Shown here: positions 1-64,000 of the stretch, in pieces
Position numbering within the stretch: the stretch's first letter is position 1
How the letters are laid out: each line of letters opens with the position of its first letter
Source: Cyanophora paradoxa CCMP329
Lineage: Eukaryota; Plantae; Glaucophyta
Direction: 5' to 3'
Length of the DNA stretch: 64,000 nucleotides
Assembly: GCA_004431415.1 (NCBI GenBank)
Contig: QPMI01000445.1
Location: 1 to 64,000 of the forward strand
The notes under the pieces: generated by a model
The model's database searches: none
Seen by the model: the letters and a program-made list of their open reading frames with translations, nothing else
Told to the model about the DNA's origin: nothing
Made by a program: the position numbers and the translations under genes

Positions 1-1749
1 CTTAGCCTGCAACGTCATGATCAAAGAGTCTATAGCACCGGACGAGGGAGAGAATTACGACGTCGGCCTCTGAACCCTGGGCAGCATCTACGGTGATCAC
101 CTGAGCATAGAACAACAAATCAAATTTAATGCGTGAGACATCGAGTATTAATATTAATGAATCTGAAATCGAAGGCGATGTGCATTAAAAATTCTAGCGC
201 ACCTCGACGCGCTTGTCGGTGTCCGAGTAGCTCTTGATCGCGTCGCGCAGCTTTCTCGTCTGCATCTTGTACAGGGAGATGATCGCGATGCTGTGCCGCG
301 CGCTCTTGGCTCTCTCTGCTCGGTAGACCTCCATGACCTTGTCGACCTGGAGGTCGGCGTCGGCGGGAGAAATTAAATTAACGTCGACGTCACGATCAAC
401 GACATCGAAACGCACCTCGTCGAGGTTGAAGGGGGACGTTGAGTTGTGGTAAGTCTGTTCAAGACCTTGCACGTCGTGCCAGCGCAGGGCCTCCGCGGCG
501 GGGCGCCGCCTCTGGCTGGCGAGCCCGCTGCCATCGCGCAGCCCGCCATCGTAGAAGAGCGACGACACTATTGCACGAATGGAAGGATGCATACGGTACT
601 GTTCCCTGCGGAGGAATCGGTAAGATGGTGCTGATCGATATGAAGAGGAATTCGGAGCAAGATTCATGATCACAAACCGCAGCATAAAACAGGCGCCACG
701 GCTTTCCACGTTGACTGCGCTTAATTCCAAGCTCGAGCCCCCCACAAAAACTTCTGTTCGTCGCGGCATTCGACTGCACGCTCCATAAGGCTCCTTATGT
801 GCGAGCCTGCGGGCTGCAATGAGTTCTATAACACCAAATATAGCACACCATGGGGCGGTGATCATGATACACACGGTAAATAATCTTGTCGTGGTGCGAT
901 TGGGGCTCCTGGATCGCCGAGAAGGGCGGCAGCTGCTTGTGGTCGCCGACCAAGACGAGGTTCTTGGCTCCTGAGCATACGCATCAATCCGGCCCAGCGC
1001 CTATTATACTAGGGCATGATCATTAGACGCACCGAGGCGGAGGAGGAGGGGGATGGATGTCTCCGGAGTGCATGCCGCCTGCACAAATTTTAAATGCGAT
1101 ACATCGCCGGCCGCGAGTAAGATCTTGACTGCAATCTCTGATGATCATGATCACCTCGTCGACGATTGCGGTGTGGATCGAGACGTCCGTCACATGGTTG
1201 TCGGCGAGCTCCCGCATCATCGAACCTGTACACGTGCATGTCTCAGTGATCAGTCTTCCATAAACGATTCTTGTTGCTGCACCTGTTGCCGCGATTGTTG
1301 AAAGGTAGACGCGAGAGGTGCGGAGGATGTCCTTACGAGCCTCAATCTGCGCGGACATCGACGTTGGGCGATGGAGAGGGAAACGGCCCTCTCCTGATCT
1401 AGAGAAATCTCACCTTCTTCACCGTGAGAACTGCAGGAACTTCCGCTTCCAGCATGGCCGCGAGGCGGTGCAGGCGGCATATCCAGCGGAAACGGCGGCT
1501 GCGCGCTAGCATGTGGAGCCAAACCGAACGCAGGATCTTGCAGTGAACTCTCCAACGTTCGGATTTCTTCTGATCGTAGAGCGCCCTTCCTGGAAAGCGG
1601 AATTTAATTTGTTGGCTGCAAGTTCAAGCTTGCAGAATGTCTATATATTGGGCCAGGCGCACGGATCCGTGACTCCGCTCTGTTGATTCGGGCCTCCAGA
1701 GGAGCCATAAGCTCTTTGATGCGTGTGTCGGTACACTTCAGAAGGCGCA
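1..1749 (-). CDS. Host SF1 (UPF1/DNA2/NAM7-like) helicase, 3' part, multi-exon, interrupted by the viral insertion and running off the window edge
   Basis: Minus-strand exons carry SF1B motifs IVDE, KNLVLVGDHKQLPP, EQYRMHPSIRAIVSSLFYDGGL, IAIISLYKMQ and VITVDAAQGSEADVVILS. Confidence 0.85.
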
Positions 1750-1822
1750 ACACATATGAATATTCATATTTTAATCCCTCGGCGTTCCGCCTCAGGATTA
1801 AAATATGAATATTCATATGTGT
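1750..1822. repeat. Terminal 73-bp hairpin (perfect 28-bp arms, 17-nt loop), mirrored at 28089-28161
   Basis: ACACATATGAATATTCATATTTTAATCC (1750-1777) pairs with GGATTAAAATATGAATATTCATATGTGT (1795-1822). Confidence 0.95.
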
Positions 1823-2565
1823 GATTCGATGTTATATCAATAAAATCGATTAATTTATTTGAATTTTCACATGAATTTTCATATTTGTAAATGCATTTTC
1901 AATTAATTTAATCGATGTTATATCGATAAACTCGATTAATCGATATTGTATCTTAATTGTAGTTAATCGGAATTATATCAATAACTTCGATTGATCTTAA
2001 TTGAATCCTAAATGAATCTAATCGGAATTATATCAATAAATTCGATTAAATCATGTTCTTTTCCGATTAAATCAAATAAATATTTAACTTTGTTATCATA
2101 AGTGGTCTAAGTTGACTCACTTTTCATAAACATTTTGAACTCTTAGTCTCTTTGAATTTCTTAAGATGACTCAACTTAGTCAACTTAGTCAACTTTGTTA
2201 CCATAATCAATCAGGGTGGACTCACTTTTAGATCAACTTTGAAATTTCAAGCAAAATCAACTTGGATTTCAAAAGTGGATCTTCTAAGTGGACTCAAAAT
2301 GTTCACTTTGTGATACATGTTAGCTCAAATCCTTACTGTTTATGGTCAGGGTTGACTAAGTGGGGGAGTTGACACATTTTTTCAAATCCTTTTTAGAAAA
2401 CTTTAGGTCCCAAATATTTCCTGTGAAATTTGAGTCAACTCAACCCACTTAGTCAACCCTCCCATTGAATTCGTAACAAAATCCATATACTTTTACTACT
2501 TTTACGATTAATATGAGTCAACCTTGAGTCCACTTAAATATAAATATAATATAATAGGGGGAATC
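1750..2565 (+). repeat. Left terminal inverted repeat (816 bp)
   Basis: Reverse complement of 27345-28161. The only difference I noticed is G5 (2362-2366) versus C6 (27544-27549). Confidence 0.96.
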
Positions 2566-2859
2566 TAGGGCAGATGCTTAGAAACATATGAATTATTGAG
2601 CCTATGATACTTACATAGTCACGCTGGTCTCGTTGAGAGGATTCCGAATCTGTTTTTATCTTTGTGAGATGATGAGTTGGTGAAGAGATACATGCTTTTT
2701 AGTGTTTTGTATGGGAGTTTTCGATATGACGTCATCATGACGTTGCATATGTATATGATATATATGACACACGGGCGGACTCGGGAGATTATGACGATCA
2801 CGGCGATGTGTTAATTGTCATATTGTTTATGTATATATGTTTGGCGCAATCTGATTGGT

Positions 2860-3422
2860 GTGCTTGAAACCACATAATTCGTGCTTTAAACCACATAATT
2901 CGTGCTTTAAACCACATAATTCGTGCTTGAAATCACTTATTAAAAAATAATTCGTGCTTGAAATCACTAATTAAAAGATAATTCGTGCTTGAAATCACTT
3001 ATTAAAAGATAATTCGTGCTTGAAATACTTATTGAAAGATAATTCGTGCTTGAAATCACTAATTGAAAGATAATTCGTGCTTGAAATCACTAATTGAAAG
3101 ATAATTCGTGCTTGAAATCACTAATTGAAAGATAATTCGTGCTTGAAATCACTAATTAAGAGATAATTCGTGCTTGAAATCACTAATTGAAAGATAATTC
3201 GTGCTTGAAATCACTTATTAAGAGATAATTCGTGCTTGAAACCACTGATTAAAAGATAATTCGTGCCTAAAACCACTAATTAAAAGATAATTCGTGCTTG
3301 AAATCACTAATTGAAAGATAATTCGTGCTTGAAATCACTAATTGATAGATAATTCGTGCTTGAAACCACTGATTAAAAGATAATTCGTGCCTGAAACCAC
3401 TAATTAAAAGATAATTCGTGCT
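2860..3422. repeat. Tandem array: 3 x 21-bp units then ~16 x 31-bp units (GTGCTTGAAATCACTAATTGAAAGATAATTC)
   Basis: Near-identical head-to-tail units read directly; no unique spacers. Confidence 0.95.
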
Positions 3423-3424
3423 AA

Positions 3425-3524
3425 ATGAAATCGATTACATGATATCGATTACATGAAATCGATTACGTACATGAAATCGATTGCATGAAATCGATTACAT
3501 GAAATCGATTACATGAAATCGATT
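3425..3524. repeat. ~7 x 14-bp tandem repeat ATGAAATCGATTAC
   Basis: Read directly; contains the palindromic core AATCGATT. Confidence 0.9.
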
Positions 3525-3748
3525 TCCATAAAGAATAAAACATTTCGCCGAAGTTTCGCCGAAGTTTCGGTTTTTCGATTGTCGGCATCTTCAAACGCTT
3601 GTATCTCATCACCAGATAGTCAACTTGCAGCGTTCTGCATAGCATTGTGAAGCGCTTGATACGATCTACAAGACTATGTGTATATCATATGCATATATGT
3701 ATATCACACATACATATATTTGGAAAAAACGAGTTTTCGGCTATGAAA

Positions 3749-5132
3749 CTAGCTAGTTTTGGTCCTTTCTCTTAGTGTTCTTTGAGGTTTAGGGGCTGTA
3801 TATGACTCCTTAGTAGTCTGAAAGTCATTATACCATCTCTGGCTATTCACTTCTGAAAGTTTCTGTGTCCCTGCTATAGTGAGCTTTTTGAGTTCCCTGC
3901 TAACTTTTCCAGCCTTCTCCTTCCTAGCCTCTATCAAAGGCTTATCTGGGACTTCATTAGCAGCTTCTATGCCTTCTCTCCTTATAGCAGCATCAACCCT
4001 AGCTTCCTCCTTGGCTTGCTCTAAGGCATCCACTGTAGGGGTTTCTAGATATTCAACTGCATTCACAGGCAACAGCTCATGGAAAGCAAACCTGTTTTCT
4101 ATGATCTCACCATTGGGACTCCTTAGCTTAAACTTAAAGCCTTCCCTACTATCAACTGTGTAAACCATCCTAGACCAATTGTTACCCTGTTTAGCAAAGG
4201 GTTCTTCTCAACTTTCACTCTAACAAACATGCCAGGCTGCATGGTATCAAGGTAAGCTATTGATTTCTTGAATCTCTCATCTTCTAATCCCACTATATAC
4301 CTATAATGCTCCTCTGTAGTTTCGCCTGGCTTCATCTTAGTAGCTGAGTGAACTGTATTATTGTAATTATACTCAATATCACCTAACACATCAAAGAATC
4401 TAGCTGTGTTATTAGCTATGCAATAGTTTGTGATCAGTCTCTTAATCTGCTTGTTAAAGGCTTCAATTCGACCTTGGCTTCTATGGTCAGCAGTTCCACT
4501 CACTTGGTGTTCTATGAATTTACTAGATAAATATTCCTGGAATATTCGATTTTGGAACTCACTCCCAGCATCTGATTGAACCTTTACTATGGGTCTTGCT
4601 ACTCTCATCTCAAGCTGTTTAAATGCAGCCAATGTAGTGAGAGCTGATTTATCCCTTATAGGTATGATATACCCAGTTCTCAGTGTTGATTCCATTGCAG
4701 TCATAAATGTATCATAGCCATTGTTTTGTTTCTTATAAGCTGGGAAAAAGAGCAAATCAATCACATAGGTATCAAGGGTTGCCTAATTGGGACCATGGGA
4801 TCTCTCTTCCTAGATATAGCAGGTGCATTGATCTGAACTACCTCTTGTTTTTTATAGAACTCTTGCAACTGCTTATAGGATTCATCTGGTAACTCAGCCC
4901 TCATAGCTTGAAGCCCTTTGTAACCAGTTCTCACATCATAGAATCTCTTGGCAATCTTGCTGGTTTCTTTCACTGCAATAGCAACTGGGATCTCTACTGG
5001 GACAAGCTCTTTCATCTCAGACTTTTTAACAATTCGAGATTCCCCTTTTTCCTCCTTTGGAATTGTGATAGGCAACAGGTTACCTTGCAGTTGCTCAGTG
5101 GTTCTTCTAACTATTCTTCCAGTTGCTGGCAT
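3749..5132 (-). CDS. Retroviral-like (rve) DDE integrase, split into 3 ORFs by two single-base homopolymer deletions
   Basis: Catalytic motifs VIDL, VQSDAGSEF and GRIEAFNK, plus YNNTVHSATKMKP. Adding 1 nt at ~4777 and ~4197 restores QPLDTYVIDL and NPFAKQGNNWSRMVY. Confidence 0.92.
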
Positions 5133-5135
5133 CTC

Positions 5136-8100
5136 TTAATTAAAAGGAACAGAATTAATACCATCTGGTAAGATGTATCTCTTTGCATCAAAGCAGTTTA
5201 GGGCAACCCTTCTACTCACAGTATCTATTATTGTGTGATCTGCCCTTCTCTTCTGCTTTGCAGTCACAGTCTTGCTGATACCTGCAAATAAACACTCCTT
5301 AAAATCATTAAATTGGAGTTCCTCAGTTGAAGTCCCAGAGAGCTTACTCCTCTCAATCTCAGCAGTTCTGAAACTGTAAACTTTGGCTCTGAGACCCACA
5401 TACTCCAATATAGCAGAACCTGGCATCTCATTTTTGTATTTACCTGGGTCATTCTGGAATCACCTCCAAGGTCTAATGCATAGGATATATTCTCTATATC
5501 TTTTTGTAAGGTCTTAGATTCAATATATAGACAGAAGGAGTCAGTATCATGGAATAGTAACTTTGCTTTTGTCCATTGGGACCTTACAGTATCATAGAAG
5601 AACTGGTAATTATGCAGTTTGGCTGCATCCAAAACATAAGCCCCAATTGCAACAGGCTTATCTAGTTTCACATGCTTTGTGTAAAACTCAAAAGCAACTG
5701 CTTTTTCGTTTATGGGACTTGTTGATTTCACCAATGGGGAAGCTGCATATTTCATAAATAGCTTCTCAGTATTAGCAATCTTTACCACAGATCTACCTCT
5801 ACATGATTCAATGCATTTCCCATAGATTGAATTATTCATCAGTTTATAGAAATCAGCCTCGAATTTATTCACTGCTTTCCTTCTCATCTCAGTGTTCAGC
5901 TCAATATAAGATTTCATTACAGGAGCCACAGTAAATGATAGGACCCTGTGAATTTTCTTTAATTTCACCCCTTTGTCCAACAGATACTGTAGGAGAGGCT
6001 CAGAAATCACATAGTTTGCCACAGAACCAAAGGTTGCAGTTAGCTTAGGGGTCTTATCAAGCTCTTCTCCTGAAAGATCCAACAGGCTCTTTTGATATTG
6101 TGATAATTCCGCATATTCTACTATTTTCTTGTTAATAATTAGGGGGAAATCACTGTGGTCTAGATATAGCCTTATTGGGTATTCCAGATCAACTTCCAGG
6201 AAACTGGATCTGTTATCTTGTGGGTTGAATTCGGTCTCCCATCTAAAATCACCAACTGGAATTGGCTGACTCAAACAGTAGCCATACAAGTTGTTAGCAT
6301 CAAACAGCATTATATGGGAGTTCTCACCATCAGCCTCAGCATACCTACAAGGCATTGTTGCAAAGCCACCCCTGATTCCCCTCTCAACAAATTCGTATTG
6401 CTCTACATCACTTATAAGCTCTATTTTTGCCTTGGTGGTCCTAAGCATAGCATCCCAAGATAACCCAGGTGCAGATACATAATGAACTGGGTCCAATCCA
6501 TATACTGAGTGTGAAAGCCTTCTAAAAGCCTGGAATTTGTTCATTAACTCATCTACATCAGCAGCTCCAAAATCCATGAAATTGCTTGCATCAATGAACT
6601 TGTAAAGACCCCATTGCAATGACAGGTATTGATCAAAGTTTTTCGAAAGGATTTCGATTCGCTTTTTATCACCCATGCCTGCTATTTTTCTGAAAATGAA
6701 TGTCCCACAGTCATCCATTTGGTCAACAACAACTGCAACTTTGGTTTGCTTTGAGATTCTCCTATGGAGATTGCAGTTTCTGCATGCAGGAGCAATATAA
6801 TGACCTGTGTGGTGATCATGATCCCTGCATTTGAAGTTTTCTTTAGTGAACCTCTCACTGCAAAGGTAACAGTGTTTAGTAGCCCTGTAAACAGCCTTTT
6901 GCTCATCTGTGAGTTCATTCATGGGAATATTGGTAAACAGGAAGTCAATTAGCTCTCTTGCTTTGGATTCCAAGCATTCAAACAGACCTCCCATTGGATC
7001 CTGACCCTCAAATCGAAAATCTTGAACATCTGCCCCAGTGACTATTCTAATGTTGACTGCTGAGACTTCCCTCTTGGATTTCGATGCATCTATGGGGATG
7101 CTTCTATGTTCAATCTTGCAGTAAACCACAACAGGAAGCCAAACAGTTTTCCTGAGGTTTTTCAGTCCAAACTCTATGGTGGTCTCAGGTTTTGGTGTGA
7201 TTCCCTTTGAGAGTCTCCAATCAATGCATCTGTTTGAGTCCACATGAGCAGTGAGTTTAGCCTCAGACCTGAATCGAGATAAGCATGTGTCACAGTAGTG
7301 TAACTTCTGATCATTGTATGTTTCATGGTTTACTTTCAATAGCCTTGAAAGGGACATGATTGTAATATAGTGACCATTCCCTTCATCATCAAATATCAGC
7401 ATGAGATTAACCTTATGCTTTCTGCCTGGGTTACTTGATTGATGCAGGGGATAAATAACCTCTCCATCGATTCCAAATATATTAATGCTAATGCCTGCAT
7501 TTTGAGCCTCGAATTTATCAATAATATCAGCATCACAGGCAACAGGGAATGGGATGTTATCGAAATTGAGAGCCAGCGGATTATAAGCGATTGCTGAGTA
7601 TTTCCATTTGCGATATTGTGAAAGCTCATTCCTCTTATGGGAGTTTATCGCTTTTCTGTGAATATATGCCAAAATTGCATTTTCGAAGCAGGAATCATCA
7701 ATATTTCGAATATTTACTGTGGCTCTCTTCCTAGCAATCCACTCTGGGGTTTGTAGAAAGCATCCACCAGTTGGAGCATAACTCATAATAGCCACTCTGA
7801 GTATTTCAATTCTTTCTAAGCGATAGCTATCAACCACATTCATCTGCTCCTGACACATTTGGGCTGCTTTATTCAGCTCAGTTCGAATATTTCTCGACCT
7901 GGTTAATACAAAGTAATCACTGTAAATGTATTTCGATATCCAAACCTGTGGATTGCTCACTTTAACGAACTTGCAGATAAAAGACAAGCGAACCTTGATT
8001 GCCCTGAATTGATCTAAACCCTGCTTTAATCGATTTGGAAGGGATGTAGCAATTCTATCCAGGAATTCAATCACATCTACAACAACTTCCCTTCTGGCTC

Positions 8101-8380
8101 TGTATGTGAGCCAGCGATATAATTCATTCATGGCTGTTCCATCTTCTGCCTCTGGTTCTATTTGCCTAAGCCTATCCAGTTCATCCAAGGTTTCAATTTT
8201 ATCATATAGGTTATTTGCTTTTCTGGTTAATCTGCTTAAAGTGGGTCTGCCCCTTGCAATTAAATCTATTTCCCGGTCATATTCAGCCTCTGTAATTTCA
8301 TGGGCTGCATAAAGTGTTCCCAGCAATCCCATGAGTTCCCATTTCTTCTCCCTTATGAGTTTGTTGGTAATTCGGGGCAT
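5136..8380 (-). CDS. Protein-primed family B DNA polymerase (N-terminal OTU-like protease motifs, C2H2 finger, EndoVII insert), one frameshift near 5447
   Basis: Polymerase motifs DANNLYG, KLMNNSIYGK and HDTDS. EndoVII-type CYLC...DHDHHTG...ACRNCN. DDSCF...GHY. Adding 1 nt restores TPGKYKNEMPG. Confidence 0.93.
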
Positions 8381-8440
8381 TATTCCTAACTTGTTCCTAT
8401 TCTAAGGGGATATTTTATTTTAGGATGTTCTAAACGCAAT

Positions 8441-8791
8441 TTAAAATGTTTTAATGGATCCATTGGCTTCCTCTGAATGAAATCGCAAAAACCTATTAAT
8501 CCTAAATCGAGATTTCGGTTTTTGTAGATTGACTATCCAAGGTTCAAACAAATACATGTAATATGCTTCTCTGTTCATAAGGTCTTCATGCCCACCCTTC
8601 TTAGTTGAATAAAGGACTGAAAACCTCACATCAGAAGCCTTGCATAGGTCTGCTGTTGATGGCATTTGACCTGATTTGTGTTGTTTCCATCGGATATGTA
8701 GTTTTTGTGAGGTTCTCCCTATATAAACTTTATTCAATTCTTCACTCTCAATCATATAGATCGATCCAGAATCATGATCTGTTCCAGCCAT
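8441..8791 (-). CDS. GIY-YIG endonuclease
   Basis: GSIYMI...KVYIGRT...RWKQH...REAYY...N. Confidence 0.88.
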   Translation of the reverse strand: MAGTDHDSGSIYMIESEELNKVYIGRTSQKLHIRWKQHKSGQMPSTADLCKASDVRFSVLYSTKKGGHEDLMNREAYYMYLFEPWIVNLQKPKSRFRINRFLRFHSEEANGSIKTF

Positions 8792-8842
8792 TTCTTACTA
8801 CTTACATATAAATATATTTTTCTATCTCTTAAATCATTTTTT

Positions 8843-8948
8843 GGTTGACTTAGTGGGTGGAGTTGAGGCACTTTTTATTTCTTTTTAGGGCAGAGTCCTT
8901 TTTTAGAATCTGTGAAAAAATGAGTCAACTCCCCCCACTTAGTCAACC
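8843..8948. promoter_or_regulatory. Internal copy of a TIR sub-element (24-bp inverted-repeat pair), putative origin or protein-binding site
   Basis: GGTTGACTTAGTGGGTGGAGTTGA...TCAACTCCCCCCACTTAGTCAACC matches 2350-2458 and its mirror near 27452-27561. Confidence 0.7.
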
Positions 8949-9028
8949 TAATCGATAAATAAACCGTAAATAAAAGACTGTTTGGGTCTTTTATGATAAA
9001 TTTGAATCAACTGTGAGTCCACCTTTGA

Positions 9029-11628
9029 CTAAACTTCAACTTCAACATCTGAATCATAATCTGATGCATCAGGATCAGCAGCAGGTAGGTCTTGTTTCAT
9101 CCTTGGATTAGCTTCTTCCTCAATAGTTTCATCATCTACAAGTTTCATCTTTCTGAATTCCTCAAATACTTGTGGGAATAGGAAATGATAGTATTGTTTG
9201 CCATTTGTAGTTTTCACTTGGATATATGTCACACTTCTCATTTCAGTATAATACCTGCGACTATTATAATCGTTTTTATATTTATTGCTGGTAATGAACT
9301 CCTGGAACCATTTCCAGGTTTCCACAAGGCTACCAGACTTGCATTTATTCTCGGAAATTAAGCCTCGATCCACAAGCCACTTAGTGAACATAAGAATGAT
9401 TGGAGCGCACACCTGTTGGGCTAAATAGTATTTATTTGTAAGGGGTCTATCAGCAATCCAGTTCACATCCTCACAGTCAACTTTGGTTCTCAAATAGTGG
9501 GCAATGTTTCGAATATTGCAGTGATCATTTAGCCATTTTACAAGTGGAAGGAAGTATGACCTATCCTTTGCGAATTTCTTACTAACTTCAACAACCACAA
9601 ATCGCCTATCTCCAGCTTCAATTTTCACTGGAATGTTGTTATTGCTGGTGAATATAATCCTGGCAAAGTTGCTTTTTGTGTATGAATCTATCCCTTTGTG
9701 TTCAATTACAATCTTATCAGAAGTTATGAGATCTTTGAGCATATCATTATTTTCGAATGTGTCCTTGCCTGAGGCTTCATTCACAACAATCAAGATCTTA
9801 TCCTCTCTATTGTGGGCAAATCGACCAAACAGATCCTCTTTTGGCTTTCCAGTTGCATAACTTAGGGCATCTCCAAGTATCTTCTTTTGGAAAGTATCAA
9901 CCAACACATTTTTACCAGTTCCCTGCTCACCAATGAAGATTAAGGATACTCCATTGAGTTCCCCAGGCTTTTGCAGCATGTGGGCAAACCATTTCAACAG
10001 ATATTCATAGGTATTTTGATCCTCACCAGACATTAAGAACAAGTGATCTAGGAAAGGCTTAATCATCTCAGCAGTTACATCCTCTGGAGCATTTTCGAAT
10101 TGCTGATGGTCGACCTTCATTCCTGGATAGAGATTAAATACAGACTTGCATTTTGCACTGAGAGTAGCAGGAGGGGAAGGAAATCCATGTAAGTTGATCT
10201 TGTGGCTGTTGGATCCACAATCCATTTCCTAAATGATTGCTCCCATTTCTCTTTCTCATTATCTGTTCCCTCATTGACAATCACCTTATGCATCAAATGG
10301 GGGAAATGCTTTGTAGAGAGCTTCCCAATATCTTTGGGCATCCAGCAAAGTAGTTGTTCATCCCAGAGCATCACACAACCAACATTTTCAACATGATGCA
10401 TTCGAGCATTGAAATACCTCTTATGCACATTGTAATGTTCAGCCAAAGGAGGGATACTTGCAGTCTTGTAATCGATTTCATCTGTGTCCTCTGGTAGGAA
10501 TGCATACTTTTTGGGGAAGAGTTCCTTGAAAAGCTCATTGTTATCTTTGCTCAACCAATAAACCAAGGATTTGAAGGTCAACACTTTGCCAGGCTCAGCC
10601 TTCTTCTTGCTTCTGCGAAGCTGTGTAAACTTCTCCTGGCATTCATCATAATCATACTTGTCACTCTGTTCTGAGAATTGGTGGAAGAGTTCAGCTTGCA
10701 TTTTAGGGGTGAACTTGTTGTCTTCCCCAACATTGATGATGACCAGTCCTACATCAATCCAAGTTTTATACTCATTAGCTCTCTCACCATTCAGACCCAT
10801 TATAACACTTTGTAGCAGTTCGAAAGTAACAGGATTTTCGGGTTCAGTGTCTTTTTCAGCTTCTACCTTCTCAGTCTTCACTTTATCACTTTTTGGCTCC
10901 TTTTTAACTGGTTTTGGCTCAGGGCTATAATTTGCGAATGCAGAAATATTCGATTCATCCACAAGTTTAGTAGAAGCTGAGAAGAAAGATACAAAGAAGT
11001 CCTCATTTCGCATTAACACTTTGTCACAGTCAACGAATTTCTTAAAGCAAACGTTTTTATCAACATCTTTCTTTGATTTATTTTGAGCATCCAGAGTCTC
11101 ACCTTTGCAGCAATTGAGGCAGATAAGGTTCTGTGTGGAGCTGTAAACTCCACTGTCATAATCCTCATTTTTCACCAATCCCATAGCTTTGAAAAGCTTG
11201 GGGATATCTTCATGTTTGCATGCAAGCGATTTAATGATAAAGTGGGCTGAGATCTTGAACTTGGTGACATCCTCCTTGATCAAATAAACCCTTCTATGGC
11301 GAACTGCAACAGCAATATCGTTAATCGAAGTGGTCCCAGATCGCTTCCATAGCTTATCTCTCATCTCTCTTACAACAGTTTCAGCCTCAGCATAGTTTTC
11401 AGCAATGTTCTCCTTCAAATCAGCGAATTTATCCAGGTCCAGGTAAACTCTGGTGACTTGTTCAGGCTGAATGCATTCAGCCCAGGTCTTAACCTTGCTA
11501 TTATCAATGGCTTCAAGGGCATCTTCAGCAGAATCAAATACATGGGTGACCTTGTTGCGATCACCAATGAGAGTACTAAGGAATGTAGCATTTTCAACAG
11601 GGGTGGCGAATTTCTCGATTTTGTTCAT
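9029..11628 (-). CDS. AEP primase + PriCT-2 + D5-like SF3 helicase, one frameshift near 10175
   Basis: AEP motifs RVYLDLD, SAHFII and YDSGVYS. PriCT-2-like YKTWIDVG...FSEQSDKYD. Walker A GEQGTGKN, Walker B VVNEA, motif C FTSNN. Confidence 0.9.
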
Positions 11629-11845
11629 TTTCGATTTTGGGGACTTCTACCTTTAACGAAGAAAATAATTTCGGAAGGAGGAATTGTCTTTTATATATAT
11701 CCTATTATTTGCCAAGTCCTTAAGTAGTTTTGGGTCGGGATACTGTCTCGATATATAGGTACAGTTTTAAAAAAGAGGGAAGAAAGCTGTCATTTTTTTG
11801 CCTCCGATCAAATCGATTTCTACAAAATTTGTTTCGATCGAGAAT

Positions 11846-12172
11846 TTATTCTTCGATATATTTCCGAGGTCTTCCAACCGGTTTATGCTCTTTGGGTGTC
11901 TTGGGTAGTTCGTCTTTTTTCTTGTGGTAGTATTCCAGCGCTTTTGCCTTTTTTTGCTCGCGATATTCTTCATTTTCCCTGTATTTCCTCTGGTGTCTGA
12001 GGGCAATCTTTTTGAGTTCTTCTGGTGTGTGAACTGTAGCGGCTCCTTGGGATAATCGTTCCTGCTTCTTTTTATGATAGGCTTCGCGTTTTCTTTGGGC
12101 ATCTTGCTCCCTTTTCAGTCTCAGCTTCTCTGCTTTTTCATCATCTGTGAGTATCTTGCGGATATTCGGCAT
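11846..12172 (-). CDS. Small basic protein with C-terminal AT-hook (GRPRKY)
   Basis: K/R-rich; paralogous to 12325-12570. Confidence 0.75.
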   Translation of the reverse strand: MPNIRKILTDDEKAEKLRLKREQDAQRKREAYHKKKQERLSQGAATVHTPEELKKIALRHQRKYRENEEYREQKKAKALEYYHKKKDELPKTPKEHKPVGRPRKYIEE

Positions 12173-12324
12173 TTCTCTTTAATAGTAGATACGAAAATAA
12201 TTTTTCCTCAATACAATCTATCTACTTTTTCCTTAAGTCATTTTTTGTTGCGAACACCAGTTCCTGTCTGTAAACTTTTATAGCTGCCTCAGTGGCATAC
12301 TGAGACCGCTTTTTCTCAATTATC

Positions 12325-12570
12325 TTATAGACCTGGGGGTCCATTGCTACTATCAGTAGGCAAATAATATTTAATCGGTCTCCCTCTGGGTCTCTGCTCC
12401 TCTTTTTGGGCTTTTCTGCGATAATAGGATGCCAGGGCTTGCTGCTTTTTATACTCTCTATATGCTGGGTCCTCTCTATATCGTTTCTGCATTGCTAGAA
12501 TGTGTCTAATAGAACCCTCAGTAACAGGTTCATCACTGGTAAACTCGATTAAACTAATAGTGTCCTCCAT
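12325..12570 (-). CDS. Small basic protein with AT-hook (RGRPIKY)
   Basis: QKRYREDPAYREYKKQQALASYY aligns with QRKYRENEEYREQKKAKALEYY. Confidence 0.7.
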   Translation of the reverse strand: MEDTISLIEFTSDEPVTEGSIRHILAMQKRYREDPAYREYKKQQALASYYRRKAQKEEQRPRGRPIKYYLPTDSSNGPPGL

Positions 12571-12826
12571 TTATATTCCCAGAGAAAACGTTTTCTGCTG
12601 GCAGAGAACTTCTCCTTGGATACTCCTGTTGCTCATATGTATACTCTGTGGGGTCTGCTGGCATTGACTCCACAGAAATCGTAGACCTCCTTCTCTCTCT
12701 TGCTTCTGAGGCATTATCCTCAGTATCTGACATCTCAAACTCTATTGTTGTGTCACAGCATCCACTGTGGCAATTGCTCACCACATGCAGACTGAGCATC
12801 TCAATAAACTTTCGTATTATATCCAT
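12554..12826 (-). CDS. Hypothetical viral protein
   Basis: ATG-started ORF in a tightly packed same-strand gene block. Confidence 0.55.
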   Translation of the reverse strand: MDIIRKFIEMLSLHVVSNCHSGCCDTTIEFEMSDTEDNASEARERRRSTISVESMPADPTEYTYEQQEYPRRSSLPAENVFSGNINGGHY

Positions 12827-12848
12827 GTCTCTAATAAAACAGAGAAAA

Positions 12849-13583
12849 TTAAAGCCAAACTCGTCTTTTATATACTGTTGGGGCTACTCCCTTTTCGACT
12901 TCAGCTTTGGTGGCACCAGGTTCAATAGTTCCCTTCTGGGTCTTTGTTTTCATTTCATCTACTGCCTGCTCATCAATTTGGTTCTCTTTCTTAGCAATAA
13001 ACTGTTTATCTGGGACACCAGTAATGCCCATTTTATAAACTTCCTTTCGAAGCATCTCCTTTAGCTTGGATCTCTCTTTCTTCTCAGTAACATACTGCTC
13101 CAAGGCACTTGATTTGGCTTCCAGATCTTTGAGTTTAGCAGTCATCTCATCCCATTGAGCCTTGGGAATTCGATGAATATTTTGAGTGGGAGCAGTCTTG
13201 TATGTGACTTCACCAGCCATAGACTGAATTACCTTGTCTGATTCCTTACTAAGACCCTCACCTTTGCGAGCCAGTGAAAGATCTTGCAAGCCTAAACCTT
13301 TGTCATCAGCAGCCCCAATAATTCGCCTGGCACCCTCAGCAACAGCTTTCATTTTTGAGGCTTCTGGTGAGATGTTGAGTTGGTCACTGGTTGAAGCCTG
13401 TGGGGCTTTGTCATCAACTGATTCCTCATAGGCAGCATTGAGGGGGTCTTCTTCTTGCTGTGAGGGCTTCACCTCATTCATACCATTGAATTTCATTGGT
13501 TCAGTATTAATGGATCCATTGTTTCCACCACCTGAATAGCCAACAGCCCCAGCTGGAATCCCTATCTTTCGTTTGGGAGGCAT
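12849..13583 (-). CDS. Hypothetical viral protein (charged, coiled-coil; possible core protein)
   Basis: 244-aa ORF with short AT-rich spacers on both sides. Confidence 0.7.
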   Translation of the reverse strand: MPPKRKIGIPAGAVGYSGGGNNGSINTEPMKFNGMNEVKPSQQEEDPLNAAYEESVDDKAPQASTSDQLNISPEASKMKAVAEGARRIIGAADDKGLGLQDLSLARKGEGLSKESDKVIQSMAGEVTYKTAPTQNIHRIPKAQWDEMTAKLKDLEAKSSALEQYVTEKKERSKLKEMLRKEVYKMGITGVPDKQFIAKKENQIDEQAVDEMKTKTQKGTIEPGATKAEVEKGVAPTVYKRRVWL

Positions 13584-13611
13584 TGTATCTTTATTAGAAT
13601 GAGAGATAATT

Positions 13612-14394
13612 TTATAAACCGCGTTTATATCGCATCAATTTATTGCTATGGACTTGGCTTTTCACTTCTTTAGGGGCTTCCTCTTTCTCTGGTGGTTTCA
13701 GTTCATCTTCTTTCTTCTTGGGCTTCCTGTGGAAGCGAGGAAAATCGAAATCTCCAACTAAATCGGCTTTATCAACATAGTAGCCCACATTATACTTGAA
13801 AGATGTATAAACAAGGAACTGGTATGAGTGGACATACTCTTCAAACAGTTTATAGAAATCTTCTTTTCGAGGAAATGTCGAAAACTCCTCTGCAAATGCT
13901 TCCAGCTCTTTTTGATTGCTTGCACAAACCATAATTACTATATCACTATTGCAGCGAATTACACTTGCAACCTTTCGTAATTTCTGAGAGATAGTTATTA
14001 TTGATATATTCACATGTCTGCCACGAACATAAAGCATTCCAACTGTTTTATCTCGACTGAGATCCAGCTGGTCATTTTCTATCATATCCTCTAAAATCAC
14101 CAGCATATGGTTAAGTTCTTCTCCTTTCTCCCTTTTTGCCTCTCTTTCTTTTATAATTTTCGACATGTATTGGGGATCCCATGCACCCAGTTGAACAGTA
14201 GCAGCTTTGTCCCAGAAATGTGAGAATGAGGTAGCGGATATAATAAGGGTTGTATCAATCTTTTTGGCATCATGCAGCTGTTTCAAATAATATTTTACAG
14301 CTTCTGTTTTTCCGCATCCACTTTTTCCGAGTATGAGTAGTCTGAAAGGGGGTTCTATCATTTCACCAGCATTAAATTCTTCCAGATCTTGCAT
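13612..14394 (-). CDS. A32-like (FtsK/HerA) DNA packaging ATPase
   Basis: GKSGCGKT, LVILEDM, RGRHVNISIITISQ, IRCN. Confidence 0.93.
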   Translation of the reverse strand: MQDLEEFNAGEMIEPPFRLLILGKSGCGKTEAVKYYLKQLHDAKKIDTTLIISATSFSHFWDKAATVQLGAWDPQYMSKIIKEREAKREKGEELNHMLVILEDMIENDQLDLSRDKTVGMLYVRGRHVNISIITISQKLRKVASVIRCNSDIVIMVCASNQKELEAFAEEFSTFPRKEDFYKLFEEYVHSYQFLVYTSFKYNVGYYVDKADLVGDFDFPRFHRKPKKKEDELKPPEKEEAPKEVKSQVHSNKLMRYKRGL

Positions 14395-14459
14395 TGTTGT
14401 ATATCTTTCTAAATAAGTACAGATAAAAATAATGCAGGGAGACTGAATATCGTCACAAT

Positions 14460-15338
14460 CTACAAATTTATACGACGAAGCCCATCTTTGTCCAAAATTA
14501 TATAGGAATGCATGAGAGCGCGAACATTAACATCGATTACCTTATCTGAAGGCATGTACAGGGTGAGGAATGAAGAGGAGGAATTTGTTAAATCAACATA
14601 ACCAGACTGGGCAATATTTCGAATTGCCTTCTCTCCATCAATGCAGAAACTTAAACCTGAAAGGACATAGCGATCAGCAACCTTATCCATGTTAGAGCAT
14701 TTGAAGGCATCAGCAATTAGCTCAGCACCTTTGAGTAGGGAAATTGGCTCAGTGGCATAAAGTCGCTGTCCATTAATTTCAACAGTGAAAGTAATATCTT
14801 TGGAGTTGGCATAGGTCTTAAGAACACTGTGGGAGCCAGTGGATTTATCAACAGTTGCATTATCACGAACTGAAACAAGCAGAGCATAAACAAGACCTGA
14901 GATTTGAGAGAGGTTAATTCGATTGGGTTGGGCATTGCCCTTGGCAGGGAAAGCACTAGCATCTACAAATCCAATATCAAGGGAGGGAATATGGTAGGTG
15001 TAAGATCCATAGGTAATTTCAAGTCGCTGAACTAAAGCACCAACTGGGCGAGTGTATCCATTGCGAACTAGGTCAGTATCACCAGCAAACGTGATGGCTG
15101 GAAGGTCGAAAGCAAGTTCGAGTTTTCCACAGAAATTGTAGCGAGGTAGCTTGAAGGAAATGCGATTTCCAACATTATTCTCAAAAGTATTGCTGGGATT
15201 CACAACAACTAGAACTGGCTTAGATTTGGATTCGAGACCAAGCATAAGGGAGTTATCCAGGAAAAAGGCTTTCGCCTCTTCTGGGGTTGTTAGGGCTTCT
15301 TTCAGCGAAAGTCTTTGAAGAGTGGAAGTGATATCCAT
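14460..15338 (-). CDS. Major capsid protein-like (double jelly-roll), only 292 aa, apparently internally deleted
   Basis: GNRISFKLPR..LELAFDLPAI..GALVQRLEITYG and the C-terminal SF..SGYVDL resemble NCLDV/PLV MCPs. Lies between the ATPase and a penton. Confidence 0.7.
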   Translation of the reverse strand: MDITSTLQRLSLKEALTTPEEAKAFFLDNSLMLGLESKSKPVLVVVNPSNTFENNVGNRISFKLPRYNFCGKLELAFDLPAITFAGDTDLVRNGYTRPVGALVQRLEITYGSYTYHIPSLDIGFVDASAFPAKGNAQPNRINLSQISGLVYALLVSVRDNATVDKSTGSHSVLKTYANSKDITFTVEINGQRLYATEPISLLKGAELIADAFKCSNMDKVADRYVLSGLSFCIDGEKAIRNIAQSGYVDLTNSSSSFLTLYMPSDKVIDVNVRALMHSYIILDKDGLRRINL

Positions 15339-15391
15339 TATATTCTCTTTTATTATACTGCAACATAAAAAATCTACCAATGATCCTTAAT

Positions 15392-16402
15392 TTATGCGAA
15401 GTTTGTAATAACTGGATAGGAAGGGTGAAGCTGTGACATTCGCATCTTGAAGTATTCATAAACTGGGTCCCCAGCTGGCTCATCACCATAGCGAATTTCA
15501 AAGGTAAGATGAACAGGTTGACCCTCAAAATCAATTGGTTCATTAATAGCATTTACAATATCAACCGAGAAAGTGGATAATCCAACCTTTTTATTATAGT
15601 ATTTGTAAAGTGGGTGAGCTTCTGTTGAATTGTAAACAACATGCTCACCATAGTCTTTATCAGGGACCACTATTTTGTGAAAGTAACCAGTCAGAAGACC
15701 ATCCCCACATTGCACCAGATCACCCAGCTCCTTTACTCTCACAAACAAAACACTGTCCCTGGTCTTCTCAGGCTCAAAAGAAGATATAATGCCATTCACG
15801 CGACCACCAGTAAAGATTCCATCAGTGAGAGCATCATAGACCTGTGATTGGATTGGGGAGTTACCATATCTTCCAGGATCAAGACCCAGCAGTCTAGCTG
15901 AACTCAACAGCTTTTGGATTGTTTGTTGGCTTGGGTTCACAGCTACTGAGAAAGCCAAGTAAAATGGTACTGCTGAGTGGAATATAATTCGTTTCAGTGA
16001 TTCATCCCATTTGCAGCGAATGGATGGTTGGGGATTTCTGCCTTCGAATTTAGAGTTAATTACATTCACCAGTTGCTGGTGGCTTTGGATGGGGGTGTTT
16101 CGACTTATAATGAATTGTTTCCATTGTTCATAGTCAGCAGCTGGGCGAACTGTTGGAATTCCTGAGCTTCCAGCTCCAGGAGTTTGTTCAGAATAATAAA
16201 TGCTAAATGCATTGTCAACTGTCACATCTCCTGCTTTGGTTTCACCACTCACCATAGGGATACTGTTATAAAATTCGGCTGAGACCAGTCTCACAGCCCT
16301 CACATTCTCATAACTACTGGGGAGTCTAGCCACAAAGCTTGATGTGGGACCATCACCAGAGATTGTATTAAATGAGCTAACCTCGATGTAATCCACAGGC
16401 AT
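15392..16402 (-). CDS. Minor capsid (penton) protein 1
   Basis: SFVARLP..NVRAVRLVSAEFYNS and DIVNAINEPIDFEGQPVHLTFEI match the single jelly-roll penton pattern. Confidence 0.85.
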   Translation of the reverse strand: MPVDYIEVSSFNTISGDGPTSSFVARLPSSYENVRAVRLVSAEFYNSIPMVSGETKAGDVTVDNAFSIYYSEQTPGAGSSGIPTVRPAADYEQWKQFIISRNTPIQSHQQLVNVINSKFEGRNPQPSIRCKWDESLKRIIFHSAVPFYLAFSVAVNPSQQTIQKLLSSARLLGLDPGRYGNSPIQSQVYDALTDGIFTGGRVNGIISSFEPEKTRDSVLFVRVKELGDLVQCGDGLLTGYFHKIVVPDKDYGEHVVYNSTEAHPLYKYYNKKVGLSTFSVDIVNAINEPIDFEGQPVHLTFEIRYGDEPAGDPVYEYFKMRMSQLHPSYPVITNFA

Positions 16403-16431
16403 TCTTCTTTTATCTATATTTATATATTAAA

Positions 16432-17364
16432 ATGAACCGGCTCGTTAATATTGATAGCAGGGATAGAAGCCAAGGACAAAATGAAAACTCTTACAGGGTC
16501 ACCCTCACAACTCCAGTAGAGAGACCAAGGGAATGTAGGGTTCTCTATGCAGAGATTCCAAACAGTATCTATAACAGTGTGGGAACTGATCATCTAACAG
16601 TTCAGTTTAATTACCAAGATGGTTCATATAACCAAGTGATCACACAACAAGTGTATCCCCTTCCCAGTGGCTACATCAATCAGGGTCATTTTGGGGTCAC
16701 ACACCCTTATAATTATGGGCTGAACTATTCAAGCTTCCAAACTATTGCAGGCAAAACAGTAGCTTTTGAGTTCAAGATATTCTACAACCCAACAACCTAT
16801 AAAGTGGAGTTTTACAGTAACCATGAGTTTCGTTTTATTGCAAGCAACCAGAGAATAGGAAAGCTTTTGGGTGTAAGTTCTACTGAATACACTAATGGGT
16901 ATTATAGCACTCCTCCTGTTGGTGGATCTCCATATCGACCTGAGAACCTTTTAAAGTATGATGGCAAACCTATTACACCTGATCACCCAGCATGGGGAAT
17001 CACCTTCTCAGGACCCAGACTCTCCTCTAAGCCCTTGCAATATTATTTTGACAGCAGGAAGATGTCTGATATGAATGCTGAGCAGTATCTGTACATGCAT
17101 ATTAAAGAGCTGTCCCCCTTTGCCAGCAGACACAATATAATTCCAAAATCGCAACCACAAAACCAGGGAGCTATCCTTAGATTGCAATTGAGTAAAGATA
17201 TAGGGGGCTATGTTTACCATAGTGGTGAACATGCAGAATTTATTCAAATCAATGACAGAAACCTGGTGATAAGGGAACTCACAGTTGAGTTTAAAGATTA
17301 CTTTGGTGAACTGATTGATATGAATGGAATCGATAATTCTTTTCAGTTGGAGTTTATCGAATAA
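16432..17364 (+). CDS. Minor capsid (penton) protein 2
   Basis: IDSRDR..SYRVTL..AEIPNSIYN and LTVEFKDYFGELIDMNGIDNSFQLEF. Confidence 0.87.
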   Translation: MNRLVNIDSRDRSQGQNENSYRVTLTTPVERPRECRVLYAEIPNSIYNSVGTDHLTVQFNYQDGSYNQVITQQVYPLPSGYINQGHFGVTHPYNYGLNYSSFQTIAGKTVAFEFKIFYNPTTYKVEFYSNHEFRFIASNQRIGKLLGVSSTEYTNGYYSTPPVGGSPYRPENLLKYDGKPITPDHPAWGITFSGPRLSSKPLQYYFDSRKMSDMNAEQYLYMHIKELSPFASRHNIIPKSQPQNQGAILRLQLSKDIGGYVYHSGEHAEFIQINDRNLVIRELTVEFKDYFGELIDMNGIDNSFQLEFIE

Positions 17365-18910
17365 AGGCACCTGTGAAATCAACTCTCATTGTGGGAGCAT
17401 TCACATACACAAGGGGATAAATGCGAATATACTTGATTCTGAGAGAAAAACCTATGTAAAAAGCATCCTTGATGCTGAGAGGAAATCCACTCAATAAAGC
17501 AACATCACCTGAGTTGTGAGCATTGTTAATGTTCTCACAGACATATATTTTGTTCTGCCCATCTGATCGAATAAAAGACCAGTTGATCCCATCAGTGGAT
17601 GTTGCCACATTGAAAGTCTTAATAAAAGCATTGGTGTCCCCTGAACCATAGGCAATCACAGAAGAGAGTTCGAAAGTATATGGGAAAGCAACTTGAAGGT
17701 ATTCAGTGGGGGTTTCCCATATCTGCTCAGGAGCATAGGCTCCAGCTTCCCAGCCAAATGCTGAAGGTCTAGCCATGAAAGGCTCTTTACCTGTCACAGA
17801 GGATGAGGCAGTGAAGGCATCATCTGCAAGCTGATACCAATTTGCATCCAAAGGAGGTGATGTAGTGAGAGTGGATGATATGTAAGCCTTTGAAGGGTTC
17901 TTTAATTCATAGTTTGCTACTAGAATGCTGCAAAGCTTATTAATCATATCATTGTTAGCTGCTATGTAAGTTTCAGTGAAAGAAAGCATATCTGGGATCT
18001 TAGATGTGTCATCAAGGGAGCTTACTATGTGATTTGGAAGAGGGACTGATAGCCTGTAATATCTCCCATAATCCTGATCATAGTTGTAGGGTAACAACTC
18101 CTCCATCTTATCAAGGGCAGAAAGCTCACTTGCAGCCATGAGCATGTTAATCAATGGGCTTCCATCTGTTGAGGCAATCCATGAGAGAATGCCCCAGCTG
18201 TTTACAGTCTCATAAGCATAACCCACATAATCAGACTCTAAATGTGGGTCCACCTCTCCACAAGAGATGCTTATTACTATAATATCATCATCATCACTGT
18301 AAATCTTCTTTGCATGGCTGTAACCACACACACTGGGATTATTGTTTCCCGAAATGGCACCATCAATGAGACAGACATATACTCCCCGATTGAAATCAAC
18401 AATGCTTACAGGAGAGAAATATGTAGGAGCAGCAGAAGTAGCCCTGGCAGCAATCTTACAAGGCATAAAGTTGTAATTGTTGTCATTTGTGATAAATATT
18501 GGTTTCATATTCTGAGTATCAAAGGATGTAATCACAATGTCTTTTAGGGAATCCTGTATGAGTGATTCACCAGTAACTGAATTGATTGCAGTCTCCAAGG
18601 GTCCGACATCATACTTTGTATTAAAAAGGGCATTTTCGATTATATTTCGAGGATTTGCGAAAATCAAGGGCAGTTGAGTTAGGTAAATATTGTGTAAATC
18701 GTTTGCTGTGAGTTTAGGTTCACCTGGTTTATCAGGATGCCTTATATTCAAACCTATTGCAATGATCCCACCAGTGGAAGTTCCACTCACAAGATCCACA
18801 AGATCGATTATTCTCCTGCCAGTTCGATTTTCGATTTCTTTGAGCAGCCTGGTTATGATAATGCCCCTTGCACCTCCCCCTGATAAAGCTAAAGCGACCT
18901 TGAGAGGCAT
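17354..18910 (-). CDS. Patatin-like phospholipase fused to an F5/8 type C (discoidin) domain
   Basis: GGGARG, GTSTG and DGA motifs; C-terminal EYLQV..FNVATSTDGINW..KYIRIYP..MRVDF. Confidence 0.9.
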   Translation of the reverse strand: MPLKVALALSGGGARGIIITRLLKEIENRTGRRIIDLVDLVSGTSTGGIIAIGLNIRHPDKPGEPKLTANDLHNIYLTQLPLIFANPRNIIENALFNTKYDVGPLETAINSVTGESLIQDSLKDIVITSFDTQNMKPIFITNDNNYNFMPCKIAARATSAAPTYFSPVSIVDFNRGVYVCLIDGAISGNNNPSVCGYSHAKKIYSDDDDIIVISISCGEVDPHLESDYVGYAYETVNSWGILSWIASTDGSPLINMLMAASELSALDKMEELLPYNYDQDYGRYYRLSVPLPNHIVSSLDDTSKIPDMLSFTETYIAANNDMINKLCSILVANYELKNPSKAYISSTLTTSPPLDANWYQLADDAFTASSSVTGKEPFMARPSAFGWEAGAYAPEQIWETPTEYLQVAFPYTFELSSVIAYGSGDTNAFIKTFNVATSTDGINWSFIRSDGQNKIYVCENINNAHNSGDVALLSGFPLSIKDAFYIGFSLRIKYIRIYPLVYVNAPTMRVDFTGAFIR

Positions 18911-18953
18911 CTTTTACTTATCAGGAATTTTATAAATCCATATAGTAAAAGCC

Positions 18954-21900
18954 ATGAGCTTCAATTACCCACCAAATCTAGAAACCATTCAAGATGATAA
19001 TGCAAGCAGCACCAAGCATGTGAACTTTGATAATATTAAAGTAAAGGGTTCAGTTTCAATTGACCACAGCTCTGATAATTCATCAAAGACTCAATCAAGG
19101 GAGCATGCTTTATCTGTGAATCAAACCGATCCAGATAAAGAGGAGGTCAGTGTTGCTTTTAGTTTGGGTAATGTGAAAGCAAACCAAGTGGCAGAGATCA
19201 AAGCAACAAGAAGGAGACCTAGGAAACTAAAAACCAGTGGCACTCACCCAGATATACCTTCCAGGTTCGATAGTGGTCGATTGATTTTCAATGTTCAAGA
19301 TGAGCAGGGCAAACAGAACACAGCTTTGCGAATTTACAATGAGGGCAGCACTCCAAAAGCTGAGGTCCCCCAAGTATTGCAAGTGGGTCCCATTGCCAAT
19401 ACAAATCAGGTCTCCTACACAAATGATGTCTACCCTAAGGATATTACATATGACTTTGCAAGAAATGAGCCTTTTGGTTTCTTTACTCCAAAAGATGTCC
19501 ATCAAAAAAAGCCATCAATTACAATCAACAGTAGCCCCAGTCAACCAGTAGCAATCCATTTACATCCTGATTTAGTCGAAATGGATAGGCACCTTTTGCC
19601 TTTGTATAGCAATGTGAAAGACCTTGGAATTCGAACCAGGCAATGGCGAAATATCCATGGCAGTAATGTGTATGCAAATGGTGAGAAGCTTGTTAGTGAG
19701 AAAACCCTAAGAGAAATCATTGAGCATTATGGTCCCAATGGACCTACTGTCCCATTCCCTATTCCATTTCCCAATGGACCTCCCGATTTAACACCAAAGA
19801 AGCAGCCTGGAAGAGAATACACAGCAACTGAAGATGTAGCCTTTGGGCAGCACATTGTTAGTTGGGAGCAAGTTCGCAATAAACCTATAATTGAACCCAG
19901 AAAGCAAATAGATGAGCAGTATTTACCTCCTGAAATCGATATATTAGAGCTTGATGAATATCAATTCGTTCCAGATGAGGAAGAATATTTACCAGATGGT
20001 TTTGACCCACAAGAATATGAATACGATCAATATGATCCCAATGAGGAGGAGATACTACCAGATGGCTTAGATCCACAAGAGTTTGAGTATGAGCAGAACT
20101 ATGAACCTGATGAGGAGTATTTGCCAGATGGTCATGATCCACCAGCTGTTGACTATGAGCAACCTTATGAACCCCATGAGGAATTGTTACCAGATGGATT
20201 TCGACCTGAGATCTGGGAGTTCTTTCCTGATTATGAACAAATTAATAATAAACCTGCAAAGTATCCCCCAGAGGATCACAATCATGATTGGGATGAGATC
20301 TTAGGCAAACCTCAAAAGTATCCACCAGAGGATCACAGGCATGATTGGGGTGAAATTGATGGGATTCCAACTGAGTTCCCACCAAGCAAACATGAACACA
20401 CTTGGGATGAGATTAATGACCAACCAGAGTTTGCAAAAGTGGAGCCTTTGGCAACCCTAGGGGTTTCTCTTTACCAGACTTGTAATATCCCTGAAAGAAT
20501 CTTTTTGAATGAACACTATGTACATGTGAATGGGACACTTGCAAATTCAGCTATGAGAGGACCACTTCATATTAGGACATTACCAGGCTCTTATAATCCA
20601 CCACCTGAACCAGGAGCAACCATACCAAATATCTTTGTGTCAAGCTACATGGAGGCTGACATTCCCACAGATACATTCAGAGTCCCAACAGACCCAGCAA
20701 CCTACCAAAATTACAACTCTGCTATACAGGTTCATGTAGCAGATGTAAGCAGCTTAGATGGCTCAAGACCAATGATAGTTTTCAGTCGAGATAAGTATTC
20801 CTACATTCCCATAGTGGGAACTGCAAATGATAATTATGGAAGGGCAGAGCTTGCATGGATTAAAACAGATTATGGTGGGGTTCTGGAAGCCAATCAAAGA
20901 ATGGCTGCAAAAAACATACACAATGAGAGCATTTCGAGAGTAGTCACAGAGGATTACCTTCAAGCTCAGAACTACATAGATGAAACAGAACTAAATACAA
21001 TCATTGCAGGTATAGGTATTGGTGTTACAGGCAATTACCTCCCTCTCACAGGTGGGACTATTGATGGAACAGTAACAGCATGTAACTTCTTTGTCCATAC
21101 TGAAAGCAATCAAACCTTTCCTGTGGTTCATCCAGGAGGTGAGTATGAGATACCTGATGATCCAGCTATTATGCCCATTAAGATTGATCTCCCTTCTGAT
21201 TATGTAGGAAGGGGTGAACTAAAGACCATCTCTTTCACAGGAGATTATAATGATCTCATAAATAAACCTACTGCTGCAAATCTGCATCCTGTTGCATTTT
21301 CGGGTAGTTTCCTTGATCTAAATAATAGATCACACACCCACACAAAGGCAGAAATCACAGATTTTGCACACACTCACACCAAATCACAAATTACAGATTT
21401 TGCACACTTCCACACAAGAGCAGATATCACAAATTTCGCTCACACTCATGTTAAATCAGAGATATTAGATCTCGGAAATGTTGCATATGTGGGTCACACC
21501 CATACCAAGGCAGAGATTACAGATCTTGGAAATGTTGCATATGTTGGTCACACCCACACAAAGGCAGAGATTACAGATTTTGCACACACTCATGATTGGA
21601 ATACAGATATCTATAACAAACCTGCAATTTTCTCAGGAAACTACAATGATTTGACCAATAGACCAACTCTTGATCCTTTCACAGCCACCACAATCAGAGC
21701 CAACAACACAATGTATGTAGGATCAGGTCAGATTGTAGAACCAGCAGGACCTATGTTTGAAGAAACATGGTTCTTCCACAATTCGCAGAATTACTTTGAT
21801 AAAACCTTACTTGTTCGTGGAAATGCCTATGCAAGAAATTTCTATGCTATGAACCCCTCAAATAATGCGACCATCAGTCGATGTATTACAGAGGCAGATC

Positions 21901-22214
21901 TTTCCAGTCAACTCAATGCATATTTTAATGGGAAAATCCAAGCAGGAACGTATGTTTACACTACTCCTTATCTTTGGGCAAATCCTGACCATAGGTTTAA
22001 CCTCACTATTAATTTCAACAGCAGCTTTGCTAACCCTCCTATTGTAACAACTGGTATACAACACAATGAGACAGCCTACTACTATCGAATGTATGTTAGG
22101 CTTAAACAAGTTTACAGTAGCTATTTCACTTGTGAGCTTGACATAGTTCCATTAAGTTCTTTTGACAGACCAGGATTTCCAGTTACAATTCATTACATTG
22201 CTGTCGCAATTTAA
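18954..22214 (+). CDS. Large phage-tail-fibre-like virion protein (1086 aa)
   Basis: Acidic EEYLPDG repeats; PPEDHxHDW and HTHTKAEITD repeats; FSGxYNDLxNKP motifs; lectin-like C-terminus (INFNSSFANPPIV). Confidence 0.8.
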   Translation: MSFNYPPNLETIQDDNASSTKHVNFDNIKVKGSVSIDHSSDNSSKTQSREHALSVNQTDPDKEEVSVAFSLGNVKANQVAEIKATRRRPRKLKTSGTHPDIPSRFDSGRLIFNVQDEQGKQNTALRIYNEGSTPKAEVPQVLQVGPIANTNQVSYTNDVYPKDITYDFARNEPFGFFTPKDVHQKKPSITINSSPSQPVAIHLHPDLVEMDRHLLPLYSNVKDLGIRTRQWRNIHGSNVYANGEKLVSEKTLREIIEHYGPNGPTVPFPIPFPNGPPDLTPKKQPGREYTATEDVAFGQHIVSWEQVRNKPIIEPRKQIDEQYLPPEIDILELDEYQFVPDEEEYLPDGFDPQEYEYDQYDPNEEEILPDGLDPQEFEYEQNYEPDEEYLPDGHDPPAVDYEQPYEPHEELLPDGFRPEIWEFFPDYEQINNKPAKYPPEDHNHDWDEILGKPQKYPPEDHRHDWGEIDGIPTEFPPSKHEHTWDEINDQPEFAKVEPLATLGVSLYQTCNIPERIFLNEHYVHVNGTLANSAMRGPLHIRTLPGSYNPPPEPGATIPNIFVSSYMEADIPTDTFRVPTDPATYQNYNSAIQVHVADVSSLDGSRPMIVFSRDKYSYIPIVGTANDNYGRAELAWIKTDYGGVLEANQRMAAKNIHNESISRVVTEDYLQAQNYIDETELNTIIAGIGIGVTGNYLPLTGGTIDGTVTACNFFVHTESNQTFPVVHPGGEYEIPDDPAIMPIKIDLPSDYVGRGELKTISFTGDYNDLINKPTAANLHPVAFSGSFLDLNNRSHTHTKAEITDFAHTHTKSQITDFAHFHTRADITNFAHTHVKSEILDLGNVAYVGHTHTKAEITDLGNVAYVGHTHTKAEITDFAHTHDWNTDIYNKPAIFSGNYNDLTNRPTLDPFTATTIRANNTMYVGSGQIVEPAGPMFEETWFFHNSQNYFDKTLLVRGNAYARNFYAMNPSNNATISRCITEADLSSQLNAYFNGKIQAGTYVYTTPYLWANPDHRFNLTINFNSSFANPPIVTTGIQHNETAYYYRMYVRLKQVYSSYFTCELDIVPLSSFDRPGFPVTIHYIAVAI

Positions 22215-22233
22215 CTATTTCGTAATTATAAAG

Positions 22234-23304
22234 ATGACCTCTCTATTAGAAATCCCAAACTATGAACTTGCAGCCAAATCACTCCACAGCACCTCTCATG
22301 AAGTAGTCGACTCTACACCCGGTTTTATTTGCACTGAAACTTCAAGTAATACCTCTTTCACAGAGAATAATATACTCAGAGTCAAAGAAATTCGATGTGA
22401 TCGAAATGGAGGCAAGATAAGAACCACAGGAATTATTATCTCGAATAAAAATCAAGTTCAAGCAGGTCAAGTAGTCCCAGATTCAGCAGTGTATGATAAT
22501 GTGGGTGGATTCACCACAGCAAAGATAGTAACTTTCGATAACACAATAAATAATTCGGCTCTTGTTGTCAAGAGTGGAGGAGCATACATTGGAGATGGGG
22601 CAAATGTTGCAGGGACTGTAACAGCGAATCAATTAAATGTGAATGGGACAAGTTCATTTACAGGATTGATGACCTTCAATGGTGGACTCTTGGGAAATGT
22701 TAGCGTTGAAACTCGAAAAGCTACAACAAGAGTTAATGCACCTGAGATGGATAATGGGACAGATGCAAATGTGAATTATAAACGAAACGGAAATACCATT
22801 TTCACTCTCGAAAAGACAATAACAGATCTGAAAGCAATCACAATCCCGGAAAATAGTGGTCTGAAACGATCCTATTGTCCAAGAATGAATATATCAAGAC
22901 AAGCTCCTGGTTTGACAGGGTCCATAATACTTACAGCTGGAACACCCTTTAACTTTATAAATGGAGCTTATCTTGTAAACAATGAAGGAAACTTTTCATC
23001 CACAAAATTTACAGCTCCTGTTTCCGGAGTATATAGGGTGTTCTTTGCATGTATGAGAGCTGGCACAACCTCTTATACTCATATTGCTACCAGCATTTAT
23101 TTAAATGGAAATCCTACAACCATCCAAACAAGGGTTTCAATGCCGTCCGCAGGGATTTCTAATACATTTGTAACTCCAATTTCATATGAAATTTTACTTT
23201 CTGTTATTGAAGGTGACTCCTTTGATATACGCAATTCTTCTGGAGCCAGTCTTCAATTTGATATCAGATACTATTTTTCTTGTTATCTTGTTACTGCTAC
23301 ATAA
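22234..23304 (+). CDS. Fibre/spike paralogue 1 with C-terminal C1q-like domain
   Basis: Shared N-terminal domain; KFTAPVSGVYRVFF C1q signature. Confidence 0.8.
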   Translation: MTSLLEIPNYELAAKSLHSTSHEVVDSTPGFICTETSSNTSFTENNILRVKEIRCDRNGGKIRTTGIIISNKNQVQAGQVVPDSAVYDNVGGFTTAKIVTFDNTINNSALVVKSGGAYIGDGANVAGTVTANQLNVNGTSSFTGLMTFNGGLLGNVSVETRKATTRVNAPEMDNGTDANVNYKRNGNTIFTLEKTITDLKAITIPENSGLKRSYCPRMNISRQAPGLTGSIILTAGTPFNFINGAYLVNNEGNFSSTKFTAPVSGVYRVFFACMRAGTTSYTHIATSIYLNGNPTTIQTRVSMPSAGISNTFVTPISYEILLSVIEGDSFDIRNSSGASLQFDIRYYFSCYLVTAT

Positions 23305-23326
23305 TATTATCTGTATAATATAAAGA

Positions 23327-24348
23327 ATGTCCACACAAATAGCAGTTCCTGTTTTCTGTTATGCCGCCCCAAAAATACATCAACTGAACCATACAGTAAC
23401 AGATGCAACACCTGGGTTTATTTGCACAGAAACAACAGGGGCTGATTCGTTTTCACAAAATTCTGTGATTAGATGCAAAGAAATTCGATGTGATCGCAAT
23501 GGGGGAAAAATTAGAACCACAGGACTCATTGTATCTAACAAGAACCAAGTCCAATCAGGTCAAATTGTTTCAGATACAGCAATTTATGACAATGTGGGAG
23601 GGTTCACCACACCCAAAATAGTTACTTTTGATAATACAATTAATAATGCTGCTCTTTCAGTTAGAAGTGGAGGGGCATATATTGGAGATGGGGCAAGGAT
23701 TGATGGAACTCTAACAGCCAATCAAGTAAACATTACAGGAACAAGCACATTTACAGGTTCAGTAACAGCCAATGGAGGCATAAGTATTCCAGAAACAACA
23801 CAATCGATAATAACAGCAACTTCCAAGGTGGTCACACCTGAAATCGATACAGGAGCAAATGTGAATCTTGTTTTGAAACGCAACAGTGATATTATGGCTA
23901 CTCTGGAAGCCAATCGCTTGACAATCAACACAAATTGTTATTTAAAATATGACTATCAGCCTCGATTTTCTGTTCAACTTAATTATCCTCATGTTGCTAC
24001 CAGTGAAACTGCTCTTATCAATTGGGGAGTAGTGTTTGTGAATAATAGGGGGCATTCAATGTCAGTAATGGAAGGTTCACTGCTCCTGTTGCAGGTCATT
24101 ACAGATTTACAGCATATACCCATTCAACTTCAAGTAGTCCAATAAGTCTCTCTTTAAAAGTAAATGACCAAGACCCAGGGGGTCAAAGTATCATAACACA
24201 AAATGACTCAACTCTTACGAATAAACCGCTTTACATTAGTGTAATTCTTAACATTGCTATGGGTGAGTATATAACACTTGTAACAAATAATGGGGGTAGC
24301 TACACAAATCGAACAACATTCACAGGTGAACTTTTGAGTGTCACATAA
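23327..24348 (+). CDS. Fibre/spike paralogue 2 with C1q-like domain (frameshift in the G-run at 24048-24052)
   Basis: Adding 1 G gives NNRGAFNVSNGRFTAPVAGHYRF...FTGELLSVT*. Confidence 0.8.
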
Positions 24349-24370
24349 ATTTTCTCTTTATAAAGTAGGA

Positions 24371-24637
24371 ATGTCGAATATCTACCAAGTAGTTCTCTCA
24401 GATACTGAGAAGCTGGGAATGGAATTCTGTGCAGCTTCTGTTCAGGATTGGATTGATAATGTGGTTCATAACAGGGCAAGAATTGCAATTGATGATATTG
24501 TTCAGAAAGAGATCCAGTCTTGCATTGCATCAGGAATTCAAATACCAACCTCAAAGGAAGCCATCGTTTTACAGGCATTCCAAAGGGGAACTGTAAAGAA
24601 AGGTATCGAATATAATTATGTCACAGAAGAACAATGA
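24371..24637 (+). CDS. Small protein resembling those found after C1q fibre genes in marine tailed phages
   Basis: The pattern LSDTEK..AASVQDWIDNVVHNRARIAIDDIV is recognised from memory of cyanophage hypothetical proteins; not searched. Confidence 0.65.
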   Translation: MSNIYQVVLSDTEKLGMEFCAASVQDWIDNVVHNRARIAIDDIVQKEIQSCIASGIQIPTSKEAIVLQAFQRGTVKKGIEYNYVTEEQ

Positions 24638-24672
24638 ACATTATTTTTCTTTCCTTCTTAGTAAAAGAAGCA

Positions 24673-25518
24673 ATGGGTGAATATAATCGAGTTCAACTGC
24701 CTATATATTCCCTTGGATCCCCTGCAATGCATTTTCGCCAGCATGAAGTAAATGATGAGGTTCGTGGTTTAGAATCCACAGAGAGACCCAATTCCAATGG
24801 CAACTCCTTTGATAAAAATTCGATTATTCGAGTTAAAGAGCTGAGAGCTGATAAGAATTCTGGTGTGGTTAAAACAACTCGACTTCTTGTCACAAATGCT
24901 AATTTTTTCCAGCCTACCAATGGAGGTCCTGATGCTTACAGTGTTGATCTGAAAGCCCTTGATTTCGATAAGAATTCTGCTGCTGTTACTGTGAGATCAG
25001 GAGGAGCATTTATTGGGGGTGGCTGTCGAATTTCAGGTCAGCTTTCATCCTCAATTTCGTATAATGATGTCCCAGATACTCTAGAGCAAAATGTAGAAGA
25101 CCCCCAACGAATTCGATTATATACTCCTGTTGCACAGCAGCCATTAATTCAATTTTACATTGGATATACTGTTACTCTTGAAAACTCGGAATTAATTGAA
25201 GGAACCAAAAGAGTACTGAGAGGTCTTGCGATTCCATCTGCAATGCTTTCCCTTTGTAGAGCCAACAACAATCAAGTAGGTCATAGATACTATTTCAATG
25301 TTCAGGGATATAATCATTTCGGTTATGGCTACTGTGTTTATAATAATAATTTCACCTTTGACTTGTTTGTTACTGATATTGGGTTATATACTATAACTCT
25401 TATCGGTTTGAGAACAGATATAGCCGCTGTATCAGCTCTTAGAGGTGTAACTCCTGATACTCTTTCAGTTACAGGGTTTTACATGGAGCCAGATGTAATT
25501 GATGACCCAACCCCATAA
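24673..25518 (+). CDS. Fibre/spike paralogue 3
   Basis: Shared N-terminal R.KELR.DKN.G.VKTT and SGGAFIG; distinct C-terminus. Confidence 0.75.
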   Translation: MGEYNRVQLPIYSLGSPAMHFRQHEVNDEVRGLESTERPNSNGNSFDKNSIIRVKELRADKNSGVVKTTRLLVTNANFFQPTNGGPDAYSVDLKALDFDKNSAAVTVRSGGAFIGGGCRISGQLSSSISYNDVPDTLEQNVEDPQRIRLYTPVAQQPLIQFYIGYTVTLENSELIEGTKRVLRGLAIPSAMLSLCRANNNQVGHRYYFNVQGYNHFGYGYCVYNNNFTFDLFVTDIGLYTITLIGLRTDIAAVSALRGVTPDTLSVTGFYMEPDVIDDPTP

Positions 25519-25541
25519 AAGATATATCCCTTTAATGTAAA

Positions 25542-26375
25542 ATGGCTGAGCAACCCCAACTTGAACGAATTATTACACCTCAACTATCATTAGCTGCCCC
25601 AGCAAACCATGTTTTACAGCATGCTACCTTTGATGATGTAGAGGGTCTCCAATCCACAGAGGTCCAACCTACAATGAACACCTTTGGTTCCACCCACAAA
25701 CTGAGATTACAGGAACTCAGATGTGATAAAAATAATGGAATAGTTAAGACAACTAAGCTACTTGTCACAAATGCAAACTTTTCTGCTCATTATGGAGACC
25801 CAGATAGCTATGGAGATCCTCTGTCTACTTATTCTTTTGAATCTAGGTCGGGAGCTATTAACTGCAAATCGGGGGGAGCATATATTGGGGATGGTCTTAG
25901 GGTTGGTGGGGCTGTTGGAGCGCCTTTATTTGTGAATGATCAACCCAATCCCATTGATCCCAACACAAGAATTCGAACCTATGTCCCCAGCATGAATGCC
26001 CCCTATATAATAAAAATATTCCCCATTGTTGTAAATGAACAAACAGCAGTAGTAGACTCTCTTGTTGAAATTGGTGACCACTACAAGGTAGTTGTGGATA
26101 TCCCACCAGATGTTTATGCTCTTTGTCAAGTAGAGGGTGGAACTCCTAATTTTGCTGTTGTGATCACCCCATATGATAATTTCGGAATTGCTTATCATGG
26201 AGTCAATTTTGGTTTGGAAGATTATCAGTTTCTGGTTAGAGCCACCAAGTTTGGTATCTACAAGTGTGTATTATATGCTGAGAGAACCGATTTTATTGCA
26301 AAGCAGAATACCTATGCTGAATACTATGGGACAAATCGATATTTCCCCATTTTTGGGCAGGATACTGCTCCATAA
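25542..26375 (+). CDS. Fibre/spike paralogue 4
   Basis: LQELRCDKNNGIVKTT and SGGAYIGDG; distinct C-terminus. Confidence 0.75.
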   Translation: MAEQPQLERIITPQLSLAAPANHVLQHATFDDVEGLQSTEVQPTMNTFGSTHKLRLQELRCDKNNGIVKTTKLLVTNANFSAHYGDPDSYGDPLSTYSFESRSGAINCKSGGAYIGDGLRVGGAVGAPLFVNDQPNPIDPNTRIRTYVPSMNAPYIIKIFPIVVNEQTAVVDSLVEIGDHYKVVVDIPPDVYALCQVEGGTPNFAVVITPYDNFGIAYHGVNFGLEDYQFLVRATKFGIYKCVLYAERTDFIAKQNTYAEYYGTNRYFPIFGQDTAP

Positions 26376-26397
26376 GAATATTGGTTATATATAGAGT

Positions 26398-26670
26398 ATG
26401 GATAGTAAAACAAAAAAGTTTATTGATGCTGCTATGACAGTTCATGGTAAAGATAAATTCGATTACAGTGAGACACATTACATCAAAGCTCAAGAGAAAG
26501 TATCTGTGAGATGTTTGCAGTGTAACAAGGTGATCCTTACATATCCCTTTAATCATGTGAAGGGATCAGGTTGTAGGGAATGCAACAAAAAGCATTCTCA
26601 GGCTTACAGGAAAAGGGCTACTTCATCAATCAAAGTAGAGTACAGGGATATTTGCATTAGGTTCGATTAG
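26398..26670 (+). CDS. Small zinc-ribbon protein (DUF723-like single repeat)
   Basis: FIDAAMTVHGKDKFDYS..CLQC..H.KGSGCREC. Confidence 0.7.
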   Translation: MDSKTKKFIDAAMTVHGKDKFDYSETHYIKAQEKVSVRCLQCNKVILTYPFNHVKGSGCRECNKKHSQAYRKRATSSIKVEYRDICIRFD

Positions 26671-26699
26671 GATTAATTAATTTTTCTAAGGTATTCTTA

Positions 26700-27098
26700 A
26701 TGGAGACTAAATACAGAGGCTTTCATGTAATGCTTGATTACAAGGCTAAAACAGCTATAGCAACAGGTTATGAGCATGTTAGCTTTCTTGGTAATTGGAT
26801 TATGAGAACCCTTGAACAAGCAGTATTGAGACAAGGTATTAGGATTGTTCATAAGCATTGTGAGATATTTGATGGCAAACTATCACCTCCTGGTTTTGCA
26901 TTGGTTCTGCTATTAGATGAAAGCCATTGCACAGCTCATTGTTATTCCAATGAAGGCATGTTAGCAATTGATATATTCAGTTGTGGTAAAGAAGCTCAGC
27001 ATAAAACACAAGCAGTTGCAGATGAGATCGATAAAACAATGAATTTCTTAACATTTGAGAAGACTGAGAGACATAAACATGATAGATTCCCGTTTTGA
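26700..27098 (+). CDS. speD: Pyruvoyl-dependent S-adenosylmethionine decarboxylase family (class 1B) proenzyme
   Basis: GFHVMLDY..PPG..LLLDESHCTAHCY..AIDIFSCG, with the ESH autocleavage site. Confidence 0.85.
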   Translation: METKYRGFHVMLDYKAKTAIATGYEHVSFLGNWIMRTLEQAVLRQGIRIVHKHCEIFDGKLSPPGFALVLLLDESHCTAHCYSNEGMLAIDIFSCGKEAQHKTQAVADEIDKTMNFLTFEKTERHKHDRFPF

Positions 27099-27344
27099 TG
27101 GGTTTCTATAATGATAAACAGGGTAATTTACCTTTTTTATTACAATGGCAATCGTTAAAAAAGGATATAATATATCCTTTCCTACAATAGCTTTCTACAA
27201 TGATTTTCTTTCTACAGTAGCTTTTGTTACAATAGAATTCTACTGTATGATGTAGCCGAAATATGAATGCACCCTACATTAAGCAATGTCAAGTATTTCG
27301 AATACTATTCGATTTCCTTACAATAACACTCAGCATCTCCCCTT

Positions 27345-28161
27345 GATTCCCCCTATTATATTATATTTATATTTAAGTGGACTCAAGGTTGACTCATATT
27401 AATCGTAAAAGTAGTAAAAGTATATGGATTTTGTTACGAATTCAATGGGAGGGTTGACTAAGTGGGTTGAGTTGACTCAAATTTCACAGGAAATATTTGG
27501 GACCTAAAGTTTTCTAAAAAGGATTTGAAAAAATGTGTCAACTCCCCCCACTTAGTCAACCCTGACCATAAACAGTAAGGATTTGAGCTAACATGTATCA
27601 CAAAGTGAACATTTTGAGTCCACTTAGAAGATCCACTTTTGAAATCCAAGTTGATTTTGCTTGAAATTTCAAAGTTGATCTAAAAGTGAGTCCACCCTGA
27701 TTGATTATGGTAACAAAGTTGACTAAGTTGACTAAGTTGAGTCATCTTAAGAAATTCAAAGAGACTAAGAGTTCAAAATGTTTATGAAAAGTGAGTCAAC
27801 TTAGACCACTTATGATAACAAAGTTAAATATTTATTTGATTTAATCGGAAAAGAACATGATTTAATCGAATTTATTGATATAATTCCGATTAGATTCATT
27901 TAGGATTCAATTAAGATCAATCGAAGTTATTGATATAATTCCGATTAACTACAATTAAGATACAATATCGATTAATCGAGTTTATCGATATAACATCGAT
28001 TAAATTAATTGAAAATGCATTTACAAATATGAAAATTCATGTGAAAATTCAAATAAATTAATCGATTTTATTGATATAACATCGAATCACACATATGAAT
28101 ATTCATATTTTAATCCTGAGGCGGAACGCCGAGGGATTAAAATATGAATATTCATATGTGT
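27345..28161 (-). repeat. Right terminal inverted repeat (817 bp)
   Basis: Mirror of 1750-2565; ends ...CATATGTGT, followed by the TSD GGCGCA. Confidence 0.96.
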
Positions 28162-30068
28162 GGCGCAAAATCTCTTTCTCGCGATTGTGCACGAAGAGAA
28201 CGCAAGGGTGCCTCTCAACCTTTCCATCGATATCACGAACAATCGCAAGTCAGCCGCAGATTACAAATACTGATCATATGCATGCTGCCGATGAATTCTC
28301 GAGATCGCTTACCCGCTCGTCAAGCGTGTTCTTCTTCGCCGTCTTGCCAATGCGCGATGGATTACCGAAGACGATGAATCGATCCGGAAGGTCCTCGTGC
28401 AGCTTCTCGGCGACAGAATCAACAGCCTTGTTCCTCTGCTCGACCGGTTCGCAGTCAAAATCATAGATCAGTTAAAACGATAAATGATTAATATATGCGC
28501 GCGCGCATATGCACCGTGCACGTGACATGAACTCGTTCACTCAAGGGCACGCGCTGCTCGATGATGGACACGATTGTTGTGCTGCACGCATGCGCAGCTG
28601 ATTAAATGTCGTGCTAGCACTCGATTCATGATCACGAGTGCTATAGCTAGTGCTAGTGCCGCTGTACCTTTTTCCAGTTCCGGGAGGCCCTGCTTATCCA
28701 AAATTAAATCAGAACGCAACTTCAACGTCTGAATGTGAATCCGCATGCGCACCTTGGATGGACTCAAGATTGTACCGAAGACCCGACACGGCGGTCCGCT
28801 GCGAGGCGTTCATGCGAGCGGCGATGTGGCCGGCGTGCGAGTTCTCAGTCCAGCTCCCAAGAATGTGCTTGGAGGGGTTGATGACAGCGGAGATCAGGCT
28901 TTGGTCGAACGTGACCATGGGACCTGTATAGACCGGAGCGGCATGATTGGTGTGGAATAGCGGCGTGAGCGAGCTGTGAAGATGCGAGGTCTGCAGACGG
29001 CGAGGGCGGTCGCGCGCGGCGACCCCGCCGGCCAGATCGTTGGCCGCCTGATACTCGCGAACGTAGCTCCCAACGAAGCCCAGAGCCGTGGCGGGGAGCG
29101 GGCTCAAACCGAGGACGGACTCGAGAGACGGCTGCACGTCGACCCGGACCTGCGACAATTTCAGCTTATAATTATCCGCGATCGGACGGATTATATATAA
29201 TTATTTCTTCCAAAAGAACAATCGAAAAGCACCGTCGTGTCCTCGCGTTCGGTGTACGGGTCACGGCTGGTGGTCCGCGAGCGCTCGCGAGTGACGGCAT
29301 ACAGCCGCCGACCAATCACAAGAATGGACTGGCCGAAGTTCGCGAGGGGGGAGTCATTCTGCATGCAGAACAGAAACGTTAAAATATATTGATGGGAGAA
29401 GTTCTAATTACATATAAGGAGAGCCCCGGCCCCTGCACCTCGGAAGAGGATTCTCGCGATTGCTGATCGCGGTCATTTGTCGTCGACGCCGCGGACTGCG
29501 AGAAGGAGATGATGATGCCGCGCTCTTCTCCGTTCCCCCGCGACCGGTCATCCCAAGTGAGCTCTACCTCCGGAAACCGCACGCTCGCCCCGGAAGAAAG
29601 GGCGCCCCGTCCGCTGCTCTGACGATCGACGTGTTCTGCGTAGGGCTGTACATTTACACAGTGTTAAAAAGGAGCCCAAGAGACATCGCAATCGCATTTG
29701 CAAGGGAGACAAGTACAAACCTGGACCACTGCCGCGTAATACTCGGCGAGAATGTTGTTCGCGAGAGCTTCGCCGTACGCTTTTTCGCTATCGGGTCTCC
29801 GCTCGATCATCGCCAACTTCACAGGACCCTCTACGGTGAGAAAGGGCTCCCACATATCGGGGAGCGATCCGGGATTGTGCGGCTGCGGGCGCCAGCGCGG
29901 CCCGTCATTGAAGCGGTGGCTGCTGGAATGGCCAGAAGATGCGGAGTAGGGACGTGAGCCGCCGAAGCCGCCGCGAGAGCCGTAGCCGCCGCTGCGCGAG
30001 CCGTAGCTGCCGCCGGAAGAGCCATAGCCACTGCGGGCGCTACGCGGAGCCCACCCGCTGCGGTTCAT
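28162..30068 (-). CDS. Host SF1 helicase, 5' part (G/S/R-rich N-terminus, Walker A GPPGTGK), multi-exon
   Basis: GPPGTGK is encoded near 28670-28690. Removing the element and one TSD copy restores the frame ...VHNREKEILR|LLKCTDTRIKELM.... The start at 30068 (MNRSGWAPRSARSGYG) is tentative. Confidence 0.75.
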
Positions 30069-30464
30069 CGGATGAACGAACGAGGAGCGCCTGCGATGTC
30101 GATGTCGATGTTTAACTGCCTGCTAACTGCCAGCACTGCGGCACGTGCGATTCGTTCGAGTGAGATTTCGATCGAACGTTGACCGTTGACAGGTCTCCGG
30201 AAATTACAGTTGTACGCGTACCCCCCGGATCCATCCCATTATTATTTAATTACGCATATGAATCGATTTACGCATTGATTGATCATGCAGGTCGCGATCG
30301 AGAGTCGAGACTGAATGCAGGTCGCGATCGACAGGAATCGAATTGAGCAAGATGGAAGCGAGAAATGGGATATCTAACTTTAGAATGGAGGGGAGAAATT
30401 GCGTGAGGGGAGCAATTTCTCGACGTCGACGTCGTAGGGGGGGAGGAGGAGCAGGAGGTGGTGT

Positions 30465-30495
<31 letters not shown>

Positions 30496-30539
30496 GGGGG
30501 GGGGGGACGGGCGGGACGGGCGGGGCGGGACGGGCGGGG

Positions 30540-32175
30540 CTAGAGGGCCTGGTCGAGGGTGCCGGCGGCGGCGTAGAGGAAGTAGCGGTCGCCGGGCAGC
30601 AGCACGAGGGCCGCGTCGTGCTCCCCGCCCAGCAGCCGGCCCCGCCGCGCCCCCCCGAACGAGACCGGCGCCTCCCGCGCGCCCCACGTCGAGACCGCCG
30701 CGAAGGGCACGCGGCCGGCGTTCACGAGGGCCCGCAGCGGGTCGATGTAGGCCGCGGGGAGCGCGGGGGGCACGGGCCCCCGCCAGCGGATGCAGTGGCC
30801 GGCGCCCCCCGCCGCCCGCCGCAGGCCGCACTCGTACCCCGACACGAACTCGTCCGGCCGGTCCTCCTCCCGCCCGCTCAGCTCCCTGTACCCCGGTCCG
30901 AGTCGGCGGGGGGAGGGGCGGCGGGGGCCGGCAGAAGGCTGCGCACCCGACGAGGCGGCAGGAGACGAGGCCGAGCCACTCGAAGAGGTCGCTGTGGAAC
31001 TGCGGAGCCGCCACCGGCCCGTCCCGCTCCTCGTACTCGGGGACCCCCGACCCCGCCCCCTCCCCCTCACCGCCCCGCCGCCGCTTCCCTGCGGCGGCGC
31101 CCGGGGGCCGGTCCGGGGGCGGGGGCCGGGGCGGCTCGGGCGGGGGCAGGGCGGGCAGCGCGACGTCGCTCAGAGTCTCCTCCGTCCGCTGCAGCTCCAC
31201 GCGCTCCGCCGCCACGCCCGCCGGGAACGGGCCCAGCTCCGCGCTCGCCCCCGCTGCCCGCCCGTCAGAGCGGGGGAGGGGGATGAATGCCGGCAGGGGG
31301 TACCGGCGTCGGTGCGGTAGAGGAGGAGGTCGACGGGGGAGGTGCGCTGCGGGGAGAGGCTCCACTGGACGCGCTCGTAGAGGTTCTTGCCCGGCGCGAA
31401 GGACGGCGCCGCCACGTCCACCTCCACGTCTGCGCCGCGCTCGCCTCGGCGGGGCGGGCGGGGGGCGGGGCCGGGCGGACCGAAGCGCTGGCCGCGGAGG
31501 GGCTTGAAGGGGGAGGGGCGGCCCTGCAGCCCGAGGGCCTCGTAGGCGTCCTTCTCCAGCGAGAGGTGCAGCGTCCCCGGCGGGTACACCGCCACCACGT
31601 TCCCGTGGTCGATCGCCCCCGCGCTCGAGAGCGCGTACGTCGACCCTGCGCGGCGCCTCGGCCGGCGGCCGGCGGCGGCGGGCGGCGGTGCCGCGCGGGC
31701 GGGGCGCGGCGCACCGCCGTCGCGGGAGGCGAGAGAGGCGAGGAAGGGAGGTCGGAGGAGGGTCGCGAGGTGCGCCCGCACGCGGTAGTAGTAGTCTGTC
31801 CGCTGCGGCAGCCTGCCGCCGGCCCGCGTCGGCCGCCGCGCCGCGCCCGCGCCGCCGGCGAGCGCCGAGCGGTCGCACGCACCTCGAGAGAATGTCCGGG
31901 AGGCCCGGGTCGGAGAGCGTGCTCTGCAGCTGGGAGCGCAGGCAGGGAATGAAGACCTCGACCTGCGAGCGCGGCGAGGCGCGATCAGGTCGCGACGGAA
32001 CGCGCGTAGCTAGCGGGCGGGGTCCTTAGGAGCGTCGGACCTGCTCGAGGAAGTGGTGGCCGAGGATCGCATCCCGCGCCTTCGCCTTCGGGTGCGCGAA
32101 GGAGGATTCCCACACCTGCAGGCTCTTCGTCGGCAGCCACGCGTCCTTTCCGGACACGAGCTCCGGGTGCGGCAT
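30540..32175 (-). CDS. RPP40: RNase P/MRP subunit p40, multi-exon
   Basis: YALS..IDHGNVVAV..GTLHLSLEKDAYEALGLQG, LFEWLG, STWG..EAPVSF. Confidence 0.8.
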
Positions 32176-32354
32176 CTGCGACCTTGAGCTCGATGACTTG
32201 CTCTACCCCCCCTTCTTGGGTCGAAGCTCTTTTTGGCGGCGGGCCCCGCAGATGCAGCTGGTGCGTCTCACTGCTCTAGGCAAAACCCGTCCGATTCGCC
32301 AGTGACCACCGGCGCCGTCGATCGCAGGTCGATTGGGCGGTCGCCGCGCTCGCT

Positions 32355-34258
32355 ATGGGCGCATACGTGCGTTGACCGCCGTGCCGGCCGAGCGCGCTGC
32401 AAGCGACCGAGCTCACCGACAAGCCGCCCGCAGATCGCCCGGCGGCTGCGTGAAGGGGCCGGCGGCGGCCAAGCGGAGCGGGAGCTAGAGGCCGACGCTG
32501 GCGGTGCCGCGGCCGGCGCGGCGGCCCTCTCGGACGACGTGCTGCGGCTCGTCTTCGCGCACCTGTCGGACGACGCGCAGTCGCTCCTGGCCGCCTCGCA
32601 GGCCTGCCGCCGCTGGCGGGGCCTCCTGTCGCCCGAGGACGCGGCGTGGCGCGCGGCGCTGGGGCGGCAGTGGGGCGAGGCGGCGGCCGTGCACGCGGCG
32701 GAGGCCGAGGGCGGCGAGGGGCCGCTCGACCGCTCGTGGCGCACCGCCGTCGGCGGCGGCCCCGGCGGGACGGTGTGGAAGGCGCGGGCGCTGGCGCGGG
32801 GCCGGGCGCCGCACGCGCACCACGACGCCTTTCAGGCGGAGCTGGCGCGCGCCTGCGGCCGCCTCGCCGGCTTCCGCCTCCGCCTGCGCCTCGGGCCGGC
32901 CGCCGACGACGAGGGGCGGCCCGAGGACGGCTGCGAGGCCGACTGCGGGCCCGGCGCCTGGCGCGCCCACGCCGACTCCGTCTACGCCTCCTTCCCCCTC
33001 CCCGCGCCCTTCGTCCAGTCCCCCGCCTTCCGCTCCGGCGGCCTCCTCCGCGGCGCCCTGTACCCCCTCCCCGCGGGGGGCGCCCCCCTCCCGCCCGCGG
33101 CGGCCTTCTCGGCGCCGGTGTACCCCGGGGCGAGCACGGCGGAGCTGTGCCGCGGGGATTGCAGCGGGGCGCTGGTCGTCTCGGGCGATCGCGAGGCGGA
33201 GGCGGCAACGGTGCACCTGAGCGCCCACGGGCACCTCGTCCTGCGCGCCCTGCGCGGCGAGGCGCCCCCGCCCGCCGCGCCCCTCCCGCCCCTCTTCGGC
33301 GCGGCGGCCGCCGAGGACCTGGCCGAGGCGATCGCTGCGGGGCGGCCCGGGGACGCCGCCCCGCCGCCGCCGGCCGCGCCCGGCCCCGCTGCCTGCGCTG
33401 GTGGGAGGCCCCCTGGCCCCGCCCGGCGCCCCCGCCGCCGGCGAGCCGGCACCGCCGCCGGCCCCGGAGGAGAGCGAGGGGCCGCAGGAGGGCGGCCTCT
33501 TCGACCTGCTCGCGGCGCAGCTGGCGCGGGAGCGCGCGCGGCGCGCCTCGCCGCCCCGCGCCTCGCCGCCCGCGCCGCCGCCGTCTGGGGGTACACCCTC
33601 TACCTCGCGTTCCGGCCGGACTGCGGGGCGGCGGCGGCGGCCGGCGGGTGCGGCTGGGCGGCGGGCGGCTGGAGCGCGCGCCTCCGCCTCGCGGACGCGC
33701 TCTTCTCCTACGACCTCTCCTCCTACCTCGCCTGGCGGTGCGAAGTTCAAACTCGAAATCTTTCACCGCCGACGCGGGGGCAGGTTTGAGGTGCCGGCGG
33801 AGGATGCGCCGCGGGCGGGCGGGGCGGGCCCGCTGCGCTTCCCCTTCGGGTGGCACCTGCGGGACGCGACGCTGTACGGCGGCGGGGGCGAGCCGCTCCT
33901 CCTCTCCGCCAACGCCCCCGTCGTCGTCTCTGGCCCCGTGCGCCCCGCCCGTCCCGCCCCGCCCACCCGGCCGCCAATTCTTACAAGCGAGCAGCAGGGG
34001 CCGGGTGGGGCGCCGGTCTTCGCGGGGACCTTCTTCCTGCGGGTGGACGCCCCCGCCTCGGGCCCGCCGTCGGGGGCCGCCCCCGGGGCCTGGTGGGCCC
34101 GCACGGTGGCGGCGGTGCGCTACGAGTGGGACGCGGCGGCGGGGGCCGGCGCCGGGGCCCTCTGCCTCGAGCTCCGCGCCATGCCGGCCCTCGTCCACGC
34201 CCTCATCGCCCCGCCCGGGCCCCGCCCCCGCGAGCTCGACCCCGAGCTCGAGGCGTGA
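32355..34258 (+). CDS. F-box protein (C-terminus weakly FBXO15-like), multi-exon, start uncertain
   Basis: LSDDVLRLVFAHL..SLLAASQACRRWRGL F-box motif. Confidence 0.65.
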
Positions 34259-34327
34259 GCGGCGCGATCGCGATCGATGCAAGGTTTCAATGAAGCACTA
34301 GGACTAGTAGTGTACAGGGCGAGCGAA

Positions 34328-37300
34328 CTACCAGGCGGGAGCGGCTTGCCCCGCGGCGGGCCCCGGGGCGGGCGGGGGGAGGCCGAGGGTGCGGGCGCGG
34401 AGGGCGGAGAGGGCGCCGGCGAGGCGGGCGGCGACGCGGCGGGCGTCGGCGAGGGCGCAGTGGGGGAAGTCGGCCTTGGCGCGCCCCGGGGCCGCCTCGG
34501 CGCCCCGCTCCGCCGCCTCCTCCCGCGCCCGCCGCTCCGCCGCCACGCGCCGGTGGAACTCGCACCGGTCCTCCTCCCGCGCCGCCGGCCACGCGGGGAG
34601 CCTGCGCGCGCGCGTCTCGGGCCGGGGCCGGGGCGGTGCGGTCGGAGCGCGGGGCGGGGCGCGCACGAGTCGCGGGGTTGAGGCCGAGGAGGGCGCAGAG
34701 GGCGCCGAGGAGGGCGTCGGCGTCGACGAGGGGCGGGGCGCGCGCCTGCGGGCGCCCCGCGCGCCCCGCGAGGAACCGCAGCGCCTGGGCCTCCGTGCGG
34801 GGGTCCTTGGCGAGGAGCAGGCAGGCCCCCGGGGCGGGCGGGCGGGCGGCCGGCCAGCCCGAGGCGGCCGCCAGGCGCTCCCAGAGCTCCTCGGGGGCCG
34901 CCCCCCGCACGCCGGGCGGCAGCTCCTTGTAGGGGATCCCGTGCACCTGCCGCCCCGCCTGAGACAAGCACAAGGGGGGGGAGCTCGAAAGGGGTACACC
35001 TTCTTCCAGCGGTGGTTGGCGGAGTGGTGGGCCTCGGGGCTCTCGGGGAGCCAGGGCCCCGCGCAGAGCAGCGCGTGCTCCTCCGCCTCCGCCTCCGCCC
35101 GCACCGCCCCGCCCCCGCCCCCGCCCCAGGCGCGCAGGCGGAAGCGGGTGGCGCCGGCCTCGCAGGGGAAGGCGACGCGGAGGCCCCCCGGCCCCTCCGC
35201 CTCCCCCGCCGCCTCGAAGTCAAGGGCGAGCAGCGGGCCGGCCGCCACCAGCGCCGCGTCGGCCGCCGCCTCGTCCCGCGTCCGCACCGCCGCCGCGAGC
35301 ACCGTCGCGGCATCCTTGCACAGGTCCGCCGTCTCCTGCGCCGTCGCCTCGGGGATGGCCGGCGGCTCGGCGCGCACGAAGCCGGGCGCGGGGCGCCGCC
35401 GCTGCAGCTCGGCCGCCTCGCGCGCCGCCGCCTCGTCGCGCTCCTCCGCCTCCGCGAACGCCGCCGCCCCGCCGGCCGCCGCGCTGGCGGCGCCGCCGAT
35501 GCCGTAGCCGCGCTGGCGCCAGCCGGGGACGGGGTCGGCGAGGAAGGCGTCGAGCTCCTCCGGGGTGCGGGACGGGTCGAGGCGCCCGCCGTACTCCCGC
35601 GCGAGGCACTCGTGCACGAAGTACCCGAGCGGCGTCCACTGCAGGCCGCACGCGCAGCCGCCCGCACCCGCCCCCACCGAACCCGCCGGGGGCGGGTCGG
35701 GCTCGCAGAGCATGGCGGAGACGCCGGCGGCGGCGGCGAGGGCGTCGGCGAGCCAGTTGCGGTCGCGGTTCCACTCGAAGTCGCGCTTCGTCTCCGGCGC
35801 GAGCGCGGCGCGCAGCTCGTCGGCGGCGAGGCCCCCGAGGACTTGCGAGGCGTCGCGGAGGGGGCGCAGGAAGTCGAGATTCGCGTAGCGGGCGCGCACG
35901 ACGGTGGCGCGCGCCGCGGCCGTCTGGATGAGGTCGAGGGCGCCCGGGCCGGCGGCGGCGCCGGAGCGGAAGAAGGCGGCGTAGGAGTGGTACGCGACCG
36001 CGAGCTCGAGCGCCGCGTCGCCCACGAACGCCAGGCGGCCTGCGCGCAGAGGGTTTCGGCGAGGCGAGGCGAGCCGAGGCGAAGACGAGGCAAAGCAGGG
36101 GCGCACGGTTGTCGTAGGGGATCGCCGGGCGCCGCGCCTTCCGGAAGTGCGTCGCCGCCTGCGCGGGCGCCGCCGTCAGAGGCCGCGCGGGGCGGGGCGG
36201 GGCGGGGGCGGGCTGCGCGGACGGCGGTGAGGAGGCGTAGGGCGTCTTCGGGCGGCTGGCCCCCGAAGCAGAGGGCGCTCCAGAGCTCCCGCAGCACGCC
36301 GGCCTCCTCCGGCCTCAGCCACTCCGCCCCCGGCACCCGGTCTGCCCGCCGCGTCGGCCTCGGCTTCGGCCTCGGCCGGCGGGGGCGCGCGGCTGGGCGT
36401 GCGCGCGCACCGGCGCCGGTGGCGGCGAGGGCGGCGCGGAGCTGGCCGGGGGCGTCGAGGGCCTCGGGCAGGGGCCCCGCCTCGCGGCCCCGCAGGGCCA
36501 CCTCCAGCACGCGCCTCAGGGACGGGTCCAGGTCCTCCCGCCTGCGCCGGCGCGGCCGCCGCTCGCTCAGCGCGGGGGCGCGGCGCGGCGGCGGGCGGTC
36601 AAGGCGCGCCGGGAGGCGGGGCGGATGACGTAGCGGGCGGCGAAGGCGCGGCAGGCGGGCAGGCCCGAGTCAAGGTACAGCGCCCCTGCGCGCCGGCCGT
36701 CGGGCGCGGCGGGGAGGGCGGGCGGGGGGACGGGGGGCGGGGCGCGCCTGCGACGGCCTCGAGGGCGTCGGCGCGCATCGCCTGCGAGACGGCCTGCCGG
36801 TCCGCGCAGCGGAGGGCGCGGTCGAGCCCGAGGGCCTCCGCCGCCGCCGCCAGGCTCTCGTTCGAGACGCACTCCTGCGCGCACGCGCCGGCAACGTCAG
36901 CCGTCGCTCCGCTTCGCTTCGCCTGGCTGCGGGGGACCTCGGTGGCGGTGTGGAGGGCGAGGGGAGTGGCGTCGGCGGGGCGGGTGTGGTCGACGAGGGT
37001 GCGGCGGACGGCGTAGCGGAGTACGCGGTCGCCCAGGAACTCGAGCGCCTCCCCGCCCTGCTCGCCCCCGCACGCCGAGCTGTGCGTCAGGCTCGCCTCC
37101 AGCGCCCCCGGGTCCCTCAGCCGCAGGCCCAGCTCGCCCTCGAAGGCGGCGAGCACGCCGGCGAGCGCCGCGGCGCGCTCCATCTCGCGGCGGGCGCGCA
37201 GGAGGGCGGCCCCGAGGGCGTGCATCTGGGCGGTGAGGCCCGTCGGCACCCGCAGCGTCTCCGGCGCGTACACCGCCGCGTTCGCGCCCCCGCTCTCCGA

Positions 37301-37966
37301 GTAGGAGAGCGCCACGGGCTGGTTGGGGTCCTGCCGGGCCGGGCGTCAGCGCGAGGCGCTGGGCGGGGCGGGGGGGAGAAGGGCGCGCCTCGAGGACGAC
37401 GTTGCGGGGCTCCTCGGCGAGGTACTCGGCGAGGGTCACGCGGGGGCGCACTCGGGCGCGCCCGGCCGCCTTGCGGGGGTCGAGGGCCTGGACGGGCACG
37501 AGCTGCGCGCCCTCCTCGGCGCGCGTGCGGTACGTCGTCACGGCCATCGAGTCCTCCAGCATCTCCCGGAGGCGCGCGTAGCCGCGGCCCCGGCCCTCGC
37601 GCAGCGCCGCGAGCACCTCCTCGGGCCCGTACGAGTGGGCGCGCGCCGCCGCGAGGAGCGCCGCCGCGTCCTCGTCGGCGGCCTGGCGCCCGTCGGGCAG
37701 CGCGAAGCGCGGCCACAGGAAGCTCTGCCCGCGGCGCGTCGACGGAGGGGGGGCGGAGGAAGGGGCGGCGGGGCGGGGGCTGCGCACGTCGGCGATGAGG
37801 GCGCGGCCGTCGTCGTCCTTGGTGAGGGCGGCCGGCCAGCGCGGCATCGCCCCGCGCTCCGAGGGCGCGCAGGCCTCCCCGAAGAGGTTGTTGAAGTCCG
37901 CCAGCGCCGCCGCCGCCTCCTCGTCGAACTCCTGCGCGCGCGGCGCCGGGCGGTCTTAGAGGGGGA

Positions 37967-37998
<32 letters not shown>

Positions 37999-40900
37999 CG
38001 GCGCCTGGGGGCCGAGGTACTCGACGCGGATGTCGACTTCGAGGGGCCCGGCGGGCCCGCACAGGCTCCCCTTCAGCGCCGTCGCGAAGCGCAGCGGCCG
38101 CCGCCGCGTGTACAGGTCGTACCTGCCGCGGCGGCGCGTCAGGGAGGAAGGAGAGAGGACGCGGGCGGGCGGGGCGGGACGGGCCCGTCGAAGGCGGAGG
38201 CCTGGAGGTACTCTCGCGGGCGGCGCGGAAGGGGCGGGTCGACGGTCACGCGGTGCCGGTGCAGCGTACCCCGCCGCCCCGCCCCCGCGGCGCTCGAGGG
38301 GGCCGACGAGGCCGCCATCGGCGCCGCGACCGGGGGCGCCGGTACCGGGGCCGGGATCGCCGCCGCGGCCGGAACGAACGCTGGGGCTGGGGATGGGGCC
38401 GGGAATGGAGCCGCGGCTGGAACGAACGCTGGGGCTGGGGCCGGGATCGGCGCCGCGGCCGGAACGAACGCTGGGGCCGGGGCCGGGATCGGCGCCGCGG
38501 CTGGAACGAACGCTGGGGCTGGGGCCGGGATCGGCGCCGCGGCCGGAACGAACGCTAGGGCTGGGGCCGGGATCGGCGGGGCCGGGAGGGTGCGGCTCGG
38601 CCCGCCTGTCGTCATTGCAGCAGCTGCAGCTGCCGCAGCGGCGGCGGCGGCAGAGGCGGCCTGCGCGGCGGCTGGGGAGTAGCGAGGAAGGGGCGCCAGG
38701 GCGGGCGGCGGGCGCGGGGCGGCGGAGCCGTCGGCCAGCAGCGCGCTTAGAAGCTCCTCCTCCTCCGCGGGCGGGGCCGGCGCGGGGGCCGGCCGGGCCG
38801 CGCCGGGGCCGGGCCCAGGGTGCCCCTGCGGTGGCGGCCCGAAGAAGCTGAATGCCGGGGTGGCTTGCGCGGGCTGCGCGAGGGGCGCAGGCGCCCCCCA
38901 CAGGGGCGCCGAGGAGCCGGCGGGCGGGAGAGCCGTCAGGGGAGCCGGCGCGGAGCTGGCCGGTGGCGAGGGCCGGCCGGCGGGAGTAGACAATACAGCG
39001 GCCAGGGCGGCCGGGTTCGGAGGGGGGTACGCCGGGAGCGCCGGGGGGCGGTACGGCGCGGCCGGGCGGGGTGCGGGGGGCGCGTAGGGCCGCGGCTGCT
39101 GCGTCGACGCCGACGGCGGCGACGAGGCGGGGACCGGAGCGAGGGCGGGGATGGGGAGCGGGACAGAGGGCGGCGCATAGGGCAGGGGAGCCGCAGCCGA
39201 TGGGGCGGCTGGGGGCGGATAGACGAAGGGGACGGCAGGCGCGACGGGCCCCGGGGCGTGCGACGGCGCGATGGGATGGATTGGGAAGTGCCCAGCGGGA
39301 GGGTGCGCCGCTGCCGGGGGTAGAGGGTACGCCGCGGGAGGGGGAGGCGCGACGTAGGCAGGCGGAGGGGAGGGAACGAGGGCGGGGATCGGGAGGGGTA
39401 CGGCCGGAGCGGCGGGGTACGAGGGCGCCGCCGGCCAGGAGGCCGCTTGCTGAGGGACGAAAGGGGCGGGATAGGGGGCCGGGGCAGGGGCGGCGGGGGC
39501 GGGCGAAGGGGCGGGGACCGGTGCAGCGTGGGTGGTCCACGCGGCGGAGTACGCGGCTGGTGGTGGCCGCGGGGCCGCTTGCTGGGCAGGGTAAATGGCG
39601 GGAGGGGGGGCAGGTGCAGGGGCGGCGGGGGCGGGCGGCGGGGCGGGAGCCGGAGGGGCGGGGGCGCTCCGGCCGCCGGCGGCCGGGTCGCCGCTCTGAA
39701 CAAAACGCTCATCGGGCGCGCTGCCCTGCGGCGGGCCCGGCGGGTCCGCAGCCTCCGAGCGCGGCTCTTTGATCTCGCGGAAGTTCCTCTGCGGGGCGCC
39801 CCGGGCCGTCAGCTCGGGCGTGGTGCCAAAACCGTCTTTCAGGGGCCGGGCGCACGATCCTGAGGACGGGGCGGGGCCCGTCCTCCTCGTCGCTCGCGGC
39901 GCCCAAGTCCAGCGCCGCCGGCGCGCTCGAGGATGCGTCCGGTTCGGAGGGGTCCGGGGCGCCGCCCCACGCCTCCAGCATCCTGGGCCCCGCCTGCGGC
40001 CGCCGCTGCGGGCGCGGGCCGGGGCGGCAGCGGCCGTCGAGCGCCGCGAAGATGTCCTTCTCCGCCTCCTCCGCCTCCTCGGAGCGCGGGGAGGACTCGC
40101 CGGAGGACGGGTCGAAGAGGATGGCGGGGCCGTCGGGGTCGTACCCCATCCGCCGCTTCCGCTCTATCTGCTTCCGCCGCTTCTGCTCGATGTCCTCGCT
40201 CACCGGCACCGCCCGCCCTGCTCGCGGGATCCGTGAGGGCGCGGCGGGGCGGGGGGTCGGCGGGGAGGGGCGGGGGGGCACCGCCCAGGTCGGGCCCGAG
40301 GCCGACCTTGGGGGTCCAGCCGTGGCTCTCGAGGTGGCGGCGGGCGAGGGCGTGGGCGTCCCGCGGGGCCGGCGGCGCCTCCAGCTCCCGCTCCAGAGCC
40401 GCTAGCCCGTCTCGCGGCCGAGGCACCGGCCGCAGCCGCGCCAGCCAAGAGGTTGGCTTCGGGGCCGTTGGCGGAGCGAGGCCCGTTGCAGCCGCGTCCA
40501 CAGCAGGCGGAGAGAGCGGGGGAAGAGCAGCGTTTGGAGGAGGCAGGGGCGGAGCGGCGGGCGGAGCGGGCGCCGCTGCAGGGGCCTCGATGGCGTCCGG
40601 CGGGGGAAGAGGCCGGGTCCACGCGAGGGCCGCTGGCTGCGATAGAGCGAAAGCTGGGGCCGTCGTGAGCCCGATCGAAGGCGCCGACGAAGCGGAGTCG
40701 TGGGCGGCCGTCCAGGCGGCGGTAAGCGGACGGGGCGGGCCGGACGAGGAGGAAGAGGAGGGGGTGGAGGAGGCGCCCTCCGCGCCGGGCGACGGGTGCG
40801 GGCCGGGATCGCGGGGCTCGAGGTGGAGCCGTTGGGGCGCCTCCGCCTCGAAGAGCATGGCCGGCCAGCTCCCCTCCGACCCGCTCGAGCCGCCCTCTGC

Positions 40901-43900
40901 GCCGCCCTCGCCCTCGCCGCCGGCGTCGTCTTCGCCCTCCGCGGAGGGCTCCCACCTCGCGGCGCCCCCCTCCAGCCCGGAGCCGCCCTCCTCCTCCTCC
41001 TCCTCGTCCTCCTCCTCCTCGAGCGCCCGCCCTCCGTCGGCGTTGTCGGACTCCCCGCCGGCCTCCGGGGTCTCCCCCGCCGCCGTCTCGGCCCCGGCCC
41101 CGCCCCCCGCGAGCAGGCGGGCCAGGCTCTCCTGCAGCATCCGCCTCGCCTCCTCCGCCTCCTCCTCCTCCGCCTCCCGCGCCGCCGCCACCTCCACCTC
41201 CTCCTTGTCCTCCTCGGGGCCGCCGCGGGCGCCCTGGCCGCCGACCCTCAACTTCTCCTCCTCGTCCTCCTCGCCGTCGCGCCCTCCTTCGCCGCCGCCG
41301 CCGACGCCGTCCGACCCGCCACCGGCGCCGTCTGGCGTGCCGCCGCGCTCGGAGCCGCCCTGCCAGCCGCTCTCCGAGCTGGTGCTGCCCTCCGTCTCAC
41401 CATCGCGAGCCGATTCGCCGGCTTGCTCCGGCCCGCCGCCGGCGTCGTCATCGCGCGGGGGCTCCGGGGCGGCATTCGCTGCTTCGGGGGCGGCGGTCGA
41501 GGCGAGCAAGTCGGGCCCCGCCGGGCTTGCGGCCCTCCCGGCTGCAGGGGCGGCCTCCTCCGTGACGGGGGCAGCGGGAGGCTGTTCTGGCGGGCAGGCC
41601 GCGGCGCCGATGTCGTCGCGGGTGTCAGGAGCGCCGCCGGCATCGGCCGCGCCGTCGGCGGCCTCCTCGCGCAAGGCCGGCGCCGGCCCCCGAGCTCCGC
41701 CGCCGGCGCCTCGCGGAGGGCCGCCGCCGCCGCCGCCGCCTCTGCGGCACGGGCCACGGCTTCGGCGAGCGCCTCCTCCACAGCCGCCTCCACCTCCTCC
41801 GGCGAGGGGCCCGGCCCCGCGCCCGCCGACCCCGCCTCCCGCGCGGCTTCTTCTCCGCCGGCGCTGCGCTGAGCGGAGGCATCGGCCGCGAGCTCCTCCT
41901 CGATCTGATCGGCCTCGCCGGCCGCCCCCGCGGGCGCCGGCGCGGCCCGAGGCCGGCGCCCCCCCCGCCGCACCAGCGGCTCCTCCTCCTCGTTCTCCTC
42001 CTCGGGCGGCGGCTCCGGGAGCCCGACGCCAGCGCCGCTCACGCCACCCGCGCCGAAGTCCCGCGCGCGGCGGCTCGGCAGCCCAACGCCGGCGCCGCTC
42101 TCGCCGGCTCCGTCCAAATCGCCGTTGGCGTCAAAGAAGCTACCGCCAGGGCCTCCGTCGGGCTCGGCGCCGCCCGCCTCCTCCTCCTCGTCGCCCTCGC
42201 CCTCGCCGTCGTCGAGGAGGCCGTAGTCCTCGTCGTCCTCGGGGATGCCGGCCTCGCGCAGGAAGGCGAGCACCTCCTCCCGCTGCACCCGCCGCAGCGC
42301 CCGCATCATCTCCCGCCGCCTCGCCACCTCCTCCTCCATCTGCCCCGCCCGCCCCGTCGGCCCCCGCCGGCGCACTCGCGGCCGGCCGGCCGGCCCGCGG
42401 GGCGCGCGCACCTCGATGCTCTCGTGGATGGCGAGGACGCGGTCCCGCTCCTCGGCCTCCTGGGCGCTCGCCTTGAGCGTCTCCCTCAGCTGCCGCTCCT
42501 CCTCCTCCGCCGCCCGCCGCTCCTCCTCCGCCGCCAGCGCCAGCTCCTTCGACTCCTCGAGGATCTGCTGCAGCTCCTCCTCTGTCGGCACCCGCCAATC
42601 GTCCTGCGCCGGCGCCTGCGCCTGCGCCGCCGCCGCCCTCGCCCGCGCCTTCTTCGGCCTGCGGGCGCGCATCGGGGCGGGAAGGCCGGAGCGCCGGCGC
42701 CCGCCGGGGACGCACAGGGGGTCCACGGGCAGTGCGGAGAACGCCGAGGGCACCCCGAGCTCCTCGATGCCCCGGTTCGGCCTCAAGCGCCACTGCGCGC
42801 GGCGTGAGCTGCACGGGGCGGCGCGGCGGCGGCGGCGTCGGCGACGGGGCGCACGTCTTCGACGCGGCCGGCGGCGCGGTGGGGCGGGGCCAGGCTCGGG
42901 GAGGGGAAGGGGGCGGCGGGGTCGGGGTCGGGCTCGCGGGCGCGGGCGGCGTCGGCAGCGTCCTCGAGGAGGAGGAGCTCGGAGAGGCAGGTGACCTCCT
43001 TGGACTGCTCCAGGGCGAGCCGCAGCTCCTCCTCCTCCTCGGCGTCCCGCCTCGCCTCCTTCAGCGACTGCCGCAGCGCCTTCGCGAGCTGCGCGTCCCC
43101 GTCGCCCCCCGGCGCCACCCGCCGCCGCCTCGCCTCCGCCTCCGCCGTCCTCCGGCTCTCCACCTCCGCCGCCTTCAGCGCGAGCTCGATCGCGTCGACC
43201 TCGCCCCGGCGCGGGGCGGCGGCGCCCGCCGCCGGGCCCTGCCGCGCGGTCCCGGCTGTCGACGGCGGGCGCCCGCGGGCGGGGCCGGCGGGGGCGCTGC
43301 GCTCGAGCGGGGCGGTGGGGCGGCGCCCCTCTCCCACATGGGCGGCGGATTGGGCGCCGCGCTCGGTCGCACCGGAGCGGAGGAGCGGCCGGCGGCGGGG
43401 GCGCCCGGCAGAGCGGCGGCGGAGGACGAGGAGGGGAGATTGGGGGCAGCCGGAGGGTACGCGGGAGCCGGCGCTCGGGGGGCGGCGGGCTGGTAGAAAG
43501 AGGGCGGGGATTGCTGTGCAGGGTGTGTGGAGGGCTGTGATGCGCCGTGGACGGGCTGCTGTGGGACCGCCGCGGCGGCTGGCTGGGCTGGGGCGGAAGA
43601 GGCGGCATAGTGCGGCGCGGCGGTGCCAGAAGCCAGAGGGACCTGAGCCGGGGGAGGGGCGGCCGCGGAATGCGCAGGGTACGAGGCCGGCGGGGCTGCC
43701 GCCGGCCACGCAGAGGGCGAGGGCGACGAGCCGGGCGCGGGGCCGGGCGAGGGGCCGGGCGCGGGGCGCTGTGGGGGAGCGACGGGGCCCCACGCGGGGA
43801 GGGAAGGCGGCTGCGGCACGTGCACGGGCGGCGACTGGGCCGCGGGGCGTGCGGAGGCGGCTCCGGCGAGGGCGGCGGCGGCGGCCGGGAGCCCGAGGGC

Positions 43901-46900
43901 CCCGCCGCCGGTGCCGCGGAGGACGGGCCGGCCTCCTGCTCGGAGCGCCGGGCCGAGCCCGGCGGGTCGCGGAAGTCGGGGCCGTTCATGTAGAAGGGCC
44001 GCTCGTCGGGGGAGCCCCTCGGCGGCCCCGGCCGCCGCGAAGCCTGCGAAGGCTGCCTGCCCCAGCCCGAGTGGGGCCCGTTCTGCGCTGCACGGGTGAG
44101 CTGGGCCGCGAGTCTGGCGCGCGCCACAAGCGGGTGAATCTGGCGCGCACCATAAGCTCTGGATCTGGCCGGATGCAGGGCAAGCTCGAGGGGGGTGCAG
44201 GGTGCGCCCGGTCGGGTACGTTCCCTCGCGCCTTGGCGGGCTGCAAGCGGACGGGGATCAGCCACAAGGGCCGCGACCGGCAGCGGGGCGAGTGGGGCGC
44301 ACGTCCGCGACGCGGACGACGAGCTCGTGCGTGGCGGTGCAGCCGGACTGGACCACCTTCCCCCAGTACGCGTGCACCGAGATGAGATCCACTTTCTCAA
44401 ATTCTGGATCCAGCACGACGTCGTCTGGACTGGCGGTTGGAGGAGGAGAAGCGGGAATGGGGGCGGGGGGCGAGGGTCTGCACCGATGTTCTGCTGGGTC
44501 GCGTCCTCCTTCTTCAGCTCGCCCCCGCTCTGAGCTGCCTTCCTCACCTCGATGTCCAGGTCGGGCCACCTGCCGAGAGACACGCGAGTGCCCGTCAGGG
44601 AGAGGACCCGAACGCAACTCAGCCGGAGAGGGGCACCAGGCGATGAGGGGCTCGAGCCTGGAGGCAGGGGCCGGCACCGCAGACGTGCGAGATCAGAAGC
44701 AGCGCGTTGCAGGAAAGCAGAAAGAAGCGCACCCTAGGTCACGAAACATTTCGATGGACTCGACGTAGTGCTCAGTCACCTGCGTGTTCTGCCGCGGGCG
44801 TCACATGTATACAGGGGGCGGTGCAGCCACGCGGGGCCCGGGGCCGTGATCGCACGGTGATGGAGCCCGCATCGGGAAAGATGACGAGGCGTGTCGGGCG
44901 CGGGTTCAGGCTGCTCAAGATGGCGGCGATGTGCGGCCGGGAAGACTTGAAGTGGCCGCCGCAGCCGCTGCGAGGGGTTCAGACAGGCGGCTCGCCGCAG
45001 ATGCCTTTCTCGCGCACATTCCGGCACCAATCATCGGAATACCGAAGTAAACACACGTGATGAGGCTCTTGAGGCCGCCCTCGCTGGCCCCGATCCACCT
45101 GCGAGTCCATCGGATCGGTTCGAGAGACTGAAAATTAAATGAGAGGCAGGGGCGGGCCCTTCGTATCCGGGGCGCGTCTGCGTGGGCTGCCAGAAGAACG
45201 CCGGGGTGCAGAGTTCGCCGCCGACCTCCACCAGGTAGCTCGGGACCTCGTCCTTGTTGCCGCACGTGTAGTATTTGCTTCGCGTCTTCACGAACGTCCA
45301 GGGCTGTGCGGTTGCTTCAGGGCGAGGAGCTGGCGCGCACGCATAGCGCAGAGGCTCACCTTGATCATCCCACCGAGGATCCTGCCCCCTACGTCGAGGA
45401 CAGGGATGAACAGACCCTGCAGCGTTGACTGAGATAGGACAGGCGGGAGGCCGGGAGCCTAGCAAACAAGGGTGCGCGTACCTCCCAGTGGGAGCCGCGG
45501 AGACCAAGCACCTCGCCCTCGGCAGCGCCAGCATTCTCGGGGTCCAAGGGAATGTAGGCCGTGCCGGTGGCCCTTGGAAATTGGGGACGCTCATGATCAC
45601 TATCCCCTACAGAAACAGAAATCCAGGCCGGGGGCGTGCGCACGGGTTTGTCGAGAAGCCCGGCAGCTTTGCAAGATCGGCAGCAGCGCGCGAGCCCGAG
45701 GGTTCATGATCAGCGCGACTCGCAGAGGCCGCGTCCAAGTTCGCCACCAGCTGGGCGAGCTTGTCTTGGGTCAACTGCGGCCGCCAGATTCAATTATCCG
45801 ACCGAGCACTTGGAAGAGCGGGGCCCACCTCCCTGCTAAGCCAAGGCCTGATCGAGTCGGAGAACCTGACTGTCCTCTCCAGAAGCCGCCGGGTGAGACC
45901 GCGCGCCTTGAGCAAATCGAATTCAGCCCCAGGCACGCTGTATCTGGCGACGCTAATTCTGGCAGTCATCGCCCGGAGGACAGTTCGGAACTGTGCACCA
46001 CGCCATATGCATCCCAGGGTCACAAGGTTCCAGAGAGGCGCGCAAGGGATTCGGGTGGGTACAGGCGGGGCGCACGAGCTCGTCTCGGCGTTCGAGGGGG
46101 AGGATGTCTGAAGCGCGGACCCTCCTCAGAGGCTGGGCGAGGGTCTTCGTCACGCCGACGTGCACCGCCCGTATCCAGTCCCTTGTTCTTCGGATCTCGT
46201 CGGGGAAGTCCTCTGAAGGAACCAGATGAGCGGCGAGGCGGGATTCTTGAGCGAGGAAAAGCGATACGGACCCTGGTTCTCGCAGTCTTCAAAAGCCTCG
46301 ACAGCTTCTCTGATGGAACTTCGCATGCCAGCCTCGGACGGAAGAGAGAATTCTGCAAAGAACAAGTTTAACAAGGGACAGAATTGAAGTTGAAATCAAA
46401 GTCTCGCACGCTTGGGGTCAGCAACGCGGCGACCTTGAATTCGGCCTCCGGTTTGGATACCCATACAGCTGACGCATCCGTCGTACCACTTTCCGAACAC
46501 AGAGAGCTCTGCTCCGGCGTCAGATGTCTGGACGGACCTGGCGCGGCGCGATATACGCCTGGGCGCGCGCGCCGAAGCCGCGTCCGCGCTGGCAGCGGCG
46601 CTGCGGAGCTGGGGCTGCGGAGCTGGGGATTGAGGCGCACCGATTTCAACGACGATACCGAGAGTGGCATGCATCTTCTGTTTCGTACTGTTGCAGAAGG
46701 CGGACTTGATGTTGTCGTTCGTGATGAAGCGAACGCGCCGGATGCGCGGCGCGGGCTTCCCCCAGTTGTGGAAAACATCGATGCGGCTGAGCTGGAGGTG
46801 ACGATCGAGCTCGCCACACTGTCGACGTCGACGGCGCGTCATGCACGATCAGATTTCAGACCGTTCCTTGCTAATATAAGGAGCTTGAGGATGCGGCATG

Positions 46901-47259
46901 GAGCCGCACCTTGGTTGAACACGAGCCTGACAGGTCCTTTTTGTGCTGTCTGATGACGAGGTCCTTGAGCTCGCCCTGCGCTCGGTCCAGTCAGCGCGCT
47001 GGGGATGGATCTGCAAGCGGCGGCTGGCAGAAGAGCCTGGAATCGCTGCTCTAATCTCGTGCGAAACCTCCGGGCGTGTCGTACGCCGCGCTGCGCGGCC
47101 CGGCCCCCGCGGCCGTGCCCGTGCGCTCCTCATTCGCCGCGGAAGCGAAGCCGCTTCGCGCACCTCCCACAGCTTCACAAGCGCGTTCTTGATACGCTCA
47201 CTGTATCTCCAGTTCTCCGACGGCGACAGCGCGCCTTCGATGCGCTTGCGGGGCGCCAT
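34328..47259 (-). CDS. Dicer-like protein: UIMs, G-patch, platform/PAZ, RNase IIIa, degenerate RNase IIIb, Maelstrom/DEDDh-like exonuclease; 5' extent beyond ~44600 uncertain
   Basis: RNase IIIa: SLTHSS..EALEFLGD..ADALEA..ALYLDSG. RNase IIIb: ATH..YDNRRLAFVGD..LADALAA. PAZ-like: VTTY..TLAEY..DPNQP..APETL. Exonuclease: LDFE..PCE..HGIP..CEFH..PHCALAD. I checked the exon joins by hand between ~34.3 and ~40.3 kb. Confidence 0.75.
38345..38580 (-). repeat. ~5 x 42-bp coding minisatellite (IPAPAPAFVPAAAP)
   Basis: Read directly within the Pro/Ala-rich Dicer linker. Confidence 0.85.
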
Positions 47260-47779
47260 TCGTCTGCTATGATGACTGCTGCTAGTTTTCTGACGAGCCT
47301 GCGCCGCATTCTCCTCCAGGCGAATGTTGCTGGTGCCGCCAGAGCCCTATACCCCAACGATCTCGTTCGCCTCCGTACCCAGTAGTTCGCTGATCAAGTC
47401 GGAGCGCGGCCGGCTCTTCGACGATGTCGAAGAAGATCAAGGCCGGCCCCGGCGGGGTCGGCGAGATGCTGGACCTAAACAAAACGGAGCTCAACAGGTG
47501 GGGCTAACCGTCACTCCGCCCTCGACGCGACGCCGGCGAAGTCTGACCGCGTTGTAGTCTGCTTACGAAGTGGGACCGCTCGGTCAAGTCTCCTCTTTGC
47601 ACGACGCTCAAGGTTGGCATGGATAAGGACATCAAGGACTTCGGTTCGTGGCGCCCGGCGCCCCGCTGAGCAACACGCACCGCTGACGGCCGCCCGCGCT
47701 TCAACTCACAGATTGCTGCGGTAATGGTTCGTTGACGCCCGTCCGAGCTTCCGCACTTGCGCCGCTAACCGCCAGTTCG

Positions 47780-50700
47780 GCCAGGCGAGCTCAACGGGGA
47801 CGAGGAGGTGCCCGCCTGCGCGGCCCGGCGTTGCGTGTATCTGACCCTTCGTTCAGTGTGATCTGGGAGGGACGATGGTGCCTGGCGGCCTGAATGGCAG
47901 AGGCGAGTGGTCCGCGGCGATTCACTGGAGTACGAGCTGACGGGTCGCACGCAACACAGGGCAAAGCTGGGATATGCAGTGCACTGCCAAGTGCATGATC
48001 AAGCCTTTCTGCGGCGACGGCATCCGCGGGCCCAAGAACGTCGGCCACGACTGCGAGCAGTGCGTGTCGCGCCGCGCTTAGCTATCGCCCTGGGCTGGGC
48101 GCGGCTTGGAGCGAGCGGCGCGCAGGTGCGACGATGGGCCCAGCGGCAACGGGTTCGGCTTCTTCCAGAAGTGCGACAGCCTGTGCAACCTCAAGAACTA
48201 TTGTGGAGGTGCCGCGCGCCCCGCGCGCCCGGCGGCGGGGCCGGCGGCGGGCTCACGCGCCGCCGGCAGACGGCAAGATCGACTGGGGCAACGAGCCGAA
48301 CGCCGAGCGCATCGTCTACCGCAACTACAAGGAGAAGCCGGTCTTCGCGAACGGCTTCGACCACATCCAGAACAACAACAGTGCGCCCGCCCGCCCGCCC
48401 CGCGGGCCCCCGGGCCGAGCCGCGGCGGCAGAGGTGAACGTCGTGATCGAGAACGGCGTGGAGCGGCGCGAGCAGTGTGAGCGGCGCCCCCGCCCCCCGC
48501 CCTCCGGCCCCCGCTGCTCCTCGTCTCACCCGACGCGCGCGCAGGCGACGACGGTGCGCCCGCCGCCGGCCCGAGGAAGACCCGCGTCCGCGGGAGCCGC
48601 GGGCCGTGCCCGCTTAGCTAAGGGACCGCAGGCACCGCGAACGGCGGCATGGACAAGTGCACGCAGGAGTGCAGTGCGCCCGCTCGCCCCGCGCCCTGCC
48701 CCCCCCGATCGCGCTGACTTTCGTGCCGCAGAGGTTCCCGTCTGCGGAGGTGCACCCCGCCGGCTCTGCCGACGGCGCGGCCCGCGGCCCCGCGCCTGAC
48801 CGTGCCCCGCAGACAACCTGGTGAACCGCTCCGCCGAGCAGTGCGGTGCGCGCGCCCCGGCCGCGGCTCTTCTTCGGGGCGCCGACGGTGCGCCCCAGAC
48901 GACGGGAAGGCCAACGGGGCGATGGACAAGTGCACGGCGACCTGCCTGAAGCCCGTCTGCGGGTGCGCGCCGCCCCGCCGCTTCATTTTCCCCCCTCCAG
49001 CCCGCATCCAACCCGCGATCCGCAGCGATCAGATCGTCAACCGCTCCTCCGAGCAGTGTAAGGGCCTTCCCACGGGCGCCTCCGGGCTGCACGGCGCGCC
49101 GACGCCCGCCCGCCCTTCCCGCCGCAGGCGACGAGGGGGGCCTCAACGGGCAGATGGACCGGTGCGACGACCCGCCCCGCCGCCCCGCGCCCCGCCGCCG
49201 GCCTCACGGGCGGCCCGCAGGTGCACGAAGGACACGTGCCAGCTGCCCGTCTGCGGGTGCGCCCCGTCCCCCAAAGCGCGCTCGCGCTCGAGGCCGGCGG
49301 CTTACCCGCTCTCTCCCAGCGACGGCCTCGTTAACAAGTCGTTCGACGACGCACGCGGCCCCGCGGAGGAGTGCGGTGCGCTCGTCTCTTCCATACCCCC
49401 CTACCCCTCCTACCCCCCCCCTCCTCCCCCCCCCCACACCGCGTTGCCTCCCTCCACTTCCGTCGCCTATCCTCTTCAGATCCTCTTTCCCTACGCCTCT
49501 GCCTCCCTCCACTTCCTCCTCTTCTCCCCCCCCTCCTCCTCCTCCTCCTCCCCCCCCCCCCCCCCCCTCCTTTCCCCCGCCCTCGGTCACTCGGCCCGTC
49601 CTCACCGCTCACCCATCCCACCCCCGCCCATCCTTCCGCTTCTCCACTGCCTCTCGAGTCGCTGAAACCTGGCCGGCTCTCGCAGACGACGGCGGGATGA
49701 ACGGGCTGGCGAACAAGTGCACGGCGGCCTGCAAGGTCCCCGTCTGCGGGTGCGCCCCCCGTATCCGAGAGCGTCAAGCTCCCCTTGCTGATCCGGTGCA
49801 TGCAGCGACGGCCTCGTCAACCGCACAGTCCCTGACAACCGCGGCCCGGCGGAGCAATGCGGTGAGCTGCGCCGCGGCCCGACGAGTCGGGCGCTGGCTG
49901 GCCGCCGAGCTCGCGCCGCAGACGCGGGGCGCGCCAACGGGTCCATGGACACCTGCACGTCCTCCTGCCAGAACCCCGTCTGCGGGTGCGCCCCATGCGC
50001 GACTCCGCCGCCCCGCCACACTCACGTGCCCGCCCTCTCGTCAGCGATGGCCTCGTCAACCAGAAGTTCGAAGTCTGGTCAGCCTCCCGCGCCCCTTGCT
50101 CGCCCCTGCCCGCCGTGCTAATCCGCCCTGCAGCGACGACGGGTCGCTGAACGGGGAGCGCGACCGCTGCGTCGCGACGACCTGCCAGGTGCGGGGAGGG
50201 GCCCGCCGCGCGACCGCCTCGGCCCTCCTGTGACGCGCGCCGAGCAGCCCCCTCGCTGCGGCGACGGCCTGACCAACGCCACCGGTGCGCTGCGCCCGCC
50301 CCGGGCCGTCGCCCTCGAATCTTGACCCCCGGAGCCAGGCGAGGAGTGCGACGAGGGCGACAAGCTCAACGGGCAGAAGGACCACTGCACGGCCACCTGC
50401 AAGAAGCCCGTCTGCGGGTGCGCGCCGGCGTGTCGCTTTCCCTCCGGAAGGCGGCGCCACTGACCCGGTCCCGGTCCCGCAGCGACCAGCTCGTCAACCG
50501 CGCCGGGGAGCAGGTGCGGCGGGTCTTCGTCTTTGTCGCCCGCTTTCTTGAGTGACGCCGCCCCGCCTGCCTCCAGTGCGACGACGGCAACCAGAACGGC
50601 CAGATGGACAAGTGCATGATGAACACCTGCCAGGTGCGCCGGCCTTGCGGCGGGTCGCCGGCACCTCATGCTCACGCCCCGTGCAGCTGCCCACCTGCGG

Positions 50701-53700
50701 AGGTGCGACGAATTGAGCCGGCACTTTGTCCATCCCCCTCTTCTCGCCCCCCACGCCCCTCTCTCGCCCCCCCCCCTCCCTCCCTCCCTCCCCTGCCCCC
50801 CTCCTCTTCCCTCCAACCCCCCCTCCCCCCCTCTCCCCGCTTTTTTCTCCCTTCTCCTGGATCGAATCTGACCGCAACCCTTTCGTTAGATGGCTTCAAG
50901 AACGTTACCGGGGAGCAGTGGTACGTTGTCTTCACGCCCTTCGGCTCATGACCCGGCTCTTTCTGGCTCTTAACCACCGCGTGCGCCTCAGCGACGACGG
51001 CCGGCAGAACGGCAAGATGGACAAGTGCACGGCAACCTGCCAGGTCCCCGTCTGCGGGTGCGCTTTGTATGCGGCTTTCATCAGCGCGACGCGCTGACCG
51101 CGATGCAGTGATGGCAAGGTCAATCAGACGGGCGAAGCTTGTGCGTTGAAGAATTTCCGATTATTCAAGAAGAATCCTTGTTGACGCTCGCGATCGGACA
51201 GGCGACGCCGGCAGCTCCAACGGCAGCGTCGACACGTGCACGGCAACCTGCCAGAACCCCGTCTGCGGGTGCCATTCCCATTCCACGCGGCTCCGCGTAG
51301 GCCGCGCCCGCTCATGCGCGCTCTCTCAGCGATGGCCTAGTCAACCGTTCTCCTGAGCAATGTGATGCGGGCGCGGCCAACGGCGGCGTGGACACTTGTA
51401 CCGCGGAGTGCAAGAACCCCGTCTGCGGGTGGGCTCCTCTCTTTTCTTACGAGAGCGCGCCCATCCTGACGCGCGCGAGCCAGGGACGGCCTCGTGAACC
51501 AGTCGCGGGAGGCGTGCGACGCGGGCCGCCTGAACGGCAACATGGACCAGTTCGCCCCGCCCCGTCGCCTTGCCTGAAGGACCGCCTCCCTGACGCCGAG
51601 GCAGGTGCACGGCCACGTGCAGCGTTCCCGTCTGCGGGTGAGCGGCCGCGGCGCGCCCCACTGTTTCGAGGATATCCATCTGATTTTTGAGCAGCGATGG
51701 CCTTCTGAATCAGTCCGCTGAAGCCTGTCAGCACCGCATTTGGGATTTGTTTTTGTTTGCCATTCGCGCTGACTTTGTGCAGGCGACGACGGCGGCGCCA
51801 ACGGCCAGCTGGACCAGTGAGCGAATGACTCTGTTGTCCATGCCCCTTCGAGCGCACTGACTCCGACGCAGCTGCACCCGCTCCTGCGCCGTTCCCGTCT
51901 GCGGGTCCGCTCTGTTTCGCCCGGCGTTGTGCTTCATCTTTGTCCCGACAGTCTTGCAGTGACGGCCTTGTGAACAAGACTGGTGAGGTGTGCGACGCCG
52001 GGAACAAGAACGGCGGTCTGGACGAGTGCACCAAGACGTGCGCCGCCTCTATTTCACATTCATACTCGATGCAAGGCTGACCGCGCACCCATCCACCAGG
52101 TGCCAGCCGCCGACCTGCGGGTAGGTGTTGTGTTCTCTCCGGTTTCCTCTCTTTGCGAACGCGGCGGTGCAGGGACGGCATCGTCAACCGGAGTAATGAG
52201 CAGTGGTGAGCGCGCACTTTTTGTGTCACTCCGAAGCAAGAGATTGCTGAAAGCAGCGCTCTTGCAGCGACGATGGCTCCGAGAACGGCAAGCTGGGCAA
52301 GTGCGTGAGATACCTGCTTTACTCAAGATGCGATTGCTTACGGTTCTCGCCGTCTGGTCGATAGGTGCACGCTGGAGTGCAGTGCGTCCTTCCGATGCGG
52401 AAGTTGAGACGAAGATTTCCGCCTCACAATCTCCGCAGAGGTCCCGGTCTGCGGCGACGGCCTCGTCAACCAGGTCCGTTTTACCCTTGTTCGGCCGCGT
52501 GTACCGCGCGTGACGCGGGTCGGCGAGCAGGCCAAGGAGCAGTGCGATGCGGGCGGCAAGAACGGGAACGTCGACGAGTGCACCGCGGAGTGCAGGAACC
52601 CCGTCTGCGGGTGCGCCTGGCGAGGCGAGGCGGTGCTCTCGGAGACCAGAACTGAGTCGCGCGGCCTTGCGCAGCGACGGCATGCGCAACCAGAGCAAGG
52701 AGGCCTGCGACGCCGGCGGCGCGAACGGCCAGCTCGACGTGAGACCCCGGCCATGTGAGCCTTCGCAAGCCCTCTTGCTGACGTGGAGCCTCGCAGACCT
52801 GCACGCGCGAGTGCCAGGTCCCTGTTTGTGGGTGCGTGTGTTGTGACGAGCTTTTCGATCATTCGAACGACTCATCTGACGTTCACAAAGCGACAAACTT
52901 GTCAATCTCACCGGCGAGATGTGGTACGTGGTGCACGGCAGGTGCACGGCGACGTGCCAGATCCCTGTCTGCGGAGGTGCGCGCTGACGGCGCCGCCTCC
53001 CTCGTGGCGCCGGCCCCGCCTCCTTACCCCGTTTCGCAGACAAGATGGTGAACCAGAGCACGGAGCAGTGCGACGCGGGCAAGGCCAACGGCGCCATCGA
53101 CACCTGCACGGCGACCTGCACCATCCCGGTCTGCGGGTGAGCGTAAATGATGCTCTGGAAGCCCCGCGCTGGTCTGACGCTGCCCAGCGATGGCCTCCGC
53201 AACCAATCAAACGAGGAGGTTCGCCTCGCCTTCTGCCTTCTCTGCGCCCGAGTATCTCACGTGTGCCGCCAGTGCGACGACGGCGCCAGCAACGGCCAGC
53301 CCGACAAGTGCACCCTGGACTGTCGCGTGCCTTTCTGCGGGTACTGTTCTTCTTCTTTTGAACGCGAGGATCGGAGCTCTGACTGTCTGTGGCAGCGATG
53401 GCCTGGTGAACCAGCGCTCCGAGACTTGCGGTTCGCTGTAGCCACTCCCTGCTTCCGCGGTCGGCCATTAACGCGCGCTTCTTCTTTGCAGACGCCGGTT
53501 CAAAGAACGGCTCCGTCAACGAGTGAGCTTTTCACTTTCGTCCGAGCCTTTAGTGAACCTGACCCGACGTGCCTCAGGTGCACCAAGAGCTGCCAGCCGC
53601 CCGTCTGTGGGTATGAGGCCCGCGCAGCGCCCACGCGTCTCTATGCTGACCTCGCCTCCAAAGCGATGGCCTCCCGAACCGCAGCGGAGAGCAGTGGTTA

Positions 53701-56700
53701 GCCTCTTTGCTTCTGTTCGTTGCGTCGTGCCCTCAGGCTAACACGCTCATGCAGCGACGACGGGGCCAAGAACGGAGAGATGGGCCGGTGCTTGCTCCGC
53801 GCGGAAGTATCTATCAAGTTTGCTGATTCCACAAACGCAGCTGCACGGCCACCTGCCAGACGCCCTTCTGCGGCGACGGGTGCTTTCGCCTCCCGCGCGC
53901 TCGGGCGCGCGCGCCATCTCATCCCGCCCTGCAGCACGGTCAACCAGTTCAACGAGGCCTGCGACGCCGGCGAGGTCAACGGCGCCATGAACGTGCGAGC
54001 TTGTCCCACTCCGCGCCCCGCCGGAGACGCGCGACGAGCGCTAGAGTCGACGCGCCGCACTCGCAGGCTTGCACGAAGATGTGCTCCGTCCCCGTCTGCG
54101 GCGACGCCATCGTGCGTTCGCTACTCTTTCTTTGCTCTCCGGCGTAGCTGACCTGGCACCGCCCGAAAGGTCAACCGCGGGGAGGAGGAATGGTTAGCCG
54201 CAGAACGAGCGTGTGTTCAACATCATTGCTGAAACGCAGAGCGCAGCGACGATGGCCCGATGGCCGGCAACATGGACCGCTGCACCACTCAGTGCGTCGT
54301 TTCGCACCCGCGATCGCCCAGAAAAGAGTAACTGACGTTCCTTCAGGTGCCGCCTGCCGGAATGCGGGTAACAGAAGCGCAACAGAAGTTCTAGCCTGTA
54401 GACCTGCCTGCTGAAGCGTTCCTTGCCCGCCAGCGACGGCCTCGTGAACAAGGCGGGCGAGGTCTGCGACGACGGCATGAAGAACGGCGGCGTCGACAGC
54501 TGCACGGCCTCGTGCAAGCCCCCCGTCTGCGGGCGCGCGCCCGCCCCGCCCTCCCCGCTCGAGCATCATCCCAAGCTGTAATCTAATCGCCCCTCTTCAG
54601 GGACGGCATCAAGAACCGGGAGGCCGAGCAGTGCGACGAGGGCCACCAGAACGGCCAGCCGAACGTGCGCGCCGCACTGCGTTCGCGGCCGTCGTGTGTC
54701 TTTGTGCTGAACGCCTCCTTGCAGTCCTGCACCCGCGACTGCCAGCTCCCCGTCTGCGGGTGCGCCCGAGTCCATAAGCAAAGCTCTTTCGGTCGCTAAT
54801 ATTATAATTTCAGAGATGGAATTGTCAACGTCGATGGCGAGGAATGGTGCGCCCTCGTCGCGGCGGCGCCTGCCCCTCCATTCGCCCTGGCTGAACCTGT
54901 CGGCAGCGATGCCGGCCGTGCGAACGGCGAGCCGGATCAGTGCACGAAGGAGTGCAAGATGCCCGTCTGCGGGGACGGGAAGATCAACAAGGTTGGCGAG
55001 CAGTGGTGCGCACCTCGCCCCTGTGCGCAGCCGCGGTCGGTGCCAATCGCATCACCCGCCTGCAGCGACGAGGGCGCCGCCAACGGATCGATGGGCGCGT
55101 GCACGAACGAGTGCAAGCAGCCCGTCTGCGGGTCCGTCTTTCCTCTCGTACCGTGCTCGGCGACGGGCGCTGACCTTTGCTGCAGCGACGGCCACGTCAA
55201 TCAGAGCTCGGAGGCCTGCGGTGCGCAGCGGCCCCGCCGCTTTCGCTACTGGTCGGCATTGATGTAAAGGAACCTATCCTCGCAGACGACGGCCACGCGA
55301 ACGGCTCGACGAACATGGTCAGCGCTTGCACACTAGCGTCCACCGCCTCGTGGTGACATCCCTTTCCGCGCAGTGCACTCTGCAGTGCACCAAGCCCGGC
55401 TGCGGGTACCTGCGAACCCCTCGCTTCTGTTTCCACGTTCGTTCTTAGAGGTTCGCAGTGACGGCCAAGTCAACCAGGGCGGCGAGCAGTGCGGTGCGCC
55501 GCTTGCTTTCGTCCCCGCCGGCGCCCCCCGCTCACTGCCGCGGGCCGCCCTGCAGACGACGGCGCCCTCAACGGGCAGCCGAACCACTGCACGAGCGCCT
55601 GCACCGTCCCCGTCTGCGGCGACGGCATCGTGCGTGCCTTCCGTCGCGGTTGCCTGCCGCCGCGGCGCCAGAAGCTGACGCGCTGCGCAGGTGAACCGCG
55701 TCGACGAGTCCTGTGAGTTATCGCTGGCCCAGTTTTCCCACGCAATGTTGTGATGCCGTTCTTCGCTGAGACCGCCCCGCAGGCGACGCCGGCGCCGCCA
55801 ACGGCACCGTCGACCGCTGCACTCAGCACTGCCAGGTGGGCAGAAACCTCGCACCCAAAGGGCCTGCGCCGCTCTAAACGCGCGCCCTTGCAGGCCCCCG
55901 TCTGCGGCGATGGCATTACCAACCGCTCCGAGGAGCAATGTGCGCCGCGTCGCCGCCACGCCTCCCGTTTCGTTAAAACGAGTCGCTAATTTCCGTTCTC
56001 CCGCAGGCGACGAGGGTGCTTGAGCTTCTCGCTTCGAGCGGGCTGGCCTCCGGGCGCGTGCCTCACGCTCCCCGCCCCGCTCCTGCAGGCGCGAACGTCA
56101 ACGGGGCGGTCGACCGCTGCCAGGAGAACTGCAAGCTGCCCGTCTGCGGGTGCGCCGCGCGCGGCCCGACCTCTCGGCGCCTCGTCCCGCCGTCCGACGG
56201 GGCGGGGCGGGGCGGGCCAGGGACGGGGAGGTGAACCAGAGCAAGGAGGTCTGCGACGACGGCCGCTTCAACGGCCTCGAGGTCCCCACCGCCGAGCACC
56301 ACTGCTCCGCCGACTGTGCGCGCCCCCTTTTGCCGCCCCCGCCCCCGCCCTTGCCCTCCCGCGATCCGAGCCCCCGCGCAGGCGGCATCGCTCCCTTCTG
56401 CGGGTGCCGTCGGCCTCGCCGCCCCTTCCCTCCCCCGCAATCCCTCCTCGCGCTCTCTGACGCCTTTGCCTTCCGCCCTCAGCGACGGCGTGAAGGGCGC
56501 CAACGAGGCCTGCGGTGCGCTCCTCCCAAAGCTGCGCGCCTCTGCCCTCCTCACGCGGCGGGCGGTCGGGGGCAGACGACGGGGCGCGCAACGGGACCTC
56601 CGAGTCGCTCTGCTCCGCCACGTGCTCGTTCATCGACTACTGCGGGGACGGCAAGCGCGACGTCGGCGAGTCGTGCGACGACGGCGAGCTCAACGGGGCC

Positions 56701-59700
56701 CCGCCCACGCCCGAGCACCACTGCAGCAAGACCTGCAGCCTCGTCTCCTTCTGCGGGTGCGCCGCCCCGCCGCCCCGCCGCCGCAGCGCCCGCCTTTCGC
56801 CGCCGCGGGCGCGTCTCTGACGTCGACCCGCAGCGACGGCATCCGCAACGAGAAGGAGCAGTGGTAGCGCCCGCCCGGCCCGCGCCGCCTATGCCTCGCC
56901 CCGTTGCTGACGGCGCGGCCGGCAGCGACGACGGCGCCCGCAACGGGACGGAGTCGAGCCACTGCTCCGGCTCCTGCACCGTCCTCGACTTTTGTGCGCC
57001 CCCGCCGCCGCGCACCCTCGCCCCGTCAAGGTCCCACGCTCACGCTCACGCCCCGCCCCGCCCCGCGCAGGCGGCGACGGCAAGGTCGACGCGGGCGAGG
57101 CCTGCGGTGCGCTCGCCCGCTCGCCCGCAAGCACCCGTCCCGCCCCGCTCACCGGCTTCGCCTGCAGACGAGGGCCCCCTGAACGGGGCGCCGCCGTCGA
57201 TGGACAGCCACTGCAGCGCGGAGTGCTCGATCGTCTTCTTCTGCGGCGACGGCGCCGTGAACGGGCCGGAGGAGACGTGCGACCTCGGCCTCCGCAACGG
57301 CGCGCCCGGCTCGACCTGCAGCGCCACCTGCCGCACCATGGACTTCTGCGGGTGCGCCCTCGAGCCGCGCGCGCCCCGCGCCCCGCCCCTGACGCCCCCC
57401 GCCCGCCAGCGACGGGCGCGTCTCGGCCGGCGAGCAGTGCGGTGCGCGGATGTGCTGCGGCGCGGCCGGCGCCGGCCGCGGGCGCTGACGAGGGGCGGCA
57501 GACGACGGGGTCATCAACGGGCAGGCGGGCGCCAAGTGCTCGGCCACCTGCACCGTCCTCCCCTTCTGTCCGCCCCGGCCGACCCCGCCCGCCATCCCGC
57601 CCGCCCGCCCCTCACCCGCCGGCCAGGCGGGGACGGGAACCGCGACTCGGGCGAGGCGTGCGACGACGGCCGCAACAACGGCCACTCGCCCCCGACCGCC
57701 CAGTACCACTGCTCCGCCTCCTGTGCGCCGCCCCGGGCGGGGCCCCCGTCCTGCGAGGCTGACGCCCCCCCCCCCCCCCCCCCCCCGAAGGCACGATCGC
57801 GCCGTACTGCGGGGACGGCATCGTGTCGGGGGCCGAGTCGTGCGACAAGGGGATGAAGAACGGGCAGCCCAACTCGGGCTGCGACGCCTCCTGCGGCGTC
57901 CAGGACTACTGCGGGTGCGCCCCGCGCGGCTCGGCGCCTCGCCGGCGGGTTCCTGACTCCCGCGGCCGCCGCAGCGACGGCAAGATCGACGGCGGCGAGC
58001 AGTGGTCCGCCCCGCGCGCGCGCTCTCGTCTTCGGGGGTTTCGCTGACCGTGGACGCCCGCGCGCCCCTCAGCGACGACGGCGGCAAGAACGGGACCGAC
58101 TCCTCGTTCTGCAGCACCAACTGCGCCCTCATCCCGCACTGCGGCGACGGGGTCCGCCCCGCTCGCCCCTCGCCCCTCGCCCCGCTGCGCCCACCGCGAC
58201 TGCCGTGTGACCGCCTTCGCCGCCGCACAGAACCTGGACCCGAACGAGGAGTGCGGTGAGCGGCGCCGGACGCGCTCGCGGCTCGAAGGGACCGCCTGAT
58301 GCCCCGGCGCCCGCGCAGACGATGGCGACTGGAACGGGCGCACGCCGGCCACGCCGGCGCACCACTGCAGCGCCGAGTGCCGCAACGTGCCGTACCCCTT
58401 CTGTGCGCCCCCCCTCCCCTCCCCCCCCCCTCCTTCCCCTTCCCCGCGCGCTGGCGGCTAACCCGTCTCCTTCCCATTAGGCGGCGATGGCGTGGTGACC
58501 CACCCGGAGCAGTGGTGCGCGCTTCTTTAATGTCCAACTCTTGACTCTGCGGCACCTCTGAGGCGCCTCCCTCTCGCGCGGCAGCGATGACGGTGGCTAC
58601 AACGGCGGCTCGCCCACGAAGGAGCACCACTGCTCGCGCGACTGCGTCAAGGTCCCCTACCCGTACTGCGGGGACGGCAACATCGACGGGCAGCTCGGGG
58701 AGGAGTGGTGCGCGGCCCGCGCAACTGCTCTGAGAGAGAGCCCCTCTGACGCCGCGCCGCGCCCCGCAGCGACGAAGGCAGCTGGAACGGCCTCGCCCCC
58801 GCCACGAAGGAGCACCACTGCAGCGCACACTGTTCGTCCCCGCCCCGCCCCGTGCCGCTCCCGCGCACGCTGACAGCCGCCGTCCGCCGCGCAGGCCAGC
58901 CCGTGCCCTACCCGTACTGTGCGCGCCGCAACCCGTCCTGCGACCCGCCTGAAAACTAAGCGAGCCGACCTCCGGCAGGCGGGGACGGGAACCGGGACGC
59001 GGGGGAGGAGTGCGACAACGGCAGCATGAACGGGCACCTGAACGAGATCGGCGCCGGCTGCAACGCCAGCTGCCGCACCGTCGGCCCCAAGTGCGGCAAC
59101 GGCGTCGTGCGTGGCCCCCTCCCCGCCCCCGCCTCCGCCCCCGCCCTCGCCCGGCGCCGCGCCGACGGGCCTGGCAGGTGGAGCCGGTGATCGGGGAGGA
59201 GTGCGACATGGGCCTCTTCAACGCGTCGGACGCCGCCTGCTCGAAGCTCTGCAAGATGCAGCTGCCGCCCCCCGTGCGGCCCCCCGCCCGCCCGCCTCTC
59301 GTCGTTTTTGTGTGTGTCTCGCTCGGCCGGCTGACGCGCCAGCCGGCGGCGCCAGGGCTGCGGCAACGGCCTCTGGGAGTGCCCGGAGGAGTGTGACGAC
59401 GGCCCGCTCAACGGGACGAAACAGAGCGACTGCACCAAGTTCTGCACCAAGCTCGTCAGCGACTGCTGCGTGCCGACGCCGGCGGCGCCCTCGGCGGGGA
59501 GCGCGTACACGGACAACAGCGGGCTGAGCTTCACGACGGGGGCGCTGGGGGCGGGCACGGTCTCGTTCTCGCGCCCGACGGGGACGATCTCGATGAGCCA
59601 GCTGGACAGCGACGAGGCGCTCCTCGCGATGGCCGAGGGCGCCGCCGAGCTCACCTCGGCCCTCCCCTCGGAGGAGGGCGGCGAGGCGCACGCCCAGGGC

Positions 59701-59772
59701 GGCGAGGAGGGCGCCGAGCTCGACGCCGAGCTCGCCCTCTGGACCTGGGAGGTCGACGAGCGCGAGCTCTAG
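47780..59772 (+). CDS. Giant cysteine-rich repeat protein (Myxococcus Cys-rich/DUF4215-type repeats), extremely intron-dense; start uncertain
   Basis: About 45-50 spliced repeats of CGDG.VN...E.CDDG..NG..D.CT..C..P.C; ends with an acidic tail ...WEVDEREL*. Confidence 0.85.
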
Positions 59773-60665
59773 ACCCAGCCGCCCCCCGCGAGCTGCGCCG
59801 GCACGCTAGCCTCAGATGCGAGTGCATGCATTAATATTCCAGTCGTTCAGTAGTATTCAATCGCAAGTGAGTACAGCTCGCGATCGTGTTTTATTCAATG
59901 CCCACCAGAGTTTGCACATGAGTGTTTTCATCACTGCCACCGTGGCACACTTAGTCACAGACTAGAGTCATGGCATGGTCTCCGATGATCCGATGATCAC
60001 AATCAGTGAATCATGATCGATATATCATGATCATGATCATCGAGCTCGGCCGCGGGTTATGATCACGAGCTGTCCCCGATCGCAATCGCAAGCAGCCCCG
60101 GGCCCGATGATCATGATCCCACTAGCACCCGTCCCAGGCCTAGGACACGCTGAACGTTCCGAGTCGGATTGAGATCGAAATGGATTATAAGTTATCGAAC
60201 AAGTATACGTACAATAGCAAGTACTGCAATCCAAAATTGCGACCGTTATCTGACGAACGGAATTGCACGGGTCGCAACTCCGCGGACTACCAGACTAACA
60301 GCCTTCACTGTACGTGAAAGAATGCAAATGCAAAGCAAATTCACACTAGCAACCCTGTCTGGCTGCCTAATCCCACAAAAACAAATTTGTATAGCTCTTG
60401 AATGAAGTCCTACGCGAACTAACTTGTAACTACCCCATACTGAAGACTATCCTGAGTCTAGCACTAACAGCAACACGATGGGCGAGCAAAGCAAGCACTA
60501 GAGTATACGGAACGTCTCCGGCAGGAAAATTGCGGGGACGCTACCAATGAAAGAAGATTATTGTAAAGGGCGCAGGTCCGTGGCTCGGACGGGCGCGAAG
60601 TGTACAGCGAAGCCGAAAAAAGTAATTATGCGAGGGTCTCGAGGGGCGGGCGCGGGGCGCCGGGC

Positions 60666-62213
60666 TCACGACTGGTGGCCGTGGCCGTGGGGGCCGTGGG
60701 CGTGGTGGCTGTGGTTGAGGGAGATGACGGGGACGGTCACCGAGACGGCCTGGGAGGCCGAGGTGAAGGCGGGCGAGGCGGGCACGAGGTCCATCGCCGC
60801 GCCCTTCTCGATGTCGTTGCCGGCGTCCGACGACGAGCCCTGCGACGAGAGGCCCTTGCCGGCCGGCATCGTCACGGGGAGCTGCTGCTTGGCCTCCTTG
60901 GGCGCGAACTCGTAGCCGATGGCGAAGTAATTCCACGCGCCGACGAAGAGGCCGCCGCCCACGTAGTTGCCAAGCAGCGACAGGAAGAGGTTCTTGAAGA
61001 GGTCGCCCACCGTCACCTTGGCGCCCAGCCAGTAGCCCAGCGGGAGGAAGTACATCTGCGGCGACGCCCGTCAGCGCGGGCCTCGCGAGACCAAATTGAT
61101 CCGATGGCGCTGGCGCACGTTGGCGACGACGTGCTCGTAGGAGGACATGGCGAAGGTGGCGATGATGAACCAGATGGAGAGGATCTTGCCGGCCGCGTCC
61201 TCGCACGCGATGTTCGCCCAGACCGCCATGCAGACGAGGAAGTTGCAGCCGATGCCGCGGAAGAAAATCTCGTGCGCCGCCAGCTTGGCCGCCTTGGTCT
61301 CCACCAGGCCGGCGATGCCCGACTTCCACGGGTCCACGCTGAAGAGGCCCCCGAGGTAGCAGATGAAGTAGGCGTGCATCACGCAGCCCAGGAAGTTGGT
61401 GCAGAAAGTGATAATGCAGGCGCTGCGGAATCGGCGGGTTAGACAGACGACGGGCGCAGCGTGGACGGGACGCCGTGGGAGAGGGGCGAACCGGAAGCCG
61501 CCGAGGAGGTACCGCCAGCGCTGGCCCTTGTAGCGGGGCTTGGGCGGCTGGAGGAAGGCGGCCGTGCAGTAGCACATGTTGCCGGTCAGGAGGTCACCGC
61601 CAGCGACGACGATGAGGAGCAGGCTGGCCGGCCGGCACGGTCAGGTCGGCCGTTTCAAACGGGGCGAGGCGGGGCCGGGGCCGGGCTCACGCGACGGGGA
61701 AGAGGAGACCGAAGAGCAGCTTGACGGCTCCGGGCGAGGCCGGGGCGCCGCCGGGCAGGCTGGCCGTGGACAGGCCGTACGAGACCATGAGAGCACTGGT
61801 GCCGCCGAAGCCTGGCGGGTCCGCGCGTTAGATTTGAGACGCGCCGCGGCCCAGAAGTGAAAGAGGACATCGGCCGCTCGCACCGACGAAGATGCCACTC
61901 CCGATGCCGAGGAGAATGTATTGTATGAGCGGCTTCTTCATTTCGCTCTTGGCGTATCCAACGTTCACCAGCGTTTCCCATACCTGCGGCGGGCGACGGG
62001 CGGTCAGGGCTCGGCTCGAATTCTGTGTACGTATACGCGGAATCCTATGTGGCAGACGCGCGCGCGCGCGCGCGCGGCCGGCGCCGGCCGCGGCTTTGCG
62101 CTAAGAGAACGGGGATTCCGATCTGGCCCGGCGGGGAGCGCGGGCGCACGGCGGGGAGCGCGGGGGCAGCGCCCGGGGCGGCGGCGGACCTGCAGAGGCG
62201 TCTTGAAGCCCAT
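60666..62213 (-). CDS. Formate/nitrite transporter (FNT; FocA/NirC/NAR1 family), multi-exon
   Basis: GGDLLTGN, GIGCNFLVCMAVW, YEHVVANMYF, GNYVGG. Confidence 0.9.
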
Positions 62214-63403
62214 CTTGTCGACGCGTACGCGCGTGTGTGCACGTGCGGGTGCTTCGCGCAAGAAGCACGTGCTAGCTGGGATGGCGATGCTGGAACTTAA
62301 CTTCGCTGCTGCTGCTCTCCCGAAGGATGGCGAGCGAATGTCGGAATGAGCGATGGCGTGCGCCGTGCACCGTTTTTGAAGGCGATGGCGATGGCGCGAT
62401 CGGTCTCCCGCGTCAATAGCGCAAGAGCGGTTGTGACGCGTGACGCCTTGATCATGCAGCCTGCAGCAGCTGCAAACGGAGGTTGACACCTCCGCGTCAA
62501 GCTGTATGGCGCAAATGGGAACCGTTAGAAACCACCTGGGCTCCGGGTGAGTCACGCGATGGTTCGAAGACGCTTCGTCCGACTCGGCGCTCGAATTCCG
62601 CCGGCGCCGCTTTTGAGCGCTAGCACTGATCACGCCAGCGGGGTAAGTCGGCGCCGGTCCGGCGCCGCTTGCGCCATCGCTTGCGTGCGATCTGAGCCGA
62701 TCTCCTAGGTCACCGGATTGCTGTCCGGGATGATGCTGGATCTCTAGGTCCCGTGCGCGCCGCTTGGGTGCCGCCAAGCAGCGCGTGATGCGATTGATTG
62801 CTAGGTCGACCCTGTTTGCAGGTCGGCTTCAGTTTCATCTGATCATGATGATCCGAGCGCCTGAGTGCTGCGCCTCACTCCGTGCTGGATTTAAAGCGCC
62901 CCAGGGCCCGCGCGCGCGCCCGCCGCCGGCCCCCGCGCGCCGCGCGCGCCTTGTCAAGCTGTGCCCTAGCCTAGTACGTATACGTAGACTTCACTGCAGC
63001 TGACGGCGGCCCAGGCGTCGGCTGGCGGCGGTTATAGCTATATATATAGCTAGGCCTAGGCTTCATGATCGCCCCCGGACCGCCGCCCCGCGCGCCGGCG
63101 CGCGCGCGCGGCGCCTCGCGGCCGCCGGGCGGCCCGGCTCGGCGAGGGCCGGGCGCCGGCGGCCCAGCCTGGCGGATCCGGAGGCGCCGGCTCCACAGCC
63201 TCCCCCGGGCTGCAGCTAGCATCCGTTTGAACTAGCAACTGCAGCTAGCTGCAGCGTGACATGTCGCAAGGTGGCAATCCCAAGAAACGGCCACGGCTAC
63301 TACAGCCGCATCCCATAGTAGAACTAGGCAAGGGCTAGGCAGGGGCTCCGCGGCGGAAGCGCGGGGCCTCGTGGGGCCGGCGGCGGGGCCGGGGCGGCTG
63401 GCG

Positions 63404-64000
63404 CTACGGGCTGATGGCGTTCTCCTCGACGGCGCAGGCCGCGCAGTCCGCCTCCACCCGCAGCGCGCACCTGCCGCCCGCCCGCCCGCCGCCTGAGGCC
63501 GGCAGAGAAGGGGGCGGCCGTTGGGCGGGGCGCGCCCGCTGAAGGGCGGGAGCTCGGCGTCGTGGGGCCGCGCGCGGGGCGACGAGGGGCCGCCGACGGG
63601 GGCGCGGGGCCCCAGGCGGAAGAGCCGGTTGCGGGCGACGGCGCCCCCGGCGCGGTCGTGCACGTACACGCCGCAGCGCTGCGCAACCCCGCGCGGCGCC
63701 GCGTCGGCGGCCGGGGCGGCCTCGGGATGGGCCGGAAGGAGCGCGGGCGGGGCGGGCCTGGTCGTGGAGGGCGTTGGCGAGGAAGGCGGCGCGGGTGCCC
63801 TCGCCGCGGGCCTCGAGGGCGGCGCGCCCGCAGCCGAAGAGCTCGCACGCCTCCACCAACGCCCCCGCCCCCTCGTGCACCAGCACGCCCACCTGCGCCA
63901 CCCGTCGCCCGGCGCGCTGCCCCGGGCGGGGCGGGCGGGGCGGGGCGGGCCTGGGCGCCGTCGTGGATGGCGCAGTGGCGGACGGAGGCGTCGCAGCCGG
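63404..64000 (-). CDS. 3' end of a gene, probably a parallel beta-helix repeat protein
   Basis: GVLVHEGAGALVEACELFGC and GVYVHDRAGGAVARNRLF repeat pattern; truncated by the window edge. Confidence 0.45.
   Translation of the reverse strand, partial: PAATPPSATAPSTTAPRPAPPRPPRPGQRAGRRVAQVGVLVHEGAGALVEACELFGCGRAALEARGEGTRAAFLANALHDQARPARAPSGPSRGRPGRRRGAARGCAALRRVRARPRRGRRRPQPALPPGAPRPRRRPLVAPRAAPRRRAPALQRARPAQRPPPSLPASGGGRAGGRCALRVEADCAACAVEENAISP

Follow-up and report, generated by a model that had tools for sequence, protein, structure and literature searches.

Polinton-like virus (PLV) genes are already on record in Cyanophora paradoxa. Tables S2 and S4 of Bellas et al. 2023 (PMC10120064) list 366 major capsid protein (MCP) genes for this species in two 'new' MCP clusters, equivalent to 3.66 genes per Mbp and ~7.3% of the genome. 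According to the Table S4 header, MCPs were clustered at 25% identity over 30% of length. Table S2 includes gene_47449, a double-jelly-roll MCP of 456 amino acids with an HHpred match to an iridovirus MCP (probability 98.47), and a second C. paradoxa MCP of 465 amino acids; the best HHpred matches given there for these MCP relatives are NCLDV capsids, not Sputnik. The main text of that paper contains no occurrence of Cyanophora, and its figure-type supplement gives locus ids only. Bulzu et al. 2025 (PMC12220804) note a single case of a PTR-PTR-H_lectin fibre, from a C. paradoxa PLV, and also mention discoidin joined to patatin in PLVs of Glaucocystophyceae.

The element described here occupies positions 1750-28161 of a 64,000-nucleotide stretch of C. 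paradoxa DNA, the whole of which was analysed and is called the window. It is 26,412 bp long, virus-like, and embedded in GC-rich host DNA (GC 0.386, versus 0.545 in the left flank and 0.716 in the right flank). A preliminary description had presented it as a full-length, recently integrated PLV, probably of an uncharacterised lineage; we read it as a probably recent insertion that is probably defective and belongs to a PLV family already known to be expanded. An MCP homologue search of 1.84 billion representatives gave five matches, only two of them credible: P0001 (456 amino acids, 64-65% identity, E 2.8e-110), which is gene_47449 of Table S2 and EukProt EP00741_Cyanophora_paradoxa_P015758, and P0002 (431 amino acids, 38% identity). 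In the atlas, P0001 lies next to viral clusters, 12-18% of whose members carry Capsid_N or Capsid_NCLDV. An AF2 model of this homologue, built from a three-row alignment, had a pLDDT of 36 and was unusable. At 64-65% identity to a listed gene, the window MCP falls within the published cluster threshold, and judging by sequence the PLV family of this element has likely been catalogued in C. paradoxa already. Like the catalogued elements, it belongs to a family with many copies whose host is GC-rich, and the 465-amino-acid MCP, which shares the stretches 'PSDFLAHFPL' and 'IEKVKTTGIAIP' with family contigs, appears by eye to be closer still to the window MCP; unlike those elements, the window copy has an MCP deletion and frame breaks. 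'Uncharacterised' was thus half right, because the lineage is catalogued but has no gene-by-gene description in the tables and text cited above. The family and its scale are in published tables, and little is added as discovery.

In contigs of four DNA sequencing runs, the element is covered at ~10-200 times the flank depth, with many variants. Flank depths of 73, 206 and 104 compare with sums of 1,260-23,900 across the bins of the element (7,823, 2,365 and 3,256 contig pieces). These sums should not be read as copy numbers, and depth differences between gene blocks do not rank the genes. Rather than being a lone insertion or a solitary recent arrival, the element is one of many copies in the high-copy PLV family that the contigs reveal. 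Summed depth is lower over 8337-12338. A further run, X15, guessed to be RNA, gave 12 contigs touching 10 of 30 bins, among them a variant in which 2580 leads to 17181 through 316 other letters. These contigs were not accepted as evidence of transcription.

Both ends of the element are well preserved. The terminal inverted repeats (TIRs; left, 1750-2581; right, 27329-28161) are ~820 nucleotides long. Identity is 100% between 1745-2366 and 27545-28166 and 99% between 2362-2581 and 27329-27548; as far as position 2565 the sole difference between the arms is a G5/G6 indel at 2361, with decay beyond. Each arm has a terminal palindrome (1750-1822 and 28088-28162), and the left arm carries 55-nucleotide sub-repeats at 1918-2049. 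A perfect 6-bp target-site duplication (TSD), GGCGCA, is present at 1744-1749 and 28162-28167. The near-identical TIRs and intact TSD noted previously are thus confirmed, and because the TIRs differ by one indel and the TSD is intact, the integration looks recent, as had been proposed. A palindromic module with two inverted 25-nucleotide arms (GGTTGACTAAGTGGG..GAGTTGAC) ~60 nucleotides apart occurs in the left TIR (2350-2458), in the right TIR (27452-27561) and, as a third, internal copy, between the stop codon of the primase-helicase and the start codon of the GIY-YIG gene (8843-8948); the search for this module gave 5 matches versus 0 expected by chance. Non-coding tandem-repeat arrays with 21-, 31- and 14-nucleotide units fill 2860-3569, and family contigs skip ~750-770 nucleotides in this region (joints 2807>3575 and 2824>3577). 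None of 12 host-flank ORFs has a Pfam match, and tRNA and Rfam scans of the 64-kb window found none.

The interior of this copy is damaged. The MCP gene (14460-15338, minus strand, 292 amino acids) has lost ~160 amino acids through an in-frame deletion of ~480 bp, bounded by 6-nucleotide microhomology, with its junction at 14986-14991; alignment columns 119-278 of the 456- and 431-amino-acid homologues are missing from the window protein. At exactly 14986 and 14991, contigs of runs X1, X2 and X11 stop following the window sequence, and their loose ends, translated by hand, read ..HIPSDFLAHFPL.. and ..IEKVKTTGMA-IPSLDIG.., matching the full-length homologues. No bridging short-read contig confirming the deleted form was found. 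There are also five frame breaks, in the integrase (two), the protein-primed polymerase (pPolB), the primase-helicase and fibre 2. Among the pieces listed, high-depth family contigs have an extra base at all four sites checked: a G at 4198 and 4775, a G behind 5445, and a T behind 10174. At four of the five coding frame breaks, a G/C run is shorter by one base or the break falls within such a run, and of six one-base differences to family contigs, five are shortened G-runs and the sixth is within a G-run; long-read consensus error and real mutation fit the G/C-run frame breaks equally well. Outside the contig comparison lie the fibre cassette, and with it the frame break in fibre 2, the S-adenosylmethionine decarboxylase (AdoMetDC) gene and the right junction. 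With the MCP ORF short by ~160 amino acids and four genes frameshifted, the earlier claim of a full-length element does not hold if full-length is taken to mean intact. A copy without about one third of its capsid gene would probably not build particles on its own, and this copy, as assembled, is probably defective in that sense. Its main use is as a worked example of a provirus that has pristine TIRs and TSD without being intact. The coexistence of such ends with a capsid-gene deletion points to trans-mobilisation within the expanded family, or to very recent decay.

Next to the MCP gene, at lower coordinates, is an A32/FtsK-type packaging ATPase (13612-14394, minus strand; Pox_A32 E 5.5e-14, 52.7 bits versus a cut-off of 22.8). 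The two pentons of the preliminary description stand as two penton-like genes, the support for which is feature similarity in one case and a low-confidence model in the other. Penton-like protein 1 (15392-16402, minus strand, 336 amino acids) gave no match in a homologue search. Penton-like protein 2 (16432-17364, plus strand, 310 amino acids) has a model pLDDT of 50.7 and a DUF5901 match at E 0.012, and a literature search found no mention of DUF5901. A Foldseek search of BFVD with this model gave 30 matches at E<=1e-3; minor capsid proteins of mavirus, Qinghai Lake virophage and klosneuviruses are among them, but the TM-scores are low (0.23-0.35). PDB sequence and profile searches gave no match for the MCP or the primase. 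No relative came up in IMG/VR, whether the query was the ATPase, the MCP by itself, the MCP alignment or the penton alignment, nor in a JGI metagenome scan with the MCP alignment; free genomes, virions and environmental MCP relatives were not found in IMG/VR or the JGI metagenomes scanned. In agreement with the earlier remark that an adenoviral-type protease was not recognised, no peptidase family matched any of 25 ORFs at E<=0.01, or any of 12 proteins (10 element ORFs) at E<=10. The only unassigned ORF of more than 150 amino acids (12849-13583, minus strand, 244 amino acids, no family) was considered as a cysteine maturation protease and ruled out, because it contains no cysteine.

In a Pfam scan, 12 of 25 ORFs have any family match, and curated cut-offs are exceeded by DNA_pol_B_2, GIY-YIG, DUF5906 (SF3 helicase), PriCT_2, Pox_A32, Patatin, F5_F8_type_C, PTR and AdoMet_dc. 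The gene presumed to encode an rve-type (DDE) integrase (3749-5132, minus strand) is split into three ORFs, with frame changes near 4775 and 4198; the earlier assignment is retained, although the Pfam rve match (20 bits) is under the 32.6 cut-off. This gene also matches a PHROG transposase (1.7e-10) and NCBIfam IS481 (1.6e-10, under cut-off). Adjoining it is the expected pPolB (5136-8380, minus strand; DNA_pol_B_2 E 3e-14, 53.2 bits versus a cut-off of 25.8), with visible KxxxNSxYG and DTDS motifs and its C-terminal 96 amino acids in a different frame (shift near 5445). A pPolB search of IMG/VR found 4 loci with pPolB and rve in identical order, at 34-38% identity. Next come a GIY-YIG endonuclease (8441-8791, minus strand, 116 amino acids, Pfam) and a primase-helicase (9029-11628, minus strand) in two overlapping ORFs (shift near 10174), with a PriCT_2 region and a DUF5906/P4-type SF3 helicase. 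These two matches agree with the AEP primase-SF3 helicase reported before, but neither Pfam nor NCBIfam nor a PDB sequence search detected the AEP domain itself: residues 1-270 match no family at E<=10, and the 503-amino-acid ORF has no NCBIfam or PDB match. The PriCT_2 match, together with DLD and SAH motifs seen by eye, suggests that the N-terminus may be an AEP domain.

The pPolB adjacent to a presumed rve integrase, long TIRs, 6-bp TSD, A32 ATPase, MCP and putative penton recall Polintons/Mavericks sensu stricto, from which the element differs in that no adenain-type protease was found, and in having an additional primase-helicase, an MCP whose reported best matches are NCLDV capsids, and 5'-ACAC...GTGT-3' termini. 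It likewise differs from virophages (Maveriviricetes), as no protease was found and the best matches of its MCP relatives are not Sputnik. The algal PLVs described by Bulzu et al. 2025 (PMC12220804), such as cryptophyte PLVs, are alike in size (14-40 kb), have TIRs and contrast strongly in GC with their hosts; they too carry primase-S3H replicases, homing endonucleases and phage-like fibre proteins. However, primase-helicase fusions are treated there as replacements of pPolB, whereas here both occur in one element.

The right half of the element contains the lipase and the fibre cassette, both of which had been anticipated. A patatin-like phospholipase fused to a discoidin (F5/8 type C) domain (17354-18910, minus strand) has both Pfam domains above cut-off. 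Five fibre genes follow on the plus strand. The largest (18954-22214, 1086 amino acids) combines phage-tail-repeat (PTR) units with an H-type lectin at its C-terminus, and this architecture and the lipase fusion are those that Bulzu et al. 2025 mention for glaucophyte PLVs; the other four (22234-26375) are paralogues with a common N-terminal domain of ~130 amino acids, located at 22234-23304, 23327 to ~24348 (frameshift near 24045), 24634-25518 and 25542-26375. An 88-amino-acid ORF (24371-24637, plus strand) lies within the cassette, and a 90-amino-acid zinc-finger protein (26398-26670, plus strand) has a domain associated with HNH endonucleases.

We consider it highly probable that the element is an endogenous PLV copy, probably a recent insertion by an rve-type integrase, that as assembled is probably unable to build its own capsid. 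The family would replicate as a linear, protein-primed genome starting from the TIRs, and the A32 ATPase would package this DNA into a double-jelly-roll capsid. Interchangeable fibres might mediate attachment, and the patatin lipase could act at membranes on entry or exit. Integration would occur as cut-and-paste-like DNA, producing 6-bp duplications, and intact sister copies may mobilise or package this copy, if it moves at all. If all lesions, including the MCP deletion, were instead artefacts of repeat-rich long-read assembly, the provirus would be intact, competent and able to produce virus. The concentration of one-base differences in G-runs, the G-run indel that alone separates the TIR arms, the longer allele in all high-depth contigs listed, and the pristine TIRs and TSD speak for this reading. 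However, a ~480-bp deletion with microhomology borders is atypical of consensus error, and the deleted MCP form is in frame and present in the assembled sequence, so that we regard full competence as very unlikely.

It is equally improbable that the element is a pure Polinton/Maverick transposon that has no virion stage, spreads by pPolB and integrase solely inside the genome, and carries capsid genes as decaying relics. The adjacent pPolB-rve module, its identical order in the four IMG/VR contigs, the 6-bp TSD and the deleted MCP agree with this idea, but other copies have full-length MCPs (the contig loose ends and the 456- and 465-amino-acid genes), and the element retains long ORFs for a lipase, a packaging ATPase and five fibre genes that differ in their heads, which is hard to account for without an extracellular stage. 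A virophage-like satellite, dormant in the genome and reactivated by an infecting giant virus as a host defence, like mavirus in Cafeteria, is somewhat easier to envisage, though still unlikely. This role has been proposed for PLVs and EVEs generally (PMC12220804, PMC10945749), and NCLDV capsids as the closest matches of the MCP relatives (PMC10120064), the high-copy family and the lack of free-virus signs in IMG/VR or the scanned metagenomes are consistent with it. Yet the element has its own polymerase, primase-helicase and integrase, and no giant-virus promoter-like motif is prominent upstream of 21 genes, where we see only AT-rich words (TATAAA-like in 8 of 21).

Three features of this PLV copy are less ordinary: pPolB accompanied by a primase-helicase within the same genome, a cassette of four to five fibre genes whose heads are swapped, and an AdoMetDC homologue. 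They are relevant to replication-module exchange among PLVs and to possible polyamine manipulation by small eukaryotic viruses. The homologue (26700-27098, plus strand, 132 amino acids), evidently the metabolic gene noticed before, belongs to class 1b and retains the ESH self-cleavage motif. AdoMet_dc is above cut-off, TIGR03330 (7.9e-12) is under cut-off, and Thermotoga maritima AdoMetDC 1vr7 is matched at E 3e-5. The small pyruvoyl-type proenzyme and ESH processing site resemble class-1b AdoMetDC/SpeD of phages and Algavirales as described by Li et al. 2023 (PMC9992855), except that the carrier here is a PLV. Some viral homologues decarboxylate arginine or ornithine according to the same paper, so that the substrate here may be other than S-adenosylmethionine. 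Our literature searches found no link between class-1b AdoMetDC and Polintons or PLVs; the text of PMC9992855 has no occurrence of 'polinton' and one of 'virophage'. Tentatively, the family may be a lineage of glaucophyte viruses that is still live and whose replication region is recombinant, in which a GIY-YIG and primase-helicase cassette sits beside the classic pPolB-integrase pair with its border marked by the internal copy of the TIR palindromic module. The AdoMetDC homologue would then be the first gene for polyamine auxiliary metabolism to be reported from a PLV. Three small ORFs of 108, 81 and 90 amino acids (11846-12826, minus strand) include two basic ones with GRP(R/I)KY AT-hook-like tails (AT_hook E 0.021, under cut-off), which are possible DNA-binding or core proteins.

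The element at 1750-28161 is genuine and was inserted recently; it belongs to a known PLV family that has expanded strongly, and the copy in the window is probably defective. It is 26,412 bp long and has a GC content of 0.386, with 0.545 in the left flank and 0.716 in the right flank. Inverted repeats pair 1745-2366 with 27545-28166 at 100% identity, and 2362-2581 with 27329-27548 at 99% identity. When the TIR arms are aligned with each other, the single difference up to position 2565 is a run of five versus six G residues at 2361, and the match decays past that position. The hexamer GGCGCA abuts the element on both sides (1744-1749 and 28162-28167), and because its GCGC core is palindromic, the repeat finder lengthens the TIR arms by 5 nt. 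The coordinates, TIRs and TSD proposed in the preliminary description are therefore correct, far beyond chance. The termini read ACACATATG...CATATGTGT, and both ends self-fold, the left-end palindrome having arms at 1750-1784 and 1788-1822.

The same description took the element for a probably uncharacterised lineage, but the published tables already include its MCP family. The MCP candidate (14460-15338, 292 amino acids) had five matches among 1.84 billion representatives, two of which are credible homologues. The closer, P0001, is EukProt entry EP00741_Cyanophora_paradoxa_P015758 (456 amino acids, 64% identity, E 2.8e-110), and the other, P0002, has 431 amino acids and 38% identity. P0003 and P0004 were rejected as bacterial Ig-repeat proteins; P0005, an unnamed Logan protein (E 2.3e-4) whose best stretch is just 28 residues, was also set aside. 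Table S2 of Bellas et al. 2023 lists the 456-aa protein, which HHpred matched to an iridovirus MCP with a probability of 98.47, and also a 465-aa paralogue, which on visual comparison resembles the window MCP most closely (PMC10120064). Table S4 of that paper credits C. paradoxa with 366 MCP genes in two MCP groups (272 and 94), each placed among the "new" clusters that iterative HMM searches yielded. The density is 3.66 per Mbp, and the estimated share of the genome is 7.3% (7.32 Mbp); Cyanophora is named nowhere in the main text (PMC10120064). The sole PTR-PTR-H_lectin fibre in the data set of Bulzu et al. 2025 belongs to a C. paradoxa PLV, and the same paper describes a discoidin-patatin fusion in Glaucocystophyceae PLVs (PMC12220804). 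Exactly these two unusual architectures are shared by our element. Starrett et al. 2021 had also pointed out that C. paradoxa data contain contigs with adinto-like PolB and integrase (PMC8502044). The probable host of the element is C. paradoxa.

Relative to its homologues, the window MCP is missing alignment columns 119-278 (~160 residues), with the gap falling between YGSYTY and HIPSLDIG. In three runs, contigs cease to match the window at precisely 14986 and 14991, and their loose ends, translated by hand, read ..HIPSDFLAHFPL.. and ..IEKVKTTGMA|IPSLDIG... Sister copies thus have the segment that is absent here, and two IPS-coding microhomologies are joined by the deletion. For the copy as assembled, a capsid would have to come from sister copies. 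Frame analysis also located breaks in the integrase (near 4775 and 4198), pPolB (near 5445), the primase-helicase (near 10174) and the second of the four fibre genes described below (23327 to ~24348; break near 24045). With five such breaks in addition to the shortened MCP, "full-length" does not hold in the sense of an intact copy.

At all four compared sites, high-depth family contigs, which drop rare variants, have one base more than the window: a G behind 4198, 4775 and 5445, and a T behind 10174. Two more extra G residues in these contigs fall at 11638 and, within the left TIR, at 2361. Every site with an extra G is a G-run in the window, so either genuine slippage mutations or long-read consensus errors could account for the differences.

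A single-copy insertion is excluded by the depth of the element relative to its flank. In the DNA sequencing runs X1, X2 and X11, left-flank depth is 73, 206 and 104, whereas element bins sum to 1,260-23,900, although summed contig depth does not equal copy number. Contig pieces lying on the element at 90-100% likeness number 7,823, 2,365 and 3,256, respectively, and at a likeness of at least 97%, single contigs over the integrase/pPolB region still reach depths of 2,000-8,000. A contig crossing the flank-element junction (1000-1778) was found in all three runs. In X15, a run guessed to be RNA, one contig runs from the inner TIR (2415-2580) through 316 other nucleotides into the patatin gene (17181-17865); the family therefore includes a member whose architecture differs and is much shorter.

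In a Pfam scan of 25 ORFs, 12 matched a family at E<=0.01. Matches above the curated cut-offs among the replication genes are DNA_pol_B_2, corresponding to pPolB (5264-8380), GIY-YIG (8441-8791), the SF3 helicase family DUF5906 (9029-10225) and PriCT_2 (10117-11628). An Endonuclease VII-like insert within pPolB and the rve integrase (4123-4704) fall below cut-off. PHROGs and NCBIfam, in agreement with Pfam, describe the integrase core as transposase/IS481-like. They also identify the helicase as a P4-type primase C-terminal helicase. The proposed AEP primase-SF3 helicase stands as to the helicase and PriCT_2, but none of the profile and PDB searches revealed an AEP catalytic domain, and the "AEP" label consequently rests on the PriCT_2 context and motifs seen by eye. 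In cryptophyte PLVs, primase-helicase fusions are treated as replacements of pPolB (PMC12220804), whereas the element in the window has both. The order of pPolB then integrase recurs in four metagenomic viral contigs from IMG/VR (L001-L004, 15-20 kb) at 34-38% identity; these have a weak ATPase match as well, and no detectable MCP relative.

Several virion genes are readily recognized. The Pox_A32 ATPase (13612-14394) is above the Pfam cut-off and terminase-like in PHROGs/NCBIfam. The expected lipase is present as a Patatin plus F5/8 type C protein (17354-18910), both domains above cut-off. Its best NCBIfam match is to the model of the CBASS cGAMP-activated phospholipase (8.8e-36, below cut-off), probably owing to a general similarity among patatins. 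The fibre cassette is also real, and consists of a 1086-aa protein (18954-22214) with PTR above and H_lectin below cut-off, and of four genes (22234-26375) that have a common conserved N-terminal domain of ~130 amino acids and differing C-terminal heads. PHROGs/NCBIfam add an HNH-associated zinc finger (26398-26670). As anticipated, no protease family was matched among the scanned element ORFs, and the sole unassigned ORF longer than 150 amino acids (12849-13583) has no cysteine. Two small basic ORFs (11846-12172 and 12325-12570) have similar GRP(R/I)KY AT-hook-like C-terminal tails, and judged from sequence are possibly paralogous DNA-binding or core proteins.

The two suggested pentons are plausible but tentative. 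For the 310-aa protein there are two homologues in Logan, and its AF2 model has pLDDT 50.7. Foldseek gave this model 30 matches at E<=1e-3 in BFVD, with TM-scores of only 0.23-0.35, including minor capsid proteins of mavirus, Qinghai Lake virophage and klosneuviruses, and a DUF5901 protein. The neighbours of the 336-aa protein are at feature level only and are viral clusters, one with DUF5901. No MCP or penton relatives were found in IMG/VR, nor MCP relatives in the metagenome scan.

The metabolic gene, which adjoins the right TIR (26700-27098), encodes a 132-aa class-1b AdoMetDC homologue above the AdoMet_dc cut-off, and PHROGs/NCBIfam concur. It aligns with T. maritima AdoMetDC 1vr7 (E 3e-5), and its ESH processing site is retained. 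Both phages and Algavirales are known to have class-1b genes, and arginine or ornithine is the substrate of some homologues (PMC9992855); candidate substrates here are AdoMet, arginine or ornithine. Such a gene is unusual in a PLV: a literature search found no link between AdoMetDC and Polintons or PLVs, and "polinton" has no occurrence in the available text of PMC9992855.

The gene families suggest a life cycle in which a linear dsDNA genome would undergo protein-primed replication from its TIRs, with an added primase-helicase. The A32 ATPase would package this DNA into a double-jelly-roll capsid with pentons, exchangeable fibres would decorate the capsid, and the patatin lipase might help at membranes. 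The DDE integrase would then insert the genome, creating 6-bp duplications.

In each TIR, a palindromic module of two inverted 25-nt arms ~60 nt apart lies close to the inner end (2350-2458 and 27452-27561), and the module occurs once internally (8843-8948; 5 matches versus 0 expected). The internal copy lies between the primase-helicase and GIY-YIG genes, at the edge of the block that they form. The module could be a scar left by recombination, or it could act as a terminator or protein-binding site. The non-coding stretch from the left TIR to the integrase is filled by tandem-repeat arrays with units of 21, 31 and 14 nt (2860-3569). About 750-770 nt of this region are missing from family contigs, which suggests that copies differ in array length. 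In host DNA at 30000-44000, where GC is 0.73-0.81, long ORFs are open in all six frames; the six longest have no Pfam match, and a 42-nt tandem array lies at 38347-38578.

Follow-up and report, generated by a model that had tools for sequence, protein, structure and literature searches.

Elements of the Polinton/Maverick type canonically end in 5′-AG...CT-3′. Parvoviruses, as exemplified by the ITR of AAV and the telomeres of MVM, carry terminal palindromes with a small asymmetric internal element and use rolling-hairpin replication, and a primase-helicase module of the D5 type accompanies the hairpin telomeres of pox-, asfar- and chloroviruses. The target-site duplication (TSD) is 6 bp long in polintons according to the accessible part of PMC12747079, and it measures 5-6 bp in mavirus and the MPEs (PMC8547959). 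A preprint of July 2026 on Halocafeteria seosinensis (bioRxiv 10.64898/2026.07.28.741278), the first on such ends in related protist viruses, reports, in its accessible text, palindromes within the terminal inverted repeats (TIRs), beside the TSDs, of endogenous virophages of subtypes 1, 2, 5 and 6 and of a polinton-like virus (PLV) of subtype 4. According to the same text, these palindromes are proposed to support hairpin-primed replication, accidental annealing is named as the alternative, and the palindromes occur preferentially with replication genes other than that of the protein-primed family B DNA polymerase (pPolB), which is a tendency and not a rule. In our literature search, this preprint was the only paper found that joined virophages, terminal palindromes and hairpins. 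The words "hairpin" and "palindrom" are absent from the main text of Hackl et al. (2021; PMC8547959) and from the Tetraselmis PLV preprint, and the accessible part of PMC12747079 mentions terminal hairpins only for the TIRs of giant viruses.

The window analyzed here, a stretch of 64 kb from Cyanophora paradoxa, contains an integrated element with a palindrome of 73 bp at each end. The left palindrome occupies positions 1750-1822 on the plus strand (outer arm 1750-1777, tip 1778-1794, inner arm 1795-1822), and the right palindrome, at 28089-28161 on the minus strand, is its exact reverse complement. The two palindromes form the outermost bases of the left TIR (1750-2587, plus strand) and of the right TIR (27323-28161, minus strand). 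These repeats are approximately 0.83 kb long (about 838 bp) and consist of 612 identical nucleotides, a 1-nt homopolymer difference and a further 226 nt with 7 mismatches. The 6-bp TSD, GGCGCA, directly abuts the left tip at 1744-1749 and the right tip at 28162-28167, and the right junction was also found in the public sequencing run X1. Because GGCGCA lies outside both tips, the element spans 1750-28161, or 26,412 bp. Its GC content per kilobase is 31-42%, compared with 55-81% in the surrounding host DNA. The sequence-only reading of this DNA had regarded the palindromes as the termini of a Polinton-type element; with a pPolB, an rve integrase and a 6-bp TSD at the exact edges, they are the true termini of an integrated element of this type.

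Several other repeats and host features were observed in the window. A 55-bp subterminal repeat is present in 2.4 copies at 1918-2049, within the TIR, and three tandem arrays (31 bp × 16.4, 21 bp × 3.7 and 14 bp × 6.9) lie at 2860-3524, interior to the left TIR only. Contigs of the runs X1, X2 and X5 connect position 2807 with position 3575, which indicates that the arrays are missing from other copies of the element. On the minus strand of the host flank, positions 194-874 encode an AAA_12 helicase domain (E = 7e-16). Removal of the element in silico yields a plus-strand frame of 146 codons across the joint, and the insertion may therefore lie in or near a host gene. Between 31000 and 44000, a 13-kb block with a GC content of approximately 80% contains long ORFs on either strand and in several reading frames, and none of the six frames scanned (0/6) had a Pfam match. 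A cysteine-rich unit that ends in ...CCCGTCTGCGG recurs 17 times or more in the region 48600-59100, and the sequence after it, GTGCGC, is probably a splice donor. This arrangement suggests a many-exon gene for a cysteine-rich repeat protein, and a Pfam search with seven ORF pieces of the region gave no match. Long homopolymer runs of G or C occur in the host DNA at 30479-30506, 37966-37998, 49551-49568 and 57766-57786. Finally, the ATG of the inner-arm motif starts ORFs that run outward into the host at 1604-1816 (minus strand, 70 codons) and at 28095-28466 (plus strand, 123 codons); these ORFs are probably due to chance.

The palindrome had been described from the letters alone as a perfect 28-bp stem with a 17-nt loop containing a GGCG-TTC-CGCC mini-stem, present at both termini, with a 16-bp palindrome in each arm and with ends of the form 5′-AC...GT-3′ that depart from the canonical 5′-AG...CT-3′. 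Each part of this description was confirmed. All 28 bases of the outer arm, ACACATATGAATATTCATATTTTAATCC (1750-1777), pair with the inner arm (28/28; 1795-1822), and in the loop CTCGGCGTTCCGCCTCA (1778-1794) the segments GGCG (1781-1784) and CGCC (1788-1791) enclose TTC. The 16-bp palindrome ATATGAATATTCATAT is located inside both arms, at 1754-1769 and 1803-1818, and the ends of the element, read directly at both tips, are 5′-ACACA...TGTGT-3′, in which ACACA is a dinucleotide reiteration. The mini-hairpin is the sole GC-rich spot of an AT-rich tip and is flanked on each side by three unpairable bases, which form a 3 × 3 bubble (CTC/TCA). One-off snap-back copying would be expected to leave CTC and TCA fully paired, and the asymmetry of the bubble therefore looks as if it has been kept. 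Folded as single-stranded DNA, the 73-mer reaches −29.5 kcal/mol. For 200 dinucleotide-preserving shuffles, the mean is −4.29 with a standard deviation of 1.78, so that the 73-mer has a z-score of −14.16, and none of the shuffles (0/200) folds as well. In addition, the two end palindromes are the only inverted repeats of the hairpin type (a perfect stem of more than 10 bp and a loop of at most 40 nt) in the 26.4-kb element. The earlier suggestion that the arms might adopt branched or cruciform folds was not upheld, because the branched fold, in which each arm folds on itself, is energetically poor (−7.9 kcal/mol; the plain hairpin with its mini-stem tip reaches −29.5 kcal/mol). An Rfam search of the window gave no matches.

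We propose that the 73-bp nested palindrome at both TIR tips serves as the hairpin-forming genome end of an integrated Polinton-like virus, and we assign to this reading a probability of roughly 45%. A single-stranded end would fold on itself as a 28-bp hairpin with the small GC mini-hairpin as its cap; from the folded 3′ terminus, DNA synthesis would then be primed or turned around, by which the linear genome could be copied to its last base. The free genome would presumably unfold and refold its ends. The extended duplex would then be restored by nicking across from the original 3′ end, where the inner arm borders the interior near 1822/1823; the encoded GIY-YIG nuclease and the HNH/EndoVII-like domain of the polymerase are candidates only for this step. 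The extended duplex would be the substrate that the rve integrase joins to host DNA, yielding the 6-bp duplication. The position of the palindrome argues for a hairpin end, as it is exactly terminal, abuts the TSD and is the sole strong hairpin in the element (z = −14). The structure of the tip argues in the same direction, because it is not a plain loop and instead combines a stable GC mini-hairpin with a 3 × 3 bubble, the asymmetry of which appears to be maintained.

Further evidence was obtained from public sequencing runs. The stretch or part of it occurs in 20 listed runs of one organism, among which there is no RNA run, and contigs were built from their 31-mers. The contig of the left host flank enters the tip with 0 differences and reaches 1778 in X1, X2, X4, X5 and X6 and 1776 in X7. 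The loop is spanned by contigs that extend from 1756 to 1804, 1808 and 1809, again with 0 differences, and at the right junction a loose end in X1 is the reverse complement of 28168 onward. The terminal palindrome is not an assembly artefact. Moreover, loose ends at 1744, 1822, 1824 and 1825 connect this tip to no fewer than four further GC-rich host flanks, which indicates that the last base of the tip was the integrated end in several independent insertions. The depth of the loop-spanning contig is 2595, 4722 and 7229 in X1, X6 and X7, compared with 73, 188 and 308 for the single-copy flank; the depth of the tip is thus approximately 24-36 times that of the flank, a ratio that is not a copy number. 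Many copies with an identical tip and differing flanks are present in the host. Between 1700 and 1900, no alternative letter reached a share of 1% or more in any of four runs (4/4). The presence of an identical tip on at least four other host flanks, with no variant at a share of 1%, favors the hairpin end, whereas a recent burst of copying, which may by itself account for this uniformity, weighs against it.

The orientation of the loop can be followed in these data within narrow bounds. A 31-mer covers the 28-nt arm plus three bases, and contigs inside the palindrome read alike in flip and flop. Flip/flop heterogeneity, the signature of hairpin transfer, was not seen among the contigs inspected, which leave out some of 90-95% likeness (16 in X1, 2 in X2, 6 in X6 and 1 in X7), but an assembly from 31-mers has no means of connecting a loop with the bases outside its 28-nt arms. 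Only at the left end of this locus is the loop orientation tied to a flank, five runs agreeing on C at 1778. Both ends of the locus have the same outside-in loop orientation, an agreement that has a chance of one in two and is uninformative. In X1, X2, X6 and X7, a contig runs along the outer arm and into the loop for 8 letters before departing at 1785/1786, at most 1 nt from the dyad center, and a 20-mer of the loose end behind 1785 has no match in the window. Possible sources of this contig are an element family with one arm only, an insertion into the apex and a hairpin that had been opened.

According to the accessible text of the Halocafeteria preprint, the palindromes described there also occupy the outermost part of both TIRs, beside the TSD, in integrated elements that encode a capsid and an RVE integrase, and they are of comparable size (52 nt in subtype 5, compared with 73 nt here). 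That palindromes beside TSDs were found there and that the same hairpin-priming model was proposed for them favors the hairpin end, whereas their preferential occurrence in elements without pPolB, as reported in that text, disfavors it. The present element differs in that it has a pPolB and a D5-like primase-helicase together, and its host flanks have a GC content of 55-81%, in contrast to the 47% stated for H. seosinensis. In addition, the mini-hairpin with its 3 × 3 bubble, the 16-bp sub-palindromes and the third copy of the terminal motif are not described in the main text of the preprint, as far as that text is accessible. The terminal palindrome reported here belongs to the kind described in the preprint, and its distinctive features are the nested asymmetric tip and its presence in an element that carries pPolB.

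The comparison can be extended to viruses with established hairpin ends. As in parvovirus hairpins, the terminal palindrome encloses a small asymmetric element, the extended duplex carries both arms, a recognition motif is repeated in the stem, and nicking at the inner border would rebuild the terminus. Unlike parvoviruses, the double-stranded element is 26 kb long and has capsid and packaging genes of the Polinton/PLV type, and no HUH protein of the Rep/NS1 type was found among its scanned ORFs. With the telomeres of pox-, asfar- and chloroviruses it shares AT-rich, incompletely paired hairpins on long TIRs and a primase-helicase of the D5 type. However, the palindrome here lies unfolded in the chromosome, its free outer end is joined by the integrase, and no resolvase was found among the scanned ORFs. 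The element resembles Polintons/Mavericks in its pPolB with an EndoVII-like insert, its rve integrase, its TIRs of hundreds of base pairs and its 6-bp TSD, and it differs from them in its 5′-AC...GT-3′ ends with a 73-bp palindrome; the relative L033, which ends in AGTAGT...ACTACT, serves as an example without one. It also differs in that no adenain-like protease was found among its scanned ORFs.

The gene set of the element bears on how its ends might be copied. The rve (DDE) integrase at 3749-5132 on the minus strand (Pfam rve, E = 4.3e-4) is split over three frames (5132-4761, 4764-4123 and 4168-3749), and an intact relative of 463 aa, P0121, is 79% identical to it. There are 5147 relatives of this integrase in the representative library, and 38 of 39 aligned relatives match rve. 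Across the relatives, D128 and D190 never vary and E226 varies hardly at all, and the spacing is that of D,D35E. The Polinton-type pPolB at 5136-8380 (minus strand) has an EndoVII/HNH-like insert and a C-terminus that is off-frame (5426-5136). Among the candidates scored, it has 776 relatives with E ≤ 0.001, the closest of which is 45% identical, and most of the named ones are from animal genomes. The presence of this polymerase disfavors the hairpin end, as a protein-primed enzyme needs no hairpin. A D5/P4-like primase-helicase is also encoded, in two overlapping ORFs at 9029-11628 on the minus strand (PriCT-2, 11628-10117; DUF5906 helicase, 10225-9029), and this module favors the hairpin end.

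The sequence-only reading had further pointed to a GIY-YIG nuclease and an EndoVII domain as encoded in the element and had related both to possible self-priming or hairpin resolution. A GIY-YIG nuclease and an EndoVII-like stretch are indeed encoded. The GIY-YIG nuclease (8441-8791, minus strand; Pfam E = 2.4e-9) is a protein of 116 aa that comprises the catalytic domain only. It matches a subfamily of group I intron endonucleases weakly, and a PDB sequence search with it gave matches at chance level only. The EndoVII-like stretch lies inside pPolB and has an E-value of 4.8e-4, which falls short of the cut-off of Pfam. A special link of this domain to hairpins was not supported, because PF02945 (EndoVII) is found in 32 of the 120 pPolB relatives listed and also in the plain-ended L033; the domain therefore belongs to the polymerase lineage and not to the hairpin ends, and its lineage-wide distribution counts against the hairpin end. 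In the scanned ORFs of the element, there was no HUH (Rep/NS1) nickase, no tyrosine recombinase or telomere resolvase, and no RuvC-type or other Holliday-junction resolvase, which likewise disfavors the hairpin end. A helper virus could be the source of a resolvase.

The remaining genes include an A32-like DNA-packaging ATPase at 13612-14394 on the minus strand (Pox_A32, E = 5.5e-14) and a major-capsid-like protein at 14460-15380 on the minus strand, which is approximately 160 aa shorter than its sole relative, P0271 (62% identity). In the feature clusters nearest to P0271, 12-18% of the members have Capsid_N or Capsid_NCLDV, which is a lead only. Two divergent penton-like genes occupy 15392-17364 (16402-15392 on the minus strand and 16432-17364 on the plus strand). 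A common N-terminal motif was seen in them by eye, and their resemblance to viral clusters of the DUF5901 type is likewise a lead only. Neither of the two capsid-like proteins had a match by sequence in the PDB. Further Pfam matches in the element are to a patatin-like lipase and a fibre-like protein. A Pfam scan of 27 + 5 ORFs of the element revealed no protease family and hence no adenain-like maturation protease, although a divergent protease could escape such a scan. The genes of this copy look damaged, in that the frames of the integrase, of the pPolB C-terminus and of the primase-helicase are broken and the capsid-like gene is shortened. The G-run at 2357-2361 consists of five G in the left TIR and of six in the right TIR and in the read contigs, a difference that suggests errors in the assembly as a possible source of some of the broken genes.

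A bolder form of the proposal is that a virus carrying pPolB copies its ends in the manner of parvoviruses or poxviruses, with the nested tip as the origin and with the GIY-YIG or HNH nuclease in place of an HUH nickase. We regard this form as improbable. If it were true, it would amount to a hybrid strategy of end replication, of which no example is known among the dsDNA viruses of this realm, and hairpins that had been opened and joined elsewhere would have left their trace in the contig that departs at the dyad apex.

Relatives with similar ends were sought in several collections. Exact searches with the arm gave no matches, either for a 28-mer in IMG/VR or for a 24-mer in the JGI metagenomes, and this lack of relatives with an identical tip in the two collections counts against the hairpin end. 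Three IMG/VR loci with the two-copy motif pattern (L001-L003) were rejected as unrelated direct repeats. In IMG/VR, neither the integrase core nor the penton-like protein, each used alone as query, retrieved any relative, and a tblastn search of a phage collection with the integrase gave no match. A profile of the integrase recovered 24 IMG/VR loci, among which only L008 has TIRs; L008 was rejected as a similar end because its stem is only 10 bp long and starts 12 nt from the end. The hairpin scan covered these 24 loci and 80 metagenome loci with pPolB relatives (33-40% identity), that is, 104 loci with 705,963 bases, and found 14 perfect stems of at least 14 bp in 11 of the 104 loci. A 19-bp hairpin of L027 was rejected as paired ends, as it is a dispersed repeat present at no fewer than six places in the record (at least 6). 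Possible ends are a 27-bp stem located 16 nt from the contig start in L065, which by eye also resembles a promoter palindrome, and an 18-bp stem located 21 nt from the start in L056. In L041, at 5820-6020, three hairpin copies that share the 17-nt loop TTTCATGGGGGTGGGAT lie 3′ of a Polinton-type polymerase, near the contig end. The hairpins of L065, L056 and L041 might be element ends.

Only two of the 104 loci, L008 and L033, are complete elements with TIRs. The polymerase of the metagenome element L033 (1-15309) is of the Polinton type and shows the weak EndoVII match seen in the present element, and the integrase is of the rve-chromo type. The TIRs of L033 start with 5′-AGTAGT and contain TTAGGG-like telomere repeats, and its ends, AGTAGT...ACTACT, have no palindrome. 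The plain ends of L033 indicate that the palindrome is a lineage-specific addition and not a general by-product of elements with pPolB and rve integrases, and this specificity to a lineage is a further point in favor of the hairpin end.

The same relative bears on the first alternative, according to which the palindrome is part of a protein-primed origin with a "mini-panhandle". A terminal protein would start at the 3′-TGTG end, with 5′-ACAC sliding back, and the displaced strand would fold back and re-create a 28-bp duplex origin. The two 0.83-kb TIRs would then not need to meet, the hairpin would never be copied round, and the loop would never flip. The adenovirus ITR offers a parallel, in that it also belongs to a linear dsDNA with identical inverted ends, a short terminal reiteration and a protein-primed polymerase of family B; in contrast to the present element, its ends are not palindromic and the regeneration of its origin needs the pairing of two distant ITRs. 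This alternative is supported by the pPolB of the Polinton lineage, with its 776 relatives among the candidates scored, by the dinucleotide reiteration ACACA at the end, by the reiterated 5′-AGTAGT end of L033, and by the identity of the TIRs over 612 nt, as if the ends had been copied from each other or corrected. That no flop variant was noticed also agrees with it, weakly, given contigs of 31-mers. However, L033 manages without a terminal palindrome, no terminal-protein domain was identified in the element, and the frame of pPolB is broken near the C-terminus in this copy. Furthermore, we know of no protein-primed replicon with a terminal palindrome. On balance, we consider a protein-primed origin of this type unlikely.

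In the second alternative, the ends would be an array of binding sites, on which a dimeric end-binding protein (the integrase, a packaging protein or an origin protein) recognizes ATATGAATATTCATAT as duplex DNA, and the palindrome would be a duplicated integrase end, a possibility already raised in the sequence-only reading. The distribution of the 12-bp palindromic core ATGAATATTCAT is in agreement with this proposal. The core is present in three copies per end, at offsets of 6, 55 and 121 from the tip, and the third copy, ATGAATTTTCAT (1871-1882, mirrored at 28029-28040), has 1 mismatch. Its 6 matches in the 64-kb window all fall within the two ends, compared with a chance expectation of 0.09. 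Because the third copy lies outside the palindrome, the motif appears to matter independently of the hairpin symmetry. In addition, the integrase acted precisely at the last base of the outer arm in several insertions. However, a binding-site array leaves unexplained both the symmetry of the full 28-bp arm and the GC mini-hairpin at the dyad center. Moreover, palindromes of unrelated sequence occur in other virophage and PLV lineages, according to the accessible part of the Halocafeteria preprint, and terminal palindromes of unrelated sequence across lineages point to structure rather than to a shared sequence. We therefore find it doubtful that binding sites account for the palindrome, and we continue to prefer the hairpin-forming genome end.

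The weakest alternative, a neutral scar in which one accidental fold-back in a founder, through snap-back synthesis or the repair of a broken end, left an inverted second copy of the terminal 28 nt that then spread with the family without function, could draw on the accidental annealing after single-strand breaks that the accessible text of the Halocafeteria preprint names, on the uniformity of the copies, which makes a single recent founder plausible, and on the contig leaving behind 1785 in four of four runs, which hints at one-armed forms, but we judge it very unlikely, because the palindrome is identical at both ends and must at least have been copied from end to end, because the 3 × 3 bubble would be unlike the product of simple snap-back priming, and because the same type of tip arose in several other lineages, as the same text reports.

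No experiment has yet revealed how Polintons, polinton-like viruses and virophages complete the ends of their linear genomes, and protein priming has been assumed from the family of the polymerase. Terminal palindromes suggest that fold-back ends are used in some lineages, instead of protein priming or besides it. The element described here is a useful test case, as it has both candidate replication modules, a well-defined asymmetric tip and many near-identical copies in a host that has been sequenced repeatedly. A count of loop orientations in long reads could tell hairpin transfer from protein priming without the need for a new wet-lab system.

Follow-up and report, generated by a model that had tools for sequence, protein, structure and literature searches.

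A Dicer-like RNase III pair fused to a predicted Maelstrom-type exonuclease in a GC-rich eukaryote

Here we report that a Dicer-like RNase III pair and a Maelstrom (MAEL)-type domain are fused in one chain, encoded on the minus strand of a 64-kb window, the whole stretch of DNA analysed, from a GC-rich eukaryote. The residues of its two RNase III domains predict that this Dicer-MAEL protein nicks one strand of dsRNA instead of making two cuts. According to our exon model and to RNA contigs, the gene is spliced and transcribed. Contigs of four runs were compared with the window; X1, X4 and X7, which represent two studies, were taken as RNA since introns are missing from their contigs, no listed run being recorded as RNA, and a contig of the fourth run, X12, crosses introns unspliced. 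In the direction of transcription, the gene and its parts are as follows.

44151..47259, minus strand: probable 5' part of about 620 aa in many short exons, with an ATG at 47259 (X1 contig, exon model).
39856..44082, minus strand: low-complexity middle in open frame, Pro-rich, with an acidic tract and UIM-like and G-patch-like motifs.
38212..39788, minus strand: long exon rich in Pro and Ala that contains a 30-nt tandem repeat and stays open in the frame of the Dicer part (contig pieces 38527-39359).
37161..38270, minus strand: probable platform, PAZ and connector helix, with VTTY, TLAEYL, DPNQPV and YAPE, tentatively assigned to these elements by position and consensus.
36610..37160, minus strand: intact RNase IIIa on three exons, with EALEFLGD (E 37042, D 37030) and DALEA (D 36769, E 36760) (Pfam, PDB, profile).
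35601..36260, minus strand: RNase IIIb, predicted inactive (Pfam, profile, alignment columns).
35261..35600, minus strand: Ala/Glu-rich linker of about 110 aa at the canonical dsRBD site (Pfam; GC3 0.98).
35000..35260, minus strand: first third of the MAEL domain, in the RNase IIIb exon, with D 35221, E 35215, the zinc E of PCE 35161 and H 35077.
34666..34946, minus strand: middle MAEL exon with VHGI (H 34943) and Exo II KDPRTE (D 34805, E 34793) (compared with PMC2628886 supplement 1).
34602..34665, minus strand: intron, reading TG..AG in the window (contig-length arithmetic).
34328..34601, minus strand: last exon with zinc C 34564, H 34555 and C 34459, catalytic H 34462 and D 34447, and the stop codon (motifs, X1 contig).

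First, the claim of the preliminary description that one gene runs from the RNase III pair into the exonuclease is borne out by a single stop-free exon of 1,040 nt (36039-35000, minus strand), which encodes RNase IIIb together with the opening third of the exonuclease, and by a spliced X1 contig, which joins RNase IIIa to the last exon in a single transcript. Contigs of X1, X4 and X7 each hold 36937-37329 followed by 36038 down to 35137, 35145 and 35191, with identical offsets. Among the contig pieces listed, the last exon (34601-34200) is reached by X1 only, and this piece (34200-34601) differs from the window in 0 letters. The X1 contig continues beyond the stop codon into the convergent neighbour. 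Our 13-exon model matches the X1 offsets 855, 1753, 2654 and 3073 exactly and, at one further junction, differs by a single base (1246 against 1247) that can be assigned to either exon. For the junction near 34600-34665, either a GC donor or a 1-nt correction had been proposed, and it is the correction that holds. The anchors bracketing this junction lie 418 nt apart in the X1 contig, and the models predict 417 nt for a plain GT donor, 418 nt for an exon end at 34666, 421 nt for a GC donor and 429 nt for another acceptor; the latter two were rejected on these lengths. Because only the exon end at 34666 gives 418 nt and keeps the frame, the window is most likely missing one base at this donor, as judged from contig-length arithmetic rather than junction reads. 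Three further 1-nt omissions in the window, at 41686, 43271 and 43843, are shown by contigs.

Second, two RNase III domains are present in one chain, but two intact catalytic centres are not. RNase IIIa matches Pfam PF00636 with an E of 7.3e-09 and our local profile (built from 23 of 30 fetched loci) with 64.5 bits, and has PDB matches to Dicer and RNase III. The corresponding values for RNase IIIb are an E of 0.032 and 17.7-18.2 bits. In its first motif, RLAFVGD, Ala at 36031 replaces Glu and D 36019 is kept, and in the second, LADALAA, D 35746 is kept and Ala at 35737 replaces Glu; this second motif lies outside the local-profile alignment and was placed by global alignment. All 23 bacterial RNase III rows have Glu in both of these columns, and the Ala codons show 0 differing letters in contigs of three runs. 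Since RNase IIIa is intact and RNase IIIb carries Ala at both Glu positions, single-strand nicking is predicted, and of the "cut-and-trim" Dicer-type enzyme proposed earlier the RNase III pair and the exonuclease stand, whereas complete dicing does not. By motif position, we infer that the two Ala map to E1705 and E1813 of human DICER1, whose IIIb hotspot mutants likewise have an intact RNase IIIa and are expected to cut one arm; in DICER1, the 3p arm is cut by IIIa and the 5p arm by IIIb, and the E1813G mutant retains 3p but impairs 5p miRNA activity (PMC6695490). The DICER1 changes arise by mutation in tumours and affect a canonical Dicer, whereas here the substitutions are the natural state and are accompanied by an exonuclease.

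Searches of split exon pieces gave no confirming Pfam or PDB match for the probable platform and PAZ, Pfam found no dsRBD in 35000-36037, where RNase III was the sole match, and no helicase was found by Pfam in 13 upstream frames, where exons are short and the 5' model is incomplete. In having a tandem RNase III core after a probable PAZ and no detected helicase or C-terminal dsRBD, the protein resembles Giardia intestinalis Dicer, a minimal platform-PAZ-connector-RNase IIIa-IIIb enzyme (PMC10328071) that lacks both; neither a helicase nor a dsRBD is therefore required of a Dicer-like enzyme. Unlike Giardia Dicer, the protein described here has lost two catalytic Glu from RNase IIIb, continues into a MAEL exonuclease and probably carries a very long N-terminal extension.

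Third, the C-terminal domain is an intact-looking, predicted exonuclease whose residues follow the protist Maelstrom pattern. All motifs quoted in the preliminary description were found on the minus strand, namely LLALDFE (L 35224), FPCEAG (35170), HSANH, VHGIP (34946), AKDPRTE (K 34808), RCEFH (34567) and PHCALADA (H 34462), followed by the stop codon TAG at 34330-34328. The published alignment of Entamoeba MAEL and trypanosome RIF4 (PMC2628886 supplement 1) was matched motif by motif, and by eye against it the zinc set EHHCHC / ECHC is present in order (E 35161, H 35077, H 34943, C 34564, H 34555, C 34459). The catalytic DEDHD set is present as well, with D, E, H and D identical and E at Exo II, a position that is conservative or ambiguous, with E in one alignment and D four residues earlier in another. 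Retention of the zinc and catalytic residues, as claimed before, thus stands except for a clean D at Exo II. The ordered residue pattern, which was written after both sides had been seen, recurred in 0 of 20,000 and 0 of 50,000 shuffles. In an alignment with 25 DEDDh proteins, 11 of the 12 conserved columns were filled, whereas 200 shuffles reached 9 at best and seven other windows 5-7, which indirectly supports an RNase H-like DEDD fold; an iterative alignment gave 9 identical columns of 12, and a local DEDDh profile scored 1.5 bits on the domain, a value equalled or exceeded by 9 of 1000 shuffles. Pfam Maelstrom (PF13017) did not match the unspliced queries, which were single-exon pieces and a frame with two thirds of the domain, and in a seed search for MAEL its cut-off was passed in 0 of 301 bacterial genomes. 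Single-sequence AlphaFold models were too uncertain to use, with a pLDDT of 49 for the unspliced frame, with no Foldseek match, and of 43 for a second model, with generic matches only in fold searches.

The nearest analogues of this domain come from protists. Trypanosoma brucei RIF4 has DxE, PxE, CxxH and HCALxDA in the same order and acts in RNAi, a setting that we count as common ground with the Dicer-MAEL protein (PMC3359990, PMC2628886 supplement 1). This enzyme depends on Mg and on a free 3' end, acts preferentially on duplex RNA and converts duplex siRNA to the single-stranded form (PMC3359990). RIF4 is, in contrast, a protein of its own (490 aa) that works downstream of Dicer, whereas the domain described here is fused to an RNase III pair and has E at Exo II. 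Similarly, Entamoeba histolytica EhMael combines DEDD and ECHC in one domain, is near-identical in DFE, VHGI, RCE[YF]H and HCAL.DAR, and is an active exoribonuclease (PMC4408791), but it stands alone and no sequence search connected the two. Because trypanosome RIF4 and Entamoeba MAEL handle RNA either in siRNA-type pathways or more generally, the connection with a piRNA-type pathway suggested earlier finds no support. The DEDDh residues and ECHC zinc site are also shared by the C-terminal exonuclease of arenavirus NP, a sister group of MAEL (PMC7968707), which is, unlike the Dicer-MAEL protein, viral and serves immune evasion.

The range 34328..38200 given in the preliminary description holds the fusion but leaves out the probable 5' part of a gene that is likely about threefold that length: its start probably lies some 9 kb upstream of that stretch, for a total of about 3,500 aa. 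After filling the three contig-supported 1-nt omissions with N, an open frame of 1,850 aa extends from 44082 to 38212, and contigs break at either end of the 38212..39788 exon. Gaps between contigs lie near 38470-38527, 39360-39640 and 42900-42935. Within the middle region lie four UIM-like motifs at about 42470-43090 (Pfam UIM E 0.032, below the cut-off) and, by eye only, a G-patch-like motif at about 40150-40350. In one X7 contig, about 42962 is directly followed by about 42637, a join that fits no canonical intron and is possibly an artefact. The X1 contig holds 1,861 nt upstream of 44082, in which ten exons were modelled in frame. Toprim/DUF3854-like motifs at about 44400-45420 are only partly canonical in EG..K and D.D; a 52-sequence profile gave a weak 3.9 bits with 0 of 1000 shuffles as high, and a 3-sequence profile was equalled by 115 of 1000 shuffles.

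We believe, at about even chances, that the protein is a nick-and-trim enzyme of small-RNA production. A hairpin or duplex would be gripped at its 3' end by the probable PAZ, and RNase IIIa would cut the PAZ-held strand one small-RNA length in, with RNase IIIb, like the DICER1 IIIb hotspot mutants, unable to cut the other strand. The tethered 3'-5' exonuclease could then load onto the 3'-OH created by the nick and digest the loop and, in part or in full, the partner arm, thereby replacing the second cut and, with a RIF4-like outcome, leaving a single-stranded guide to be taken up by an Argonaute. This scheme would account for both the dead RNase IIIb and the fused exonuclease, and it fits hairpins better than long dsRNA.

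An unlikely but credible alternative is that another Dicer or a second chain makes duplex siRNAs, which the Dicer-MAEL protein would bind and strip of the passenger strand through MAEL at Argonaute loading. This is the job done by RIF4, and the terminal HCALADA agrees with the RIF4 and Entamoeba rows; however, the score of RNase IIIa and its full set of four acidic residues suggest that cutting is retained. We consider it improbable that the protein destroys dsRNA with no small-RNA output, with RNase IIIa nicking foreign dsRNA and the exonuclease degrading it in the manner of arenavirus NP. Such a role would be in line with the common ECHC zinc site of NP, the structural sister of MAEL (PMC7968707), with the 3'-OH entry offered by a single-strand nick and with a Polinton-like element within the same window, but the probable PAZ and connector imply measured cuts from an end, which destruction would not need, an argument that is weak because PAZ is unconfirmed. 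Very unlikely, in our view, is a MAEL domain that merely binds RNA in place of a dsRBD, as in animal Maelstrom, leaving the protein only a nickase: the domain occupies the usual dsRBD place, has Gly/Ala-rich insertions and E at Exo II, and Bombyx MAEL is inactive and binds ssRNA, yet the active-site D, E, H and D are all retained, unlike in animal MAEL. Finally, an artefact of chance motifs, assembly chimera or two merged genes, to which the 1-nt errors, the X1 read-through and the last exon seen in one of four runs (among the pieces listed) might point, is extremely improbable given the exon shared by RNase IIIb and the MAEL start, splice offsets concordant in three runs and two studies, the shuffle results for the post hoc pattern and a GC3 of 0.97-0.99 across all five gene segments measured, linker included.

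The fusion rests on one gene in one organism so far. No homologue emerged from a word-based protein search with in-frame queries (997-2845 aa and 312-996 aa proteins) or from metagenome contigs, no match from an in-frame PDB search or from prokaryote genomes searched with the RNase IIIa exon, and no usable match from an Atlas search (recognition 2323); each of these is a weak negative, given a eukaryotic query that is spliced and of low complexity. Conservation of the IIIb loss and of the fusion therefore cannot be shown. Matches to TAL effectors, a SECIS-binding protein and beta-lactamases were attributed to chance. An RNase III-MAEL fusion had no earlier description in the literature searched, which left out one key review.

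Animal MAEL is nuclease-dead, having lost the DEDD residues, and both protist examples with activity occur as separate proteins. The catalytic work that Maelstrom originally did is still to be settled; here, active-type MAEL is physically joined by nature to a Dicer core and thereby to dsRNA processing, which brings that work within reach of one recombinant protein. Loss of the RNase IIIb Glu together with a fused exonuclease suggests that an exonuclease can stand in for one Dicer cut, in a natural parallel to the tumour mutants of DICER1 IIIb. Distinctly doubtful, but of wider consequence, is the idea of a self-contained small-RNA factory of about 3,500 residues, in which Toprim primase-like strand synthesis or priming would be followed by an RNase III nick at a measured distance and a MAEL-finished single-stranded guide. 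If true, small RNAs would be made without a helicase or two-strand dicing, and the protein would show the role of catalytic Maelstrom before animals disabled it.

First, we found that a pair of RNase III domains and a C-terminal Maelstrom (MAEL)-type domain are encoded in one gene. The part of the window that carries this minus-strand Dicer-like gene has a GC content of 76-81% and many introns, and its 3' part fits a 13-exon model that starts at 39788 and ends with the stop codon 34330-34328. The 12 modelled introns are 53-89 nt long, with GT donors in seven cases, GC in four and, as the window reads, TG in one; GC-AG introns are unusually common here (4/12; 36747, 36609, 37388 and 38004). GC3 was 0.97-0.99 in all five gene segments measured. 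A single exon, 36039-35000, runs from the second RNase III domain (IIIb) through a linker into the C-terminal domain, of which it encodes the first third, so the fusion proposed in the preliminary description is independent of any splice guess. It is borne out by contigs from three of the four sequencing runs compared (X1, X4 and X7, from two studies), which contain the exon of the first RNase III domain (IIIa) and run from 36038 into the start of the exonuclease with the same offsets. We took these runs to be RNA because their contigs skip introns, the label being otherwise a guess; the contig of the fourth run, X12, reads through introns unspliced. The model gives back the offsets of the 3,810-nt X1 contig, which, among the pieces listed, also includes the last exon and passes the stop into a convergent neighbour, leaving the upstream junctions unaffected. 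This neighbour is an F-box-like gene (32197-34258, plus strand) at the 3' side; the contig extends at least to 34200, within its last coding stretch, and the 3' ends of the two genes may therefore overlap.

One junction had been flagged as needing either a GC donor or a 1-nt correction. In the X1 contig, the anchors 35137 and 34601 lie 418 nt apart, whereas a plain GT donor, a GC donor and an alternative acceptor predict 417, 421 and 429 nt and were rejected. Since only an exon end at 34666 yields 418 nt and an open frame, this length arithmetic makes it most likely that the window lacks one base at the 34666 donor, which favours the correction over the GC donor. Compared with the contigs, the window also has single-base omissions at 41686, 43271 and 43843, upstream in the gene, each of which breaks the reading frame.

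Second, motifs and alignment suggest that the C-terminal domain is very likely of MAEL type. All motifs quoted previously are present in the 13-exon model and were compared by eye, in their order along the domain, with the alignment of MAEL proteins published by Zhang et al. (2008; PMC2628886, supplement 1, in part):

LDFE, against Entamoeba FDFE
FPCEAG, against vertebrate LPCEIG
HALLCAGPWLPE, against C. elegans HAIVGPWMPE
VHGI, against Entamoeba VHGI
LLLAKD, against LLVLKD
RCEFH, against RCEYH
HCALADAR, against HCALSDAR and trypanosome HCALKDA

As the preliminary description held, the MAEL-like residues are kept: the zinc set EHHCHC is complete (6/6), as are the catalytic D, E, H and D, with E at the Exo II position in the MAEL-based alignment. 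An ordered pattern from the protist rows matches the model but no shuffled version of the 1,030-aa Dicer part (0/20,000) or of the C-terminal domain (0/50,000), and a looser pattern gave 0/20,000. These counts overstate the case because the pattern was composed with both sides in view. Against an independent set of bacterial DEDDh proteins (25/25 retrieved), the domain fills 11/12 conserved columns versus at most nine in 200 shuffles (two at nine); seven other windows gave 5-7 and the reversed domain 6. Iterative alignment gave 9/12 identical columns, with E at the Exo II column. The local DEDDh profile scored only 1.5 bits, equalled by 9/1000 shuffles, Pfam Maelstrom matched none of the single-exon pieces searched, and single-sequence fold predictions were unusable.

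Third, the RNase III pair is present but does not amount to a complete Dicer. With a local RNase III profile built from 23 of the 30 bacterial loci retrieved, we obtained 64.5 bits for IIIa, in which E, D, D and E are kept, and 18.2 bits for IIIb, where the match was confined to the first half. The IIIb motifs placed by global alignment are RLAFVGD and LADALAA, and both have Ala where 23/23 bacterial rows have Glu, a feature missed earlier; the contigs of three runs have no differing letters over these codons, which excludes an assembly error. By motif position, the two Ala would be counterparts of E1705 and E1813, which together with D1709 and D1810 are the metal-binding residues of human DICER1 IIIb; in DICER1, cleavage of the 3p arm falls to IIIa and that of the 5p arm to IIIb, and E1813G keeps 3p activity while impairing 5p activity (PMC6695490, in part). 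With Ala at both Glu sites, the protein is predicted to cut one strand. A Dicer has two intact RNase III centres and this protein, at IIIb, does not, hence the name Dicer-like. Before IIIa lie motifs resembling those of PAZ and the connector helix. Pfam and PDB searches of exon pieces supported neither. PAZ is frequently missed in sequence searches (PMC10328071, in part).

The gene is probably much longer, about 3,500 aa in total. Once the three omissions supported by contigs are filled with N, a frame of 1,850 aa is open between 44082 and the first Dicer intron. A contig has a further 1,861 nt upstream of 44082, a length compatible with exons reaching up to an ATG at 47259 (ten modelled in frame, the remainder roughly by hand). 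This upstream region, whose middle is of low complexity, contains:

within the 1,850-aa frame, minus strand: Pro-rich stretches
42470-43090, minus strand: four UIM-like motifs/helices (Pfam UIM E 0.032, under cut-off)
within the 1,850-aa frame, minus strand: acidic tract
40150-40350, minus strand: G-patch-like motif, by eye
44400-45420, minus strand: motifs of Toprim/DUF3854 type, in the probable 5' part of the gene

Because the contigs are interrupted at three repeat-rich places, we infer a single transcript from the open frame; alternatively, the gene may start within the Pro-rich exon. One X7 contig skips ~42637-42962; the jump occurs in a short shared sequence and has no canonical splice sites, and is either an artefact or an odd splice. 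On the 5' part, a 3-sequence DUF3854 profile did not stand out from shuffled sequences (115/1000 as high); a profile of 52 sequences (3 plasmid and, of 59 retrieved, 49 viral) gave a weak match of 3.9 bits (0/1000 as high). Pfam detected no helicase in the 13 upstream reading frames scanned.

Elsewhere in the window, a Polinton/virophage-like block of ~40% GC with long open frames occupies about 2000-28000:

4123-4764: rve integrase, under cut-off
5264-8380: protein-primed DNA polymerase B
9029-11628: DUF5906 + PriCT-2 primase/helicase
13612-14394: A32 ATPase
17354-18910: patatin
18954-22214: tail-repeat protein

The MAEL terminal motif was found in none of the six frames of this block. An Rpp40-like RNase P/MRP subunit gene lies at 31170-32009 (minus strand; Pfam 4.4e-21), and a plus-strand gene at ~47400-53000 has, by eye, many very short, repeated Cys/Gly/Asn-rich exons.

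Finally, the fusion with a MAEL-type domain is upheld and a two-centre Dicer is not. The literature searched, including the available parts of PMC2628886, PMC10328071 and PMC7827160, yielded no account of an RNase III protein fused to MAEL; Burroughs et al. (2014) and four PMC2628886 supplements lie outside this coverage and could bear on novelty. The MAEL partner domains in Zhang et al. are HMG, HDAC_interact and SR-25-like (PMC2628886, in part). In-frame searches of protein, PDB, Atlas and metagenome contigs returned no homologues, a weak negative. We would liken the protein to a helicase-less Dicer core and RIF4, the Trypanosoma brucei MAEL protein, joined in one chain. Our best reading, held with evenly balanced confidence, is that it may nick and trim. 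The support is drawn from similar enzymes: in the presence of Mg or Mn, ssRNA is degraded by the Entamoeba MAEL that carries both motifs (PMC4408791, in part), and RIF4 prefers duplex RNA, requires a free 3' end and releases single strands (PMC3359990, in part). It is unlikely, though conceivable, that the protein acts after another Dicer and removes the passenger strand in the manner of RIF4. Slightly less probable is destruction of dsRNA in the manner of arenavirus NP, the structural sister of MAEL (PMC7968707, in part). That the MAEL domain, with its catalytic residues, is a non-catalytic binding module we consider improbable, and an artefact, given the shared exon, very improbable indeed. 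In the nick-and-trim reading, the probable PAZ would hold a 3' end, IIIa would nick the strand so held, and the tethered exonuclease would start at the new 3'-OH and work its way back along the loop and the partner arm, such that trimming would stand in for the missing second cut.

Follow-up and report, generated by a model that had tools for sequence, protein, structure and literature searches.

The minus strand between approximately 38.6 and 34.3 kb of the window (the whole stretch of DNA analysed here, 64,000 nucleotides of the Cyanophora paradoxa contig QPMI01000445.1) is an expressed, spliced gene, in which two RNase III-type domains, a and b, are encoded on one transcript. By its sequence, domain a is a strong and complete RNase III domain. 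Domain b is degenerate. Since domain a is complete and domain b is devoid of the catalytic glutamates, the two domains on balance likely form an intramolecular pair with a single active site, which would cut one strand per binding event. The presence of both domains on one polypeptide, as proposed in a preliminary description of this DNA, was supported, with both on one transcript, and all four motif strings quoted there were found on the minus strand within the coordinates given.

Structure and expression of the gene

The introns were modelled from the GT/GC-AG borders and the reading frame, which gave 13 or more exons; the 12 introns are 53-73 nt long (5 GC-AG and 7 GT-AG). A second in-frame ATG is located at 38318, and the product has approximately 1,075-1,175 aa. 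The spliced ORF was stop-free over 939 aa, and the residue numbers used here follow this 939-aa numbering. The GC1/2/3 periodicity of the gene was 0.82/0.58/0.98. The gene is intron-rich, and its host is a very GC-rich protist. The features of the gene are the following.

34328..38615, minus strand: complete gene model, with the first in-frame ATG at 38615 and the stop codon at 34330-34328
38187..38615, minus strand: exon A, Pro/Ala-rich N-terminal region with a tandem repeat
37389..38122, minus strand: exons B-D (38122-38005, 37931-37788, 37724-37389), N-terminal, approximately 200 aa
36535..37156, minus strand: RNase III domain a, residues 259-401 (exons 37330-36938, 36874-36748, 36685-36610 and the start of 36541-36411)
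36238..36534, minus strand: linker between domains a and b, residues 402-477 (exons 36541-36411 and 36341-36223)
35972..36237, minus strand: first (N-terminal) half of domain b, comprising residues 478-522, which reads LLTAAATH...YDN and, across the exon border, RRLAFVGDAALELAV
35708..35821, minus strand: C-terminal half of domain b, in which two stretches are candidates for the counterpart of the D107/E110 helix
34331..35707, minus strand: C-terminal region, approximately 420 aa (rest of exon 36039-35000, exons 34946-34667 and 34601-34331)

The splicing that the preliminary description had implied proved correct by both the contigs and the gene model. Intron-less contigs were found in all three of the runs guessed to be RNA (X15, X17 and X19); the RNA type is a guess for six runs, and weight was placed only on what their contigs bridge. 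Record 8 of X15 (3810 nt) consisted of the minus-strand pieces 38184-38439, 37388-37724, 36937-37329, 35137-36038, 34674-34943 and 34000-34601, with its positions 854/855 joining 37388 straight to 37329, and the 198, 393, 53, and 64 nt missing between its other pieces corresponded to the summed modelled introns. Of these, the deficit of 198 nt between 38184 and 37724 equals the introns around exons B-D (62+73+63 nt). The junction of 37388 with 37329 was also present in record 12 of X17 and in record 17 of X19, and in both of them a record gap of 505 nt again lay between 36937 and 36038. The DNA contigs (X1, X2, X6, X11 and X14) ran colinear through the same introns.

Exon A contained 5.4 tandem units of 42 nt (38347-38578), each unit encoding 14 aa, and the RNA-type contig piece 38184-38439 over this exon was colinear with the genome. 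Upstream of exon A, the open frame extends to 40163 without any ATG. Exons B-D showed no recognisable family in Pfam (E ≤ 10), and exon D gave no usable match in the ESM Atlas; neither the linker (residues 402-477) nor the C-terminal region of approximately 420 aa contained a recognisable Pfam family. In the C-terminal region, the window is one C short in the run 34677-34674. Without that C, which was found in all five DNA contig sets, the last junction would be out of frame, and the lengths of 53 and 65 nt for the C-terminal introns agree with the contigs when the extra base is included.

Domain a

Domain a was assigned to the Ribonuclease_3 family of Pfam (PF00636), whose cut-off is 27 bits, with a score of 36.9 bits (E 6.7e-9), and a custom bacterial RNase III HMM matched it in the spliced protein with 105.6 bits (E 1.3e-34), with no gaps at either intron. 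Its signature G-G-E294-A-L-E297-F-L-G-D301 is encoded at 37057-37028 and its second motif A-D367-A-L-E370-A at 36772-36755 (ADALEAVAG/ALYLD, the slash marking the exon border), with the catalytic codons of E294, E297 and D301 at 37051-37028 and those of D367 and E370 at 36769-36758. In the PDB alignment with Aquifex RNase III, ETLEFLGD stood opposite EALEFLGD of domain a. The full carboxylate set of E294, E297, D301, D367 and E370 (E37, E40, D44, D107 and E110 of Aquifex), and with it both ExxLExLGD and DxxE, was present, and the earlier statement that the acidic residues of domain a are intact held for all of E/E/D/D/E. Among the 40 aligned bacterial RNase IIIs, 39 were 33-42% identical to the domain and the fortieth 29%, and no residue that is invariant, or nearly so, in the 40 enzymes is missing from it; E297, D301, D367 and E370 are among those kept. 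A stretch of 21 residues (VPRSQ...ACAQ) was considered as part of domain a and rejected, as it is intron-coded, absent from all 40 bacterial RNase IIIs and excluded by the contig evidence.

Domain b

Three exons contribute to the N-terminal half of domain b: the end of exon 36341-36223, the exon 36158-36107 and, after the intron 36106-36040, the start of exon 36039-35000. The signature N499-R500-R501-L-A503-F-V-G-D507 (YDN/RRLAFVGD, 36110-36017) is contiguous only after the removal of this 67-nt intron, across which the codon of R500 is split. Sequence analysis showed that 45 residues of domain b aligned with LLxxALTHxS...NERLEFLGDxxL without internal gaps in the core, with the T-H, L, F, G-D and the hydrophobic pattern retained. 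In the gap-free HMM alignment, R500 and A503 (GCG, 36031-36029) occupied the two signature Glu sites (E37 and E40 of Aquifex), and D507 was retained.

The bacterial HMM matched this half with 14.4 bits (E 1e-6 at Z=1), and the N-terminal segment scored 18.9 bits, which none of 2000 shuffles reached (the highest gave 11.0). In addition, GC3 was 0.96 over the domain b stretch, which showed that it is read in this frame. The more general searches gave weaker values. Against PF00636, domain b scored 14.6-15.5 bits (E 0.03-0.06), under the family cut-off of 27; hhalign of the N-terminal half gave an E value of 0.0022 over 22 columns with a probability of just 12.9%; BLASTP of domain a against domain b gave an E value of 18; and phmmer of domain b against the PDB gave no RNase III match. 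The best ESM Atlas score for the domain b exon was 0.76, below the lead level, with an RNase III cluster at rank 4. In the AlphaFold2 single-sequence model of exon 36039-35000, helices were predicted throughout at low confidence (mean pLDDT 43.2). Judged from its alignment and the shuffles, the N-terminal half of domain b is of RNase III ancestry.

The C-terminal half was not recognisable statistically, and neither of the two candidate helices was significant alone. The candidate AAD573-E-L-R576 (35821-35810; AADELRAAL), which was chosen by MAFFT, has a spacing of 66 residues, the same as in domain a, and the candidate WLAD598-A-L-A601-AAAG (35755-35723; LADALAAAAG), which holds the previously quoted L-A-D598-A-L-A601-A at 35752-35732, was the best PSSM match. 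The second motif was within the shuffle range, since 75 of 2000 shuffles with the HMM and 12,482 of 20,000 with the PSSM scored as well (the protein contains 22% Ala). No DxxE was present anywhere in residues 470-678. The position equivalent to E110 is A601 or R576, with no Glu under either placement, and domain b did not contain the catalytic carboxylate set. Of the claim that both Glu positions of domain b are Ala, the first part thus stood (A503), the second is one of two readings (A601 or R576), and the loss of Glu held either way. The Ala codons were identical in all five DNA and all three RNA-type contig sets (X15, X17, X19, X1, X2, X6, X11 and X14), with no other letters at these codons; Glu codons in reads or cDNA, the observation named in the preliminary description as speaking against it, were absent from all eight. 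Because the letters are the same across all DNA and RNA-type contig sets, the losses of Glu are real and not owing to sequencing error.

Searches for other modules and for relatives of the protein

PAZ, helicase, dsRBD, and exonuclease domains were not detected in the 12 exon translations (Pfam, E ≤ 10), in which RNase III was the only match, nor in the upstream ORFs, and the 939 aa gave no match to the dsRBD portion of the bacterial HMM. Approximately 620 aa of the product are without a recognisable family. The fused exonuclease claimed earlier was unsupported, as no exonuclease was detected in the exons, among the 127 ORFs of at least 70 aa across 28-46 kb (E ≤ 0.01) or in the 12 upstream minus-strand ORFs (E ≤ 1). 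Compared with Dicer, whose products are duplexes of 20-30 nt with 2-nt 3' overhangs, the protein has two RNase III domains in one chain, the second of them degenerate, and Pfam recognised no PAZ/platform, helicase/DUF283 or C-terminal dsRBD in it. Drosha contains tandem RNase III domains followed by a dsRBD, and its N-terminus is Pro-rich and Arg/Ser-rich; the tandem domains and a Pro/Ala-rich upstream frame are present here, and no dsRBD was found. With no recognisable PAZ, dsRBD or helicase, the protein is not a canonical Dicer and probably not a canonical Drosha. Nor are both domains silent as in RNC1, since domain a is complete.

The homologue searches returned no orthologue or paralogue of the tandem RNase III protein in any collection searched, and no eukaryotic relative. 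Phmmer with the domain b exon gave no match among 1.84 billion representative proteins, the 'longer' protein homologue searches with the domain a exon (E ≤ 0.001 and E ≤ 10) were empty, and the metagenome scans gave no relative. The near-homologue search returned only bacterial RNase IIIs of approximately 220-260 aa, with a best E value of 4.9e-5; the 40 aligned bacterial enzymes served as the reference profile and were not counted as relatives.

Proposed mechanism and alternative explanations

In RNase III, E40, D44, D107, and E110 hold two Mg ions, and E110 of Aquifex (E117 of E. coli) is termed functionally essential in the accessible part of PMC3867540, where RNase III heterodimers with one working site are also described to nick dsRNA. 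Human DICER1 mutations that fall within its RNase IIIb domain disrupt only the cleavage of the 5' arm, according to the accessible part of PMC6695490. Going by what is known of tandem RNase III proteins, domains a and b would form an intramolecular pseudo-dimer in which only the half-site of domain a hydrolyses and domain b acts as its partner in structure and RNA binding. If the dsRNA is long and symmetric, the other strand could still be cut when the enzyme binds a second time in flipped orientation. Asymmetric substrates, hairpins and guide-target duplexes among them, would be nicked, so that the predicted activity is that of a nickase. It is quite unlikely, in our estimate, that the small-RNA or antiviral dsRNA nuclease of this organism is an obligate strand-specific nickase that cuts one hairpin arm only, or only the target strand of guide-target duplexes, and provides a Dicer-independent small-RNA route in a flagellate whose companions are giant viruses and integrated virophages.

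Rather than pairing with domain b, two copies of domain a may dimerize as in bacterial RNase III and budding-yeast Dcr1 and make ordinary double-strand cuts, with domain b a decayed duplicate of structural or RNA-binding function. Such a dimer would restore two active sites, and it is consistent with the closeness of domain a to the bacterial class 1 enzymes (105.6 bits; 33-42% identity to 39 of 40), with the strong divergence of domain b and with the fact that nothing observed demands one functional subunit per pair. However, the second domain of a tandem protein is present at a very high local concentration, and domain b keeps the signature-helix residues; in the RNase III structures that have been solved, the signature helix forms the interface of the dimer. 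Tandem RNase III proteins are moreover described as self-associating in the available text on RNC1 (PMC3867540), and we regard the dimer of two domain a copies as a possible but rather unlikely arrangement. The doubt may also be carried one step further, to whether domain b is folded at all: it might be no more than the remains of a signature within a linker of low complexity, which would make the protein a single-domain RNase III with long tails. That its C-terminal half is indistinguishable from shuffles, that Pfam placed it under the cut-off and that the AlphaFold confidence was low agree with this explanation, but the 45-residue alignment with a gap-free core, matched by 0 of 2000 shuffles, the GC3 of 0.96 and the helices predicted throughout, if at low confidence, make it improbable.

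The intramolecular pair with one working site also has to be weighed against explanations that assign the protein another activity. The protein could be mainly a non-catalytic RNA-binding factor to which cleavage is not the function, for which plant RNC1 provides a precedent (accessible part of PMC3867540) and to which the loss of one of the two sites would already be a step. Domain a, however, conserves all the invariant or nearly invariant residues, the pattern expected of purifying selection on catalysis, and this explanation is very unlikely as well. The least credible explanation is that the nickase carries a fused exonuclease by which the other strand or end is trimmed, because no exonuclease family was found by Pfam in the exons, the ORFs across 28-46 kb or the upstream ORFs and nothing beyond the asymmetry itself is in its favour, although a very divergent nuclease is conceivable within the approximately 620 aa without a recognisable family.

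If the single-site pair is true, the protein would be an RNase III that is natural, monomeric and selective for one strand. Such an enzyme would contribute to explaining how structured RNA is processed in protists without a canonical Dicer or Drosha, allow a comparison with the diatom Dicer-like proteins and their variant RNase IIIb domains and possibly serve as a dsRNA-nicking reagent.

Comparison with known systems

Lopsided RNase III pairs are already on record in protist Dicer-like proteins (PMC4791657), in trypanosome editosomes and in engineered E. coli heterodimers (PMC3867540), as far as the accessible parts of these sources describe them, and the product of the present gene adds a further divergent member to the tandem RNase III proteins. 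The RNase IIIb domains of the diatom Dicer-like proteins, Phaeodactylum tricornutum DCR1 and Thalassiosira pseudonana DCR, vary in ExxGD and DxxE, and variant RNase IIIb motifs are found in other protist Dicer-like proteins too (accessible part of PMC4791657). Both diatom proteins are likewise of tandem IIIa-IIIb type without helicase/DUF283, and Naegleria DCR3, Albugo DCL2, and the Trichoplax DCLs are grouped with the Dicer-like proteins that have two RNase III domains and a variant IIIb; the present protein is likened to all of these by description. If its host is a stramenopile, these relatives in architecture probably belong to the host's own supergroup. In P. tricornutum a dsRBD precedes both domains, as given in the available part of PMC3145265, whereas none is recognisable here. 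The parts of the literature at hand contained no measured consequence of the diatom variant RNase IIIb domains, and literature searches gave no paper on Dicer or RNase III from Cafeteria or bicosoecids.

The minimal Dicers of Giardia, Trypanosoma brucei (DCL1), and Tetrahymena (DCL1) likewise have short architectures around two RNase III domains, but they are reported as working, that of Giardia with a PAZ domain and that of Tetrahymena with a dsRBD; the accessible part of the source (PMC3145265) contained no statement of a dead domain in them. Chloroplast RNC1, a tandem RNase III protein silenced by active-site mutations that supports intron splicing (accessible part of PMC3867540), shares the tandem arrangement and the natural loss of active-site residues, yet it is silent in both domains, whereas domain a is complete here. 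In the DICER1 IIIb hotspot mutants and the E. coli heterodimers, the loss of the metal-binding carboxylates of one half-site leaves single-strand cleavage, going by the available parts of PMC6695490 and PMC3867540; those are mutations or constructs, whereas the present gene is natural and the same in all contig sets. The closest mechanistic analogy is the trypanosome editosome, in which KREN1-3 and the degenerate KREPB4/5 are proposed to pair as active and non-functional partners and to cut the pre-mRNA and not the guide (accessible part of PMC3867540). The KREN and KREPB domains are on separate polypeptides with zinc-finger and PUF modules, whereas the two domains described here are carried by one chain in which Pfam found no such modules.

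Structure and expression of the RNase III gene

The two RNase III-like stretches were both on the minus strand, but no single reading frame contained them, which requires the gene to be spliced; third-position G+C revealed frame switches in series across 38.2-34.3 kb. The gene model, built from GT/GC-AG borders and frame, consisted of 13 exons, 11 of them internal. Its 12 introns (34602-38184, minus strand) were 53-73 nt long with 85% G+C, with seven GT donors and five GC donors, the latter mostly G/GCGCGCC. After splicing, 939 codons were open, with a G+C of 0.82/0.58/0.98 at codon positions 1/2/3.

Exons of the RNase III gene and the repeat in its 5' part
ends 38185, minus, first exon, preceding the internal exons
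38347-38578, minus frame, tandem repeat of 42 nt x 5.4 copies, whose PAPAFVPAAAPIPA-like coded units, 14 aa each, belong to the Pro/Ala-rich N-terminal frame
38122-38005, 37931-37788, 37724-37389, 37330-36938, minus, internal exons 1-4 (GT/GC-AG and frame)
36874-36748, 36685-36610, 36541-36411, 36341-36223, minus, internal exons 5-8 (GT/GC-AG and frame)
36158-36107, 36039-35000, 34946-34667, minus, internal exons 9-11 (GT/GC-AG and frame)
34601-34331, minus, last exon, strongly periodic, with the stop at 34330-34328

The stretch was found in 20 public runs, none recorded as RNA and six guessed to be RNA; three of these six (X15, X17, and X19), from three studies, provided the RNA-type comparison. 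Each had a minus-strand contig in pieces whose ends were the modelled exon ends, and the DNA contigs were continuous through the introns. In X15 (record 8, positions 854/855), 37388 was joined straight to 37329, and this junction was also present in X17 and X19, with an identical 505-nt record gap (36937-36038). Between the remaining pieces of X15 record 8, 198, 393, 53, and 64 nt were absent, where the modelled introns amounted to 62+73+63=198, 63+62+68+69+64+67=393, 53, and 65 nt. The mismatch of 64 against 65 nt arose because the window was one base short in the C-run 34677-34674, where all five DNA contig sets (X1, X2, X6, X11, and X14) had an extra base. Without this base, at 34673, the last exon junction was out of frame, and restoring the C brought it in frame with the last exon. 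The contig pieces and the intron arithmetic thus placed both RNase III-like domains on one processed transcript, with 37388/37329 as the one junction seen directly and the rest given by length arithmetic and matching piece ends. A second one-base shortfall relative to the same five sets was observed at a homopolymer at 36380, inside an intron; the bases missing at 34673 and 36380 probably reflect indels introduced during assembly.

The frame of the first exon was open upstream to 40163 (minus, 38187-40163, 659 codons) and encoded Pro/Ala/Tyr-rich low complexity. Its only in-frame ATGs were at 38615 and 38318, and no ATG, GTG, or TTG occurred before 38993. RNA-type contigs were colinear over 38527-39617, showing transcription at least there, and the contigs of all runs broke at the 42-nt repeat (38347-38578). 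The open frame to 40163 may be a 5' UTR, the 3' UTR of the upstream gene, or coding sequence entered by splicing.

Asymmetry of the two RNase III-like domains

Domain a, the first RNase III domain, was recognized in the unspliced ORF by Pfam Ribonuclease_3 at 36.9 bits against a cut-off of 27. In the spliced protein it reached 105.6 bits over residues 259-401, with both introns gap-free, although this score is somewhat flattered since the 120 bacterial RNase III proteins used for the custom HMM were chosen by likeness to domain a. When 40 of these 120 proteins were aligned with domain a, translation of intron 36937-36875 gave a 21-residue insertion that none of the 40 had. All columns invariant in these 40 enzymes (L-T-H-S, L-E-F-L-G-D, and E-A) were retained, as was the near-invariant Asp of DxxE, and in a phmmer search against PDB the EALEFLGD of domain a paired with the ETLEFLGD of Aquifex RNase III. 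In the Aquifex enzyme two Mg ions are held by E40, D44, D107, and E110, and E110, which corresponds to E117 in E. coli, is described as functionally essential (PMC3867540). The site of domain a is thus complete.

The second match of the custom HMM, residues 478-522 (LLTAAATHFRKARRPAIPYDNRRLAFVGDAALELAV against aLLerALTHsS...neRLEFLGDrVLglvva), scored 14.4 bits (E 1e-6 for a single comparison), and the 182-residue domain b segment scored 18.9 bits against 11.0 for the best of 2000 shuffles. With hhalign, the 40-sequence profile matched the domain b exon at E 0.0022 over 22 columns, with a probability of only 12.9%. Pfam gave E 0.03-0.06, under the cut-off, with Ribonuclease_3 as the sole family reported, and pairwise comparisons of domain b detected no RNase III relationship. 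The N-terminal half of domain b is taken here as derived from RNase III. Its signature Glu positions were occupied by Arg500 and Ala503, and Asp507 was retained.

The C-terminal half of domain b, taken alone, had no Pfam match and could not be told apart from shuffled sequence: 75 of 2000 shuffles reached its HMM score, and 12,482 of 20,000 reached its score with a 17-column PSSM. WLADALAAAAGVSAML was the top PSSM position among the 134 tried, with Gly at +7 from Asp as in domain a. MAFFT placed AAD573-E-L-R576, not WLADALAAAAGVSAML, on the catalytic helix, 66 residues from the signature Asp, a spacing identical to that of domain a. The equivalent of E110 would be Ala601 with the former placement or Arg576 with the latter, and no DxxE was present in residues 470-678, so domain b lacks a canonical active site whichever placement is used.

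The strings quoted in the preliminary description (GGEALEFLGD, RADALEAVAG/ALYLD, YDN/RRLAFVGD, and WLADALAAAAG) were exact after splicing, NRRLAFVGD being present only once intron 36106-36040 was removed. Its statement that both Glu positions are Ala held for the first (Ala503), while the second would be Ala only if WLADALAAAAGVSAML is chosen over AAD573-E-L-R576. Glu codons in reads or cDNA, which it had named as counter-evidence, were not seen: none of the eight contig sets had a differing letter anywhere in the gene, and the Ala codons GCG (36031-36029) and GCC (35737-35735) were unchanged in all eight. The asymmetry of domains a and b is real and expressed and is no sequencing error.

About 620 residues of the product were without a recognisable family. 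Among 12 exon translations searched with Pfam at E<=10, RNase III alone was found, in three. The fused exonuclease that had been proposed was not supported: exonuclease, PAZ, helicase, and dsRBD were not found in these exons, in the 127 ORFs (>=70 aa, E<=0.01) that lay between 28 and 46 kb on either strand, or in 12 upstream minus-strand ORFs (E<=1). Nor did the product match the dsRBD portion of the bacterial HMM. A very divergent fold could still lie within the unassigned residues.

Genomic surroundings

The window was eukaryotic nuclear DNA in two parts of contrasting composition, with 34-41% G+C at 2-28 kb and 73-81% at 30-44 kb.

Neighbours of the RNase III gene
30.5-32.0 kb, minus, RNase P Rpp40 subunit, eukaryotic neighbour
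32.2-33.8 kb (32197-33786), plus, F-box protein gene, eukaryotic neighbour convergent with the RNase III gene

In 33864-34601, the RNA-type contig carrying the RNase III gene continued for at least ~470 nt beyond the stop and reached the F-box gene, which is convergent, at its 3' end; either the two transcripts overlap or the assembly merged them. The upstream minus-strand ORF 39842-42130 contained long acidic and Ser-rich low-complexity runs and a string, HGWTPKVGLGPDLGG, which we take to be G-patch-like; Pfam confirmed no family in this ORF.

The low-GC part held a 26.4-kb element (1745-28166; 34-41% G+C inside host DNA of 73-81%) with terminal inverted repeats of ~840 nt (1745-2581 and 27329-28166) that were 99-100% complementary. 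It is an integrated virophage- or polinton-like element and looks intact.

Genes of the 26.4-kb element
4123-4764, rve integrase
5264-8380, protein-primed PolB
9029-11628, DUF5906/PriCT primase-helicase
13612-14394, A32-type ATPase
17354-18910, patatin-like lipase
18954-22214, large lectin/tail-repeat ORF

Low-GC endogenous mavirus-like elements (EMALEs) are described in Cafeteria, whose genome has ~70% G+C (PMC8547959, PMC6972860), and the present element in its GC-rich host resembles them (PMC8547959). If the host is Cafeteria, the 12 introns of the RNase III gene far exceed the 1.67-1.89 per gene given for it (PMC6972860). We found no literature report of RNase III or Dicer in Cafeteria and relatives.

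Proposed mechanism and comparison with known systems

By analogy, domains a and b most likely pair inside one chain, as the tandem RNase III domains of RNC1 are described as self-associating (PMC3867540). Domain b, with the structural residues of its signature helix kept, would serve as the partner surface and form one half of the RNA-binding valley. With one working site, that of domain a, hydrolysis would give one nick per binding event, and the nickase idea of the preliminary description is a reasonable hypothesis. The final product would depend on the substrate: a symmetric duplex could be bound in both orientations, and a hairpin or guide-target duplex one way only.

The asymmetric RNase III phenomenon has precedents. 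Minimal Dicer-like proteins with two RNase III domains at their core are described in Giardia, Trypanosoma, Tetrahymena, and diatoms (PMC3145265). Natural departures from ExxGD/DxxE include the RNase IIIb of P. tricornutum DCR1 and T. pseudonana DCR, in both motifs, as well as Naegleria DCR3, Albugo DCL2, and the Trichoplax DCLs (PMC4791657); the likeness of the diatom DCRs to the present gene is by description rather than by residue comparison. The gene differs from canonical Dicer in that no PAZ, helicase, or dsRBD was found, and from RNC1 in that domain a is intact. In human DICER1, RNase IIIb mutations abolish only the cleavage of the 5' arm (PMC6695490), and KREN/KREPB pairs and engineered E. 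coli heterodimers with one non-functional site cut a single strand (PMC3867540). Such pairs of one active and one dead RNase III domain would be the closest in working to the present gene.

What the first reader, a model, noticed from the sequence alone, without database searches (positions are those of the whole stretch)
39790..43200. Helicase-less Dicer carrying a G-patch and several ubiquitin-interacting motifs
Seen: a canonical phase-0 intron (GTGCGC...CTGAC...GCAG, ~39790-39855) joins the Pro/Ala linker to upstream exons. These encode a G-patch-like motif (LARRHLESHGWTPKVGLG..GRAVPV) and UIM-like helices (EEELRLALEQSKE, DAQLAKALRQSLKE, EEELQQILEESKE). I found no DExD/H motifs. Known: G-patches activate DEAH helicases such as Prp43/DHX15, and UIMs bind ubiquitin. 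Inference: the helicase is recruited in trans and the enzyme is targeted to ubiquitinated chromatin or RNPs.
Basis: partly seen in the sequence, partly recalled or inferred. Interest (0 to 1): 0.7.

Follow-up and report, generated by a model that had tools for sequence, protein, structure and literature searches.

The report
Dicer-like protein fused to plasmid primase
An expressed, spliced gene of a single-celled eukaryote likely makes one 3,500-residue protein. It joins a primase-type domain related to cyanobacterial plasmid replication proteins to a Dicer-like RNA cutter with no helicase and one of its two cutting sites crippled, so it would nick one RNA strand, and it may also make RNA.

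Summary
Three short stretches lack a bridging contig, so one gene is likely (~85%), not shown.

The main new result is the N-terminus. It is homologous to the primase core of cyanobacterial plasmid proteins, probably CyRepX (54.8 bits, shuffles at most 2.0); that family folds like DnaG (Z 16.7). RNase IIIa keeps all four acidic residues. RNase IIIb has Ala at both catalytic Glu positions, also in RNA contigs. The G-patch is real but degenerate. Two UIMs fit the core pattern. No helicase motifs occur. A C-terminal DEDDh exonuclease has modest support; PAZ is by eye only.

Best reading: a single-strand-nicking small-RNA enzyme that likely borrows a DEAH helicase. No homologue of the Dicer part was found. 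Earlier unchecked notes of this scan report primase-RNase III fusions in two other protist genomes.

The parts
34328..47259 (-). Whole gene model: 35 exons, 34 introns (7 with GC donors), ORF of 3,514 aa
   Evidence: 14 of 34 introns are listed joints; 11 fit the offsets of a 3,810-nt contig; 8 are inferred from frame and coverage; 1 (42854-42793) from consensus and frame only
44411..46120 (-). DnaG-type primase core (RNA-polymerase subdomain plus TOPRIM), aa about 205-540, related to cyanobacterial plasmid proteins of the CyRepX type; E423, D476 and probably D536 kept
   Evidence: fold of the cyanobacterial family
43218..44171 (-). First Pro/Ala-rich linker; two single-base gaps of the assembly at 43843 and 43271
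43053..43106 (-). UIM 1 (core pattern met)
42993..43043 (-). UIM 2 (core pattern met)
42793..42854 (-). 62-nt phase-0 intron with consensus ends; not among the listed joints
   Evidence: listed contigs do not bridge about 42777-42902
42541..42591 (-). UIM-like helix 3 (Ile in place of the conserved Ala)
   Evidence: Sequence; fails the core pattern
40820..42423 (-). Acidic low-complexity region; single-base gap of the assembly at 41686
40138..40360 (-). Degenerate G-patch, split by intron 40281-40218
39789..39855 (-).
   Evidence: Joint in 4 of 4 runs
38185..39788 (-). 1.6-kb exon for the second Pro/Ala linker, open in one frame only, with a 42-bp tandem repeat at 38347-38578
37223..37523 (-). 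PAZ-like segment and connector helix (by eye against a recalled consensus)
   Evidence: No Pfam, PDB or Atlas hit on the separate exons
36639..37141 (-). RNase IIIa with four acidic residues (E2781, D2785, D2851, E2854)
   Evidence: 40.9 bits
35705..36234 (-). RNase IIIb with Ala at both catalytic Glu positions (A2987, A3085); D2991 and D3082 kept
   Evidence: contigs of X1, X3 and X4 match this exon with 0 other letters
34403..35242 (-). Probable degenerate DEDDh 3'-5' exonuclease (D3257-x-E3259; H3471, D3476)
   Evidence: Ordered-block test 0 of 1,500 shuffles, z 4.1; whole-domain profiles not significant

Best explanation
This is likely one gene for a 3,514-residue Dicer-derived RNA-silencing enzyme that has no helicase, keeps four catalytic residues in only the first of its two RNase III domains, and so is predicted to nick one strand of a duplex RNA and to release it with a DEAH helicase likely recruited by its G-patch. 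Steps: (1) shown: domain content, splicing, loss of the two RNase IIIb glutamates. (2) Inferred from Dicer biology: a PAZ-like domain holds the 3' end, IIIa and IIIb pair within the chain, and only IIIa cuts, as in human DICER1 IIIb mutants. (3) Inferred: a nicked duplex does not fall apart, so a Prp43/DHX15-type helicase bound in trans unwinds it and the DEDDh-like domain trims or removes the other strand, giving single-stranded small RNA. (4) Inferred: the UIMs tether it to ubiquitinated partners. (5) Least sure: the plasmid-derived primase core binds nucleic acid and may make the short complementary RNA that forms the duplex.
For: One open frame over 35 exons once RNA-shown bases are allowed for. 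Joints in 4 of 4 runs. One contig joins the primase exons to the UIM exon (record 5). The DNA-like run X12 is also broken into pieces across 34-44 kb, so breaks there need not be transcript ends. Primase homology. RNase III residues. IIIb mutants keep 3p and lose 5p products (PMC6695490, passages). G-patch site-1 residues Leu, Trp, Leu are kept. Separate DEDDh and G-patch proteins serve Dicers elsewhere (RIF4/QIP, PMC3359990; TOUGH, PMC7154892; passages).
Against: No listed contig spans the gene; about 38440-38526, 39384-39638 and 42777-42902 are unbridged, and the linker has in-frame ATGs at 38615 and 38318. PAZ is not confirmed by any tool. The G-patch scores far below family members and lacks two conserved residues. 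The DEDDh call is not significant with whole-domain profiles, and the region was chosen by eye. The primase core lacks the second Asp of the DnaG DxD (as does its whole family), probably one further Asp, and a recognisable zinc-binding domain. No homologue with this layout was found, so conservation cannot back any step. No small-RNA, localisation or enzyme data.
Confidence: 0.45

Rival explanations
1. One protein, but it acts on chromatin or RNA:DNA hybrids rather than in post-transcriptional silencing: the primase lays RNA on single-stranded DNA, IIIa cuts the RNA strand, and the helicase and exonuclease clear it.
For: DnaG-type cores use DNA templates (established knowledge). A single active site suits a hybrid. 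UIMs and the acidic region suit chromatin. An integrated Polinton-like element lies 6 kb away, which shows only that such DNA invades this genome.
Against: No nuclear localisation or DNA-binding test; RNase III domains prefer double-stranded RNA (established knowledge); PAZ-like segment points to end-measured dicing.
Confidence: 0.2
2. One protein that dices both strands as a dimer, two IIIa domains pairing in trans; IIIb, the primase core and the G-patch are structural or relic.
For: IIIa looks like bacterial RNase III and Dicer IIIb, which can form homodimers (one search hits; homodimer behaviour partly recalled). The accessory domains are all degenerate.
Against: Tandem RNase III domains normally pair within the chain (established knowledge); most invariant primase residues are still kept on a long branch.
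Confidence: 0.15
3. Two or three adjacent same-strand genes (primase-UIM; acidic-G-patch; RNase III) rather than one.
For: Three unbridged stretches; unspliced frames would stop at 42785 and 39711; the 42854-42793 joint was not listed.
Against: The 39855 splice is made and leaves no stop; contigs come within 7 nt of the 42785 stop from the downstream side; one break sits in a 42-bp repeat; no lower-GC spacer like those at both gene ends; contig depths in X1 are alike (16-35).
Confidence: 0.13
4. A ribosomal-RNA or RNP processing factor, like G-patch adaptors that couple DHX15 to an exonuclease.
For: G-patch plus nuclease is the NKRF pattern (listing, passages).
Against: Does not account for the tandem RNase III with PAZ-like segment or the primase core.
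Confidence: 0.07

Closest known systems
Minimal Dicer of Giardia (PDB 2FFL; PMC10328071, passages read)
   Same: No helicase, no C-terminal dsRBD found, PAZ-like segment before tandem RNase III
   Different: Second RNase III lacks both catalytic Glu; 2,450 extra N-terminal residues with primase core, UIMs and G-patch; probable exonuclease at the C-terminus
CyRepX plasmid replication proteins of cyanobacteria (Slr6031/Slr6090; PMC10899382, section 3.1 and passages read)
   Same: Primase core with most invariant residues; groups with the family against DnaG (100/100, long branch). The pSYSX gene at 27957-31322 belongs to the family (254 bits) and is probably slr6031 by position
   Different: Only the primase core is present; no match to the helicase-like or HTH parts; now a nuclear gene with many introns. 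The passages read report no primase domain for CyRepX; the DnaG fold is
Human DICER1 RNase IIIb hotspot mutants (E1705, E1813; PMC6695490, passages read)
   Same: The two positions replaced by Ala here correspond to these residues
   Different: Here it is the natural, expressed sequence of the gene
TOUGH (plant G-patch partner of DCL1; PMC7154892) and NKRF (PMC7132122), passages read
   Same: G-patch linked to a dicing or nuclease complex
   Different: Separate proteins; here the G-patch is in the RNase III chain and degenerate
TbRIF4 and Neurospora QIP (PMC3359990, passages read)
   Same: DEDDh exonucleases that turn duplex siRNA into single strands
   Different: Separate proteins acting with Argonaute; here a weakly supported domain fused behind RNase IIIb

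Membership tests
Dicer | Two RNase III domains in tandem | tested here: met
   40.9 and 12.0 bits on a profile of 24 bacterial RNase III; Pfam PF00636 below cut-off on single exons
Dicer | Four acidic catalytic residues in both RNase III domains | tested here: not met
   IIIa 4 of 4; IIIb 2 of 4, same letters in RNA contigs
Dicer | PAZ domain before the RNase III pair | tested here: inconclusive
   Split by an intron; halves gave no hit; resemblance is to a recalled consensus
Dicer (canonical) | N-terminal DExD/H helicase | tested here: not met
   No Walker A, DExH or motif VI in 3,514 aa; primase core in its place
Dicer | Makes small RNAs of fixed length from dsRNA | not testable with these tools
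   Needs enzyme assay or knock-down
G-patch (PF01585) | Helix-GW-x-GLG-x-G-x-P pattern | tested here: met
   15.9 bits against at most 6.0 in 2,000 shuffles; the reference set was picked by a similar pattern, which favours a match
G-patch (PF01585) | Conserved Gly and hydrophobic residues of the brace helix, and the C-terminal brace loop | tested here: inconclusive
   L559, W564, L569 equivalents kept; G555 to Ala, M562 to His; brace loop displaced or absent
G-patch (PF01585) | Binds and activates a DEAH helicase | not testable with these tools
   Needs the host helicase and a binding or ATPase assay
UIM (PF02809) | Acidic lead-in, then hydrophobic-x-x-Ala-hydrophobic-x-x-Ser | tested here: met
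   Two copies, P about 0.001 (pattern recalled); Pfam 15.5 bits, cut-off 21
UIM (PF02809) | Binds ubiquitin | not tested
   No job or assay run
CyRepX-type primase core | Sequence homology specific to this family | tested here: met
   54.8 bits (21.0 with the seed motif masked, shuffles at most 2.0); DUF3854 0.1 and DnaG -2.5 bits; 120 of 120 family proteins hit at E<=1e-3
CyRepX (full protein) | Helicase-like and HTH regions behind the primase core | tested here: not met
   Full-length family profile matches only aa 417-509
DnaG-type primase | TOPRIM Glu, DxD and downstream acidic pair | tested here: inconclusive
   E423 and D476 kept; second Asp of DxD is Gly in the whole family; downstream pair probably Asn and Asp, alignment unsure
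DnaG-type primase | Zinc-binding domain | tested here: inconclusive
   No match to the family's Cys region; a lone CxxC lies near aa 124-127
DEDDh exonuclease | ExoI, ExoII, ExoIII motifs in order | tested here: inconclusive
   ExoI and ExoIII drive a score above 1,500 of 1,500 shuffles and 23 other windows, in the range of 17 ERI-1-like proteins; whole-domain profile 4.5 bits, rank 6 of 1,001; ExoII only by eye

The most novel reading that the evidence does not exclude
A one-chain small-RNA factory: a primase taken from a cyanobacterial plasmid makes RNA de novo on DNA or RNA templates, the single active RNase III nicks it to length, a borrowed DEAH helicase releases it and the exonuclease trims it, giving guide RNAs without an RdRP and without double cleavage.
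Probability: 0.18. Interest if true: 0.93.

Novelty: new variant of a known kind. Interest (0 to 1): 0.76.

Why it matters
It is a Dicer-like gene in which the helicase position holds a bacterial plasmid primase core, with functions that other organisms supply as separate partners (G-patch, DEDDh exonuclease) apparently built into the chain. It also looks like a natural one-strand Dicer, the state known from human DICER1 tumours. Each module can be expressed and assayed alone. An active primase would be a new source of silencing RNA and an example of a plasmid gene recruited into eukaryotic RNA silencing. Four searches (listings only) showed no paper whose title or abstract opening describes such a fusion; the library lacks most subscription papers and supplements were not searched.

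Tried and rejected
No whole genome is held, so paralogues, Argonaute, RdRP and the host Prp43 could not be sought. No holder run is on record as RNA; the runs are treated as cDNA because they skip GT-AG and GC-AG introns. Homologue searches with Dicer-part exons found nothing: 0 of 7,993 candidates, 0 in 1.84 billion representatives, 0 of 7,999; the Atlas gave no usable hit. These used single divergent exons and, proteins up to 2,000 aa, so absence is weak evidence. Pfam and NCBIfam on the upstream exons gave nothing useful; tblastn of one exon on plasmids gave only chance-level hits. PDB searches with the G-patch half, the IIIb exon and the PAZ half were uninformative. A single-sequence fold of 35000-36037 had pLDDT 42.8 and was not used. 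The complex of the 5' G-patch half with a Prp43-like stand-in from L260 gave no verdict (score 0.14, mark 0.34); it is no evidence either way. ERI-1-like and bacterial DEDDh profiles did not score the C-terminus significantly; the regular-expression test (0 of 20,000 shuffles) was designed after seeing the sequence and is not counted. An intron at 35640-35700 was considered and rejected: contigs run through it. A GT donor near 38211 was rejected: RNA uses the GC donor at 38184. CyRepA/DUF3854 and chromosomal DnaG were rejected as the source of the N-terminus. Loci of two unpublished genomes (L215, L244) were left out of all profiles. Ubiquitin loci were fetched and not used. A PAZ pattern scan returned one unrelated locus. 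The lineage was not determined: short introns, high GC and a cyanobacterial domain recall the glaucophyte Cyanophora (from memory, untested), for which 21-nt, often antisense exonic small RNAs are reported (PMC3700990, passages); this is a lead only. PMC6330054 (passages) describes a plasmid-like primase in a glaucophyte plastid; no link was tested.
Full report
Setting. The window is eukaryotic DNA of 60-80% GC with short introns. No whole genome is held. The lineage was not determined.

Gene structure. Sixteen of 24 listed runs hold the stretch; none is on record as RNA, but six of the seven laid skip introns, and X12 runs through them as DNA. One search lists 15 of 25 joints; 14 belong to this gene and each is in 4 of 4 runs (3 samples, 3 studies). 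RNA contigs carry one extra base at 41686, 43271 and 43843, which removes three apparent frameshifts. With these and one more base implied by a contig offset near 34667, 35 exons give one ORF of 3,514 aa from the ATG at 47259 to the stop at 34328. Eleven introns of the 3' part fit the offsets of a 3,810-nt contig. Eight introns in the primase region are inferred from frame, splice signals and hand arithmetic on the depth bins; the one at 45664-45600 is uncertain by a few residues.

One gene or several. In X1, five contigs tile the gene. About 38440-38526, 39384-39638 and 42777-42902 are not bridged by any listed piece. The first lies in a 42-bp tandem repeat. The DNA-like run is also fragmented across this 80% GC region. 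After the confirmed splice at 39855 the frame has no stop before 38141, inside the next intron, and the linker is open in that frame only. The intron at 42854-42793 has consensus ends and keeps the frame but is not a listed joint. I put a single gene at about 85%.

N-terminus. The upstream exons reminded me of a cyanobacterial plasmid family (recalled). A pattern scan gave 52 genome loci, mostly cyanobacterial, and 2 viral ones; 39 of 54 match the model's first 600 aa at E<=2e-4. With the seed motif masked, 6 still match at E<=2e-4. A profile of 35 N-termini scores aa 349-511 at 54.8 bits, 21.0 masked, against at most 2.0 in 500 shuffles. Profiles of DUF3854 and DnaG score 0.1 and -2.5. The exons align in order to the family. 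The family has no Pfam or NCBIfam name for this part and sits on 86 plasmid records, with cyanobacteria in all 40 rows listed. It includes the pSYSX gene at 27957-31322, by position probably slr6031 = CyRepX1, a proven replication protein (PMC10899382). Its predicted structure (pLDDT 86.5) matches the DnaG RNA-polymerase domain (Foldseek E 1.4e-6; Z 16.7, rmsd 4.6, 255 aligned). A tree of 36 rows (30 of 120 family proteins, pSYSX, 4 DnaG, the model) puts the model with the family on a long branch. E423 and D476 are kept; activity is not shown for the family or for this copy. No helicase part of CyRepX came along.

Middle. Two UIM cores occur at aa 939 and 960 (P about 0.001 in the shuffled region), below the Pfam cut-off. 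The spliced G-patch scores 15.9 bits against at most 6.0 in shuffles and 51-79 for members. Against the NKRF-DHX15 structure (PMC7132122, passages) it keeps the Leu, Trp and Leu of the main binding site but not G555 or M562.

Nuclease core. RNase IIIa scores 40.9 bits and keeps E2781, D2785, D2851 and E2854. RNase IIIb scores 12.0 bits and has Ala at both Glu positions; RNA contigs of three runs show the same letters. These positions match human E1705 and E1813; an E1813 mutant keeps 3p and loses 5p products (PMC6695490, passages). The PAZ-like segment is by eye only. The C-terminal 260 aa carry ExoI- and ExoIII-like motifs; an ordered-block score from 14 of 38 reference proteins beats 1,500 of 1,500 shuffles (z 4.1) and all 23 other windows of the protein, but whole-domain profiles are not significant. 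No helicase motif occurs anywhere.

How it likely works. With one active site, the enzyme would nick the strand whose 3' end is held by PAZ (strand assignment from established Dicer biology). A nicked duplex needs unwinding, which gives the G-patch a purpose, and a 3'-5' exonuclease could remove or trim the other strand, as RIF4 and QIP do as separate proteins (PMC3359990, passages). Plants use a separate G-patch protein, TOUGH, with DCL1 (PMC7154892, passages). The primase core may supply the complementary RNA or only bind nucleic acid. All of this is inference; confidence 0.45.

Comparison and novelty. It works like a minimal Dicer but fails the test of two intact RNase III sites, so I file it as Dicer-like, a new variant. 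No homologue of the Dicer part was found, with the limits given. Searches showed no described fusion of this kind in their listings. Earlier AI notes of this scan describe primase-RNase III fusions in two other protist genomes and an exonuclease-RNase III fusion in a third; I read them after reaching my result, did not check them, and do not count them as support.

Noticed in passing
window 1745-28166: Low-GC (31-41%) element with terminal inverted repeats of about 840 bp (1745-2581 and 27329-28166), encoding an rve integrase-like ORF, protein-primed DNA polymerase B, DUF5906 helicase-like ORF, PriCT-2 ORF, A32 packaging ATPase, patatin and tail-repeat proteins; capsid-like ORFs by eye. Reads as an integrated Polinton-like virus of a protist, 6 kb from the Dicer-like gene.
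   Followed up: partly
L053:1634-2833 and alignment A1: The N-terminus of the CyRepX-type plasmid proteins, unnamed in Pfam and NCBIfam, folds as a DnaG primase core with a Cys-rich region in front; the passages of PMC10899382 that I read mention only helicase-like regions.
   Followed up: yes
window 34328-47259: 7 of 34 modelled introns have GC donors (1 shown directly); a 21-nt micro-exon lies at 44637-44657.
   Followed up: partly
window 32197-34258 (+): F-box gene converging on the Dicer-like gene; the Dicer-like contig runs to 33995 or beyond, overlapping its last coding exon by over 260 nt, a possible natural antisense pair.
   Followed up: no
window about 30300-32000 (-): Rpp40-like gene, RNase P/MRP subunit (PF08584, E 4.4e-21).
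   Followed up: no
window about 47400-50300 (+): Divergent spliced gene (joint near 47495-47556) with repeated Cys-rich units.
   Followed up: no
L260:745-2706 (-): A giant-virus contig encodes a full-length Prp43/DHX15-like DEAH helicase (name by eye).
   Followed up: no
window 41686, 43271, 43843 and near 34667: Single-base deletions in the assembly relative to RNA contigs; gene callers run on this DNA would split the gene.
   Followed up: yes
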